A stretch of 64,000 nt of DNA from Pseudovirgaria hyperparasitica (taxonomy: Eukaryota). Below the pieces are notes generated by a model that had not been told where the DNA came from, did not search any database, and saw only the letters and a program-made list of their open reading frames with translations. The DNA lies in NCBI GenBank assembly GCA_010093815.1, contig ML996568.1; one strand, given 5' to 3'. This document shows, in pieces, positions 1-64,000 of this stretch. The translations under genes were made by a program, and so were the position numbers. Position 1 is the first letter of the stretch, and each line of letters begins with the position of its first letter.

Positions 1-1420
1 AATAAGTACTAGATAAGTATAAAAGCTATAGTACTAGACTAGGATAACGATATTACCCGACTAATTCCTTTTTAATTTACTAATAGTATAATTTATTATA
101 TTAATTAGCTTAATAGATAATATTAGATCTATATACTAAAATTACTTAATAGGGATATCTTCGCTTAATTCCATAATAAAAGCACTTATATAGGATTTTT
201 CTAAGTATACGATTAAATTCGCGCGGGCTACTTTATTTATTAGCTTATAAAGTGTCTAAAGTACTATATTTAGTACTATCCTACCTATAAAACTTACTAG
301 ATATAAAGATATACGCCGTATAGTAAATTAAAGCTAGTCTAGTTACTACTAATACTATTTTATATAGTTATAATAGACTTTATTATTAGACTACTAATAT
401 AGAATAGGCTTAACGCGCTACTTACTATAATAGATAAGTTTACTAAGCGAATCTACCTCGTCCTAGGCCGGAATAACTAGACTACTACGTAATAGATAAC
501 TATATTTAGGAGGAGTATACTACTAGAATAGAGAGTTCTAGCTATAATTATTTATAATAGGGACCGAAAATTCCTATTATTATTTTAGAAAGGAATTTTC
601 GAGGGTATTAGTACTAAAATCCTAGTATTAACCGCTTATTATAAATAGAGTAATAGTTAAAGCGAATATACGAACTAAACGGTAGAGATTACCCTATATT
701 TTCTTATTTTAATATTACTAGCTATAGGCTAGATAATCTATATTCTATTAGTCTAGCGGCTTATAAATAATTTAATAAACGCCTTAATATAAAAATCTCT
801 AAATAAGATAGTATACGGCTTCTAACTATCTAAAGGTACTCTATTTAAGAAGACTAGTTTAATAGAAGTAAATAATTACGCCTGAAAGCGTAATATAAAC
901 CGGAAAGAGATATTAGATATACTAGTATTCGCCTAGACGCGCATGAAGAAGCGTTTTAATAGGTGCTATATATCTCTACTAGACCTCGCTCCTAGCGACT
1001 AGATCTATATTTAACTATATAAAGGGTATAAGATTCTAGACGCTTATTATAAGCTTAGCTAATAATAAGTCGGACTAGTACTAATTAAATATATAGTAGG
1101 CCGTTAGATGTACGAACTAGAGCTACTAGAGATATAGAAAATATATCTAGTAATATCTATTAAATAGTTAGAACTATTTCTAAAGGATCTTAACCGCTTT
1201 AACCGTAGAGAAGATATATATCTACTTACTATTATAAATAAGTAGATAGTAATAGCTATCTATAATTAGTACTATATTTAAATCGGGCGTAATTATAAAC
1301 TAACCGTTAAATACTAGGTAATAGTATATAGCAATAGTCTAGAATTCGGTTAGTAGATATAGTAAAGTATACTCCTATTAGACTTAGTCGAAGAATACGA
1401 CCTTAGATAAGTCTATAGAA
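1..1420 (+). pseudogene. RIP-degraded Ty3/Gypsy integrase (likely followed by a chromodomain), 5' part outside the window
   Basis: De-RIP motifs: FHD..AHAGF...CPKC (~160-265), TVTMDFITGLP (~365-397), IDKFTKR (~430-450), IICDRDRKF (~547-573), STAYHKQSDGQSE (~628-666). Confidence 0.85.
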
Positions 1421-4399
1421 ATAGTCTACTAGGAGCCTAGCTAGGTCGATAACTACTTAAAGTCGTAATATCTATCCGCCCCTAGCTATTATAGATAGAG
1501 AGCCGTTAATATCTATTATAATAAGTAGCGTTATAATATATATATTTACTAAGTATTCTATAGATATATAACTATTAAGTACTTCCTTATATTATTCGCT
1601 TAAAGATTAGTACCGGACCTAGATCTATTAACTAAAGACGACTACCACGGTTAAGCTAACCGTATAGCCTACTATTTATAGTTACTAATCTATAAATATT
1701 CTATAATATCGACTAATTACTATATATAACTAGCTTTATCCTTACTAGACCTAGTATATTAATTTAGTAGGCTTATAATAGTTATACTTAATCTAAACTA
1801 ACTAATATCCTTCTACGCCTACGTCTAAAGGTAGGCGAAAAGTACTACTAGTAGCCTATAGAAAAGATTTAGGCGCGAGTAAATATTAAACTAGCTAACT
1901 AACTATTCTATATAGCTCTATATAATGTAATAGCGAACTAGGTAGATTCTAAGAGTTTTTCTAGCTTGTTAAAAGCTTTTCTACTAATTCTTCTAGAATA
2001 TATAGTAATAGAATACTCTTTATCGTTAGCTCTATCTATATAGATCTCTAGTAACGGGCTAGTAGTAGGTAATTTCTCTATAACTAAATAATAGCACCTA
2101 TTAAAATATAATTTATAGCTATTTTATATAGATTATTCTATTAATATTATAGAGGACTATATAACTTAGCCGTCTACGAACGTCTAGCCGTCCGACTAAG
2201 TAAAGTTACTAATTATTATAGTAATAGAGTAATAGATTATAAGAAAGGGTAAGGTCGGTATCTAATAGCCGGCCGTATTCTTAAAAGAAGGATAGTTTTA
2301 GGACGGTTATCTCCTATATAGAGCCCCTAGCGTTTTAAATAATAAGATTATAATTATCTTTAATCGATTTATACTTAGTAGAGTAGTAATATTACTACTA
2401 TATTATTAGTAGATACTAGAAAAGACTCGTCCTAAGCCCTAGGTAATTAAAGATAAGCTATTTATAGCGAATAAAACCGACTATTATACTTAGGCGGTAC
2501 CCTTAGATATTAACCTAATATACGGGCACGAAGATAACGATAGTAGTATTTTAGCTAAGTAACTATTAAAGATCGTAAGTACCGCGTATCCGGCTATAAA
2601 AAGTCTAGTAGATAATCTAATTTTAGCCTAATCGTAACGATTAGATTATATACGTACTACGTTACTTATATTACTAACTACTACTAATAATTTAGACTTT
2701 AGCTCGCCGTATAGTTAGTTAAGTAGGTAGTAAATAAACTCGGGTAGCTTAGTACTAAATATTAGTAACCTATTACTATTCACGCCTAAATCAAGTTAGG
2801 TAATTAATTTTAAAACTAGTATATAAAGATTTAATCTAATTACGATTCTATAGAAAGATTAGCCGGATAATAAGAAAGCGACTATATTAGATATCTATAT
2901 ATATAACCTTAATATAGTTAAAAGAATCGTTAACTAGTTAACCTAGACCGACGTCTATCTTACTAATATCTACTAATAACTATATAATATAACCTCGTCT
3001 ATTAAGGTAAATATAGTCGACTAGAGAACTATAGTAGCTATCTAGGTATAATTTTTAACGTCCGTTCTAATAGCTACTAGAAATAACCTATATATAATAC
3101 TTCTTAAGTAAGCTAAAACTCTTTATAAACTTATTAGTAATAAAGGTATTAACTTAGTTAAAAATAGATATAAGTAACCTATATTTAAGTATACTATTTT
3201 AACGACTAAAGACTCCTTTAAAGTTAAGAGTAACCTAGATATATATATTATATTATTCTAGGACTTTTAGTAGAAAGTAAGTACTACTAAAAAGATATAG
3301 AGCCTTAATAGAGTAGTTATAGAAAGTCTAGTTTTTAAAAAACCAACTATTAAGAGGGACCTCTATATTATCTAACCTAAGCTTATAAAGGAACGAGTTA
3401 TTATCTTATCTAATAAGGAAGAAATTAATAGTAATTTCGCTATAGTATAGCCCCGCCTAGTTATAAAGATAATCTTAGCTACCTTAAAAATATTATCTTA
3501 GTTATTTTAATAAAAACCTAAGTAGCCTAATTCGGTTAACCGCCTAGGTCTCCTACCTAGCCTAAGTAAGTTAGCTCGTTCTCTAGCTAACTATAGAGAA
3601 TTAGAATATTACTCGTACTAAATAGATAAGCTAATTAAGTAACTAGGGCCTCTAGGGGAGGTAGTTAATCTTCTTAAGTCTATAAAGTTAATTTATAAGT
3701 ACGGTAAATACGCTATAAGGTTATTTAATAATAAAATTAGTAAGTATATATAGAAGTATCTAAACCGTACCTATAATACTAAATATAAGTTTTATACTAA
3801 GGAGTTAAGACTAAAGTAAATAGTTAAATACTACTAGAATATCTACTACTATTATAGCTTTAGACTCGAAGACGCTACTACGGCTACTTATAGTTATGAG
3901 TAGTATAAATCTTATCTTACTAAAATACTACTAAATAGACTATTATATTATAAGATATACTAAAAGGTCGTAAAGCTAGTTTTCTAGATAATAACTCTAA
4001 TAGCGTATAAGGTAAGTCTATAATAGCTTTACACGAACTAACTAGTATACTACCTACTAGCGAAGTATAGTAAGTCGACTAGAATAATAATAAAGACATT
4101 AAGGTTACTAAGCTACTAGCTAAGTAATAAGGTTACTCTAAGGGGACTATAAAGCATATCGCGCCCGCTAAGGAACTCCCTAACGTTGGTTTAGCTATAG
4201 ATTAACCGCGCTATAGTATCTATAAAGATATAAACCCGTGCCTAGCTAAGCGTCGCACGTAAAGCTACTAAGGGTAGTAGTAGGTTTTCTTAAATTCGGG
4301 TACCTTATTATAGCTATAGTAGTAGTATATACTATATATAATTAATATAGGTAGTTATAAACCGGTCGTTTATATAAATATAACTAACTAGATATATAT

Positions 4400-7100
4400 A
4401 TAGAAAATGGTATACTTTATAACTAATATAACTTAACTTATTAATAATCTTAATAGTCGCGGAGATAAGTAGAAAACCGCATTTCGGACTAGATATAGTT
4501 ATTTTAAGTATACTATTATACTATTCGGGCTAATAAATACACTAGAAGCGTTTTAAGAATATATTAATACTATACTTATAGAATTACTTAATATGATTTA
4601 TATAGTCTATCTTAATAATATACTAATTTACTCTAATAGTATATAGAATTATAAAGAATATATAAAATTAGTACTAAATTATCTAAGGTAGTATAAACTC
4701 TATATAAAATTATCTAAATATAAGTTTCACTAATAAGAAGTTAGGTTTCTTAGCTTTATTATAATATATAGTAGTCTAAAAATAGAGCTAGAGCGTATAA
4801 AGACTATTATAGAATAGCTAGAATCTACTACTATACGTTAAATTAGAACGTTTATAGGTTTTATAAACTATTATTATAAATTTATTATAGGCTTCTTACG
4901 AATTATAGTACTACTTAATAAACTTATAGAGAATAGTAGTAAAATCTCTATAGATAGGCGAGTATAGTATAAAGCTAAGTTAGTTAAGATATAGTTAATA
5001 CTAGAAGCGCGAGATATATTCTAATTATTAAAGAATTACTTTATAACTACGCTAATTCTTAGGTATTTTAATTCTAAGAAGTATATTCGGGTCGAAACTA
5101 ACACGTTAGAATTTATAATTACTAGAATTATTAGTTAACTATATAAAGATATAAAAGATAAGGTATAATAGTACCTAGTTACCTTCTTTTTCTATAAAAT
5201 AGTAGATATAGAGACGCGTTATAATACGCACGACTAGAAACTACTTATAATTATTAAGAGTTTTAAGTAATAGTAATATTATTTAGAAGGCTCTATATAT
5301 TAGATTAAATTATTATTAGATTATATAAATCTATATTACTTTATATTAACTAAGGTCCTTAATCGCTAATAAGTACGTTAGACTAAGTAGATATTAATAT
5401 TTAACTTTAAAATCTTATATAAAGCTAGAAGAGAGAATAAAGCTAATCCTCTATCGCGGCGTAAAGATTATAAGAAATTATTATAGAATAACGTAGATAG
5501 TTAGTATAATTTAGACTATACTATACTTTAGATACTATAAGACTAGTTATCTAATAGAATACTAGAAGCTAGAATACTTTTAGTAATTCTCCGTGGGAAT
5601 TAGAGTAGGTATTAAGTAATCTAAATAAACGTCTAAGGAAATAAGAAAACCCTTAAAGACTTAATTAAATCTACCTAGAATTCTAATATATTAGTAAAGA
5701 AAGTTATAAGTATAAAAGGAAGCGCTATAGATCTACTATAGTTATTAAGGTAGAAATAATAATTAGACGCGATCTACTTCTAAGACTAACTCTATATACT
5801 AGAAGGCGACTTATAAATTAATATTTTAAGGGAATAGTATAATTACGCGTTAGTAGAATACTTTAGTATTATAAGAATAGTTAATTTAATCCGAAGAACG
5901 TATAACTAGCTAGGTCTTTATAAATATATAAAGAACTATATAAAAATATATAACGTTTACTAGTATACGAAAGTATATAGATACTTACTATATAGTAAAT
6001 TAAGGCTATTACCTATACTAAAGGAGGTATAGAAGGAATTATTAATAGATTTCATTATAGATCTACCCCTAAGTAAGTATTCTAGGTATATTTATAATAG
6101 TTTACTTATAGTTCTAGATAGATTTATAAAGATATTATACTATATCCCTATAAGGAAGATAATCTAAGTACCGGATCTTATAGATATACTACTCCGTAAC
6201 GTAGTTCGGCTCTATAGTATACTAAATAGTATAGTTTTAGATAGAGGTCTATAGATAATATCTAAATTTTAGAAGGATTTCTACTATATACTAGGAATTA
6301 AGTAAAAACTTAGTACTATATTCTATCTATAAATAGATAGGTAGATAGAGCGGTAGAATTAGATAGTCGAGGCGTATTTACGTATATATTATAACTATAA
6401 GTAGAATAACTAGATAAGATTAGTCTATATCGCGGAATTCGCGTATAATAATAGCTAATATATATTAACCTATATAAGTCCGTTCGAAGTAAACTTTAGT
6501 TAGAACTATAATATATAGTTCTTAGGGACTTAGTTTAAAGTAGAATAACCTAACGTTAAAGTAATAGAAATTACTATAGAACTATTCTAAATATAAAGAA
6601 ACGTTATAAAGTTACTATAAGATACTATGGATTATAGTAAATCGCACTATAATAAGGGTAGAAAACCTATAATCTTTAATGTTAGGGATAAAGTTTTACT
6701 AAATAGTAAGAATATTCGTAGTATTAGGCTAAAGAAGAAGCTTAACTATATAATAATAGGTCTATATAAGATTACTTATATAATTAATAACTAGGTATAT
6801 AAGTTATAACTCCCTCCTACGTTAAAGATATATAATATATTCTATATTATACTTCTCGAGCTATTTTATACCTTATTATTATCGGATTATTCTAAATAGA
6901 TACTATATAAAGTAGTTATATAAGAAGGTATAGATATCTATAAAGTTAAGTAGATACTTAGCTAGTAACGCGCTAAAGATAGTATATAGCTATATAAAAT
7001 TTATTAGAAAGAATATAATTCTAATAAAGATACCTAGAAATCTATAATAAATATTAGTAAAGTAGTAATATTAGTATATAAGTAGTAATTAGTAAAGGAA
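4400..7100 (+). pseudogene. RIP-degraded chromovirus Gypsy pol (RT-RNaseH-integrase-chromodomain)
   Basis: De-RIP motifs: [28 protein letters not shown] (~4461-4545), VYLDDILIYS (~4605-4634), ETDAS (~5094), MDFITDLP (~6045), TDGQTERQNQ (~6332) and a chromodomain YEVEQIL...YKIRWK.Y...DTWE (~6940-7040). Confidence 0.92.
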
Positions 7101-7235
7101 GCCATAGAATTATAGAGAATTATACTAAAGTATAGTAATTTAATATTTTATAGTATAGTTTAGTACTAAGGACAGCTATCTAAAAGGAAGAAGGTAAAAG
7201 AGATATAGATCTTTAAAACATTCTAAGGAATTAAG

Positions 7236-7320
7236 GAACTTCCTTAGAAAGTTCGAACTTAGAACTCCCTTAGAAAGTTTAAACTTAGAACTCCCTTAGA
7301 AAGTTTAAACTTAGAACTTT
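7236..7320. repeat. 26-bp tandem repeat (x3.2) with internal palindrome
   Basis: GAACTYCCTTAGAAAGTTYRAACTTA starts at 7236, 7262 and 7288. The core AAGTTCGAACTT/AAGTTTAAACTT is palindromic. Confidence 0.9.
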
Positions 7321-8829
7321 AAAAAATTTAACTAAAAAAGAGACTTAGAAAAATAATTTACTAAGAGAAATAGACATTAAAAATCGATGCTAATCGGTAT
7401 AGATTAGTATAGATTACTAAAGAGATTAAAGAAGTTATTATTAAAGAAAGATAAAATTAAAAAAGCTAAAAGAAAATATAAAGATCTATATAGATCTATA
7501 TAAACTTATACTAATCTATCTAGAAGAAGTAAGATTACTTTAAAATTAAAACTAAAAAACTAAAAACGCTAGATAAAAGAGATATATTAGTACTAATTAG
7601 TATAGATCTAAACTAATTAAGTTAGAGTAGAAGTAGAAGTACTAATTACCGCGATAATTATATCTAATTTCTTCCGCTAGTTCTTATTTAGTATAGTATA
7701 GAGCTTTATAATATAAGTCTCTAGCCTTTCGTTCTAATACTATAAATTCTATATAGCACGCCTTATAGCTATAAACTCCTCTATAGAAACCTATAGAGCG
7801 GTAGGACCTAGGATAGAGAGGGACGGACTAGCGTAGATACGCTAAGAATTATATAAATTAGTAAAAAGATATAATAATCGGTATAGAACTATATACCTTT
7901 AGTATAGAAACTTCTAGATTAGAGCTATCTTCTCTAAATTTATAGCTCTTTAGTACGCGCGAGAAAGGAACCTTAGCCTTTTTACTAGAACCTTTTCTAG
8001 GAATTTTAATATTACCGGTATATAGAAAGAAGTCCGAAGTAGTAGAGATTTTAGTACTATTATAGAAATTAATATATATTAGTAAGAATCTATAATAATT
8101 TAAGAAAAATAATATTACCTAGTAATCGTAGTAATAATAGCTATAGTAGATTCCGATAAATCCTTATAGATTATATTAGAATTATACTTCTAGGCGTAAC
8201 CCTTACCTTAGATATATAGCTTATAGAAAGCCTTCTCTAAGGCGTTATAATTAGTAGTATTATACTTCTTATTAGTAGGGGTTACTAGAGGTCTAGTAGT
8301 AATCTATACTAATATAAGTAAATCTATATAAAGTTCTTCGAACTTATTTAAATATCTATAAGTAATAACGCTTCTTAGTTATATAAGTACCGTATATTAT
8401 AGATTTAGTACTACTATAAGCGGTATATAATAGAAAGTAATAACTATAATAATATATAGCTAGATTATTAGAGCCCGGCCTAGGTCGGAGTAGATTAATA
8501 GCTTTTAATATATTAGTAATATATACGAGATAGAAATTATTTAAAGGCGTCTATTTCCGCGCTAATTACTTTAGAGTATTAAGATTTTAGAAAACCATAT
8601 TATAATTATTACTAATTTATATAGATTATTATAAATTATTACTATTACTAGCTAAATATAGTATAAAAATTAGTAAATTATATAAATTATACTAAATTAT
8701 AGTAAATCTATATAAATCTATATCTATAAGAATTAGGTAATATACCTAATAATCTAAAAAGCTCTATAAAGAGTTAAGAAGTTTTTTAAAGAAAGGAATA
8801 TTTCTAAGAAAAGATTTTAATATAGATAG

Positions 8830-9201
8830 TGTGGTAAGCTATCGCTACGTGTGTCCCTTTTATAAATGGCTATGTTCCTAGTATAGTAGTCGCGACGAAC
8901 TTACAAGTATCTCTCCTAGGTATTATAAGTTCTCTTTGAACGCACGACTTCTTATTAGTTCTCTTTTACGATAGGACGGGTCTATATAATACTCTTAATT
9001 AATTCTTCAATAGCTAAGCCTAATAATCAATACCTATAGAGGCCTATGAACGTAAGGAAAGGTCGAATAGTCGAATATTAGTAATGGGGGAAGCGCGCCG
9101 AGTAGAATGACCAAGGAAAACGCCCTCCTTAAATATATAATAAAGCCATATAATCGAGCTAGGGATATATACATATAGGGCTATAGGAGCGGCCTTCCAT
9201 A
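8830..9201 (-). repeat. 3' LTR of the Ylt1-like element
   Basis: Aligns end to end with 19898-20269. The differences seen are C/T and G/A transitions. Confidence 0.95.
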
Positions 9202-9347
9202 TATACCTCCCCGGCCTATAGAACTACTACCCTTAGTAGTATAGTAACCGTATAAGAAACCGTGTAAAGAACGCCTAAAAGAAAGACCTTAATATAAATA
9301 AAATGCGCCCCTAGTAAACCTCTTAGCGCGGGTAAACCTTAGCCCGG

Positions 9348-9380
9348 ATTATTAGTTAAGGGTAGCCCTTAACTAATAAT
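9348..9380. repeat. Shared palindrome, copy 1 (15-bp arms, 3-nt spacer)
   Basis: ATTATTAGTTAAGGG-TAG-CCCTTAACTAATAAT. Confidence 0.95.
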
Positions 9381-12333
9381 TAGGTAGGTTTTTAGGCGCC
9401 TAATCTTAGTACTTAAGGTCGCGAGCCAGCTTCTAAAGAATCGTATCGCTTATCTTAGAGAGGTTAGATTCCTCCTCATCGGATAGTTCGTTAGGCCTCT
9501 CCTATCTATAGAAGTTCTCTTTAATATTATCTAGGCCCGCGTCGGACTCGAATTTCTTAAAATTAATTAGCCGCTTAGCGGCGCGCGCCTCGTTAAATTC
9601 CTTCTAGAACGACCTATCCCCATAGACTAGCCTTTCCTACCTTACTATTTTCTTAAAGGTCTCCACGAATACCCTCGAGCCCTCCTTAAACCAGGCGTCT
9701 ATCTTAGCTTTAAGTTATTAAGGACTTGCGTTAAGCCACGTAGCTGCCTCTTCTTTTACCTTCTAGCTATTCTATCTTTTATAGCCGACTAATACGTTAC
9801 TAACGGCGTTAAAACTCGGGAGTTAAACTACGGCTAGGAAGGCAAAAGGAATCGCGCTATATTTATTAGAAAATCCCGACGGAGACGTAGGTCCCGGAGT
9901 TAAATTCCTATAAGCTACTACGAGTTATTCCTATATACCCATTTCAGGCACTTCTATTATTATATGATTAGGGCTAATCGCGATATACCATAGAAGCATC
10001 GTACGTCTTCCACCCTTTACGGGACCCTAGGCGCTATATATTATTAGTAGGCTAGAGATACGTACTTTAAGGGACTAGTAGGGGACCGGGACGAAGGGAC
10101 TAAACCGTTTCTTATCGTCCGTATTATAGATCTTATCGTTAATAGCTATAATTATACCGTTTCGATTAACCCCCTCGCGGAGCTTAGCCTTTAACTACTA
10201 TTTATTTAAGAACTTATAGAAGCGGGGAATAATTATAGTATAGTCGTTACTTCGTTCGTCGTCGAGACTAATACTCCCCTAGATTATATTAAACCCGTGT
10301 CTATCGCTAGGATCGAGGATTCGATTAATGGTATTATCGAGATGCTTAAAACCCGTCTTATCGCCCCTATCCTAGGACTTCGCATAGTACGGGTACAAGA
10401 TTAGATAGTAGTTAAGATCGGGCCAAAGAGCGACATAGGTAAGCTAGTAAAGTAGATATTACCTAATAAACTATTAGATATAGGAGTGGTATATAGTTCA
10501 TAGCCAGCCGTAGTTCGATTTCTTATTAAACATGCGCTAGTAGTACTTATATATATTAAATTCATCCCTCGCGAGTTCTAGAATACTCTTATTAAGTATA
10601 GAGGTTGTCTTTTTAAGTAGCTTGAAGAGCCCTTTAATGTTAATACTTCCGGTACGTTTCTACTCGTCGAAGAGTTATCTATCTATCCTACCGTCCTTCT
10701 TCTAAATCATAAATACGATACTAGTAAGGATGGTTTTAATATTAATAACTTACTTTAGGGTCTCTAGGGCCTAGTAATAATAGATACCTAATATCTCTAT
10801 CGGATAAGGTAGCCGCGCGTACTTCGCAAACTAGGTATAGCGGTCCTTATAAACTTTAAGGGCCCCTACATTATCTCTAAACTCATATACTATTTTAAGT
10901 CTCGCTACTAGGTTTAAGTAGGACACGCTAATAAGTATATTATTCTTTCTAGCTACGTCTTAGTAATGCTTATAGTAGACTTTATACGGAATAGCCATGT
11001 TACCTATCTACGCTTTCTAGTGCACTAGTAGGGCCATTCCCTTAATGCTCGTGAAATTCTTCTTTAGTAATATAGCTGCCTTAAAAGTCTTCGTCACTAA
11101 AGGCGCGTATTAACACTTCTTAGGCTCGTCCTCTTCCTCGACCGATACTATTATCTTAGGGTACGAACTAAGAATAACCGGGGATTATTATATAGGCGCC
11201 CCTAGTAATTACTAAGGGCTGGTAGATAAGGCACGTCCGCGAGTGGGTTTTATCGGCGTGGCTATAATAGATACTAAAGAGGTTCTCGCATGGCCTAGTA
11301 AGGGACGTATACTAGTAGTAGTAGGAGAAATACTTACTTTAAACGGATAACTAGCTTCGAAGAGACGATATACTACTAAACTAGAAGGCGTGCTTCGTGG
11401 AGAGGACTTCACTATAGGTGTTACCTACGCTAGTTTTAGCGATGGTAAGGTCTAAGGCGGAGGCGATGCACTTATCTCTTTAATTTATAGGTAGTATTCG
11501 ACGGGCCTATAAACCATTCTACTTATCTATAACTATTGACTAGCGGGGATAATAAGTCCCGTCTTATTATAGAACGTTAGTTTATTTTATTGGCTAGGGT
11601 AGTTCGAGAGTTACTAGAGAGATAGACCGTCCTTATTACTATTGCTAGCTAGAGCGGCATCGATATTAGAGCTCTAAAGATATACCTTAATTCCCCTTCC
11701 CTTCTATCCCTAGCCAATTCGGGACCATAGGGATACGTTTAACTAGTTCCTCGCTCTCACCTATGTCCGCATTCGTAAGAGCGCTACTAGCTTTTCCATA
11801 AAGTTCTATGTTTACTAGAGCTGTCTAAGGGCGGATTAGAGTAACTAGCCATCGTTATTAGGGAGGTCTTTTCGCTAGTTTTATAGGATTATATTTTTAG
11901 CTTTTAGAATACGGGAGTTAGTATCTCTTCCACAACGAATTATCTCGTGGACTTCTTTCGGAATGGAGGAGTTAATCTTTACCTTACTATACCCTATTAC
12001 GGCTCCTACTTCCTAGAAGAGGTTAACTATACTACTTAAGAGCTATTCTATAAGGCTGGTAATATAAAGGAGATTATTAAACGTGTCTAGAATATAGTCC
12101 CATTACTCTTACGGGTCCTAGATAGCGATAATTCGGTTAATAGTAGACTCATTTACTTCTATAGCTTCTATAGCCTATCCGTACGGAGTAGTAGATGGCC
12201 TTAATACTACGATAGCCGTTAATAGCCCTACTTTAGTACTTATGACTCTTAACTAGGACCGTGTCTATCTTATTAGTACTTAATAATCTTATAACTCTTC
12301 ACGGGTAGGCGTTTTCTTTTTCGGCGGGGCTAT
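9352..12333 (-). pseudogene. RIP-inactivated cargo ORF (~990 aa): helical N-terminus, S/P/T-rich linker, CxC...CxxH, C-terminal 2OG-Fe(II) dioxygenase (PhyH-like DSBH) domain
   Basis: One continuous frame whose stops are all explicable as RIP changes. De-RIP reading: LRPDLNYRLISYPYYAK...GFKHLD (HLD codons intact, 10344-10336)...MIQGSISLDDE..DCTIIVPRFH...VPVPC..EVRIS.PLMIHGAQGP (His TAT<CAT at 10038)..GRRTMLPWY (RR 10008-10003). Start and stop are inferred. Confidence 0.8.
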
Positions 12334-12554
12334 TATTATTATCGGTTCTATCGGCGAGTTACGTTCTAAGGAGAGGTAGTTAAGTAAGGCGGAAGTAGAG
12401 GAGGAGGTTTTATTAATTAAGGAGGTATAGAGAGGTATAAGAGGGAAGAGTTATATACTATCTTAAATTCTCTTTTTATGCCTCCTTAAATGCCGGGTAT
12501 ATAGTAATTTTTATAAATGATCCTTACTAACGGCCGTAGGCCCGTATACGTGTC

Positions 12555-12657
12555 GAATCTATAAATGAATATATACTAGGTATATAGAAAATCTATGAAT
12601 GAATATATCTACCGGGTATATAGCGGAATCTATAAATGAATAGATACCGGGTATATT
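12555..12657. repeat. Imperfect ~33-37-bp tandem repeat (x3) between pol and the cargo ORF
   Basis: Units resemble GAATCTATRAATGAATAKAT..CCGGGTATATAG. Confidence 0.8.
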
Positions 12658-15600
12658 CTTATCCTTATAAGACTTCCTATAAGTATCTTTTTCTCCTATA
12701 CCTCCTCTTTCTTTTCTTCCTTATTAGTTTCTAATAGGGCCCGTTCTATAGTAATGAAATGGGCCTTCAATAGATAGGCTTCGATTACACGACCGGCTTC
12801 AATATATGGTAGATAGAATTCGCGTAAACGCCATTATGTCTTCTTTCGAGCATTGCTTACTTTAATAATGAGTTTTATTATTTTATAGTAATGATAGGGT
12901 TTATTATCCTCTTTCGATAATAGAGTTTATTATCCTTTTTCGATAATAGAGTTCATCGTCATGAGACTACTTTTATAAGTATCCCTTCCCTCCTTAAAAA
13001 AAACTTCTATCCCCTAGAAGGAGATATTAATTCTAGGGAAACGTAAATATTCTTCTCTATTAAAGTCTTACAGAGTAGGAATCACTACTTCTACCCGGGT
13101 TCATATGGCGTCGTCGAGGTATTCCGTAAGTTATTTATAATAGTTTTCCTTATTGCTACTCTCCTTATTTTCCTCGGTAATTCTTCTAATTAGTAGTCGC
13201 GAGGGCTTATCGTAACTCTCGTTACTTATATTTCTTATAAAATATTTCTTTAACCTATAGCTAGGAAACGTCCCTCTAAGCATGGCTCTATTAAGCTCCG
13301 CGAGCTTATAAGTATAATTAAACATAGACTAGATTCTATATGGCCCCCTCTAATACTACCTTAGCTTCCGCCCTATATCCTTCTATTACTACGAGTTATA
13401 TAGGAGGATAATCGTATTAACTAGTAACGACTCTTAACGAAGGTAATGGTCGTTATTCTATACCTCTCTCGATTCCTTACGCGTTCGTATCGCGTAGGCA
13501 TAGGCCTCCTTAAGATCCTCGGATCTTCTCTTAAGTTATCTAGCTTAAAGAGTAAGTAAGTCGGACGTTAATCGTACCTCGTCCTAAGGGAGCATTTAGA
13601 GCGACTCGAATTCGACTTTAATAGGTATGATTAGTTTATGGCTGAGCACGAGGTATACGGTACTATACCCTATACTAGCACGTGTCGTTATTCTATCTAC
13701 CTAGACGACCGCATGGAGGTGGCCGGGCTAGTTCTTGAATCCGCCATTAGTTATCTTCGCGAGAGTATTAGCGAGTAGTATAAAACTTCTCTTAATAATT
13801 CTATTTACTTAGGGATTATACGTAGACGTAACCTTCTAATAAATTCTATAGAGTTAGAGGAGCTCCTCTATAGCACCTATATTTTCTCTACTACTATTAT
13901 AGGTGATTTTAGGAATAATTCTATATCTATAGATTACGTTCTTAAAGAGGAACTTTACGATAATTATAGACGTAGCTACCGTACATGCCTCCGCCTTAGT
14001 CTATCCGCTTAGCTATTCTTATATAGATACTACTTTACTATACCCTATAGAAGGTAGTAGCGTCGTTACGTCTAAGTATATTCTTTACTAAAGAATAGGC
14101 GTTATAACGTGGTAGAGCCCTTTATTAAGACCTCCGAGGAGTTTACTTTATTATTAATATTTATTATAGGTTTTCACGTGCTATCGTACGTCTCTATATA
14201 TACCTACCTACTAATACTTATCCTTAATTCTTCCGAGGGTCCCTTTACTACCTCTATAATCTATCTTATTATAAGTAGCGGTAATTATACGCGCCCTAGT
14301 ATTCGGATCCTTAATTACTCGTGTATATTAGCGATACCTATCTCCTCTCTACTAGAGTATTCGGTCACGCACGAGGAACTTTAGGTAGTCGGTTATAAAG
14401 GCCTTATACGCTCGGTCGGTTAGGTCGGTTAGCCTCTTAAGTATAGTAAGATATTTTATAATCCTCTACCATTTATCGCTATATTCATCTATTAAGGGAG
14501 ACTTAATAGTAGTATAGTTAAGTATCCCTATTATATAATCTCTTCCGCTAACGGGCTTAATTAATGACGTCTCTAGTACGTCTATATATAGAGCTATATC
14601 TATAAACTTATCTAGGTTAAAGGTAGGGATGTCTGGTAGTTCTTCTCCTTCGTATATCCGTAAGATACTATCGGCGACTACGTTACGCTTTCTAGGTACG
14701 TGCCTAACTATAAAGTTCTATAGCTAAATCTACGCGAGCTACCTAGTAACGAGCGCCCCTAGTAAGTTAGTTATAGTACGGTTAATTTAAGCGACTAGAG
14801 TATTCGTATCTATTTCTATAATAAAGTACATACTATAGAGATATTACCAGAACTTCTATAACGCGTGGAGGAGGGCTTGGTACTCTAGCTTCACGGTATC
14901 GTAGTTTCTCTTAGCTTTTAACTATATTCCTCTATTATACCGCGATGGCTAATATTTACGATTCTCGTTCTCCTATATTAATATAGCTCCCTACCTAACG
15001 TTACTAGAGTCTACTACTAGGATTATATCTCCCGCACCTATCCCGTATTATAATGTTATTAGTGCGAGAGTAGTAGTTAGAGCTATCTTTAGCGCGTCTA
15101 TCGAGGTCTACTCCTTAGCTATCTACTACTAGGCCGATTTATTCTTTAATAGTATAAATAGCGGCGATGCGATAATAGCGTACCCGGGGATCTATATCCG
15201 GAAATATATATAAACGCTAAGGAAGGCTCGCACATTCGTCGTGTTTTTATAGGGTTTCTAGTCCCTAATAGTAGTAACCTTTTTATTACTCGGTCGCCTC
15301 CCTTTAATGTCGTAGACGTATCCTATAACGTTAGCGGCTTTAATATACTACTAAGTCTTCTTACTACTTAGGGCGTATCTAGCGCGCTCTATATCCGCGA
15401 GAACCTTATCCATGTTAATTAAATATTCTAGAATATATCTATAAATTCTAGGTAGGGCCTCCTTAGAGTTATATTTCGTTATAGGTCCTTTAATGCCTAA
15501 GTTATCTAGGAATAGTAGAGCCCTCTCCGGGATATATTCTTATATAATAGTTAATATAATTCTAACGAACTAAGCTACTAAATTAGTGGCCCCTTAAGGT

Positions 15601-16646
15601 AATATTATCCCGTGTAGTAATCCTAGAGGCGTTATAAACCCCGTTAAGTCTTAGTAATACTCTACTAATAGAATCTAATCGTATCCTAAGAAGAAGTCAG
15701 TAAACGTTAAGACGGCTATTCCCGTGAAGTGCTCCGAGAACTCTTTATATAAGAGCGGCGTGGCCGCATTACGAATGGTAACTTGGTTGATTTCTATCGC
15801 CGAATTGATTAACCTATAATCTCGTTCCTTATTGGCTTCCTTCTTCTTTTCCACGAGAAAATAGACGTTTTAATAAGAACTACTATAGGGCTCGAGCCTT
15901 CCGCTATTAAGACGCTCTTTTAGAATTATAAATACCTTCCTATAAAGGGCTCTAGGAATATTAAAGTTCTTAGTCTACTATACCTTATGTTCTACCGTTC
16001 GGATCTCCTACGGAGATGCCACCTCTTTATTAAATTTACTAAGGTATAAGAATTTCTATGCTAGTACTTCCTCGCGATATAATAAGATTATATATAGTAA
16101 CTTAAGTTCCGTAGGACGTAGCTCTATTCTAATCTTTAGCTAACTTATACGTAGAGACGTTAGACGTGTTCCTAGTAGGATAGTTACCCTTTAAGGCTCT
16201 ATTAGCCTATTAAACGTATTAAGGCCTAGATAGACAGCTAGAAGAAGTACCTACCATGCGATTACTCGTTCACGCTAGTCTAGATACCCTAATAGATTTC
16301 TAGGAACCTTTCGGTGGGCTTCGGAGTCATCCACAGGGTGTACTTTAACTCCCTTTCTTTTATATATGGTAGCTATACTAAATCCCTTTAATACCCCGGA
16401 TGAATACCGTCTTTAGAGGCCGGTAGAGCCTACTATAAGCCGTTCTATTATCGTGCCTTATTTATATACGAAGGTAGCGTACCTTACCGCCATAACTAGA
16501 GCAGCTAAGTTATCTTTTCTCGATAACCAAGTAACATTTTTAGGCCGGATTTTCTCGGAAAGTAACTCTATATAACTTATTTCTATATCCGTATAAAAAT
16601 ATAGCCTATCCCCTTCGTTAGTAGGTTTACTAGACCCTATTTAGTG

Positions 16647-16685
16647 CGGATTATTAGTTAAGGGTAGCCCTTAACTAATAATCCG
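16647..16685. repeat. Shared palindrome, copy 2 (18-bp arms), inside pol between protease and RT
   Basis: CGGATTATTAGTTAAGGG-TAG-CCCTTAACTAATAATCCG. Reads RIISQGLPLTDDP in the pol frame after de-RIP. Confidence 0.95.
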
Positions 16686-19368
16686 GCTTAACTCCGGCTT
16701 CCGGCGATATACTCCGCTATATAGTTAGTCTCTAGCCATAGAGTTACCCTCCTTCTCTAAGACTAGAATATACTTATCTAGACTAGTTTTGAAGGTTACA
16801 CGTTCTTATCTATATATAGAGTAGACTATTAAGAGTACTTACCCGGAGACTAACCTCTATACTATAAGTAAGGCCTATCTAGTATATAGCTCCCCTAGAA
16901 TAAGGTCATGATTAAGTTTACTATATACGAATATTAAAGTGGCCGTAACGATCCGACCTATATAGATAGGGTATTACTATACTATTCCTACGAATAGAGT
17001 ACTATACTAAGTAGCGCTAACTAAACTTAAGTTCTTTATATATAGTAGAAGCGAAGATATCGCTAGCCCGAGACGCCTTATAGCATCTAGTCGAATACTA
17101 TTTATCTATACGCCACTATTAAATAGTACTATACTAGTCGCCCTTTTAGGACTAACTTCCACGGGGTATCTTAGACACTCGGCTACTAGCCTTACTATCC
17201 CTTTCTTAAGCTAATTAATATCTCGTTATGTAATGGCCGTCCCCGTGGTATAGAGGGGTACTAATACGTTAAGTTTATTTATCTCGGGAGCCATAGTATG
17301 GTTATTTCTTCCTTTCTTCTCGGCTCTCTCTTCTTAAGCCTTACGGACCTCTCTAGCTATAAAGTTAGGGGCGCCCTTCTTAAACACCGCACGATATAAG
17401 TTACTATTAAGGCTTAATAGTTCGCTAATAGTAATGTTTATAGTTATCCCTAGAACGCGCACTAGCCATGCTTCGCTAGCTTCTATACTTAGCCGCTATC
17501 CTTCGCGTAGATAGTTATTAAGCTTAACGCCTTAGATACGTGCCTTTTAACTAGGATTTAGACTATCCCCTTTATCTATCTTATCCTCCGGCGCCGTTAG
17601 CTCTTATTTAGACGTTCTCTAGTTACTACTCTTCTTGCCGTCCTTCTATTCCTTAATAATTCTTATATACTACCCTTTACGCATTCTACGGAGACGGGTA
17701 ATCTTTCTTTCCTTAGTACGATTAGGTGTACTCTTCGTGATCCCCCTTCTAGATATTACGAGTATAGCGGGCTCTTCTAGGGCTATCTCCTTACGGATAT
17801 ATCTATTACTAGCCACGTTAAAGCGTTCGTGGAATTCTATATATCTATCTTTCTTACTCTCGGACGACGTAACTTCTTCTTCTAAATTGCTATCCGCTAA
17901 GGCCTAGTAGGGACCCTTTATAGATTTTATACTAATACTATATACTAGTACTCCCCATGAAGCGTTAATGTTTACTATAGACGTGGAAACCTTTACTCCT
18001 CCTCCGTACTAGCTTAGGCCATTTTAAACCATTACTATATAGTTCTAGATAGCTTATAGAGTAGCTTATAGCCCTACTAAGGGGGGTAGTAATGGGATTT
18101 CTTCTCCGTTCGCCCCGAAACGCCCTTAGAACACTCGTACCCCATTAATATTTAGTAATCCGTCTCTAATATATTCTACCATCTCCGGATATCTATATAT
18201 TAGGTAATCTCCTTCGTACGTGATATACACGATTAGTCTTCGAGGCCTATCCTAGGCTATAACGCCTTCTTAGGAGTCTCGGGTAGAGACGTATTCTCTA
18301 TTCTATATATAATTCTATAGATAAACTTATATTAGTTCTATAGGCATGCCTTATACTTAGGGATGTACTAAAAGATTTAGCCTTCGCGTCTACTAGTTAA
18401 TAATAGCCGAAAGTAGCTTAGATTCGTACTTCTTAAGGGATAGGAATAAGAGATTAGAGGTAAAGTAGGACTTCATCTTAATTAACGTGAGGTCTAGTTT
18501 ACTAAATCTCTCTACTATCTCGTTAAACTTATCCGATTCTAGCGCGACGTGTACTACGACTAGAGAGGGGTAGTTAAATTTATTAGTTCTTCTTTCTTCA
18601 TGTAACTACTCTTCTAAGCCGGTCTTCTTACTCCCTATCTTTGATTTATAGTATATGGCTATGGCTAGCTCTTATGCGGCTAAGTACTTATTAATACGAG
18701 CTAGTTCCTTAAGTACTCTAGCCTTTTATAATATGAAGCCATAGATAATTACCTAGTCGTAACTATATACTTCTATCATGAGTTAATATTTCTCTATAGC
18801 CCGAGCCTTAAGACTATTAGGCAGCCCTTCTAGGAAGAGCTCTATTCGCGAATACGAGCTTAGGCTTCCTTTAGCCGTAAGTTTCTCCATAATAATATAA
18901 TACTAGGAGTAGTATATAGGGAGAGAGTAGGATAGGTCTACTTTAACTATTTCCACGTATTTTCGGACAAAGTAGATGGTACCTTCCTCGAGGGTAGAGT
19001 TAAATAGAGAGAATTCCTTTAATAATTCTTCACGTAGCATAGCCTACTACTATTTCTAAAACCTACTCATTCCTTTAATAGTAGGACGGAGATAGTCCTC
19101 GTAGTATAATAGTAGAGAGGTTATTTTCTTATTAGGCGGAACTTCGTAGTTTATATATATATTCTTATACTTCCGAAGGAAGGCTATAATGTTTATTCCT
19201 TTAAAGCGCTCGGGGGCTAGGGTAGATAGAGATACTATCCTTCCTTATCGCGTAAATGCTATAAAGAAGTTAAGCATCTCTCTACGAGTTACTAGGTCGT
19301 TGTTTTAAGCTCCTATCGCACTATTACTAGTAGTAGATATACTAGTAGAGACGCTAGGGGTAAGGTTA

Positions 19369-19393
19369 TTAGTTAAGGGATTACCTTAACTAA
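19369..19393. repeat. Shared palindrome, copy 3 (degenerate, 10-bp arms), in the 5' part of gag
   Basis: TTAGTTAAGG-GATTA-CCTTAACTAA. Reads SQGNPLTDD in the gag frame after de-RIP. Confidence 0.8.
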
Positions 19394-19897
19394 AGGTTAG
19401 CCCAATGCGTCTACCTATAACACCTATTATCCCTTCTCTATGTTAACTAATCCCTTTATAAGGTGAACTATTACTATCGTCTTTATTAATATAAGGTTCA
19501 TGGTATCCTACTTATGTTATTATCTTCGTGTAAGGCGTTCCTAAAGTAGTATACTCATGTGGCCGTGTTTATAAATAACAGCTATGGCAGCACTAAACAG
19601 GTTATATTTATCGTTTTTAAACTCTTCTTTACTACTTCATCTGGCCCTATTTTATATCCTATTCCCCTAAGACATTTTCGAGTCGCGCTATCACCCGTGT
19701 TAGTATACGCATGCTTTTTACGGCTACTTTTAAGAGGCTAGCCCCTAGCGACTCCGGACTCCCTGTTTTCTAGACTCGTGGCTTCGATCTAGTAAGTCTA
19801 GACTACCTTATTAGGCACGCTATATACTTCCCCTAAGCTAGTTTCGGAGTCCTAATCTCCCCCTATAAGTTTATAGTCCGGGTACGACCTCTAAAAT

Positions 19898-20269
19898 TAT
19901 AGTAAGCTATCGCTACGTATGTTCCTTTTATAAATAGCTATATTCCTAGTATAGTAGTCGCGACGAACTTATAAGTATCTCTCCTAGGTATTATAAGTTC
20001 TCTTTAAACGTACGACTTCTTATTAGTTCTCTTTTATAATAGGACGGGTCTATACAATACTCTCAATCAATTCTTTAATAGCTAAGCCTAATAATCAATA
20101 CCTATAGAGGCCTATAAACGTAAGAAAAGGTCGAATAGTCGAATATTAGTGATGGGGGAAGCGCGCCGAGTAGAATGACCAAGGAAAACGCCCTCCTTAA
20201 ATATACAATGAAGCCATGTGATCGAGCTAGGGACATATACATGTAGGGCTATAGGAGCGGCCTTCCATA
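19898..20269 (-). repeat. 5' LTR of the Ylt1-like element
   Basis: 372-bp match to 8830-9201. Confidence 0.95.
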
Positions 20270-20527
20270 ATAGTACCTAGGCTTATCTAATTATATTACG
20301 TAATACGCTAGGCCTAATTAGATAATCTTATCTATATAAGAATTTAGGATAGATAAAATCTAGTTTATTAGAAAAATACTTATATAAATCTTAGATTAGT
20401 AAATATTAGTAAATATCTAAGATAAAGCGTAGAGAACGACTAAGGTCTTATAAGACTTAGAATAGAGATATAGAAATAGATAATAATCTAGACTACTAAG
20501 AGTAGCTTCCTAAAGGGAGGGGATAAT

Positions 20528-20755
20528 TATTAGAACTTAGTCTTAGATATAATCTAATCCGTACGTATCTTAGCTAATAGAGTTAGAAGATAGCGTAAAG
20601 GGCGGTAAATAGTTACGTACTAGATAGATCGGCGTCCCTTTATATATATACTCTTAGATTTCTACTAAAAGGGTTAGGTAGTAATTTATTCTATAATAGA
20701 ATACACCCTATTATTCTATCTAACTATACTACTATCTAATAACCCTATTCTTATA
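20528..20755 (+). repeat. 228-bp LTR (3' LTR of the outer Gypsy)
   Basis: Preceded by a PPT. Same family as 29358-29585 (inverted) and 30780-31007. Confidence 0.9.
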
Positions 20756-21344
20756 TATAGAGTAAGAAATCTATAGAGATTATCTAGTCTATTAAGATTA
20801 TCTTCTTTAATTATTATCTTAAGTATAAGACTAATACTTCTTATATACCTAAGAATCTCTATAAGGCCTTAATAAAGTCTATCTATAATAGTAAGTAGTA
20901 TAGAGCTAGTATATAAGTATTTTTTAATACTACTAGTAATATTAGAATAATAAAATACTAGAGATAAGCTAAGTACTCTTATAATCTTAATTATATAGAT
21001 AGTCTAAAGCTTAACGACGGCTTATATAACTATATAGTTAAGATAATAAGGCTAAATCTAAGTCTATTAAAGACTTATCTTCTTTAGAGTCTTAGAAATC
21101 TATAGATAGAACGTAAGGTTTCTAAACTAAGTAAGGCTAGTGGTAGTTACCTAGCTATACTATAAATCTATAACTAGGCTTAAGTAGTTAACTATAGCCC
21201 TAATCAACTACTTTAGAGTAATAACCTAAGTACTAATAATTAGCTAGATAAAGCTAAGAAGATACTTAGAAATTATAACTAGAGGTATAAGAGAGTTATT
21301 ACTTATTACTATAACTAAACTAGTAATAAATCTTTATTAGTATT

Positions 21345-21546
21345 TGTAATGGATATAACTAAGGTATTGCTACAATGGTAACTAAGATATATTATAATTT
21401 AACTTAGAGAGAATAGGGATAAGCCGTATGGTTATAGCTTTAAGTATAGTCTTAAGCGAGGTTACGTGATACCCCTATACTAGTCTCTATCCGTCCCGGC
21501 TCCGTTATATAATACTAGAGATAAGGTAAAGCCGAAGTCTATAATA
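21345..21546 (-). repeat. 3' LTR (202 bp)
   Basis: TGTAATGG...ATAA[C>T]A, matches 28894-29095. Confidence 0.95.
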
Positions 21547-23829
21547 TACCCTTATTCTCTAGAATCGTCCTAGGGACCGGCTTAGTATTTTATATAATAA
21601 TAACCGGCTTAGTTAGGTCTTAGGTTTACGGTCTTTATATCGTACTATATAATAACCGTAGGGCTATATATTCCTTCTAGTAAGGTGGTAGCTTTTTATA
21701 GTAGCGTCCTAGCGGTCACGTGGTAGAGGTTAGTTCCTTATATTACGGCGTTATAGGTTATATAATCGTAAGGTAGTAGAATCCTATAGTTATATTATGG
21801 CGGTTATGTGGCGGAGGTAGGCTCCTCGTATTACGGCGTGCCGCGTCGGGTTATATAAAGGTAGGGTAGCCTACACACGAACCGCGCGTCCCGTTTTATT
21901 ATTATCCGTTTTAGGACCGGCTACTCGCTAGGCTAGGGGTTATATAGTAGTAGTAGGGTAGCTTACGCACGACCCGCGTTTATTATTATTATTATCTATT
22001 TTAGGACCGGCTCTACCCCGGCCCACACGATTTTCCCTAACGTAAGTATATAGGTCCCACGCCTAGCGACTTTCTTCTTCCTTAACTACCCTTACGCCTA
22101 CTATCTTAATACCGCGTAGTAGCTACTACGATATTAGTAAACTCGTATACCACCTCGTAGCTTCTATACTATTATCATAAGCGCTCTAGGCCTAAATAGT
22201 TCTATTATAGAAACCGGCGCCGTCTCGGCGGTAGCTATAGGTGCTAGAGGTTAAGACCCTAACGATTATCGCGCGCCTAGGCGCTAGGAACCAGCCGATC
22301 GTACCGTAAGTGGGTCCTATCCCTACGCCGTTCCTTATACTAACTAGATAGACTATTCCTCCTACTATACCCTAATAGGCTAAGCCTATTTACCGTATAG
22401 GGCTATATATTATAGAGGGTAACTCGTTAGAAGACGAGCGTACTAAGTCCGTGTACTTCGTATATCGCACATATATAAAGGCCCTAGAGAAAACTAGGGT
22501 ACTTAGGTATATGCCGTCTCTACGCCGTAGCGGCGCCTACTAATCTTAGAGCATAGCTATAAGCCTAGCCGCGGTACTAACTATATAAAGTACCACACGT
22601 CGAAGGGGACCTACTTATAGAATACTAAGGATCTCGCCATGTACCTAGCCTTACGTAAGGCGTAGAGTCGTCTTAAAAAGTTTATATATAAGTCGGTTAA
22701 TAATAACTTTAGCCATATAACGGATTATAGTAGTCGCGGTCTAGACCCGATAAAGCCTTCGTCCGGTAAGTAGCCGCGTATAAACTCTAAGTTCTACCGC
22801 CTATATAAGGACTATAAGTCTAACTTAGAGATTATCTATATCACGCGATATAACGCTAGTATTATTAGTTAGGCTTCTATAACGCCTTATCGTGGCGCCG
22901 TAACGTTATTTAAGCCGCCGCATCACGGTAGTAGTAACCATGGCTAGATTAGTAGCGTGATTCACTAGATAAATTAGTATATATCCTATAACGAGGCCTA
23001 GATAGGTAAGCTACGCACTAGTATCGGTACCTTATAGATATATAAGCTTTATAAGCCTAAATGCCTATTCTAACGTATAACGTAGGGTACTATATAGTAA
23101 GTTACGTCCGGGTTAGCCCATCTAGCGGAGCCACTATCTCGCCGCCTTATTACTTAGGTAGTTATGGAGGATAAGGAGCCCTTATTAGATAGTAGCCGCT
23201 CGCGCTAACCCCGGCCTATAGGCCATAGGGAGTCGCCGACTCGGAGCTCTCGCTATCGCCCTATTAGGTCCCTCTAGCTCCCTATTGCCGCCCCTCCTTA
23301 TAAGTCCTCGCTACCTTATTATTAGCCCTAGACCCCTTCTCGCCACCGTAACCGCTCCCGGTCCTATAAGCGTTATAGCCGGTCCCCCACCCGCCGTAAT
23401 CGGTCTCCCTACTATCGTGACCGGTCGTATAACCATCGGGACCGGTCGTACGACCGTCGCCGTCGCTCGGGTAGCCGTCGGTACTATTCCCGCGAGGATC
23501 GTTAAGCGTTACGCCGCTATTAGTCGCCGGCCTACCCCCGCTATAACCCTCCCGTAGACGAGTATAACTCGCCCTCGCCACCCGCCTAGATTAATAGCTA
23601 CTACCGTCGTTAGGAGACGGCCTAGGGGAGGACTAGATAACTAACCTTATATTAGGATTTATAGATAAGGACGGCACCGGCCCCAGCGCCGTATAAACCT
23701 AGGGTAGAGCTAGGTGAATAACCTTTTCATGTCTTAAGACGGGTGTCGGTTTATTATTAGGTTATACTAGGTACTAGCGTTCAGTGTTTATTTCTTTCTT
23801 TCCTAAAATCTCTACTCTTATATTAGGTT

Positions 23830-26800
23830 ATCGGGGCCGCTATAGGCCTATAATAGTAGAGTAATATTACTACTTAGGGATGCGTTAGAGTCGTGGGCCG
23901 TTATATAATCGAGTGTTACTATATCTAGACTCGAACCGGTCTAGCGCCTCGGTATCTTCTACGTCCTTAAGTAGGACCTATATTAGTTATAACTACCCTT
24001 TCTACTTTACGAGCACCTATTACTTATTCCGCCCCTATATATTTTTCGTATGTAGGATATTCTTAACCTTATACTCCGCGACGTCCTCGTCTACTTCGTT
24101 AAGCTTAAGCGCCGGGCCCGGGCGGGTATTAAGCCGCTCTTAGCTAGGTAGAGGGTCCTCTACGGCGCGCTCGATAAGGCTTATATAGACCGTTTTATAA
24201 AGGTCTCCGGGGAGGTCGAGGGTTACTATTAAGGGAGTAGGTTAGACTATAACCCGGTATTTTACCTATAGCTAGTCGAGCTTCCGGCTCGGGCGGTTAG
24301 TCTTTACGTTCCGGAGGGAGAACTATACTATATTACCGACCTCGAAACGCTCGGCCGGGCGTTATAACCGGTTTACCGAGTCTTAGAAGCGCTACTCGGC
24401 CTAGGTAATAGCCGCTTAAGCTAAGGCAGTGCCGTCCTAAAGGTATTTAAGGAAATTCATAGCCCGACCTTTCGCCGAGGTCGTAGAGGCGTTAGAGAGT
24501 GGCTACCGTGGTAATAGTTTAACGTAGTATCCATTTAGAAGTAAGTTTAGCGCTATACCGGTTACTAACGAGGTATAGTTATTAAGGGCGAGCTAATATA
24601 CCGGGAGATATTCTAGCTAGTTAGTTTACTCGAAAGTTACTATAACGCGTAGTACGGCCTACACCTTCTAGTTCGCACGCTTAGTACCGCTATCTATCTA
24701 CGGGTAGTAGGCCGTAGAGAGGTCCTAGCGTATACCTATTATAGAGTAGAGGGTTATCTAGAACTACCTAAGCTAGTCCGAGCTCCGGTCTATAATTATT
24801 AACTAGGGGAACCCCTAGAAACGCCACCACGTGTTACGGAACCGCGTAGCGTAGTCTTCGGCCACCATAGAGGTTATCGCCTCTAGCTAAATAAACTTTA
24901 AGAGCCGGTCCGTAATAATAAGAAGATATTAGGGCTAGGACGGGTCTAATTAGGGAAGGTCGGTTATAAAATCTATAGAAATTTAGGACTAGAACCGGTC
25001 CGGTATTAGAAGAGGCTAGAGAAGGCTAGGGGCCTTACGTCGGTTTACGTAGGCTCTATAGTAGTTATAGTTTCGTACGAACTACTAGACATTAGCCTAT
25101 ATCCGCTCCTAGTAGTACTCCCGCCGAATAGCTATATAAGTCTTATTCTTACCGGGATAGCCCGCGAGGGGGGAGGTATAGGACTTCTAGATAATAGTCG
25201 TAGTAAGGGGTTCCTACTTAGGCACCTAAATAACCCCCTACCATATTAGTATTCCGTATACTAATATAGCGTAGTCTATAATCTATTTAGTAGTAAGCGC
25301 CTCCGGTAGAAAGAGGCGTACCTCGTCTACTACGGCCCCGTAGCGGGCCCGGTATACCGGGACTAACCGAATGGCCTAGTCCTAGAGCTCCTAGAGGTGG
25401 GGGTCGGTAAAGATACTTCGTCCCTAGGGGAGATAGAACTCCCTAGAGTAGCTACTTACTAGTACTATTCTAATAGCCCGTGGGGTTATAAGCCGTCCCC
25501 TTAGGAGGGACTTTTTAGATAAGTTCTAGTTACGGCGGCTTAGGGTATCCGGGTAGGCCGCCTAGGATCCCGGCTAGTATATAAGGTCGTAGTTAAATAG
25601 TATAAGCTAGTCGGACTATTATTACTACCGTAGGATAAGAAGGTAAGACTTAGTAAAGTGCTCGAGGTTTTTATAGTCCGTATAGACTATAAAGGGGCGG
25701 TAGACGCTTCGGAGCTTAGGTTCCTACGCCTAGAGGCACTAAACTACTATAAGGAGCTCCTTATTATAGATCGTATAGTTCTACTAAGCGGCCATAAGGG
25801 CCGCGGAATAGTAGGCTACCGGGTACTAAATACCCCGAACCTTTTAGGATAGGTATCTACCCGCTACGTATCCGGAGTAATCCGCCTCGACTATTATATC
25901 GCGTGTCTTATTCTAGGACTAGAGGATTAGCCCGGTAATAAAAGCGTTCTTTAGTATATTAAACGCGCGGTCCTTAGCCGGGCCCTAGTAGAAGGCCGTC
26001 CTAGCCTTAGTAAGGGCGTAGAGTAGGGCCGCTATAGTAGAGAAGTTAGGGAGGAAGTTATAGTAGAAGTTTATAAACCTAATGAACCGCTAGACGCCCC
26101 GGACCGTAGTCGGGGGCTTCTAGTCCCGGATAGCGGTAATCTTCTCTAGGTTAGGGTAGATCGACTCCCTAGCGGTAATAACGTAACCTAGATACCGGAC
26201 CTCCTTAGTAGCGAAACGGTATTTAGTAAGGTCGTAGTAAAGGTCCGCCTTTATAAGGAGAGATAGAATAGTTTTTATAGCGGCCTAGTGGTCTTCTAAC
26301 GTGCCCGGGGTATATATAAGGATATTATTAAGATACGCTATATAGGTAACCCCGAGGACCCTACTTAGTACCCCGTTAATATAGCGCTAGAAGGAGATAG
26401 GGGCGCCGGAGAGACCGAAAGGGAGAACTATCTATTCGAAGAGGCCGAACCGGGTGTAGAAGGCTATCTTATATTTGTCCCCGGCGGCGACCCGTAGTTT
26501 ATAAAATACCGCCCGGATATCCACCTTACTAAACCATAATATATTACTAATAGTGTGTAGGGTCTCGCGTATAAGTGGTAGCGGGTATTAGTTCTATTCG
26601 GTAATACTATTAAGGGCCCTATAGTTAATATATAGCCGCTACTTCCCTCCCGGCTTAGGGATAAGAAGTACTAGCGCCCCGGCCGCTAAGGAGCTAGCCT
26701 ATATCCATCTCTTATCTATAAGATCCGTAAGCTAGCGACGGAGCTCTATAAGTTATTCCTAAGATATAGCGTAGAGCGGTCCCTAGGGGAGGTTTATAGG

Positions 26801-27560
26801 GGTTCCCGCTAGTATAGACTTAATATAGATATAGTAGTCGGTGTTCCCTCTATAGGGAGGTAGCGCCGACGCCTTTTCCTTATTAAAGAGATCGTGGTAG
26901 ACGTATAGCATTAACGGGAGCGGGCGCCTATCCTCCATAAGCTTAGTCGTATCCTAGTTAGGTACTAGAGGTAACTAGGGGAGTATAAGTTATAGGAGGC
27001 GGGTAACGTCGCGGATACTAGTAGCGACTACTCGCCCACGGCGGTAAGCCGTCTCTAGACCCCTAGGAATACGGCCCTTCTTAGTAAGGACCCGGATGCT
27101 TATTAGGCGCCTATGGGTATTAATATCCCGGGCTATAAGGCCGTGGGCGCGGTAAAGCGTGATTTCGTCTACGCGTATATCGATAACGGCGCCGGCCTAG
27201 TAGAGCCATAGGCTCCCGAGGATAAGGTCCCGGTCTAGCCTAGGTACTATATAGGCGGTAAGGCGTTATCGCTACCCCGCGATATTATACTAGATAGTAA
27301 TAACTTCCGTAATCTCCGGTTCTAACGCTCCGTTAGCGGCGAGAGCCACTTAATAACGTAGGACCGAGATACGCGACTTAGCTACGTCCGCCGTAAGGGC
27401 CGGGCTAACTACCGTAAAATACTCGCACTCTATATCTACTAAGGCGTCTATATACTTCCTATCCTAGAGGAATAGCGATATAACGGGTGGGGGTCTATCT
27501 ATAACCTAAGCGGGCGCGCTATCCTCTAGGTCGGAGCTGTTATCCGGGTTACCTATAGCT
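23830..27560 (-). pseudogene. RIP-degraded pol (PR-RT-RH-IN-chromodomain)
   Basis: De-RIP motifs: ALVDTGCEC (~27445-27420), AYLDDI (~26337-26320), FWSQISMDFMTDLP (~24995-24955), chromodomain VLVKWKG (~24016-23996). Confidence 0.9.
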
Positions 27561-27599
27561 TCGTTCCTTACTAAATATAGTAACGTCCCCTAACCCGGG

Positions 27600-28830
27600 C
27601 TTTAGTAGAGGGCTATACTTCCCCCGCCTCGGAGTTAGAATTAGTATTATTCTAAGCTAGGGCCGTAACCTTAAGCGCTCATATATTAATAGCGTTTAGA
27701 TAGCCCCGGTATTAGTAGCTAGCCTAGCTATACCGGGTATATACGCCCGCCGTACGGCGCTCCTAGAATAAGTCCTTCGGGATCCACGAAGGAGTCTCTT
27801 TCTTCTTAACCCTATCTCTACCCTTTACTATTAGAGACGCGGCTCGCTTCTTACCCTTTATCTTAACGGCCTTAATAGCGACCGCCGACATCGTCGTATT
27901 ACCGTTCTTATCCTTACTAGGCCTATTTTAAGGTGCGGCGCTTTACCTAGTACGGAGCCGGAATAACTCTATATCTATACCGATATCCCGAAGGCGGCCT
28001 ATAGCGGCCTCGTACTAGTCCGGAAGGCCCCGGTTTAGAGCTACCGCCTAGGTCTTCTAGTTAAGGCCGTCCCGGAGCTATATAAGCTTCTAGTCATCGG
28101 CCTAGTATATTCCCCTAGCCTTCTAGAGGGCGGTATAGAACCATACGAAGTACTCTATGAACGGCTTCTTTACCTTTTATATAATTATATTTAACCGCTA
28201 GAGGGCCCGCTCTTTAGTATATATGTCTCCGAACTAGAATTCAAGGTAGTCTAAGAACGCGTGCGGGTTCTAGTCGCCGTTTAGCCCCCTAGTAGAATAC
28301 ACGGCGCTAACCCCCCTCTATACCTTAGGCGCTAGGTTAGCCTAAATAAGAGCTATTTAGTCCCTATGGGTGCCGATAAAGTTAGCGTCCCGGGTAATCT
28401 TATACCGTATTATAATAGACTATATACGGAAGAGGGCCTTAGACCCGTTATACGGGTCGCTAAGGGGGAGGGGCTTCCTCTTAGGAGCCCGGTCGAGTAT
28501 AATATATAGCGTAGGAAGTAGTAAGGCGGGAGCGCGTGTAGGAAAGGCTAGTTCGGGCCTATATAGACGTTAGGGCGCTACTAGGGAGAAGTCGGGCTAG
28601 GGTAGAGACGAGTCGCTATAAGTTAAGGTAGCGGGAGTATAGCTATATAACTCGACCGTAAGGAGGCGGGCGTTAATACGTTATAGAGCCGTATAGACGC
28701 TATATTCGATATTAGATATCCGAGACTCGCTTACCGCTTAGGCGGCCGTAATAGACTCGTGGATGGACCGTATCTCGTCCCGAAAGCTAAGGAAGGAGTT
28801 AGAGAGTTACCGTATTAGATTAGAGTCTTA
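27600..28830 (-). pseudogene. RIP-degraded gag
   Basis: CTRCGQAGHQYRGC (CX2CX4HX4C) at ~27742-27701. Lies between the 5' LTR and pol. Confidence 0.8.
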
Positions 28831-28893
28831 CGGGTTAAGACTATCTTATACTATAAGACCACGTATAGAAAGAGATAATTAAAGTTAAATTAA

Positions 28894-29095
28894 TATAATA
28901 GATATAACTAAGGTGTTACTATAATGGTAACTAAGATATATTATAATTTAACTTAGAGAGAATAGGGATAAGCCGTATGGTTATAGCTTTAAGTATAGTC
29001 TTAAGCGAGGTCACGTGATACCCCTATACTAGTCTCTATCCGTCCCGGCTCCGTTATATGATACTAGAGACAAGGCAAAGCCGAAGTCCATAATA
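28894..29095 (-). repeat. 5' LTR (202 bp)
   Basis: Matches 21345-21546. Confidence 0.95.
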
Positions 29096-29357
29096 GTATT
29101 CGCCTAGAAATATTAATTAGAGTAGCTAATTAACTATAGTAAACTTACTTTAATAGACGCTACCTATAGAACTAATAAGCTAAGATAGTATCTATATATC
29201 TAGATAATTTAGGACTTCTATAGTTCTTATCTCCTGTATATATATATACTATCTATATTAGAGGAGAGTAGAATACTTACCGCTATAATAAAGATACTAA
29301 GGTATTAGTATTATAAGATTCGACCTTATAGTAATAGCTAGTACCTATAGTACTTCC

Positions 29358-29585
29358 TATAAGAATAGGGTTATTAGATAGTAGTATAGTTAGATAGAAT
29401 AATAGGGTATATTCTATTATAGAATAAATTACTACTAAACCCTTTTAGTAGAAATCTAAGAGTATATATATAAAGGGACGCCGATCTATCTAGTACGTAA
29501 CTATTTACCGCCCTTTACGCTACCTTCTAACCCTATTAGCTAAGGTACGTGCGGATTAGATCATGCCTAAGACTAAGTTCTAACA
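29358..29585 (-). mobile_element. Solo LTR (228 bp), inverted orientation
   Basis: Reverse complement of 20528-20755. Flanked by TSD CTTCC (29353-29357 and 29586-29590). Confidence 0.95.
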
Positions 29586-30779
29586 CTTCCTTATGGATGA
29601 CTCGGCGGCTAAGTAGTATATAATTAATAAAGCTTTTCCTAGTATTAAGAAGGGTATAATAAAGCTAATATAGTTTCTTTATATGGTATACTTCTAGTAT
29701 ATAATTAAGAAAAAGGTAAAGAATATAGATATATAGAGATTATTAAAATAGGTAATATACTAGTATATATAAATTAGCTATAACGAGTTACTTAATAAGA
29801 TAATAAATATTACTATAATATATATACGTCTACGAGATCTAAAGTATCTAAATTCTTTAGAGATACTAGCGATTAAGAAGAGCTAGTAAGTAGTAGTAAT
29901 AAGGGCGAGACTTATAGATTTATAGAGAGATTCTAAGCGTTAATTTAAAGTTAAGTAAGCTATAAAAAGTAGTAATAGGAATTCGTCTATACGTTCTACT
30001 ACTAAGATATCTTCTAGTACTAAAAGGTAACTCTCTAGCCTAAAAAAGCCTAGTATAAAGTGTGGAAAATAGGGACGTCTATCTAAAATATCTTTAATAG
30101 TATCTATAATACTTATTTATAACTCTATACTACTAATAACGACTAATATACGGCCTTAAGATACTTAAAATAGCTAGAATCTATAAGTAGAAGGTACTAG
30201 TCGTTCGAAAAAGCTACTATTTAACTTACCTAAGTATATATAGATATATTAGACGCTAAAGAAGTATCTATAGACGATATTTATATGGTAATACTTACCT
30301 ATATTACTTTAGATTATGACTATAAATATTATTAAAGCCTAGTACTCTATAATTAAAGTACGTACCCTAGTAATAAAGAAGATAATAGTAAAGTTCTCTA
30401 TTACTAGCCTTATTCTAGCGCTTAATTAGTAAGTTAAAAGTTAGAATATAAGGAGTAGAAAACGAGTAACTAAGTTCCGTACTAAAATACTTAGCTTAAG
30501 TTATTAATATCTAGGCTTAGAAGACTTTCCTCTACTATTTTAGAAGCTTCTAGATATAGAGATTTAATTCGCTTAGCGTGAAGTTAATAATAGTATAGTA
30601 TTAAAGCCGTAGAGAGACTCTATTAAGTATAACTATCTTTTTTTTAGATAGTATATCCTACCCTATTACTATCTCTAGTACTACTATATACTATTTAGAG
30701 ATATACTTAATAGAGATATACTCTATAGCTTTAGTCTTAAGTTCGAAGAAGCCGGGTATAAGGTATATAAGATACTTAG

Positions 30780-31007
30780 TGTTAGGACTTAGCCTTAGGT
30801 AGGACCCGACCTACACGTACCTTAGCTAACAGGGTTAGGAGGTGACGTGAAGGGCGGTAAACAGTCACGTGCTAGATAGATCGGCGTCCCTTTGTATATA
30901 TACTCTCGGATTCCTACCGAAAGGGTTCGGTAGTAATTCGTTCTATGATAGAATACACCCTATTGTTCCATCTAACTACACTACTATCCAATAACCCTAT
31001 TCTTACA
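30780..31007 (+). mobile_element. Solo LTR (228 bp)
   Basis: TGTTAG...CTTACA flanked by TSD CTTAG (30775-30779 and 31008-31012). Confidence 0.95.
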
Positions 31008-32011
31008 CTTAGTTAAAGAGATAAGGATAGTAATATTAAGGAGATAGCTATAAGCTTAGTATAACGAGAGACTCGCGATATACTCTAAGTACGTAAGATA
31101 ATTAATAAACTAAGGGCTATCTAGTATAATCTACTTAAAGATTTATATTAGTTTAAGCCTAATTAGAGTAATAGAATAAGGCTAGGGTAGATAAATAGTC
31201 TATCTACGGCGATAGATAAACTTACTTAGATATCTACTCGAGATCTCCTTAATAAGGATAAGTTTAATAGAGTATTAGATAAGATTTAAGGTACTAGTAC
31301 CCTTATACCTAGTAATAGTAATTCTAAGGTTAAGGACTTAATACTATAGGTTAAGTATATAAAGGAAGCTAATTATATTATTAAGGAAGGCCCTAAAGTA
31401 ATTACTTATATATAACTTCCTAAAGTTAATAGTAATCTCTTAATTAAGGCTACTTAGAATACCCTTATTAATAAACTACCTCCCCTAGTATTTAACTATA
31501 ATCTAGAATTATACTAATTTTAGAATAGAATATAGAACCTAGATAAAGGTAATAGTAATAAGGTTAGTACTAAGGATACTTATAATAGTAATAGCGACGG
31601 CGATATTAGTAATAATATTATAATTACTAGTAGTAATAAATTATATAAGTAGATAGACTTAGTACTTAATACTACGGATAATAATAGTATAGATAAATTA
31701 AGAAGTTATAATATATTAAGGATATAAATAAATAAAGATAATAAAGATAGATAAGTATAGTATATACTTAATACTTAAAAACTTCTTACACTCCAACGGA
31801 CTAAACTAGTCAATTCGGGGTAAAACAGCGATTTACATATATTAAACGATAGAGTACACCGAGTATAATAACCTCCGATACACGTGTATACGTATAGTAT
31901 ATAATACGCGACGATACCGACGTGTAGAGATACTATATATATATACTCGAAGACTCTTTAATAACACGAGTATAGACTATATCTAATAAACGCTAATACG
32001 CCGACCCCCTT

Positions 32012-32042
32012 TTATTAGTTAAGGGCTACCCTTAACTAATAA
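32012..32042. repeat. Shared palindrome, copy 4 (14-bp arms), immediately 5' of LINE ORF1
   Basis: TTATTAGTTAAGGG-CTA-CCCTTAACTAATAA. Confidence 0.95.
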
Positions 32043-32044
32043 CT

Positions 32045-33470
32045 ATAGCGGCCTTAGGCATCGTAATACCCCGGTATACACCGGATATACCCCTACTAGT
32101 ATAGTAGAAACGGCTATATAGCGACATTAATATAGATAGCTAGACACCTATCTAAAATATAGGAACTAACCAAGGGTACGAAGCGCTATAGATAACCTAG
32201 ACTAAGGGGACCCCGAGAGGGGAGACCCTCCTAGATAAAATTAAATACTAGGTAATATATATAGAGAGGGACGCCGAGAAGAGAAAGAAGACCCTCCTTT
32301 ATATATTCCGGGACCTTATCCGGAATCTAAGAGGAATCACGAAGGAAGAAAGGAAGTCGCTATAAGAGGAACCTAGTAGTAGACTTAACTAAATGGAAGC
32401 TAGTCTACGGAGAATCTAGGAAGAGCTATTCTAAGGTAAGCGCCCTAATATATAGGCTTAGATTATAGTAACACCCGGAGCTACCGTACTAAGAACTACT
32501 AGGACCATAGATAGAGTATATAGTATACGTGTTGTAATCTAGGATAAGAACATGCTAGCGTAGGTCTAATAGGTATCCCTAAAGGAAATTATAAATAAGA
32601 TTAATAAATAGAAAGGAATATGGTTAAGCGTCGTGGCTACTAAAGTTACGCTAGGTAGGGTAGTACTTACTACTATAATAAATACTACGTAGTAAAACAT
32701 CTCGCGAGATCTAAACGCGATAGATAGTATCTTCCCTAGCGTGTCTATTAGGGTAGCTATATACCCGATTATAGTATACGTAGTACCCGTGTAGGGATAG
32801 ACTATTAGAGCGGAGGATATTACGCGTATAGAATAATCTAACACGCGAAAATACCTAGGGATTAAGATCGTAAAAGCGTGGTAGAAGAACCTATAGGCGA
32901 TTAAGACGACGGCGAAAAAATACTCTACTATAATTATAGAGCTCTAAGACCCCGCCCTTATATAATATATTATATAGAAGGGATTCCTAATAGAAGGAGA
33001 GCTCCTTATAGCCGAGCTATAGGATAGAACATAGATAATAATATAGTGCTTTAACTATTAAGGGTATAGACACACTATATAAAGGTACTTATAGAAGACT
33101 AAGTGCGGATAGTACCGTGGGGACCACGCTACCTAGGAGTACCCTTATAAACCATAAGGAGACGGACCAAGAAATAGAGACATAGTATAGTGTTTAAACT
33201 ACGATGGGAAATACCCGTCGTGGTCGTTAACGTGTATAAAATATAAATAGGTTATAGAATACATTCGCACGATAAAAGCGAGAGACACGAGATAGTTATA
33301 GAATATAATACCTACCACAAGCCCTTCCTTTATAACACCCCTAACCTCCCCTCCGGAAGGTAGTTAGGCGGGATAGTAGACTATTCTAAAGACGATAGAA
33401 CGACTAAAAGGTATAGTTAAAGCCGCTACCGCGCGAGGATAGTCGCGCCTCTAAGGAATAAGTATATAGG
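32045..33470 (+). pseudogene. LINE ORF1 (gag-like, three zinc knuckles), RIP-degraded
   Basis: De-RIP motifs: QCFNCQGYGH (33044-), KCGWCRGDHATQEC and QCSNCDGKHPSWSSTC (to ~33236). Start ATA<ATG at 32045 is inferred and the end is approximate. Confidence 0.85.
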
Positions 33471-33499
33471 TATATATACTCTCTAGTACCTAATAAGGG

Positions 33500-36400
33500 A
33501 CTAGAATATACTCTAAATTATATAGGTAAATATATAATATAAAAGAGAGAACTAGGTAACGCTCCTCGAAGAGACCGGGGCTATAATACTCGCTATCTAG
33601 GAACCCTATAAACACTACTAGACGAGTAAACCAACCACACACCCCGGATACTATACTATACACCCTCTAGGACTAGAAAGACGAGTCCTCTTCCACATTT
33701 ATAGGTTAATACGACTCTTATTATAGTTATATACCGAGCGCGATAACCTTAGGATAACACTACACCTATAAATAGATATAGGCCCCCTATATATATAATA
33801 TATATAACTAATAACGTATACTTATACTAGACGAGATACTCGAGGGTACTACGGAACTAGGATAATATATCCTCCTAGAAGACTTTAACCTCTACTACTA
33901 ATAGTAGGGAGGCCTAGCCATAGTTAGGGAAGAACTTAGAGTAAGGGAACTACGCACCCGCTACTACGACTTTCTATACCTACTTATACCTATAGAATAA
34001 GTTATATAGAAAAAATATAAATAGGACGAAGACGGGTCCATGCTTAACCTTACCTTTACTATAGAGTATATTAGTTACCGGATCCAATACTACCGCCTAG
34101 GCTAGGTATAGACGGATTCCGACCACGAATACATGGAAACCATAATAAATATATATACCCCGAATAAATAATAGGGACGATAGATATAGAAGGACACTAA
34201 CTAGGAAAAGTACCTAAAGGACCTAGAATCGGCGATTCTAGATCCCTCTATAGTTAATATATCTAACGATCTAGCTATAGACCAGGCCGTATAGATACTC
34301 CTATAAATATACTAGAATATAAGAAATAAACACGTACTATACCGAATATACCGGCCCCTAGAAGTAAAGGGGATTCCTTAAGTATAGGAAAGTAGATAAG
34401 ACGTCTAAAGGCTATATAGACGCGTATACTATACGAGAACACCCGAGTCGTAGAAAGAATAGAAGGAAGTAATATAATAACGCGATAAAGTCCTCCGTAA
34501 TAAAAGGCGTAAATAGTAGCGTATAATTACTAGTTAATAGATATGATACGTAATAGAGCTATAGTACATGGCGAAATAGGCTAAGGGCGTAGACACTCCG
34601 ACACCCCCGCTACTTATACCTCCCCTAATATATTAGAGGAGAATATACTCCACGGGCCTTAAGAAAACTAAGGCCCTATAGGAGGCCATGTTCCCTCTCC
34701 CGGAACTAGTAGACCTATTAGATATTCACGGCGCCGAATATCTACACGCGGTAGATATCCCTAAAGAAGTTACGGAGGAGGATATACTTAATATTATTAA
34801 GATACTTCTAAATGATAAAGTACCCGGACTAGATAGAATTCTAAATTAATACCTAAAAAGTACTATAAAAGCAACTCTACTACTTATTACTTATATATTC
34901 TAAGTATACATCACGTAGGGGTACCACCCCTAGAGCTTCCGAGTCGCCTATACTATTATACTCCCGAAACTAGAAAAGAGCCCTAACTCCCTAAAGGGAT
35001 AGAGACTAATCGCCCTTCTCTTCTACCTAGATAAGATACTAGAGGCTATAATAGTAAAGAAGATAAGTACCGCGGTATAGGAATATAATCTCCTCCCTCC
35101 GAACTAGAAGGTAAAGATAGATAGCTCCCTAATAATAGCTATCTAATATATTATTAAAGTCGTCTAGGCCGCATAGAAATAGGGACGGGTAGTATCGCTC
35201 CTCTCCCTCGATATAGCCGGAGCATTTAATAAGGTAAACTATATAAGACTTATTTATAACCTCCGGATAAGACGAATACTAGAATAGATTATACGCTTTA
35301 TATAGTTATTCCTCATAGGAAGAATAACTTAGATATATATCCCTAGGTACTAGAGTAAATATAAAGAGATGGTATACGGCATCCCATAAGGGAGTACTAT
35401 CTCTCCGATTCTATTCCTCTTCTTTATAGTAGACCTTCTTTAAGAAATAAAGTATATAGAGGTAGTCGGATACGCTAATAATATATACCTTCTAGCTATT
35501 AATAATAATACTAACCGAACGTATAGACGACTAGAATAGGACTACAAGAGGTACCTCTAGTAGGTAAAACGCCATAGAGTAAAGTTCGCCCTAGAGAAAT
35601 ACTAGCTTATACACTTTATTAATTATTAAGAGAAATAGGTAATTAGGGAAGGCGAACGACGCCCCCGAATCGACGTATTTAATAAACTACTAGTATAAAG
35701 TATACGCGCGCTCGGAGTTATACTAGATAGCAAGCTTAAATAGGGACTATAAGTAGTATATACCGTCTCTAGGGCCCTCTAGATAGAAGCCGCTATATAA
35801 TAGATTATAGCCTCCACGTAGGGAACTACCTAGGATAAGGCACGCTAGCTATATATATCTATAGTACGACCCGCCTTTATATACGGACATAAGTACTAGT
35901 ATACGGCCCTTATATAGACTAGATAAATAAAGCTCGAATCTATATAGAACCGTATACTCCGTCTTATATTAGGCGTATATAAAGCTACTAATATGGTACT
36001 ACTACGACGCGAGATAGACGTTATAAGTATATATAACTTCTACTAGATATAGAGGGTAGTATACTTTACTAAATAATAAGTATAGAAATATATAGAAAAC
36101 GTAGAATATACTTTCGCCGCGCTATATATATAAATTAGTATATATTACCGCGCACTCCTATATATAGGCCGGAATTAAATACGGTATAGGTGCTTAATAG
36201 AAGCTAACTCTAGCTAAGTAGTATAAGAAGTCCGAGATAACCTAGACGCTCTTCTAGACTAGTAGAGTCTTTAAGAACTCGTAAAAAATATACGGTCGTA
36301 GACTTAAGATAAGTAGAAAGAGACACTCTATATCTACTAGACCTTCTAATAGAATAGGTACCTAGAGTAGATTTAAGGGCTATAGAAGGAACTAAGTAAA

Positions 36401-36814
36401 TAGATATATAAAGGGCTAACGAAAGCCTAAGTATCTATACTTATCTAAGCCCGAACGGGCGCTATAGAACTTCTATACTACATCTATAAGAGAGGCGTTC
36501 CTAATACCTCCCTATAGTATAAGGTATATAGCCGGAGAGGTATAATACGCTACTATCTAGCTATATACTCTAACCTCTATATATAATAGTAATAGCTTAT
36601 CTATATTATAAAGACTTTAGATATCGTATAATAGCTTAATAAGTACCCTAAGAACATCTCCTAATAGATACTTATATATCTACTACTCCTCTAGTACTAG
36701 TAGACCCAGAAATATATACCGGAAGAGACCCGGTATACGCCGGTAGTAACCCGATATATACTAGAAGAACCCCGGGAGAACCCCGATTATTAGTTAAGGG
36801 TAGCCCTTAACTAA
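33500..36814 (+). pseudogene. LINE ORF2 (APE endonuclease, RT, C-terminal zinc finger), RIP-degraded
   Basis: De-RIP motifs: LAIQEP (33589), LLGDFNLHH (33872), DSDH (~34115), KAPGPDGIP (34817), WRPIALL, LDIAGAFDKV, GIPQGSAISP, GYADD (35468), KFAPEKYQLIHF. A small indel lies between 33600 and 33870. Confidence 0.92.
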
Positions 36815-36819
36815 TAATC
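36785..36819. repeat. Shared palindrome, copy 5 (16-bp arms), at the 3' end of LINE ORF2
   Basis: GATTATTAGTTAAGGG-TAG-CCCTTAACTAATAATC. Confidence 0.95.
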
Positions 36820-39612
36820 TCTATATCTATACGTGCTACCTAAGGGTAAAATAATAGTAATATAGGCTATAGGCTAATAGGTATACCCTATAGCTATATA
36901 CTTAAGATAAAATAGAGGTTTAACGAGATATAGTTATAGATATAAGGAAGTTTTTCCCTATAGGGTTTCTTCTTATATAGTGGCTTAGACTAGAGAAGGT
37001 ATAGGCCTATAGAGTACTACTCTACCTAGTTATATAATATTATTATTATTATTATTATAGTATATACTTAGTAAGTCTCGGGTATCCCTTAATCCGAACG
37101 CCCTATATAAAATTATATAGAGTGTTTAGATCTACTAATCTACTTAGTCTATATATTATATTCTATACGTAGATGTTATATTTTATACATGTACACGTCA
37201 CATTTTGTACGTATAAATACGCACAAATACGCATTTATACACTGGACGCTTGAGAAACCCTCCTTACGAGCAGTGTGACGGGAGCCTGGCGTTCCTTGCG
37301 GCCCCTTGATTGGCACTCTTGGGCTTACCCGCATTCCTGGATAGTCGGCCCCGCCAGTGCACACGTTAATAAAGCGGGCGGCTCTACCCATAATAAACCA
37401 GCCCGCGTAGAACGCCATACGGCTATCAGGCCAAAGGGCCTCCTCGCCTTCGAAAATGCGTGCAGCCTTGGGTGCATCGACTCAAGTGACTGACACTTAT
37501 CTTGCGGATAGGCCTTCAACCTAGATCTTTCGTATAAAAATTCGGCAAAATCGTCGATATACTAGCGCTTCACCCCCTCAAACTTCGACCGGCTAGTTAC
37601 TGCAGTGCATCACTAAACGCCATCTCCTGCAGCGGACAATACTGGTATAGCCCATAGTGATCTCGGTAATAATCGTCACCTTACTGCTCTTGCTGAGGCG
37701 ACTCACCTTGGGACAGATTGCCTCTTTCCTACGAGGCGACTTCAGTCGTGGGGTTTCTACTTGAACGCCCTGCCTGCTGCCATACACCTACCGCACCAAG
37801 GATCAACGTAATAATGCTAACCGCATAGTCAACATCTACGCCGTACGCAGATGTTCTAATGCCTGTGCAGATATCTATATCTGAGAAAAATGATTATACT
37901 AGGACGAGTGATATGTTACAACAAATCAGACGCGTCTTTAGTTGCCTTATGGTCTTATTCCCTGAGCAGGACTCCTTGTTTTGTGTTTCTCTGTCTCATA
38001 TCATCTCTTACATTTGGATCATTCAATACCTCGTTAGCGCGCTTCCTGTTCGCTTATACTTATTCGAGTGATTTTGAAGTAATTGAGGGCATTCAAACGT
38101 ATTGTGTTATGGAGTGTGTCGAGAACAAAGTCCAAGAAACTCGGTCGGAAACTATTTAACCGGAGAGACACTAGTCTCAATCGGGCAGTCATTACCCCTC
38201 ACGTTTTCCTTGTACAATACTGTCCAATCTTGCTCATTCCGCGTCTATCGTAACCCTCGCAATCGTCCAAGTCCCATTCACTTCCATCAAGCCTTTCTTC
38301 GACTCTGTGTTTTCCTTGATTACATCCATTAATTCGTCTTACTTCCTTTTATCTCTTACCTGCGATCTTTACATGATGCGTACCTGCTTCTTATTAAAGC
38401 CGGCCCTCAGAGTAGGACGGCGCTATACTAAGGAGCAAGGGAACATACATTCAGCGTGACAGTCATGCACTCTAATTTGCTTGCCATGTCAAACGAGGCT
38501 ACTTCACTCAGACCGAGAAGATACTAACCCATGGTTTCGTCCGCCAAATTTTCCTTGACCACCTCGCCAATAGCTGCCTCGTCGCTATTCAAGTTTGCAT
38601 TTCGACGCGCAGCTTTGCAGCGCCCGTATATTACCTGCTGACCCATAACGCGTAGTAGCGGTAGTTTCCACCACAGAAGCTCGCTGCATTCATACACTAC
38701 ATTACCAGCATTCGCAATGTACGATCATCCTTGGGGACGAAACAGGGCGACGAAGCGCACGTGGAGAAATTTGTCGTCGCAATGAATTTGGCTACTGGTC
38801 TATGTATGCGCCAAACCTTCGAGGGTGAAGGGTACAAGACGAGTATGTTGCTACCGGGCGCACGGAGCGATAACCTGAGATGGATAATAGACAGTACGCT
38901 CTACGCAGAAGATAAGGTTCTGCACGAGTGGCTTGAATATCAGTGAGGTTAAGGAAGCATTGAGCCAGATATTGCATGTTTATAAGCGGATATCTATTTG
39001 AAGAGGTATGAAGTTCTTGCAACTCATCTAACAGTCCTATGGTAGTCTTTACTCCAGCCGTGCTCTGGAATATCTCACAACAAACTTCCCCGATACGTGG
39101 GCCTCAAATGATCGTATGTTTCGCCACGTTCGGAGTAACAGAGGTCGATGGTGTAATCGGCATATTTGGCCTAGTATATACCTGTCACGGAACGGCCCAC
39201 GACCCTTGTCCTTCTAGTGCCGGCGAACCCCTGTTCACCACGAATATAGAGCCGCGCCGGAGCTAAACCTTATTGAAATGGCTCGAACGTCGTGGGGCGA
39301 CAACAAGGATCTGCTTGAAGAACCGAGGTCTCCGAGAGTCAGAGGCCATTTCTAACAAGTCAATGCCATCATTTGCTTTCAAGAAGTTCTCACCCTTTCC
39401 GAGACGTCTCGGTTGCTGTGCACGACGCAAGGGGTGAGCACGCGTAACGAGTTCGTGTAACAATTCGGACTGGACTGTCTTGTCATGAGTTGTTGCTGAA
39501 AGCTGTGAAGAAATCTGGTCTATCTTCTCGTTACTCACAGGCACGTAGCCTTTACTTTGAGCTGAGAGCCCAAGTTCATCCTGAGCCACACAACGACACG
39601 TCACAGATCACA

Positions 39613-40500
39613 ATGGCCGAATCGACAAACTTCCTCGAAGCCACGGCCACTACCCAACTCACCACACACACCTACTCGGGTCTCGTTCCAGAGACGTACA
39701 GCGTCAAAGGTATCTCGCAAGGTGGCTATCTCCTGTCTCTCCTGCTCCGCGCTGCTCATCATCACTTTACGACCACACACGCCTCCCTCTCCCAACCACA
39801 TACCATTAGCATACATGCCTCGCTCCTCCGGCCCACGCCCGTCGGCCGCGTTACGATCAGTATTACCGATACCAAGATCTCACGCGGCACGAGCGTGATC
39901 CACCTCTCCCTTGCAGCATCATCAGGCAAGGAAAGCGTCGCGGCCTACATCCTTCAAGGCAACTTCGACACACTTGAAGGCGTGAGCGCAGACACCGGGT
40001 ACTTTGACACGCTAGAGAAAGTGCCGCCAAGAGGCTCCAGCGCGGAAATGCACGCAAACAAGGACCCGAACTGGAAATACGCACCTGAATACGCCGCTCA
40101 ATTCGATGTTCCCAGCATCTCATATGCAGACATGTATGTGGTGCGAGACTCCGCCGAGTCTCAATCGTCACTCTCGCGCTACTTTACGCCGTCGCGGAAA
40201 TATAATCCGGGTAATTTCTCCGCCTTTCAGATTCCTTGGCTTGCCGATATGCCGTACGTACCGGTGCTTTCGGAGGTCGCAATGTCGAAGTGGCTTGCGA
40301 CACTGACTATGACTGTTGAGATCAAGCGGCCTTTGCCAGCAGAGGGACTGGAATGGGTGTTGTGTCGGACAAGCACTGCAGGCGTAAGAAATGGTGTCGC
40401 GGACTACAATACTTGGGTGCAGAATGACAGAGGTGAGGTTCTGGCATTTGCGACACAGGTCATGCGGGTTGTAGAAAGTAAGAAGAGAAGTAAGATCTAA
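39613..40500 (+). CDS. Thioesterase-like (double HotDog) family protein, 295 aa
   Basis: Motifs GISQGGYLLSLLL, QPHTISIHASLLRPT..G, LADM, WLATLTMTVEIKRPLP..GLEW and GEVLAFATQV. ATG at 39613 in CACAATGG context. Confidence 0.85.
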   Translation: MAESTNFLEATATTQLTTHTYSGLVPETYSVKGISQGGYLLSLLLRAAHHHFTTTHASLSQPHTISIHASLLRPTPVGRVTISITDTKISRGTSVIHLSLAASSGKESVAAYILQGNFDTLEGVSADTGYFDTLEKVPPRGSSAEMHANKDPNWKYAPEYAAQFDVPSISYADMYVVRDSAESQSSLSRYFTPSRKYNPGNFSAFQIPWLADMPYVPVLSEVAMSKWLATLTMTVEIKRPLPAEGLEWVLCRTSTAGVRNGVADYNTWVQNDRGEVLAFATQVMRVVESKKRSKI

Positions 40501-41052
40501 AGATCGTCCTGAACGGAGAGAAACTCAAGACATGTCACGTGCTGAAAGTGCTCATCATATATATGTAGAATAGAACACATATCATACAAAGGCAGATGGA
40601 TGCAATATGGTTACAATTCTGACACTATGAAAGCGCTCATTAAATGACATGAGTTTAAAGTCATATCATGCACAGAGAAAGCGGTTCATCAAAAGCCAAA
40701 GTATCATAACAATGGCCTGGTGACCCAGTGATAGATCTATGAATCATATTCCTCTCTTGCATAATGAAACCTCACATTGGTCTTGGGTTTTTTCCTTTTA
40801 AGGGGCATGATAGAGTACATGACGTCCTCTGTTCCTAGAGCAAGTGTCACTGCCTCCTACTTCAAGGTCGAATTCACGTAGTTTATCAACGTATACTGCG
40901 AAATATAAATTACAAGAGCCGGATGTAAGTGTCATATATAATAGTGGAGTATATCGATAGACTTATGCAAGCAAATTGAGCACTTTAGAATGTAAGACAC
41001 TTCCAAAATCGCGAATGAAAAGAAGTCATCGAGAATAAGATTACAATGCTAT

Positions 41053-42162
41053 CTATGTGAGAGTATGCCTTGGTCTCTGATATCGAACTACACGTCGCTC
41101 TCCTACCCAATCTCTCCATACCATTTCACGAATGCGGTATACCAACAGAGCGTCGTCATCCATTGCCAGCCTAATCGTATTATCCGTGTTAACCAATACA
41201 TAAGTCTCCAGATCAGGTCTCGCCACAGGATCTTGATTCAAAGCGTACGGTGCAAACTCGCAGAAGAGAATCTTAGCCAGCTCTGTCGAATGCACATCCA
41301 AGGCTACGCAATTTGAGAAGATGCGCTGAACGTCCTTTTGAAGCCGCTCCAGAGTGAAATGCCCATCAAGTATAGTCAGTTCCTCCAGAATATAGTCCTG
41401 ATCATTAGCAAGACAGAAGAATTCCAGTGATCGCTGTTGGGTTCGCAAGAAGTACTTGCCTGGTGGTCCTACGTCAGTGGACGTGCGACTAGAAACATTC
41501 GGCGGCCATGCTCGTCGAAGAGGAATCAGGAGCTGTATCTTCTGACACGGAGGGTTGGTACAGAACATGAACTTCCATCTGCCAGCTGGCCTATTGGCAA
41601 ATTTCTGTAGCGCAACAGTATCTACGTCGGAAAAGAACGGCAGCTGCCGCATGCGTTGCATGAGCTGCATAAGTAAAGGGTTGATATAGATATCGGCCGC
41701 TGGCACAGGCTCGCCGTGTTGTTTGGCTAGATGCAGGTATTGCTGCACAGTAAGCCGCCCAAGATCAAAGTTGAACTGTCGGGGTTGTAGGAAACAGAGT
41801 AGGCCCGCTGCATGATTTCGATGATCTCGCAGGGCCTGAAAGACGAGATGACTGTCTTCTATAGCAGTGAGCGCTTCCGAGAACGTGGAAAATCGAGCTA
41901 TAAGTGTCACAATATCTGGATCTCGGAGAAGCTCTGAAGCACTGATGAGATGTTTTCGAGGACGACTCCAACCTGCAACAGGAGCTGTGCTCTCGGGAGG
42001 TGCCGTGGGAGTCGTCATGAACTCCAACACCCATCTCAAAACCGATGGTGTCAAATTTCGAAGTATCTTCGCGTTAAGTTCAAAAGAAAAATCAGAGAGC
42101 CACTGCTCCACCTCCTGTTCATTGGCGTTAAGCGTTGCTGCTGAACTCTCCTGCTCGTTCAT
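41053..42162 (-). CDS. Hypothetical protein, 369 aa
   Basis: Long ATG-initiated ORF with protein-like composition. No family recognised. Confidence 0.6.
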   Translation of the reverse strand: MNEQESSAATLNANEQEVEQWLSDFSFELNAKILRNLTPSVLRWVLEFMTTPTAPPESTAPVAGWSRPRKHLISASELLRDPDIVTLIARFSTFSEALTAIEDSHLVFQALRDHRNHAAGLLCFLQPRQFNFDLGRLTVQQYLHLAKQHGEPVPAADIYINPLLMQLMQRMRQLPFFSDVDTVALQKFANRPAGRWKFMFCTNPPCQKIQLLIPLRRAWPPNVSSRTSTDVGPPGKYFLRTQQRSLEFFCLANDQDYILEELTILDGHFTLERLQKDVQRIFSNCVALDVHSTELAKILFCEFAPYALNQDPVARPDLETYVLVNTDNTIRLAMDDDALLVYRIREMVWRDWVGERRVVRYQRPRHTLT

Positions 42163-42833
42163 AGTCTCCGATGATCTGACTCTGTTATCGTGGGATTCTG
42201 GCTTCCAGTCAGCAGCTCATATATGATATATCATATTATACTTTGTGTTCTACGGAATGATGTCTAATGAGTGTACGGAGTGAATAAGATGTGAATACGA
42301 GAAGGCACATCTTGGCCATGCTTCATTGTTTGCTACAGAGCGTCATCTGTCGAACAACAGCCTTCAGTGAGAGCTACGCGTACTGATTCTCAAGAGTCTT
42401 TCGTGGTGTGATTCTCTGAGTGACGTATGTAGGGAGCCTGCTCACCCCAAGTCTACGATCAAGGTAACTCTGGGTGACTAGTATGCGATGGTTCTCCACT
42501 TAGATGGATAGATCACGCTGCAGGGACTGTGAATATTCTTGCAGAAATTGTGGTCTCGCACCCTGAATATTCGCAGCAAGAATAATCGCATCTTCTCGCG
42601 CACAGGAGGCGGTTTCCTTTGTTGTGTGAAACGTCCGTCCTGCGCACATTTTCTCAGCATCACTTCAAATCCAAATCAATTCCGCACTCTCGAAATAGAC
42701 CCAAAACTATTGCGTACGTACGCCCCCGCTCCTTGTAATTATAAGGCACATACGCGCTAATCCTAAGTAAGTAAATTTGAGTATTTCGACTAAGCCAGAT
42801 CTATCTCTAGTAGTGTGAGCAAGCCATAAGCTG

Positions 42834-42979
42834 CACGTGACGTATGCGAGCGTCTCGGTGATTGGCTCGTATGGGTCGTACCGACAGGGGCTGAACTTTG
42901 TTTTGGCTTTCTTGTAGCTTGGCGTTACACGTGATGGATACGAGGGGCGCAGCGATTGGTTCGTACAGGGCTCGTACAG
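42834..42979. promoter_or_regulatory. Duplicated candidate cis-module (E-box CACGTGA + CCAAT + TCGTA pair)
   Basis: CACGTGA at 42834 and 42928, each followed ~20 bp later by GATTGGYTCGTA..GG.TCGTAC. Confidence 0.4.
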
Positions 42980-43525
42980 AGATAAAAATGGGGTATAGTG
43001 GTGAGAGCGGGTGAGACTGAACCGGGCTTCAGGGATATCTGTGACGAGCGCAGATGGATGGGATTTATGTAGTGCGAAATGGAAGATGTAAATGTTGTAA
43101 GACAGTCGCGGCCGCTTCCTGATGATGCATTCCTTCTTTATATATTTGTGGCCTCACGCTCTTTCTGATCTGACGATTTGGTGGTCACTGTGCTCTACCA
43201 AACTTTCCCGTTCTGTGAAATTTCGATATTGCATCTCTATTATATCAGCTCATCAAATATTCGCACCGCGGACCAGATTGCGTAGCCCCAGTATTCATAA
43301 AACGCGAACCACCATCTCTAGAAAAAAGCAGCATAGCACACGAGACCACGCGCACGAACCAAACACCACCGAACAAAGTACAACTATACTCAGCACATCT
43401 TCTCGACGGAAACAGTCCATAATACCCTTGCTCGAAATTAGCCCGTCCTACTTTAGCCTGAGCCGGCCATTCTTTGCCACGAATACTACATAATATCGAG
43501 ACGTCAGCAGGTAACCTCCACCAAG

Positions 43526-43777
43526 ATGTCCTCGGTCGCCGCTCAATTCGGGATCGTCATTGCTGTCCTTGTCGGTGCTGGTGGCGTCACAGCCGCTGGA
43601 TGTGCCATATCGTCAATCGTCGACCCTCCAAGCGACCAGACGTCATACTACAGACCAGACGCGAACCAGGCAAACTACATGAGAGAAGTACGGGAACAAA
43701 ACGTGGACATGCTAGCGCGAGAGGCTGGCATGAGAACGAAAGCAGCTATGGACAGAAGGATGAGGGAGAGCCATTAG
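43526..43777 (+). CDS. Small single-pass membrane protein, 83 aa
   Basis: CAAGATGT start context, hydrophobic N-terminal helix, and a Q.NYMREVR.QN motif resembling small fungal membrane proteins. Confidence 0.6.
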   Translation: MSSVAAQFGIVIAVLVGAGGVTAAGCAISSIVDPPSDQTSYYRPDANQANYMREVREQNVDMLAREAGMRTKAAMDRRMRESH

Positions 43778-43882
43778 AGGGAACAGGAGATGATAGAGAA
43801 AGAATGGACGGGTATAGAGGCGTTTGGGCGGAGCTTTTGTATAATTTCAGAGCTGAATATACACACCGTAACACACGTACAG

Positions 43883-45744
43883 TCAATCACAGACAAACCA
43901 CTCCTCCCAAGCCAGACCTTCCCCCACACCAGCACCAAACCGTTCCGTCTTGCCCGCTCGGATGTCTCCAGCAAACCCCCTTCCTGCCGTCATCCGCGCT
44001 GAAAACCTCCAGTTCAAATTACTTCCTATCACAATCGCACTCCACAGCCTCGTCCTCGCAAGCGGCCACCCGCGCTCATCAACCTCCGCCTCCTCAATCT
44101 ATAACGTGCGCCTTGCGACGATCGCATACTGCTCCGGATCCCACATTCCCTCGCGAGGAATGCCAGGTAAAGAGAGATAGTTGATTGCTGCGCGCCGGGT
44201 GACAGGACAACGGCATCTATACGCCACGAAATAGAGGCAAGGTATGATACTGAGCTCGAGAGTGAGATTCTCTGCAGTGTGTTCTGAGCCCTGGCCGTGT
44301 CCATGCTGCGAGGCCAAGCTTGATTCCAGACATTCCGGCTCTGCGACCAGGAACCCAGATGCAGCAAGGACAGCGCCCACACACTGTACGATGGTCTGAA
44401 ATTGCGTCTATATGCGTCGACGCCTGTCATGTCCTGGTCGAGCATGTTCGCGATTGAGATGTATGTGCACCAGTAAGCCATGCGCACGAGATACACGAAG
44501 ACAGTATCTTTAGGCGTAGTTGTGCCGGCGATACGTGTAAGGAAGAGTTCAAAGCTGGCCATCCAGTGCTCGTGCTGATCGAGCAGGAGGCGCATGTTAT
44601 ACTCGACGTCAGCGTCGGGGACTTCGATGCCGCGGGAGCGGTTGTGCTGGAGCTCACGCTCATAGAAGAGTGCTATGTTCTCCACTTCATGCAATGCGAG
44701 ACGCGCTTCCGGGAGGGTTCTGAAGATGGAGGGGTGCGCGTCTTTGAATGGAGAGGGCGCGGCGATGTAGGTTGCATGTTCTACGGGCGCGCCGTAGACG
44801 AGGGCGAGAGTAATGAGTCGGGGAAAGAAGCTTGCCAGACGGACGTCAACCTTAGTGTTGCGAGTGACAAGGGCGCGGTGGTATGCCCCAATGGTGGGTA
44901 TATCCGTGGGAGGGGTAGGAGATAGGATGGAGATGACTTTGAGGCCGGACATGAGGTGCGCAAAGGCGGTTTTGTATTCACCACGAAAGAATTCGATACA
45001 GATGAAAAGAATGCAAGTTGCAAGACCGATATCAGGGGAGTAAGATGCTTCGCTCATGCGCAATATGAGATGACGAATCGACTTGTTGTAGTGGATGAGT
45101 AATTGTCTTTGTGCTTCGCTAGTGTCTTGAAGACCTGTTCGTGCGTGCTTCGTCCTCACAGAATCCGATCTGTAGAGACATGTCAGTGCAATAATGGCAT
45201 GTCGTACTGCTGGTTCCGCGTGGGCCATTTGAAGTGATAGGCAGTACCAGAAGTCGTGGTTGAATGGTCCGGAAATAGCTTTGGAAACACAATGGTAATA
45301 GAGCTCCAAGAAATGGGCATTATTCCCTCCTCCCAGTGATTGCACCTGTCGTTCTGGAGCATGCACATGACTGATAGAGTACTTCGTTGCGTACTCGGCA
45401 AACTCATGTCGACATGTCTTCAGGACATCGTAGCCGTTACATTCACGACCGGAAATGGTACATCTACACCGGCAGCATCAGCATTAGCATCGTGATTGGG
45501 GTGGCTCGCCATACTTCATACAACTGGGTTTGGTTTCATCACATTTGACACGTCGAGCTCTACAAATGTATTGGTCAGAAGAATCGGATGTGATTAGCCC
45601 ATACTCGGTCTCTGACGTTGTGGTGCAATAGTCTTCTTCGAAGGAAAGTGAAATGTAAACCTACTTGCATGTCTTACAACCAGTCTTGACCCTCCGAGTC
45701 GGCGCAGACGCCCGCGACTTCCTCGTTCGCAGACTTAAAGACAT
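43883..45744 (-). pseudogene. Zn(II)2Cys6 transcription factor (Fungal_trans_2/DUF3468 type) with a frameshift and a premature stop
   Basis: Spliced [34 protein letters not shown]. Middle region AHAEPAVRHAIIAL. Frameshift at ~44398 and TAG at 44101-44099 inside the conserved REGMWD...R.(E)IEE segment. The natural end WEEWFVCD* is at 43883. Confidence 0.8.
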
Positions 45745-47469
45745 GGATGTAAGCCATAGAGATGGAGTTGAAAGAATAGTTGATTGTGTAGAGTCAGTGA
45801 CATCTCTATTTCGCATGAGTGTGCCGTTGCGTCAGCACTCAGGAGCGTAGTAGTTGGCCGGGAAAAGATGCTTGCCTGTTTCGAGGCCACGAATAGATGG
45901 ATTCCAATTGTAAGACGAGTCAGTCTAGCCGAACACACCAGTAACGTGATGAGTGCAGTTGCTTACAGCATGATGTGGTAATATATCACAATTTACGTGA
46001 GTATAATACACAGCACGACCCGCACTACACGATCTAAGCGCCGCAAACATATACACAGTGTTATGTCCTTTGACAAAGCTTCAGCACGCTGCTCAGATAT
46101 TAATGCGCGTAAACTTAGCCATCACCCAGTTTGTACGTCCGACACAGGAACCCTGTATCGAAGCATGTCACGCTCAGTCAATTATTTGCTTGGTGTTTAG
46201 AGCAAATAACCGGTGCACATTGCTGTACATGAAGGCTAGGCTATTACCGGGGTGTGTTTGCAGTTTTTCGACCCAACTTACCATGCCTGCTCGAAGGTCT
46301 ACCGTCATATCTGCCGAGTCGTAGGAAATCTCAGCCTGGACCGGGGCCAAAGTCGCATGCAACACCACAGATGGGACAGGGCAGAGAAAAGTGTTTTCGA
46401 AGTTGAGCTGACCTCATCCCATCTAAGTTGCAACCCGCAGTTCTTCTAACCATTGGCAGTGTTGGACCGGAAGAGAAGCTCGGCCCTTAGCTGAGGAAGA
46501 GTTTCGTTCTGCATCTGCGATAGAGGCAGCATTTCCTACATTCACGCCTAAGCCTATCAGCTAGGGCAAGTAACTATGATGACGAAAGTCAAGCTTGCTT
46601 CTTTGTCAGCGTCTACTCAGATGATTTCTCTAGAGCACGAATGTTGTGTACAAAGCTCACTGAAAAGATTGCGCCGTTGCACGAACGTGGTAAGTCTCCT
46701 GCTAGAACGTTCGCTTCCCTGGCTAAACAGTTATTGGTATTATGGAAAGTACTGTGAAATCGGAACAGATTTGGGGCATAGTTCTTCATCAGCTAGCTCG
46801 AAGATGTGATTCGATATGACACAGACATTGACGGAGGGTGGCCAGAGCTCGAAGCTCCAATCACGCAGCTCGATTTTGTGATACTCAAGTTGTTTGGTTG
46901 ATTTACAGGCTGAAGGGCCGAGTATTGAACCTGCAGTGATACATAGCGACCTGTGGTAGAGGAAAGTTGAACTGAAATGGAGACCAGCAATCTGGTTCTA
47001 TTTGATCCCGGCTGTACTTATGCTCATAACGAGCTGGATATTTGGCACATGGGGATGCTCAGGGGCTGGCTAGTTCAATTTCCCATGGTATATGCGCGTG
47101 TTTAAGCGCCATATCTAGCCTTCAGGGCCGTCAAGTGAGTGAGATGACCAACAAAGGCTATATATCATTCATCCTTAATTGATTGACTTGGATGGCCGTC
47201 CAGAAAGTGCGTCAAAGTAACTGTGCGTGGTTCTCAGGCCCAGAACCAGGAATTGCTGACAAAGGCAGTGCTTATAGAGTGTTCTGTCCTCTGTAAGAAG
47301 TATGGGCTTATCGAGACTTTGAAGAAATATGACCCATAAAAGTATATCAGTGTGACAGTATCGTACATTCCGTCGTGATAACGCATTTCAATCGAAACTC
47401 TCTGCAGCTCTCAACATGAACTGAGTTTGCTACTCTTTTTGAGCATTTGGAGATATTAGTTTGCGAGTC

Positions 47470-49996
47470 TTAGTCAGGCGTTGGGAGTTGACGCGTCCTC
47501 ATCGCTACGACGGTCTCTGATGCTGTAAGGCTTCGGCTTGGATTATGAGCGATCCAATCACGCATCAATTTGCGCAATTCCAATGGCCCGTAACTTTCAG
47601 CCCAAGAAATTGGACTTTCACCGCAAGCGTCTAAAATACGTGGATTTGCGCCACCGCGAAGAAGGACCCCGGCAGTCTCTGCATATCCTCTGTAGCACGC
47701 TATGAACAGTGCAGTTGAGTTGTGCCGGCCACCTTTGGCATCAATTTTTTGCGTGGGATCCGCCGCAAGAATTGCTTTGACGACCTGAGTAAGACCAAAG
47801 GAAGCTGCGTAATATAGGGGTTGTGTGTTTGCAAGTGTATGAGGCTGTGCTTCAGGTAGAAGTAGCTGTATCCAGGTTCCAAAATTACCACCATTTGGGA
47901 GACTTCGCGTATTCAGGAATTTGAGAATCATTGCGAGGTCAGATTTCTCGAGAGTACTGGTTACACCATGCTGAGCCCAGCGAAGGGCTACATATGGAAG
48001 AAGTGCGTAGTTTGCAACGAGATTATGCAACACATGCGGCCCGAATCTGTATCCAGGGAGAAAGTTCTGAAATGTGAGATATTCAAGGCATCTCCGCATG
48101 ATAAGTGTATCTGCTTGCTTCGGGTCCAAGTAAAACGTGTTGATATATGACGAAGCGAGCCAGTCGGAGGTCAAGAAGGCCTTTACGGAGGCGTGTGATA
48201 AGGTTACTGTGCCTTTATCAACATGCAGGAGGCCATAACATTTTCTTATGATCTCGTCGAGAGACAGGAATCTGCTGTCTTCATCGAGTACCCCTTCGCA
48301 CTCCGTGATGATAACTGCTTCAGTGAGCTCGTCCAACTTCATAGGCCTCTCAGCAAACGCTACCCACAACAGAAGCTCTTGAACATAACGCGAATCTTCG
48401 GGCGAAATCCGTGTTAGTATATTAGCGTAAATCTCCTTTAACGTTCGAGGAAGGTCTCTCAAGGCGTTGCGCATCGCTTTGCCTGTCCTCTGAGAAGTCA
48501 GGTGACTCAGCGTTAATTGTGCCCAGCGGAAGCTGCGTAAGGTTAGTGACATGAGGTCTATGGTATATTCTGGGAACTCGTAGCTTACGAGCCGTCTGCA
48601 TTAGCACAGATTGAATTCATGATATCGGTTCTGAGCTCAGGCTTAAGTTTATGCAGAATGGGATTGCTAGCAAGTTCAAGCTCTGTATGAGCTTGGATAT
48701 CCCTGAAGACCAACATAGGGTCCATTAATACAGTCCGGATAGGGGCTTGTTGAGAGTGCCAGAACTTATGTTGTTCATCGGATGTACTAGTCATCACTAT
48801 CCGGACATGTTGAGTTTGGGACACGATTCGACTGATGGATTCTATAATTTCATCGCTTCTGACACTCTCGTTAATAGCATCTAGCAGCAGGAAAGTGGGT
48901 CCAAGGATTTTGCAACATGCGACCAGGGCATCTTCTACATATGTGAGTGTAGGAGCTCGGGGTTCCGAGCCCGATGACTTCGCTGTCGCGGTCAGGTAAT
49001 CCGACCGTATACGATCATGAATGGCTTCGTCAGCCTGACAAAGTTGGGCAAGAAAAGAGCCCATTATGTGGACGGTCTGTTGAGAGTCTAAACTGCTACC
49101 AGAGCAGTAGAAGTAGGCGAGGCGAATACCTTCCTGTGTATGAGTGAAGTGATCCACAATACTTGAACTAAAGATGCCTTAGCCCAAAAGTGAAGGACAG
49201 TTTAAAGTGCACTATGACTAAAGTGTGCTTACCACAGCGTGCTTTTCCCAGAACCAGCTATTTCAAATCAGTAAAATCGTTCGAGGTACGACACACGGCA
49301 CTGACATTTGCCTTTTAAGACCATTATAAGGCTACAGCTGGTCGGATTACTCAGAAATTGAGTGAGAGGGCCTTGCATAAACCACTGTCCGGCATCATAT
49401 CGACGGCCCTCGCGGATTTGCTTATGTGTTGTGGTATAGCTCACTGGACACAGCCAGGAGAGCATAGCAGTGTTCTCGTGTGTTGTTCTCACCTGTCGCC
49501 TTTCGTGCAGGTCTTGTTCCAGTGTCGCGCAGAGAACCTCCATGCTCGAATGAATTTCACGGACAAGCCCACTGCTTTCGGTGGTCAGAACAAGTACAAA
49601 CCAAGTCTTGGCACGCTCAAGTCTTGCAAAGTGCTTGTCGACGTCTGTTCGCTTCAGTGGCCATTCCAGCCGCTTCATTAGTCGAGCTACTCGTTTCCTC
49701 GGTTCCTCCAAATCTTTGAGCAGTGACTGCAGAAAGCTTTGTGTCATTGTCACCATCTCGGAGAACTTCTGCTCATCAAAACTCGGAGTCATCTGGAATG
49801 GAGAAGTGCCAGAAGATACTCTACTGTTCGCATCGGTTTGGAGGTATTCTAGTGCTCCTTGGAGACTGAACAGTTCCTGGCTCAACCTCGCGACGTCGTC
49901 CGCCGCGTGTGCAACATTTTTACCGTAATCGATCAGACAAGCTGTGACTTGTCCAATAGCAATGATCAGTCCCGCGACTGATATAGGGTCTCCCAT
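47470..49996 (-). CDS. NLR-like STAND protein: N-terminal helical domain + NACHT + ankyrin repeats (3 introns)
   Basis: MGDPISVAGLIIAIGQV N-terminus, spliced Walker A GKSGSGKSTLCS, LAYFYC, Walker B FLLLDAINES, ADGS/FRWAQL, LPRTLKEIY, ankyrins PLYYAASFG and ALFIACYRG. Confidence 0.88.
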
Positions 49997-51955
49997 TTTG
50001 GGTTATAGCAGCAGGAGACGAGTTACGCGTTGGGACAGGTGCTATTATATAGAAGGCGGGCGAGCTCTACGCTCATGATCACGTCCTGAGACTGATGGCC
50101 TCAACCATGCAGCGACAGAAGCGCGTCTGGCTAGCAGCCACACTTAGTATGTAGTATAGATAGAGATGTTGACACAAGCGTGAATATGCAGAGACGAAGT
50201 GAAGCAAGGCACCAGGGCAGCAGCAAGCTCAGCTGGGAGCCTGGAGTTGGAGTTGACGTTTAAAGTCTCGGAGCCCGATCCTGGTGGGATGAGAGCGCGC
50301 TAAGGCCTAAATATACTAGCCCCATCGGGACTCGGACGGGAGGTCCGCCCGAGGGGCCATGCGGTGTCTAATATTAATTAGTTCTATCCTCAGCGGTTCC
50401 AACGCGACTGAAATTCTGCCACGCGTTGCAATGGCCTATCACCCTTCTAAGTCTCATCTCAAAAATGAAAGCGGAGGGATGGACTTGCGTAGATGCTAAC
50501 AGGTGAATCTGCAGTGGCAAAAACGCATAATTTGACTAAGTTCCCTCACTTTCACGCGGATGCTTGAACGAGCAGTCGTCATTGTAGTAGGCGTGGGCAG
50601 CAAGCGAGGCTGGAAGGTTGACAAGGGCATAGTTCTCTTCATTGATTCTGATTAGGACAGGAAGATCTATTATCACCTTTGGCAAGACAGGTCTTGCATT
50701 TATTGACATCGGATCCCCGAGTTCTCCGGATAGGCATCCAATCACAGGGCGCCGGACAAATTGTAGCAGCATCGAGAAAAGCGATCTGACGCATCTCAAC
50801 GTCTCCTTTCAGGTTTTAGCAGTCTTGTTCGTCATCCCTCCCTATCTTGTTGCATCAACATTTTACTCCTTCTGTTCAGACTTCACGATAATGATCGGGA
50901 TCTGATGAATCATGTCTTTCGGCCTCAATTTAGTAGTACCGAGTACCCAGTCTGCCGAAACAGTCTATATGCATGCGCAGGCAAAGGCGGGTTGAAGTCC
51001 GGCGTGGTGGCATCGCTTGCATATTTAAAATACTTGTCTGCGACGGACTTCGAGGGTCGGGTAGCACCGGCCATCATGATATGTAAAGCTAAGAGCTGGG
51101 TGTCACTGTCGCCAGCTACAAATGTGAGCCCTTGGTCCAAAGCTAAGGTACATTCTTTTGGTCATGACACCTCTTTAGCAAATGAAAAAGTCAGCTATGG
51201 TGGCCGGCAGTTTTCAATGTCAATTGCCAACATGAGTAATGCGGTGGCACACGGAGAAATGCTGTCAATGTTACGCCACTTCGAGCACAGACTTACATGT
51301 CCCAGGTATCATCTAATGTGGGCTCCGATGGTGAGTTTACCGAGAGCACTGCCCATAGAGTGCTGTTCGGCTCGCGACATTTTGCGTTTAGATTGCTACA
51401 GTTCCGTCATACTCTCTGATGCAATTGCATCTCAGTATCATCGTACCGGACAGCGCGCTATTAGATGTGGACGTACCGTTACCCCAGATCACGGCAGCAA
51501 TGGCTATGGTTATCTTTTGCCCAACGTGTTGAACAACACAACTATACCAAGTACGTCCCGTAGGCGACGAATGCGGCTGCACATGACGCTGTGGTCTGTG
51601 GTCGAGTATCGTTCCTGCGTTCGCTTCGGGAAGATAAAAGAAAGTCCGTTTACAGTGGGTCTTCACTTCGTTCATTATCTTCGAGTGATTTGTCTCTTAT
51701 TTGCAATTTGAAAATTCTACGTGTCCCCTCGCCCACACAGACGTGTCTCGGTACGCTGGCTTGCAAATCTTACACATCGTTAAAGAAGCGGCTGGTAAGG
51801 TTGGGGTGTTGATTCCGTATCTCATCTGCAGTGGAAAAGTCGCTCATTGTCTCTCTTTCTTGCTCTCGCTCTTGTCTTCTGCACATCTTTCCAATCTATA
51901 CTAATTTAATTCCTTGTGCCTGCTCCGTTATCCAGGAAGCACTTTCTCAAGTACA

Positions 51956-54288
51956 ATGAGGTCGTCAACTTGGACGCTGCTCTTCTGTGCAGCCAATGCT
52001 GTCTCCGCCATTGGCCCCGGTCATTGGAAAGGCAGTGATGGGAAGTGCGGAGGCGCTTCGGGTTTGAGCTGCTGGCATTCCATGTTTGGGAACTGCTGTA
52101 GCAAAGATGGTCATTGTGGTAGCACACCTCAGCACTGCGGAATCGGATGCCAGTCACAGTTCGGTCACTGTTCAGATAACAAAGGTCAAGGCTTGCAGGT
52201 ATCGCCGCATGGAAGATGTGGACAAGGAATTGGCTACACATGCGAAGGATCGCCCGAGGGTGGATGCTGTAGTGTCTGGGGATTCTGGTACGTACTAAAC
52301 CTATACATATTAACAATGGCACTGACTTTCAGCAGTGGTTCGACTCCAGAGCACTGCGGTAAAGGATGCAATCCAAAGTTCGGAAAATGTAACAAGGCAG
52401 CGCGGAGGAACGCTCCACCACCATTCGTTACGGATGCCAGTACATGTCCCACCAAGCCAATGGAGACTGTCACCTCAACGATCTGGGTGGATGAGCCTGA
52501 AGAGACAGGATTTGATGGCTTTCCAGGCGAGGATGACGACGATGACATTCCAGGTCTTCCAAATGGCATGACTGACCCATATGCTGCATCGCCTGCTAAG
52601 GTCATCATCGACCCGCACTGTGTGCCATGTGAAGGTCAGCCTGGTAAAAATCCCGATGAATGGTGCGGTCTTACCATCCACACCAACTACTATAAGGAGA
52701 TTCCGAAAACCTGTCGTACGGTTGAGTATACTGTGCATGTCGAAAATACTACTATTGCCCCAGATGGTATTGAACGTTTGGGACTCATCATTAATGGCCA
52801 AATGCCAGGACCCATGATTCACGCCAGCTGGGGAGATATGGTCCGAATCCATGTCTTTAACGACCTGACGAACAACGGAACTAGTATTCACTTCCACGGC
52901 AGCAGGATGAACCACACAAACGATATGGATGGTGTTCCTTCCATCACCCAGTGTCCCATTCAACCAGGCGGTAAGATGACGTATGAGTGGAGAGCTAGCC
53001 AGTATGGAACTTCGTGGTACCACTCCCACTTCGCAATTCAAGCTTGGGAGGGTGCTTTCGGTCCACTGGTGGTCAAAGGACCTCATAGCGCTGATTTCGA
53101 CTTTGATATGGGTGTCATCACTCTACAAGATTGGAGCCACAACACAGTCGACTCAATGTACGCTGCCGCAGAAGATTCCGTTGCCGGTGGTCCACGAATT
53201 ATGGACAATGGTCTTCTTAATGGAAAGAACACCTGGGGTCCTGATGGAACCAACAACCAAACGGGCAAACGATTTGAGATGGACTTTGCACCAGGACGCA
53301 AGCACTTGATACGCTTGGTAAACACTGCTATCCAGTCGACGTTCAAGTTCTCCCTCGACGGTCACAAGATGACTGTCATAGCGACGGATTTTACGCCCAT
53401 TGAACCCTATGAGACTGATGTTCTAAACATCAACATTGGTATGTGAACCTGTCTTCTACACCTCAAAATTTCTAACGAACCACAGGTCAACGTTACAACG
53501 TCATTATCGAAGCTGATCAGCCGCATGGCGCCTACTGGATGCGCTCTGACAATCAGAATGCTTGTGCAGGCACGGTTCAGGCCACCGACATCAAGGGTAT
53601 AGTGCGTTACATCGGTACTGACGGGACACCCACGAGCACAGCACATGGCTACACAGGTGAATGTGTGGACGAGAAGAGTAGCTTGATCAAGCCAATCCTT
53701 CAGCTCGACGCTTTTGCCTCCGATATCGACATTCAAAAAGCAGTCACTGTTGCTCCAGACTCTAATAACATGTTCCGCTGGTACCTCTCTGGGGAGACTT
53801 TCACATCACAGTGGAACAGTCCGACGCTGTACCAGTACCTTCAGAATGGCACCCACACTAGCACTGACAACCTCATCATCGAATTGCCGAACGAGGGCGA
53901 GTGGGTGTACCTGATCATTGAGCAAGAGGTCGCCCTGCCTCACCCGATCCATCTTCACGGCCACGATTTCTTCGAGATTGCATCAGGGACTGGTGCGTAC
54001 ACTAAGGATACTCCTCTACGCTTGAAGAACCCGGTACGAAGAGATACCGCACTACTACCTGGGAACGGCTTCCTCGTCATTGCATGGGTCGTCGACAACC
54101 CTGGTGTCTGGCTGGCGCATTGCCATATTGGCTGGCACACGTCCATGGGAATGGCTCTGCAGTTTGCGGAGATGACATCGCAAATTCGGAGCTCGATTAA
54201 GGAAGAGAAGACGATTAATGACCAATGTGCAAACTGGAGCTCGTACATGAACAGCAGTGGGTTGAAGATGGCTGATTCTGGGGTGTGA
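51956..54288 (+). CDS. Secreted laccase-like multicopper oxidase (AA1) with two N-terminal CBM18/hevein chitin-binding modules
   Basis: Signal peptide, two CG...CCS..G.CG....C..GCQ..FG.C modules, copper motifs HFHG, WYHSH, HPIHLHGH and HCHIGWH...M. Introns at 52288-52335 and 53439-53485. Confidence 0.93.
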
Positions 54289-54786
54289 AAGTCTTTGGTT
54301 GACGATTACAATACAACCTCACAGGCTTTGGCAGCGGTAATTCATGACTTATTTTCTTTTACACTTTTCCAGCTTTAGGGTGTGGCGTTGTTCATATGAG
54401 AAAGGCCTACCTGCGTGTACGAAGAATTTATAGACACTAAATATTTCACTTACCTTTCCAAATGCAAGACTTCAAGCCTATACAGTAAAACCCCCGCATC
54501 TCTTGCAAGCCTTATGATCTTCTGCCTTAATGACGTGTTGAGATCCTAGACCAGTATCGTGCTCGGGATTTCGGGTTGTTATGCTTCGGAACAACCAGGT
54601 TCCTGAGTCTAGGTCACAGTAGGGCTATCCGCATTTAGTAAGCGACAGTCTCCTCACACATATTCATACCTAATAACAAATCAGTACATGAACATAATAA
54701 GTTTTTACTCAGAGTCCGAGGAACCGCTTCCAGGCTCTCCATTCTCCTGAACAGCCGTATCATACGTCAAGATACCCATATCTAAT

Positions 54787-55265
54787 ATGTCGTTTCCGAC
54801 TCGTAATTTCTCTCCGCCTAATCACCCATCTCCCGCATTCTACTGTATGGCGAAATTCCCAAATCCCCTCACTCAAATCCTAATGTCATCTCCATAGCGC
54901 ATATATCCCTGACTAGCCCAAACACGACGCTTGTCACGCTCGCAGGCCAGATCGGACGGGCTCCACACAGCGACTCTGTGCCCGCCTCGCTAGCCGAACA
55001 AGTCAGCATCGCGCTTTCGAACGTAGATCACTGTCTGGCCGCTGTGGGCGCAACGCATGCTGATATCGTTTCGGTAAGACAGTATGTCGTTAATTTGGAT
55101 CCCAAGGAAGAGCAGAGGAAGAGGATCTACGCGGCGTGGATGGATGCTGAGGGGGTCATTGATAGAAAGGCACCAAGTACAGTTATCGGGGTGATGGGAC
55201 TAGCGGTGGAGGGGTGTTTGTATGAGATCGAGGTGGTTGCAGCAATGAAAGATGATGGCCTTTGA
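54787..55265 (+). CDS. Rid/YjgF/YER057c/UK114 family protein
   Basis: Intron 54845-54897. Motifs YSH, LAGQIG, QV..AL.NV..CL and LYEIEVVA. Confidence 0.85.
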
Positions 55266-55623
55266 TGAGGTCTCGTTGTGCATGCCGATGCAATGTGTTG
55301 CATCGCGCAGAGTGGAGCTTGATACAGTACATGGCGGACATGCAGTAATGCATGGCGCAGTGTTGGCGTCTCCGACATGCAGGATCAAGTTTACTACTGA
55401 CATACAAGCACACTTGAAACAAGGATGCCTGCGTATGTTCATGGACATCTGTAACTTCACACTCCAAGTTGCAACGTTTCACTACGCCACGGCTAGTGCT
55501 ACCTGTTCAGCCCTACCACCCTTCGCTAGCCTGTTCTGGTCAGCACAGCCACACCTCCTGAACCCTGAATATCTACCTCGAAGTCATTCTCACATTCGAA
55601 AGAAAAAAGGATCACATGCCCCA

Positions 55624-57367
55624 ATGAACTCCTCACGACCGTTCGCGTCCGCCAGAAACACCTTCGCACCCGCCTTCCAATACCTCTCACAAATAACGTC
55701 TTCGAACACAAGATCTAAGCCCTCGACCTTCCCTTCTCATCACCGCCGCGCAAGCTCCATCTCCATCGATGGTATAGACCTCGAGGCGTCCGCATACACC
55801 GACGAAGAGCTCGACGAAAACTTCGGCCCGGCCATGCCGCACTCTGCACGTACAAGTGCCAGTTCGAATGAGCTGGCCCCGTCAGCGATTCCACTGATCG
55901 ATTTCTCACGGTCCTCGAGTCCATATCCTCGGTCGCGCAGCGCGGTGCAGAGTGAAGATGAGGACGACGATTATGAATTTGAGAGAGAGAGCTCGATAAG
56001 ACCGTTGGTATCGCAGTCGCGAGGGGGCAGCCAGCGGGGCTGGAAGAGTATACTCAAGCCTGGTGGATTGGGACAATTCTTTTTTGGGACATGGGCGGGG
56101 TGGCAGGTTTATGTTGGAATACTTGTGTTCTGGGTTGGGGGCTGTTCCTTTGGCCTGTTGTTGATGAATCGATTTATACTGCTCAGTAAGTGCGAGTTGA
56201 CTGGGGAGTGTGCGAGACAAGGGCTAACATGGTTGCAGCTGGTGTCTACAAGATCAGGTATCCTCTCGCGGCGACGTATATTCAACTTATAATCACGCAT
56301 ATACTACTTGTTGTCTCGGCCAGTTTGACAAGAGCTCTTGCGGGACCATTGAGGAGGATCGGACTTGGTGGAATAGCTGCTCCGGGCCTGCCCGCGCTTT
56401 CGAACAATCCGAGCTACAGATCTGGGAAGAGTAGCTTTGCGTACCGCTGGCTGATAGGAGGATCTGGAGGCATTGCAGGTGGTGGCTTGTTCGAATTTGA
56501 ACGTGCTGCAGCTATGCACGTTCTTCCATTAGCTGCAATCTACGTCGGCAAGGTCATGTTGAGTAACATTTCTTTCACGTAGGTCTATTGTCCACGAGAA
56601 TGACTAGCACTGACAGGCCCATGATCAACAGTTACACAGAGCTACCTGTCTACCAGATGTCACGCATTGGCATTGTCCCTCTTTCACTCATGTTTACAAG
56701 TGTACTCACGCGCGAGTCACATTCTGTTCCGACGCTCTCAGCAGCACTGACTGCAACTATCAACCTCTTTGTCGCGAGTTTAAAAAAGGATGCTAAAAGA
56801 CCTTGGGAGGGTGTCGTACCGGGAGTCTTCTCTGCATTCTTTGTTGCGCTATATCCTATCTTCCTACTACGAACATATCGCCTTCTCGTCGCCGACCTGG
56901 TTCCCCAAGGCGACATCCTGACTGGATTTCCTGCTTCTAGTGGTGACGAGACCCCTTCAAGTCGCGAAGAGACGCGTGCCTACTGGAGGACTCTACACTA
57001 CACATCCCTTCTCTCAATTTTTATAATGACACCGATCCTGTTCCTCTCCGGTGAGATTAGCGAGATGATGATGAACTGCTATGTTTGCGATGTTCCATTC
57101 CTCTGGTTGCTGATCTTGTGTGGAGGTATCGGCAGCTGGGCAGTGTTCGCGACCACTTTGCTTCTGGCCAAAGCTACCAGTCCGTTGACTGTCACGTTTC
57201 TAAGTATACCGCGTAGTGCGTTCCAGCTTACCATGTTAGAAGGCAAGATGCCGGTGCATAGTTGGGTTGGGATCCTTATTTGCTGGCTGAGCTGCTTGTG
57301 GTATTTGTTCACGAAGCGAGGAGAAGGGCGTCAGCTGGACCGATTACGTTTGGAAGGTCGGTCGTGA
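55624..57367 (+). CDS. Nucleotide-sugar (GDP-fucose-like, TPT/DMT) transporter, 2 introns
   Basis: Multiple TM helices, LLMNRFIL..GVYKIRYPL, LSNISF.Y.ELPVYQMSR, ATSPLT. Introns at ~56187-56239 and ~56579-56631. Confidence 0.8.
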
Positions 57368-57821
57368 CCATTGTAACATATCGAGCCGTGGCACAACAAC
57401 GATACCAAGAGGGTCTGGCCGCGACCTCACGCCTGCATTTCTCGGAGTCATGATCTACCAGCGAATCTGTGTAATTCTGTTGTATTCAATCGACAATCGC
57501 GTTACGAGAGGATTTTGCCGGGTATGTAGCCCCTGAAGATAGGTAGCTCTGGTGATGATGATCATCCCTGGCAATGGTGGTTAGGAAAAATCTCATGATG
57601 CTGGCCTACCCGGCATTCAGTCTCAATAGACTCGTCGCTATTGATACCCGGTATTTTCCTATTCACCGCCATGTCCTTGCTCTCTCCAGGCACCCATTTA
57701 AATAGGATACATTATCTATAAAGGCGTCTTGCTCCGTCCCTCGACCACTTCCATCTCTCTTGACTTTCCCAAACCTTCCAGATCAACAACACCGTTTCCA
57801 ACGATCTCTTTATATCCAGTC

Positions 57822-59504
57822 ATGCCTTCCCCACGAGCCATACTTATGCAGAGGATCAAGGAACTGATCATGGAGGATGGGGGAGCGGCGAATAAGTCTT
57901 CTAAGCCCATAGATTCAGACATCACATCATGCGTCAAGCTTGCAAGTCCTTCGATGGACATGGATATCTCAGCTACACTCAAGACTGATCTTCCACCCCC
58001 TGACTCTCCTAGCGAGACTGTTTCTCCCGGACAGCCATCAAGCCATCTTGTGGTGGATAACTTACAGCCAGTCTCCTCCATCTCTGCGGTTCAAATTCTA
58101 GACGATCTAGTTATCAATAAAGAGTCACCTCCTACCCCACCACCATCTCCTAAACTCTACCGTCCCCAGGAAGCGAAACCAACACACTCATCTCCGGCCT
58201 CGCTCGTGGACCCAGGTATCCAGTACCTGCGCTCAATCTTCAACTTGCCCACGTCGACATATGATCCCGTCGACCCATCCGCACCCATTCCGCAGTTCAT
58301 AAACTCGACCAACGCCCCGATCCTCGCCTCCATCGACTGCGAAGCCTGGGAAGACGATCGGCGCAGCGTGCAAGAGGTTGGTTTCGCCTTGCTCGATATA
58401 CGCAAGCTCAGTGGTGTCGCACCAGGCATAGCAGGAAGGGAGTGGATGCATCTGATTGAATATCATCATTACATCACGGAGGAGTACAAGCATCTCGTCA
58501 ACAAGCGCCAGCTCAAGGGCTGTCCTGATAAATTCCTCTTTGGCCAGAGCAAGGTTGTCAAGAAGGCAGAGTACAATGCTGTGTTGAGCGATCTGCTGAC
58601 CATCGAAGACGATCTTGTGCAGAGTGGTGGAAAGAAGGAGAAGTATAGGAGGATTGTCCTTGTTGGCCATTCCCTCGCAGACGACGTCAAGTACCTGGGA
58701 CTCTGCGGGTTTGATGTCGTTGCGCATATCCAGTCGCTTCTTCCGGATGGCCACCCATCCCCTACGGCGTCTCAGACCTCACCCAAAATTTCTATCAGTC
58801 CTACACAGGATCCAACCCAGAAGAACAAAGAAACGCCAACGCCACCACCACCATACCACCGGCCCCAGCCCACATCTTACCCTATCCCCACCCTCGACAC
58901 CCACACCCTCATTCAAGCCCTCTCCCCCCCAAGCTCCCCAGACCACCCCACTCAAAAGCTCATCCTCAGCGTCGGAAAGCTTATATACATGTTCACGCCT
59001 CCCTCGTCACCCTGCAAATCACAACATCTCCCACCACCACACCTGCACAACGCAGGCAACGACGCAGCATATACCCTCCACGCGCTAATCCTACTTGCAC
59101 TGCGCTGTGGCGAGCAAGTGGACGTGCCGTACTGGCCGTATGACCTGCTCACGTTCGTGCAGCGCAGACGGCGGGACGAGAGGTATCTGCAGGCTGTGTT
59201 GGAGATTAAATTGGGAGGAGCATTTTGGGGGGTTTGGAGGGGTTTCAGGGGGAAGATTCCTTTGGTGAATGGTGAGGATGGTCATGGTGGGGGGAAGAGG
59301 GAGGTGGTACAGGGAGAGGTGCAGATTGTCAGAAAGGAGATTACGGAGGCTCAGAGGGAGAGGAGACGCCGGGGAAGACGAAATGCGAAGGAGAATGCGC
59401 GGAAGAGGAGGGCGGAGGAGGATGCGAAGAAGTGCAGTGGCGTAGGTGTGGGTGGGGGTGAGGGTGATGAGAAGTATGACTCTGGTGTTGAGATTGAGGG
59501 ATGA
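57822..59504 (+). CDS. DEDDh exonuclease-like protein, QIP/Gfd2/YDR514C family
   Basis: SIDCEAWE..QEVGFALLD, VLVGHSLADDVKYL, LDT and LHNAGNDAAYTL. The start codon is uncertain. Confidence 0.82.
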   Translation: MPSPRAILMQRIKELIMEDGGAANKSSKPIDSDITSCVKLASPSMDMDISATLKTDLPPPDSPSETVSPGQPSSHLVVDNLQPVSSISAVQILDDLVINKESPPTPPPSPKLYRPQEAKPTHSSPASLVDPGIQYLRSIFNLPTSTYDPVDPSAPIPQFINSTNAPILASIDCEAWEDDRRSVQEVGFALLDIRKLSGVAPGIAGREWMHLIEYHHYITEEYKHLVNKRQLKGCPDKFLFGQSKVVKKAEYNAVLSDLLTIEDDLVQSGGKKEKYRRIVLVGHSLADDVKYLGLCGFDVVAHIQSLLPDGHPSPTASQTSPKISISPTQDPTQKNKETPTPPPPYHRPQPTSYPIPTLDTHTLIQALSPPSSPDHPTQKLILSVGKLIYMFTPPSSPCKSQHLPPPHLHNAGNDAAYTLHALILLALRCGEQVDVPYWPYDLLTFVQRRRRDERYLQAVLEIKLGGAFWGVWRGFRGKIPLVNGEDGHGGGKREVVQGEVQIVRKEITEAQRERRRRGRRNAKENARKRRAEEDAKKCSGVGVGGGEGDEKYDSGVEIEG

Positions 59505-60355
59505 AGATTGGACTGGGAGTGTATTGGTACTGTGATCAAGTCTTTTCATGGACATTTTTTTGGGGAGCTGAGAACCGGTTTCATGCTTTCATATGGCTCG
59601 ATACCCGGGCTATGAATAGTACTGCTTATTGCATGGTTGCTTTGGGCAAGTCAGTCATAGTCAGATCGAGGATCTGTTTCTCAATCTCTGACCAGGCCAG
59701 CTACTTACACAATGTATTTACCACACTCCAACTAGTAAGATCCCAGCTGTTCCATCTGTAGCTCGCTTATAGCTCTGGCCACTGGATACTTAAGACCGCG
59801 TTTCGAATGCGTTGAGCTGACCTGGGCAGAATCATGAAACGTGCTACTGGGACATGCGATGTTACGGTCTTCCAAGCTGGCGAATCGAGGCGTGATATGT
59901 TGGGTAGTGGTGTGTGCTGATGGATCTAATGCTGAATGATTGCAATGCAGGGCTGGCAAAAAAGAATTGTTAGTAGATGTTGGAGGCCAGAGTGTGATGG
60001 TGGTGGCGGTGACTGGGTGTTGTTGGGGATTTGGGATGGGTAGATTGGGATTGCGCGCTGGTCGAAAGATAGATTGTGATGTCCTCAAGGCAAAAGGGTG
60101 ATGTAAAGTGGAATGGTGGGGGCTTGTGAGGGTACAGCAAGCGGAGCACAATCACGTAAAGCTATACACATCAGGTATGTTGTGGTGTGGGACTTAGGCC
60201 GCAGCGGCCCACCCACACGATGCGTATCATTTTTGATGGGGTATCAGCTACCATAACCATATACGCCGCCAGATGCCGCTGGCTTCTATTGAAGCCCAAA
60301 ATGAGTACAAGTTTAAAATCCGCTTCGCCCAGAACACCGGCGCAACCCCCACTGT

Positions 60356-61217
60356 CTAGTCCTCCTCAATTTCCTCGTGTACGTGGCGCTTTCGCGCAAC
60401 GTCCTTGGTCATTGGGCGACCAGAGCCCACGAAGCCAACGCGCGCATTGACGCCCTCGCCGGTGCGGAACATCGACTCTTTTGACTTCTTCTGCTTCGAC
60501 ATGAAGTCGTTCCAGTTGCCACGCGACTTCTCTAGCTTCTTCTCTGATCCCAGCTTGCGCGGGATCTTGGCGGGGCGATCCGGGCCTGCGGAGGCGAGCG
60601 AGGGTTCACGCTTCAGCTGTGCCTCGGCGATGATAACATTAGGATTCTTGGGACGTGCGGCTTCCTCTTCAGCTTTGCGTTTCTTGATCTCGTTTTCCTC
60701 GTTGATGCGGGTGGCCGGGCGGCACTCGTCTGCGCGGATCTGTGTGAGGAATTTGTCCTTGAAGCGAACCTGGAACATTTTGTTTTCGCCGACGCCGAGG
60801 ATGGCGATGACCTTTGCGGCCGTCAGGCGCTGGTCATCTTTGTTCCGGTGTGCAAGGACCCAGTCGCCTTGCTTGAGTTCGATCTTGGGTTTTTTGGGTA
60901 CGACGGCGACGGGCTCTTTCGGTTTCTCCTCAGGGAGTTGGGCGCGGAGGGTTTCGAGTTCTTCACTGAACATGGCAATGCCTGCTTCGAGCTTCACACG
61001 TCTGTCTTCAGTTTCATCGTACTTCTCGTCGCCCGGCTTGAGGCGTGAGAGGTCGACCTTGGCCTCCTTGAGCTGTTGGGTAAAGTGAGTGAGCAGCGCG
61101 AAGAAGGGGTATCAAGATGCGTACCTGTCTGTGGTAATTGTCGACATCGCTTTGGAGTTGGTGGATGTCGGCCTTGAGATTCTTGAGTTCGTACCAGGAG
61201 AGCTGCTTGGTCGCCAT
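60356..61217 (-). CDS. spf30: Splicing factor Spf30/SMNDC1-like Tudor protein
   Basis: Intron 61124-61073, Tudor-like GDWVLA...AKV, and C-terminal KKESMFRTGEGVNARVGFVGSGRPMT. Confidence 0.85.
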
Positions 61218-62646
61218 TCTGAGCGGTATTCTGCGAATTTGAACTTGAACCTACGGTTTGCCTGAGCGATTGAACGGCCAATTCAGTCCGTGGCTGGTGA
61301 CGTAGCGTTGGTGGGTCTGATATTCACAGACGATATAGGGGAACAAGTAAGAACTCGTGTGTGGGAAGCACTGTCGGAGAGAAGTGACGTCGATGGAAGT
61401 AATGGTAGGACGTCGATTGAGATGAAGCGTTGATGGTGGGGATGAGTTGAGCGTGTAGATATGGGTCGGCCGGTGGTGAGCATCAAGCCGACTCACGTGA
61501 TTGGTAAAGATGAGGAAAGGCTCCATCCTTCAAGTTCCTTGGCTGGTAGCCTAACCTAATACACCGACCTGGGCAATACCCAAACATTACAGGCTGTAAA
61601 GTGTAAGGAAGGAGCCTGCGAAGAGCCTCAGGTATCCATCCAACCCTGGGTGACCTGACGCCTTGACCTTGTTGCGTGGCCGCCCCCAGCCCCTTCTTCC
61701 CCTCAAAAGTCATCTACCTTTACCAGAACCATCAATTAGATAGATCATGGTAATTATGCTGCCGATATCGATAAGCAGATTTGTACCAGCTGGCGAGCCG
61801 CATCTTATGTGGAAGCCGGTGGAATCATGAGATGCAGTCCAGTCCAATGTCCTGTAGAGAAAAGAAACATGTGCGGTTTCTTAATGATGTCGAGAGCATA
61901 CCGCAGCCTCCTTATGAATTTCCCCATTGTTCCATGCATCGCCATCATCCATGCAGATGCTGCTGCTGATGATGGATGATGCTGATTGATAATCAACCGT
62001 CAGACCAGTCGAGTTATACTGTATGTGGAATGGCGGCATCCACTCCCGACCGTCCAAGGATGCGCGCACGAATCAGAGGGGGTCCTGGTGTTGAAGCGGT
62101 GCCACTGGAAGAAACGTGCATGTGCGTGTCTGTCGGTGATCTTTGGTCTTCTAGCCTCCCAAGAAGCTCTCGAATCTCTCTTCCCACAGCCCTGATTATC
62201 TGACTCTCTTTTCCTCAATCCTTCTGACTCCAACCGCCGAATACTCCACCTGTCCTATTCCAATACACCACCCAGCTATACTGTCGTCGAAGCGCAGCTT
62301 TCCGACTCTGCAAGAAACGTGAGTTTAGGCTTGCATCATTCCACCCATACTCTTCCGCATACCGCCCAACCCCTCCTCTTACGTCCCTTGGAAGCATCGA
62401 ATGCAAACCACGCCAGTAGCCGTCGCGATAGAGAGTTGACTCATGATACGACGCTGACCGAGGTGTCCATGTACCTAGGAACTCCTCAATCGCATTCATC
62501 ACATTTCTCAGGTTCCGCTCAGGCCTATTCTCGCCTCGCGATACGTTCTGTTCCTTCGGAAGCCTCGACCGGCACAACGCGCCTTCTCGCCCGTTGGGCC
62601 AAGCCAAACCCTATATAACTTTCGTAGAAGAGCACCAGCCACTGTT

Positions 62647-64000
62647 ATGGCAAACTCTAACAACCAGTTCTACGGTCCGGGCAGCCTCTCTCCTGACCAA
62701 GAGCATCTGTTGATGGCTGCCTTGAACTCGAATAACCCGAATCCGCAAAACGACTATAAGTCGAATCAAGATTTTGAAAACAACAACGATGGGACTTTTG
62801 ACCCCAATCAGCAATTCCCCATAGATGGCGTTAACCCCGCGTTCTTTCAAGGTCAGCCGAATGGCATGAATTTCAGCACATTCGACAATATCGAAGAAAG
62901 CCCATACGTGGACTTTCTCGATGGTGACACAAGCTTCGACTTCGATGCAAGTCTTAATAATGGAGATGCTATGATCGGTGGACTTCCCGGTAGCAGCACC
63001 TCTCCTGAAGCTTATGATCATGACAATACCGAGAAACGAAAGAGTCCAGAAGATGACGCTGAAGATCCTGATGGGGGGGGCAAGAGAAGAGAGTCTGACG
63101 ACAAAACGGCCAAGAAGCCCGGAAGGAAACCTCTGACTTCCGAACCGACAACAGTATGTCTTTTTTACTGGTGCTTCCCATCAAATTCTCACATATTTGC
63201 AGAAACGCAAAGCTCAAAATAGAGCTGCTCAGCGTGCTTTCCGTGAACGTAAGGAGAAGCACTTGCACGATCTCGAGACCAAGGTTGCGGAACTAGAGAA
63301 AGTGTCCGATGCGACCAGTCATGAGAACGGCCTGCTCAAAGCTCAGGTTCAAAGATTACAGACTGAATTGCGAGAGTACAGAAAGCGTCTGTCCCTCAAT
63401 AGCTCCGGCGTGAATCATTCTCTTACGGGGCACAACGTATCATTTCTGTCGGGCATGGGAGGCGGCAATAACTTCCAATTCGATTTTCCACGTTTTGGTG
63501 GTCTTCCTGGCGCGCATATGCTCAGCACAGGGGCAATGAGTGCGGCCAAAGGCTTGTCGAATAGTCCTTCCTCTGCGCGCTCTAGCGTCGGAAACAGCAT
63601 ACACGTGAACAGTGGCATTGCTCAGCGACAGAACAGCAATGGTAGCGTTCAGAGTCCACGGACCCAATCAACTGGCGTTGCCTCACCAGACAGCAATGTC
63701 TCCTCCCAAGAAGTCCGTGCGGGGCAGCAGTCACAGTCGAATGCGCGCAGTCCCCCTCTTTATAACGGAGCGAGTACTCCGGTCGTCGATATTGGCCATG
63801 TTCTCAGTACCAATTCCAATGTCAATCGCGAGCGTACCGGCAGCTCTTCAGCACAATCGCGTGTATTCCAATTCAACAGCGGCGCCAACTCTTCAACCGA
63901 TTCCCCTTCTGCCTCTTCAGTTTCTCAATACGGTGGCGCCAACTCGTCATGCGACACTTCTCCTGAGCCATCCTATAACTCACCCATGACCGGAAAGGCG
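62647..64000 (+). CDS. yap1: AP-1-like bZIP oxidative-stress transcription factor (3' end outside the window)
   Basis: LSPDQEHLLMAALNSN N-terminus and KKPGRKPLTSEPTT/KRKAQNRAAQRAFRERKEKHLHDLETKV across intron 63154-63202. Confidence 0.92.

Follow-up and report, generated by a model that had tools for sequence, protein, structure and literature searches.

The question raised by this locus is why one short palindrome should occur five times in two retroelements of different classes, an LTR element and a LINE. The window, that is, the whole stretch of DNA that was analysed, is 64,000 nt long. Its repeat-rich half contains the two elements in question, whose main features are as follows.

8830..9207, minus strand: 3' LTR of an 11.4-kb Ty3/gypsy-type element (boundaries approximate; 300 nt at 95%)
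13209..16370, minus strand: pol of the LTR element, comprising the RT, RNase H and integrase region (tblastn with P0001, E 1e-142)
19898..20275, minus strand: 5' LTR of the 11.4-kb Ty3/gypsy-type element (boundaries approximate; 300 nt at 95%)
31756..31773, plus strand: left target-site duplication (TSD) of the LINE, TATAGTATATACTTA(A/G)TA
31774..37055, plus strand: full-length LINE, 5.3 kb, its ends set by the 18-bp target duplication
34991..35659, plus strand: reverse-transcriptase domain of the LINE (RVT_1, E 3.4e-12, residues 1098-1320 of the frame from 31700)
37056..37073, plus strand: right TSD of the LINE, 18 nt, with one transition mismatch to the left copy

The pol of the LTR element contains many RIP-type stops, with RNase H domains at residues 1733-1878. 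The LINE consists of a zinc-knuckle ORF1, an endonuclease/RT ORF2 and a terminal (TTA)n tail, and all of its coding sequence is RIP-damaged. CpA and TpG reach 0.11-0.26 of their expected frequency in both elements, and TpA/ApT is 1.7. Across the half of the window that holds transposable elements (TEs), (CpA+TpG)/(ApC+GpT) is 0.05-0.29 and TpA/ApT 1.7-1.95, whereas the corresponding values in the gene half are 1.23 and 0.71.

The pattern TTAGTTAAGGG-N3-CCCTTAACTAA has five occurrences in the 64-kb window against zero expected. A search with TTAGTTAAGGGNNNCCCTTAACTAA at up to three mismatches returned all five of the sites claimed in the initial annotation and no other match in the 64,000 bases; the matches at 9352, 16654, 32015 and 36790 are free of mismatches, and the one at 19369 has a single mismatch. 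None of 100 dinucleotide-preserving shuffles contained a match. The occurrence of the palindrome is real and far above chance. The copies share a core of 31 nt, TTATTAGTTAAGGG-N3-CCCTTAACTAATAA, and extend as listed here (no strand assigned).

9348..9380: copy 1, 15-bp perfect arms (9348-9362/9366-9380)
16647..16685: copy 2, 18-bp perfect arms (16647-16664/16668-16685), spacer TAG on the plus strand
19366..19396: copy 3, a variant with 10-bp arms and the 5-nt centre GATTA
32012..32042: copy 4, 14-bp perfect arms (32012-32025/32029-32042)
36785..36819: copy 5, 16-bp perfect arms (36785-36800/36804-36819)

These arm lengths and spacers bear out the description of perfect 14-18-bp arms around an asymmetric 3-nt spacer in four copies, with a degenerate copy at 19369. 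The latter differs from the others by four transversions, GCTA to TAAT on the sense strand, and in its outer arms. Copy 1 reads TAG on the plus strand; in sense RNA of the LTR element, which lies on the minus strand, this is CUA. Copy 4 reads CTA on the plus strand and CUA in the LINE sense RNA; copy 5 reads TAG, and UAG in the LINE sense RNA. Relative to the host transcript both orientations are thus seen among the perfect copies, three CUA and one UAG. Folded as RNA, the four perfect copies give hairpins of -22 to -26.5 kcal/mol (z -5.2 to -6.4; -24.3 kcal/mol and z -5.4 for copy 1, 9348..9380), and none of 200 shuffles folded as well. Lone half-arms were not found: either 11-mer arm, at up to two mismatches, matches just the five paired sites (0-1 mismatch).

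All five copies lie outside recognisable protein domains. Copy 1 is in the internal region of the LTR element, about 140 nt in, by the 3' LTR and the polypurine tract. Copy 2 is in the pol reading frame, between a protease-like motif and the RT (residues ~1207-1219 of the minus frame, counted from 20300). Copy 3 is about 500 nt downstream of the 5' LTR, directly upstream of the likely gag start. Copies 4 and 5 occupy the 5' UTR and the 3' UTR of the LINE. No copy was found in positions 1-8800, in 20300-31700 (a MULE and a nested chromovirus) or in the gene-rich half of the window, in agreement with the absence previously reported for the MULE, the genes and the two chromoviruses; the latter are retroelements too.

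We compared the flanks of the copies using RIP-tolerant scoring. Over 150 nt, the best of 45 flank pairs reached a z of 1.7. When the pairs were anchored, one of 45 had a p of 0.002 (left of the copy at 9352 against right of the copy at 16654), and left-right pairs of the same copy gave p values of 0.02-0.39. The lack of extended flank homology was thereby confirmed, with one exception: about 10 nt, TCCGG(G)CT(A/T)A, are common to four of the ten arms. The unit therefore measures at least 31 nt and at most about 51 nt, and homology ends within about 10 nt of the arms. In purine/pyrimidine space, the palindromes (33-36 letters) are the only runs of at least 30 letters that the LTR element and the LINE share in either orientation, and the next-best shared runs measure 24-28. 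A larger recombined segment thus does not explain the sharing, and the claim of one sequence common to two unrelated retroelement classes is supported. By eye, the outer arms and CCGG-rich tracts had suggested an extended palindrome or larger shared segment, which the flank statistics do not bear out. The bases adjoining the core are palindromic themselves (GA...TC, GGA...TCC, CGGA...TCCG). A target-site duplication was looked for at the five copies, and the flanks hold no direct repeat; integration at the flanks is seamless, as in introner-like elements.

CpA and TpG are absent from all five copies, and RIP is therefore unable to change the palindrome further. The same freedom from CpA and TpG holds for 40-52% of 35-mers in these elements. 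Identity among the copies is equally expected from a recent common origin combined with this immunity. The initial annotation had proposed compensatory arm changes as a check; they were found in none of 15 pairs, and the lone divergent copy, at 19369, mostly loses pairs, so that selection on the structure is not demonstrated. Its argument that the in-frame TAA in pol implies an ancestral CAA did not hold up either: of 81 palindrome-preserving de-RIP assignments, 27, 27 and 9 open the three frames, respectively, and an ancestor with CAA is one of many possible, which makes the reading frame non-diagnostic.

The possible lengths of the unit at copy 2, which is in the pol frame, are 33, 39 and 51 nt, each a multiple of 3. 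The copy corresponds to residues 203-219 of the protein query. All of the 150 best of 21,200 HMMER matches start at residue 266 or later; thus, none of these 150 aligns to the linker that the palindrome encodes, and conservation of the linker was not found among them. A word-based protein search gave six matches, none over the palindrome-encoded residues.

Other genomic copies of the elements were compared with the window as assembled contigs, not reads, from three runs (X1, X2 and X3) and two samples. In X1, 38,820 contigs were placed at a likeness of at least 80%, with 2,365 transition places versus 114 transversion places. The comparison started at 16640, which leaves the left side of the copy at 16654 uncovered and the copies at 9352 and 36790 outside. 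In X3, from the second sample, homology to the LINE starts at 31777; two contigs align without a gap, contig 15 to 31777-32041 and contig 16 to 32012-32373, and they overlap by 30 letters exactly at the palindrome, although neither contig singly bridges it with 31 letters on both sides. The LINE in X3 differs from the window at 768 sites with T/A in the window and C/G in X3, versus 35 sites the other way, and it is therefore a little-RIPed form. This barely mutated LINE carries the 5' copy of the palindrome at the same position as the LINE in the window. X3 has no cover on 20642-29312.

Three X2 contigs on the palindrome at 16647 have a loose end that equals the 24 letters preceding the copy at 9352 (9321-9344). 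Several other genomic copies of the LTR element thus carry the palindrome at the 9352 junction. The motif is not confined to this locus, as the LINE in X3 and the three X2 contigs carry it. No left-out or skipped stretch at 19366-19396 or 32012-32043 appeared among the 12 of 26 and 15 of 19 entries listed. Taken as a whole, the evidence favours a module built into the families over a palindrome that repeatedly landed in dead TE copies, and this family-wide claim comes directly from two of the five sites (32015 and 9352) and from contigs.

We also scanned sequence collections with TYAGTYAAGGGNNNCCCTTRACTRA. Of the five loci in metagenomes, four (L002-L005) have the hairpin with spacer TTA that also occurs in the single locus from prokaryote genomes (L006, in a Nomurabacteria MAG); the fifth (L001) is another variant, whose spacer is TAA. 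Viral contigs contained none. The matches, among which there is no fungal sequence, are unrelated chance hairpins and are uninformative on fungi. Searches of the literature by sequence strings, topics and species returned no description of such a palindrome.

In the LINE the two copies have opposite orientations and flank ORF1 and ORF2 on either side, as had been claimed; the core of copy 5 (36787-36817) is the exact reverse complement of that of copy 4. The distance from core to element end is 238 nt on the 5' side and 238 (+/-2) nt on the 3' side. This symmetry is a post hoc observation, for which we estimate a chance of about 1 in 100. No homology was found between the two terminal 238-nt segments, whichever way round they were compared (p 0.44 and 0.55), and a terminal inverted repeat was rejected. 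As an alternative to the two local hairpins (-24.6 and -25.0 kcal/mol), the copies could pair with one another to a 31-bp panhandle joining the ends of the RNA, for which the predicted duplex energy is -52.9 kcal/mol.

Our preferred reading, held tentatively and at somewhat less than even confidence, is that the five sites are copies of one discrete hairpin module that was built into both families before their amplification and that probably acts as an RNA stem-loop. The hosts are two high-copy retroelement families of a RIP-affected Dothideomycete. The unit would have entered each family's master copy as a discrete piece, and its first arrival may have been as a tiny mobile insertion. The palindrome would since have been tolerated, or used through the stable stem-loop that it forms in transcripts. 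Gag of such LTR elements usually carries a zinc knuckle, and ORF1 of the LINE has one; in the LTR element, the stem-loop might offer a handle for such nucleic-acid chaperones in packaging or dimerisation. We know of no packaging, export or recoding signal that looks like a perfect 14-18-bp duplex, which counts against this reading, as does the absence of the palindrome from the two chromoviruses of the window.

Nearly as likely as this built-in module, though still improbable in absolute terms, is a functionless selfish micro-palindrome of 31-51 bp that inserts without a TSD and landed three times in the LTR element's master lineage and twice in the LINE's, after which the copies were passively multiplied. 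Such a unit would resemble the symmetric introner-like sequences of other fungi, which also lack a TSD, or an extreme MITE consisting of TIRs only. The abrupt loss of homology at the edges, the presence of one unit in unrelated contexts and in both orientations, and the tolerance to insertion of every site, including the divisible-by-3 unit at 16654, are all consistent with it, and palindromic units that integrate seamlessly and without TSD in fungal genomes provide a precedent (PMC8469720). However, the remaining ~20 kb of RIP-degraded TE sequence in the window contain no copy, and neither do its 26 kb of genes; all five fall into 16.7 kb of 36 kb of AT-rich TE sequence (p ~0.02 under uniform landing). 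Five independent landings in two master lineages require targeting or a very high activity, which predicts copies elsewhere. The window contains no partner element with matching ends, the ends of the MULE being unrelated, and the mirror placement in the LINE is left without explanation. Restriction to two families that use RT, seamless junctions and several positions inside one element would also fit a small abundant hairpin RNA, from the host or an element, that was copied into retroelement cDNA by template switching, and it is established that RTs of LINEs and retroviruses can jump between templates; carriers would then be RT-dependent only and free of TSDs. We consider this capture doubtful: the window has no source gene for a hairpin RNA (Rfam gathering search, 0; tRNA scan, 0), its two chromoviruses lack the palindrome, and each internal insertion requires two switches. 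There is a rather small chance of a bolder version of these ideas, in which the hairpin is a portable module exchanged and needed across retroelement classes, or a TSD-less micro-palindrome parasite spread in retroelement RNAs by RT. Were the module portable and needed, the 31-bp panhandle would circularise the LINE RNA and help the reverse transcriptase to reach the 5' end, and the LTR element's own zinc-knuckle chaperone would use the module for RNA dimerisation or packaging.

A role at the DNA level, in which a dimeric protein (transcription factor, recombinase or nuclease) binds or cleaves the duplex palindrome, for example in a LINE internal promoter, seems about as doubtful as capture by RT. 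Its dyad symmetry is perfect, function independent of orientation would suit both spacer orientations, and one copy is in the 5' UTR of the LINE, where LINE internal promoters lie. CCGG is also enriched near the sites (10 in 1,200 nt versus 2.4-3.7 per kb in the two elements). Against this, half-sites of 14-18 bp far exceed usual factor sites, the 3-nt spacer does not match the 6-8-nt cores of tyrosine recombinases, no recombinase gene was found in the two elements at E 0.01, and no joints at the palindromes appear among 15 of 19 listed. We regard as very unlikely a spliceosomal introner-like element that was reverse-spliced into the retroelement RNAs and fixed by their RT. Seamless insertion and symmetric structure are shared with fungal introner-like elements (PMC8469720), the right arm contains CTAAC/CTAAT-like branch-point words, and the sense strand at 16654 can be read as a 56-nt intron, GTTAAG...CACTAAATAG. 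But the shared unit reaches 7-10 nt upstream of the sole GT, so that donor GT, branch point and acceptor AG do not fall at the unit ends; GTTAAG is a poor donor, and four of the five copies have no donor outside the stem. Moreover, 56 is not divisible by 3, yet protease and RT are in one frame, which removal of the candidate would break, and an efficiently spliced intron would disappear from retroelement copies. Chance, RIP convergence of unrelated sequences, and assembly artefact are effectively refuted. RIP lowers sequence complexity, and each of the 7-9 TpA in the palindrome could hide a CpA or TpG; nevertheless, the shuffles gave no match, the number of palindrome-preserving ancestors that could have given the present 39-mer is at most 81, which is far too few for convergence, and the sequence is in contigs of three runs and two samples.

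[quoted passage not shown] It resembles the palindrome in being a short hairpin-forming sequence that fungal LTR retrotransposons carry in non-coding leader DNA, of similar size (33-62 bp), unexpectedly identical between distinct families within a species, and its function is presumed to lie in replication. In the present element, by contrast, some 500 nt separate the nearest copy (19366-19396) from the 5' LTR (~19898, plus-strand coordinate), and the others in the LTR element are in pol and near the 3' LTR. The host here is a Ty3/gypsy-type element, the arms are TTATTAGTTAAGGG and CCCTTAACTAATAA in a perfect 14-18-bp stem with a 3-nt loop, and sharing with a LINE is not described for the CHS. 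Identity with the GalEa CHS was rejected on the position at the LTR end and on the boxes with their mismatch. The symmetric sister (stw)introns among fungal introner-like elements are 93-207 nt long with imperfect arms of 45-55 nt at ~73% identity, and are genuine U2 introns that sit in genes and have their donor, branch point and acceptor in coding-strand orientation (PMC8469720). They are near-palindromic, consist almost entirely of inverted repeats and multiply in the genome, seamlessly and without TSD, in transcribed sequence, all of which recalls the palindrome; the latter, however, is 31-51 nt long and perfect, has no usable splice sites in four of five copies, and within the window occurs only in two retroelements.

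The LINE 3' UTR stem-loop that recurs in another, unrelated retroelement invites comparison with stringent LINEs. In these (e.g., eel UnaL2/UnaSINE1), a 3' stem-loop recognised by the RT reportedly occurs also in partner SINEs, at the extreme 3' end together with the tail. In the present LINE, 238 nt separate the hairpin from the downstream (TTA)n tail, a mirror copy occupies the 5' UTR, and the second carrier is an autonomous LTR element with nothing else in common; a 3' recognition stem-loop shared with a dependent element was rejected, as the hairpin is not 3'-terminal and the tail region is not shared. Like MITEs nested in TEs, the palindrome is a short inverted-repeat unit in multiple copies inside larger elements. 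Known MITEs measure ~50 bp and more, and the palindrome is smaller. Unlike MITEs, it has no TSD and an internal sequence of just 3 nt; terminal inverted repeats are present by construction, and the perfect arms end at 14, 15, 16 and 18 nt, which suggests that the outer ends are not fixed. No autonomous partner with the same ends was found in the window, including at the MULE ends (20525-20755, 29358-29588 and 30778-31005). The 5'-3' cyclisation sequences of RNA viruses and the dimer-initiation hairpins of retroviruses can adopt either local hairpins or a duplex, which is long-range or intermolecular. Like the LINE copies, they are complementary to each other or to themselves and lie towards both ends of an RNA that replicates, but are known from viruses, not LINEs, and the switch predicted here is a thermodynamic possibility; the retroviral dimer-initiation site is mentioned in PMC5445492.

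Several further identities were considered. A Helitron 3' hairpin lies 10-12 nt upstream of a CTRR 3' end, in an element with a 5' TC end and a homologous body. Some of the copies are followed by CTAG or CTAA, but RIP-degraded DNA is full of these words, and no homologous body was found on either side. Readings as piggyBac-like (TTAA/CCC...GGG), Tc1-like (TA) or 'inside-out' elements with a 3-bp TSD fail because any two symmetric palindromes bracket apparent TIRs, and in the LINE pair the supposed 3-bp TSD reads CTA on one side and TAG on the other, which is no direct repeat. Also rejected was the core of a hammerhead ribozyme (CUGAUGA under CTAATAA), which would sit inside the perfect helix and for which Rfam gave no match.

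Hardly any cis-acting signals, whether RNA or DNA, are known from fungal retroelements, because RIP destroys most copies. At this locus RIP acts as a filter, and the sole unmutable stretch that stands out is common to two element classes. A functional module would offer a shared handle for packaging, cyclisation or host recognition, and a selfish, TSD-less micro-palindrome would have a bearing on the means by which symmetric introner-like sequences of fungi multiply. In both cases the palindrome is an easy marker with which to trace the history of this genome's two largest repeat families.

The initial annotation had described one palindrome present five times in the window, and the search bears this out. 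TTAGTTAAGGGNNNCCCTTAACTAA, allowing up to three mismatches, has exactly five matches in the 64 kb (9352, 16654, 19369, 32015 and 36790, the match starts by which the copies are named here), and only copy 19369 carries a mismatch (one); none of 100 dinucleotide-preserving shuffles of the window contained any match. The raw sequence read at all five places agrees with this finding. As a general pattern, the palindrome was written as TTAGTTAAGG-N3-5-CCTTAACTAA, i.e., arms around a 3-5-nt centre, with a de-RIP form using Y for T and R for A at TpA (RIP being the C-to-T/G-to-A mutation of repeats). In copies 9352, 16654, 32015, and 36790, the arms are perfect over 15, 18, 14, and 16 bp, respectively, around a 3-nt spacer that reads TAG three times and CTA once on the plus strand; folded as RNA, these four copies give -22.4 to -26.5 kcal/mol (z -5.2 to -6.4). 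Searching the window with either arm singly at up to two mismatches revealed no orphan half-sites, and, loose AT-rich low-complexity pairs excepted, the window contains no other long perfect hairpins.

Repeat DNA of the classical RIP-degraded type fills the left 37 kb of the window (CpA/TpG at 0.04-0.26 of expectation, TpA/ApT at 1.7-1.95), and normal gene DNA makes up the right 26 kb. All five copies lie in two elements of the left part, listed below.

Elements carrying the palindrome and their features
8830-20275 (approximate outer ends), minus strand: LTR element, 11.4 kb, with LTRs at ~8830-9207 and ~19898-20275
16370-13209, minus strand: pol of the LTR element, homologous to Ty3/gypsy-type polyproteins (E 1e-142), with RNase H domains
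31774-37055, plus strand: LINE, 5,282 bp, with zinc knuckles and an endonuclease-like motif, ending in (TTA)n
34991-35659, plus strand: reverse transcriptase (RT) domain of the LINE
31756-31773 and 37056-37073: 18-nt target-site duplication (TSD) of the LINE, TATAGTATATACTTA(A/G)TA, with one transition mismatch

The LINE was inserted at full length, and the 18-nt TSD on both sides fixes its ends. Its copies 32015 and 36790 are located in the 5' UTR and the 3' UTR, respectively. The outer arms of the palindrome, TTATTA/TAATAA, repeat the unit, or its complement, of the LINE's (TTA)n tail (37037-37055). In the LTR element, copy 19369 is found ~500 nt downstream of the 5' LTR, directly ahead of the likely gag start, and copy 9352 ~140 nt ahead of the polypurine tract and 3' LTR. 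Copy 16654 falls within the pol frame, with a protease-like motif on one side and the RT on the other. It corresponds to query residues 203-219, and the best 150 of 21,200 HMMER matches all start at residue 266 or later; judged from these 150, this stretch appears to be a linker that is not conserved in relatives. Among the matches listed, the eleven predicted proteins closest to it have N-termini that project to query residues ~183-268, so relatives probably have an ORF boundary near this position. None of the five copies interrupts a recognisable protein domain.

Several other features of the window were recorded. In the 11.4-kb element, ~3.6 kb (9380-13200, minus strand) separate the last pol homology from the 3' palindrome and LTR. 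No protein family was detectable there in any frame at E 0.01; the element therefore has a long unexplained 3' region. A ~230-bp terminal repeat occurs three times (20525-20755, 29358-29588, and 30778-31005). Its copies make up a MULE-like pair, inside which a chromovirus is nested (LTRs 21347-21546 and 28896-29095, separated by 7.5 kb), and another, short pair with a spacing of 1.2 kb; among the joints listed, contigs from other loci join across these repeats with skips of 233, 7,756, and 8,789 nt. Three palindromes have clusters of CCGG no more than 120 nt away, often in short repeats of the CCGG(CG)TATA type (16683-16701, three sites; 32071-32081, two; 36719-36772, four). The total near the palindromes is 10 sites in 1,200 nt, versus 2.4-3.7 per kb in the elements. 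In the gene-rich half, a laccase/multicopper oxidase (51914-53443) is 100% identical to a Pseudovirgaria hyperparasitica protein; its next relatives reach at most 68%, which means that the protein collection contains no close sequenced relative of this genome.

The sharing of one sequence by two unrelated retroelement classes proved genuine, and it comes without any flanking homology. When the 200-nt contexts were aligned, identity was confined to the palindrome, and among 45 pairs of 150-nt flanks none exceeded z 1.7, the best value, under scoring that tolerates RIP transitions. With C/T and A/G collapsed, the whole LTR element and the whole LINE, compared in both orientations, have no long runs in common but the palindromes (33-36 letters; the next-longest runs have 24-28). 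A larger recombined segment, which would have refuted the observation, is not present. Four of the ten arms extend as TCCGG(G)CT(A/T)A in an anchored comparison of the first 30 nt past the arms. The unit is thus the 31-nt core common to four copies, with arms that may once have been ~24 nt long. No direct repeats flank any of the five copies, and the hallmarks of cut-and-paste insertion are absent from all of them.

The palindrome contains no CpA or TpG, the dinucleotides hit by RIP here; therefore, its perfection within ruined elements requires no selection. By this measure it is not special: 40-52% of the 35-mers in the two elements are equally free of CpA and TpG. Arm covariation, proposed earlier as a check, was not found (0 of 15 pairs compensatory). 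Nor does the in-frame TAA in pol imply a particular ancestral sequence, as had been suggested, since each of the three frames has palindrome-preserving de-RIP assignments that open it (27, 27, and 9 of 81). The outer arm differences (GG in copy 19369, AG in 32015, GA in the others) suggest GGTTATTAG as the ancestral form. Copy 19369 retains a 10-bp stem, and differs in its outer arms and by four transversions in the centre. The transversions stand out because 2,365 of 2,479 between-copy differences in X1, one of three public sequencing runs, are transitions; this copy is a variant and not a simple decay product.

Recurrence was assessed with contigs (not reads) of these three runs, X1, X2, and X3, aligned to 16640-36639. 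In X1, 38,820 contigs align at 80% likeness or more, so both families are highly repeated. X3 comes from the other sample, under the same organism label. Its LINE has C/G where the window has T/A at 768 places and the reverse at 35, and thus is a little-RIPed form; its homology starts at 31777, consistent with a LINE 5' end at 31774. These differences were counted on one X3 contig of 4,052 nt, in the region 32344-36653, and its loose end past 36581 is a de-RIPed reading of the window sequence. A form almost free of RIP changes suggests that an intact, possibly active or expressed, LINE copy may exist in the species. Two further X3 contigs (31777-32041 and 32012-32373) align gaplessly, and the 30 letters in which they overlap fall exactly at the palindrome, which neither bridges alone. 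With 31-letter words assumed, we read this overlap as what de Bruijn assembly leaves where a unitig breaks because one word has two contexts; X3 also having the reverse-complement 3' copy would fit this. In X2, three contigs on the palindrome at 16647 have a loose end that matches the 24 letters at 9321-9344 of the window, ahead of copy 9352. On this contig evidence, two of the five sites recur in other genomic copies, and the motif is not confined to the window locus. The palindrome is real and not local, and its occurrence far exceeds chance.

The two LINE copies, said to point in opposite directions and to bracket the coding region, do so, and their cores are exact reverse complements, spacer included. 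The 5' core is preceded by 238 nt within the LINE, and the 3' core is followed by 238 nt (±2, as tail and target duplication overlap by TA). By chance alone, the two distances would be equal in about one case in a hundred, and the equality was noticed post hoc. The terminal 238-nt segments show no homology in either orientation (p 0.44 and 0.55). A long-range RNA duplex of 31 bp between the two cores is predicted at -52.9 kcal/mol, versus -24.6 and -25.0 for the two hairpins.

Three kinds of known structure each resemble the palindrome in a single aspect only: the 3' stem-loops that LINEs have in common with SINEs, MITEs lying inside other TEs, and the signals for cyclisation or dimerisation in viruses. 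[quoted passage not shown] Fungal symmetric sister introns and introner-like elements (PMC8469720) share the palindromic build and seamless, TSD-less spread, but are longer, imperfect, and genuine introns. Among the testable defining features of the compared families, none was found except TSD absence for the introner-like class. Literature searches by topic, the sequence itself, and species name returned no description of such a palindrome; the supplementary CHS lists of PMC5445492 might hold related hairpins. The de-RIPed motif TCAGTCAAGGG-TTA-CCCTTGACTGA (spacer TTA) occurs as a hairpin in five loci on metagenome and Nomurabacteria MAG contigs (L002-L006); the flanks of L003-L006 are identical too, L002 lies at a contig end with a differing continuation, and a sixth locus, L001, has a different variant with spacer TAA. 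These are most likely an unrelated coincidence.

Chance or artefact is highly improbable as an explanation of the five copies. An introner-like intron, despite its similar build, is very doubtful: only one of the five copies has splice signals that do not fail, and the reading frame is incompatible. It is unlikely that a small hairpin RNA was captured through template switching, and a site for a protein acting at the DNA level is equally so. That a TSD-less micro-palindrome with no function colonised the master copies is a possibility to take seriously, nearly as likely as a built-in module; yet neither the remaining 20 kb of degraded TEs nor the 26 kb of genes contain it, and it would require five insertions in two lineages.

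Our tentative preference, held at less than even confidence, is that a discrete hairpin module joined the master copy of the LTR element family and that of the LINE family before amplification, and that both families now carry it constantly. If the module acts at all, it would do so in transcripts: as a local stem-loop, as a 5'-3' panhandle formed by its copies in the LINE RNA, or as a handle for zinc-knuckle chaperones. Zinc knuckles are present here in the LINE ORF1 and are usual in the Gag of LTR elements of this type.
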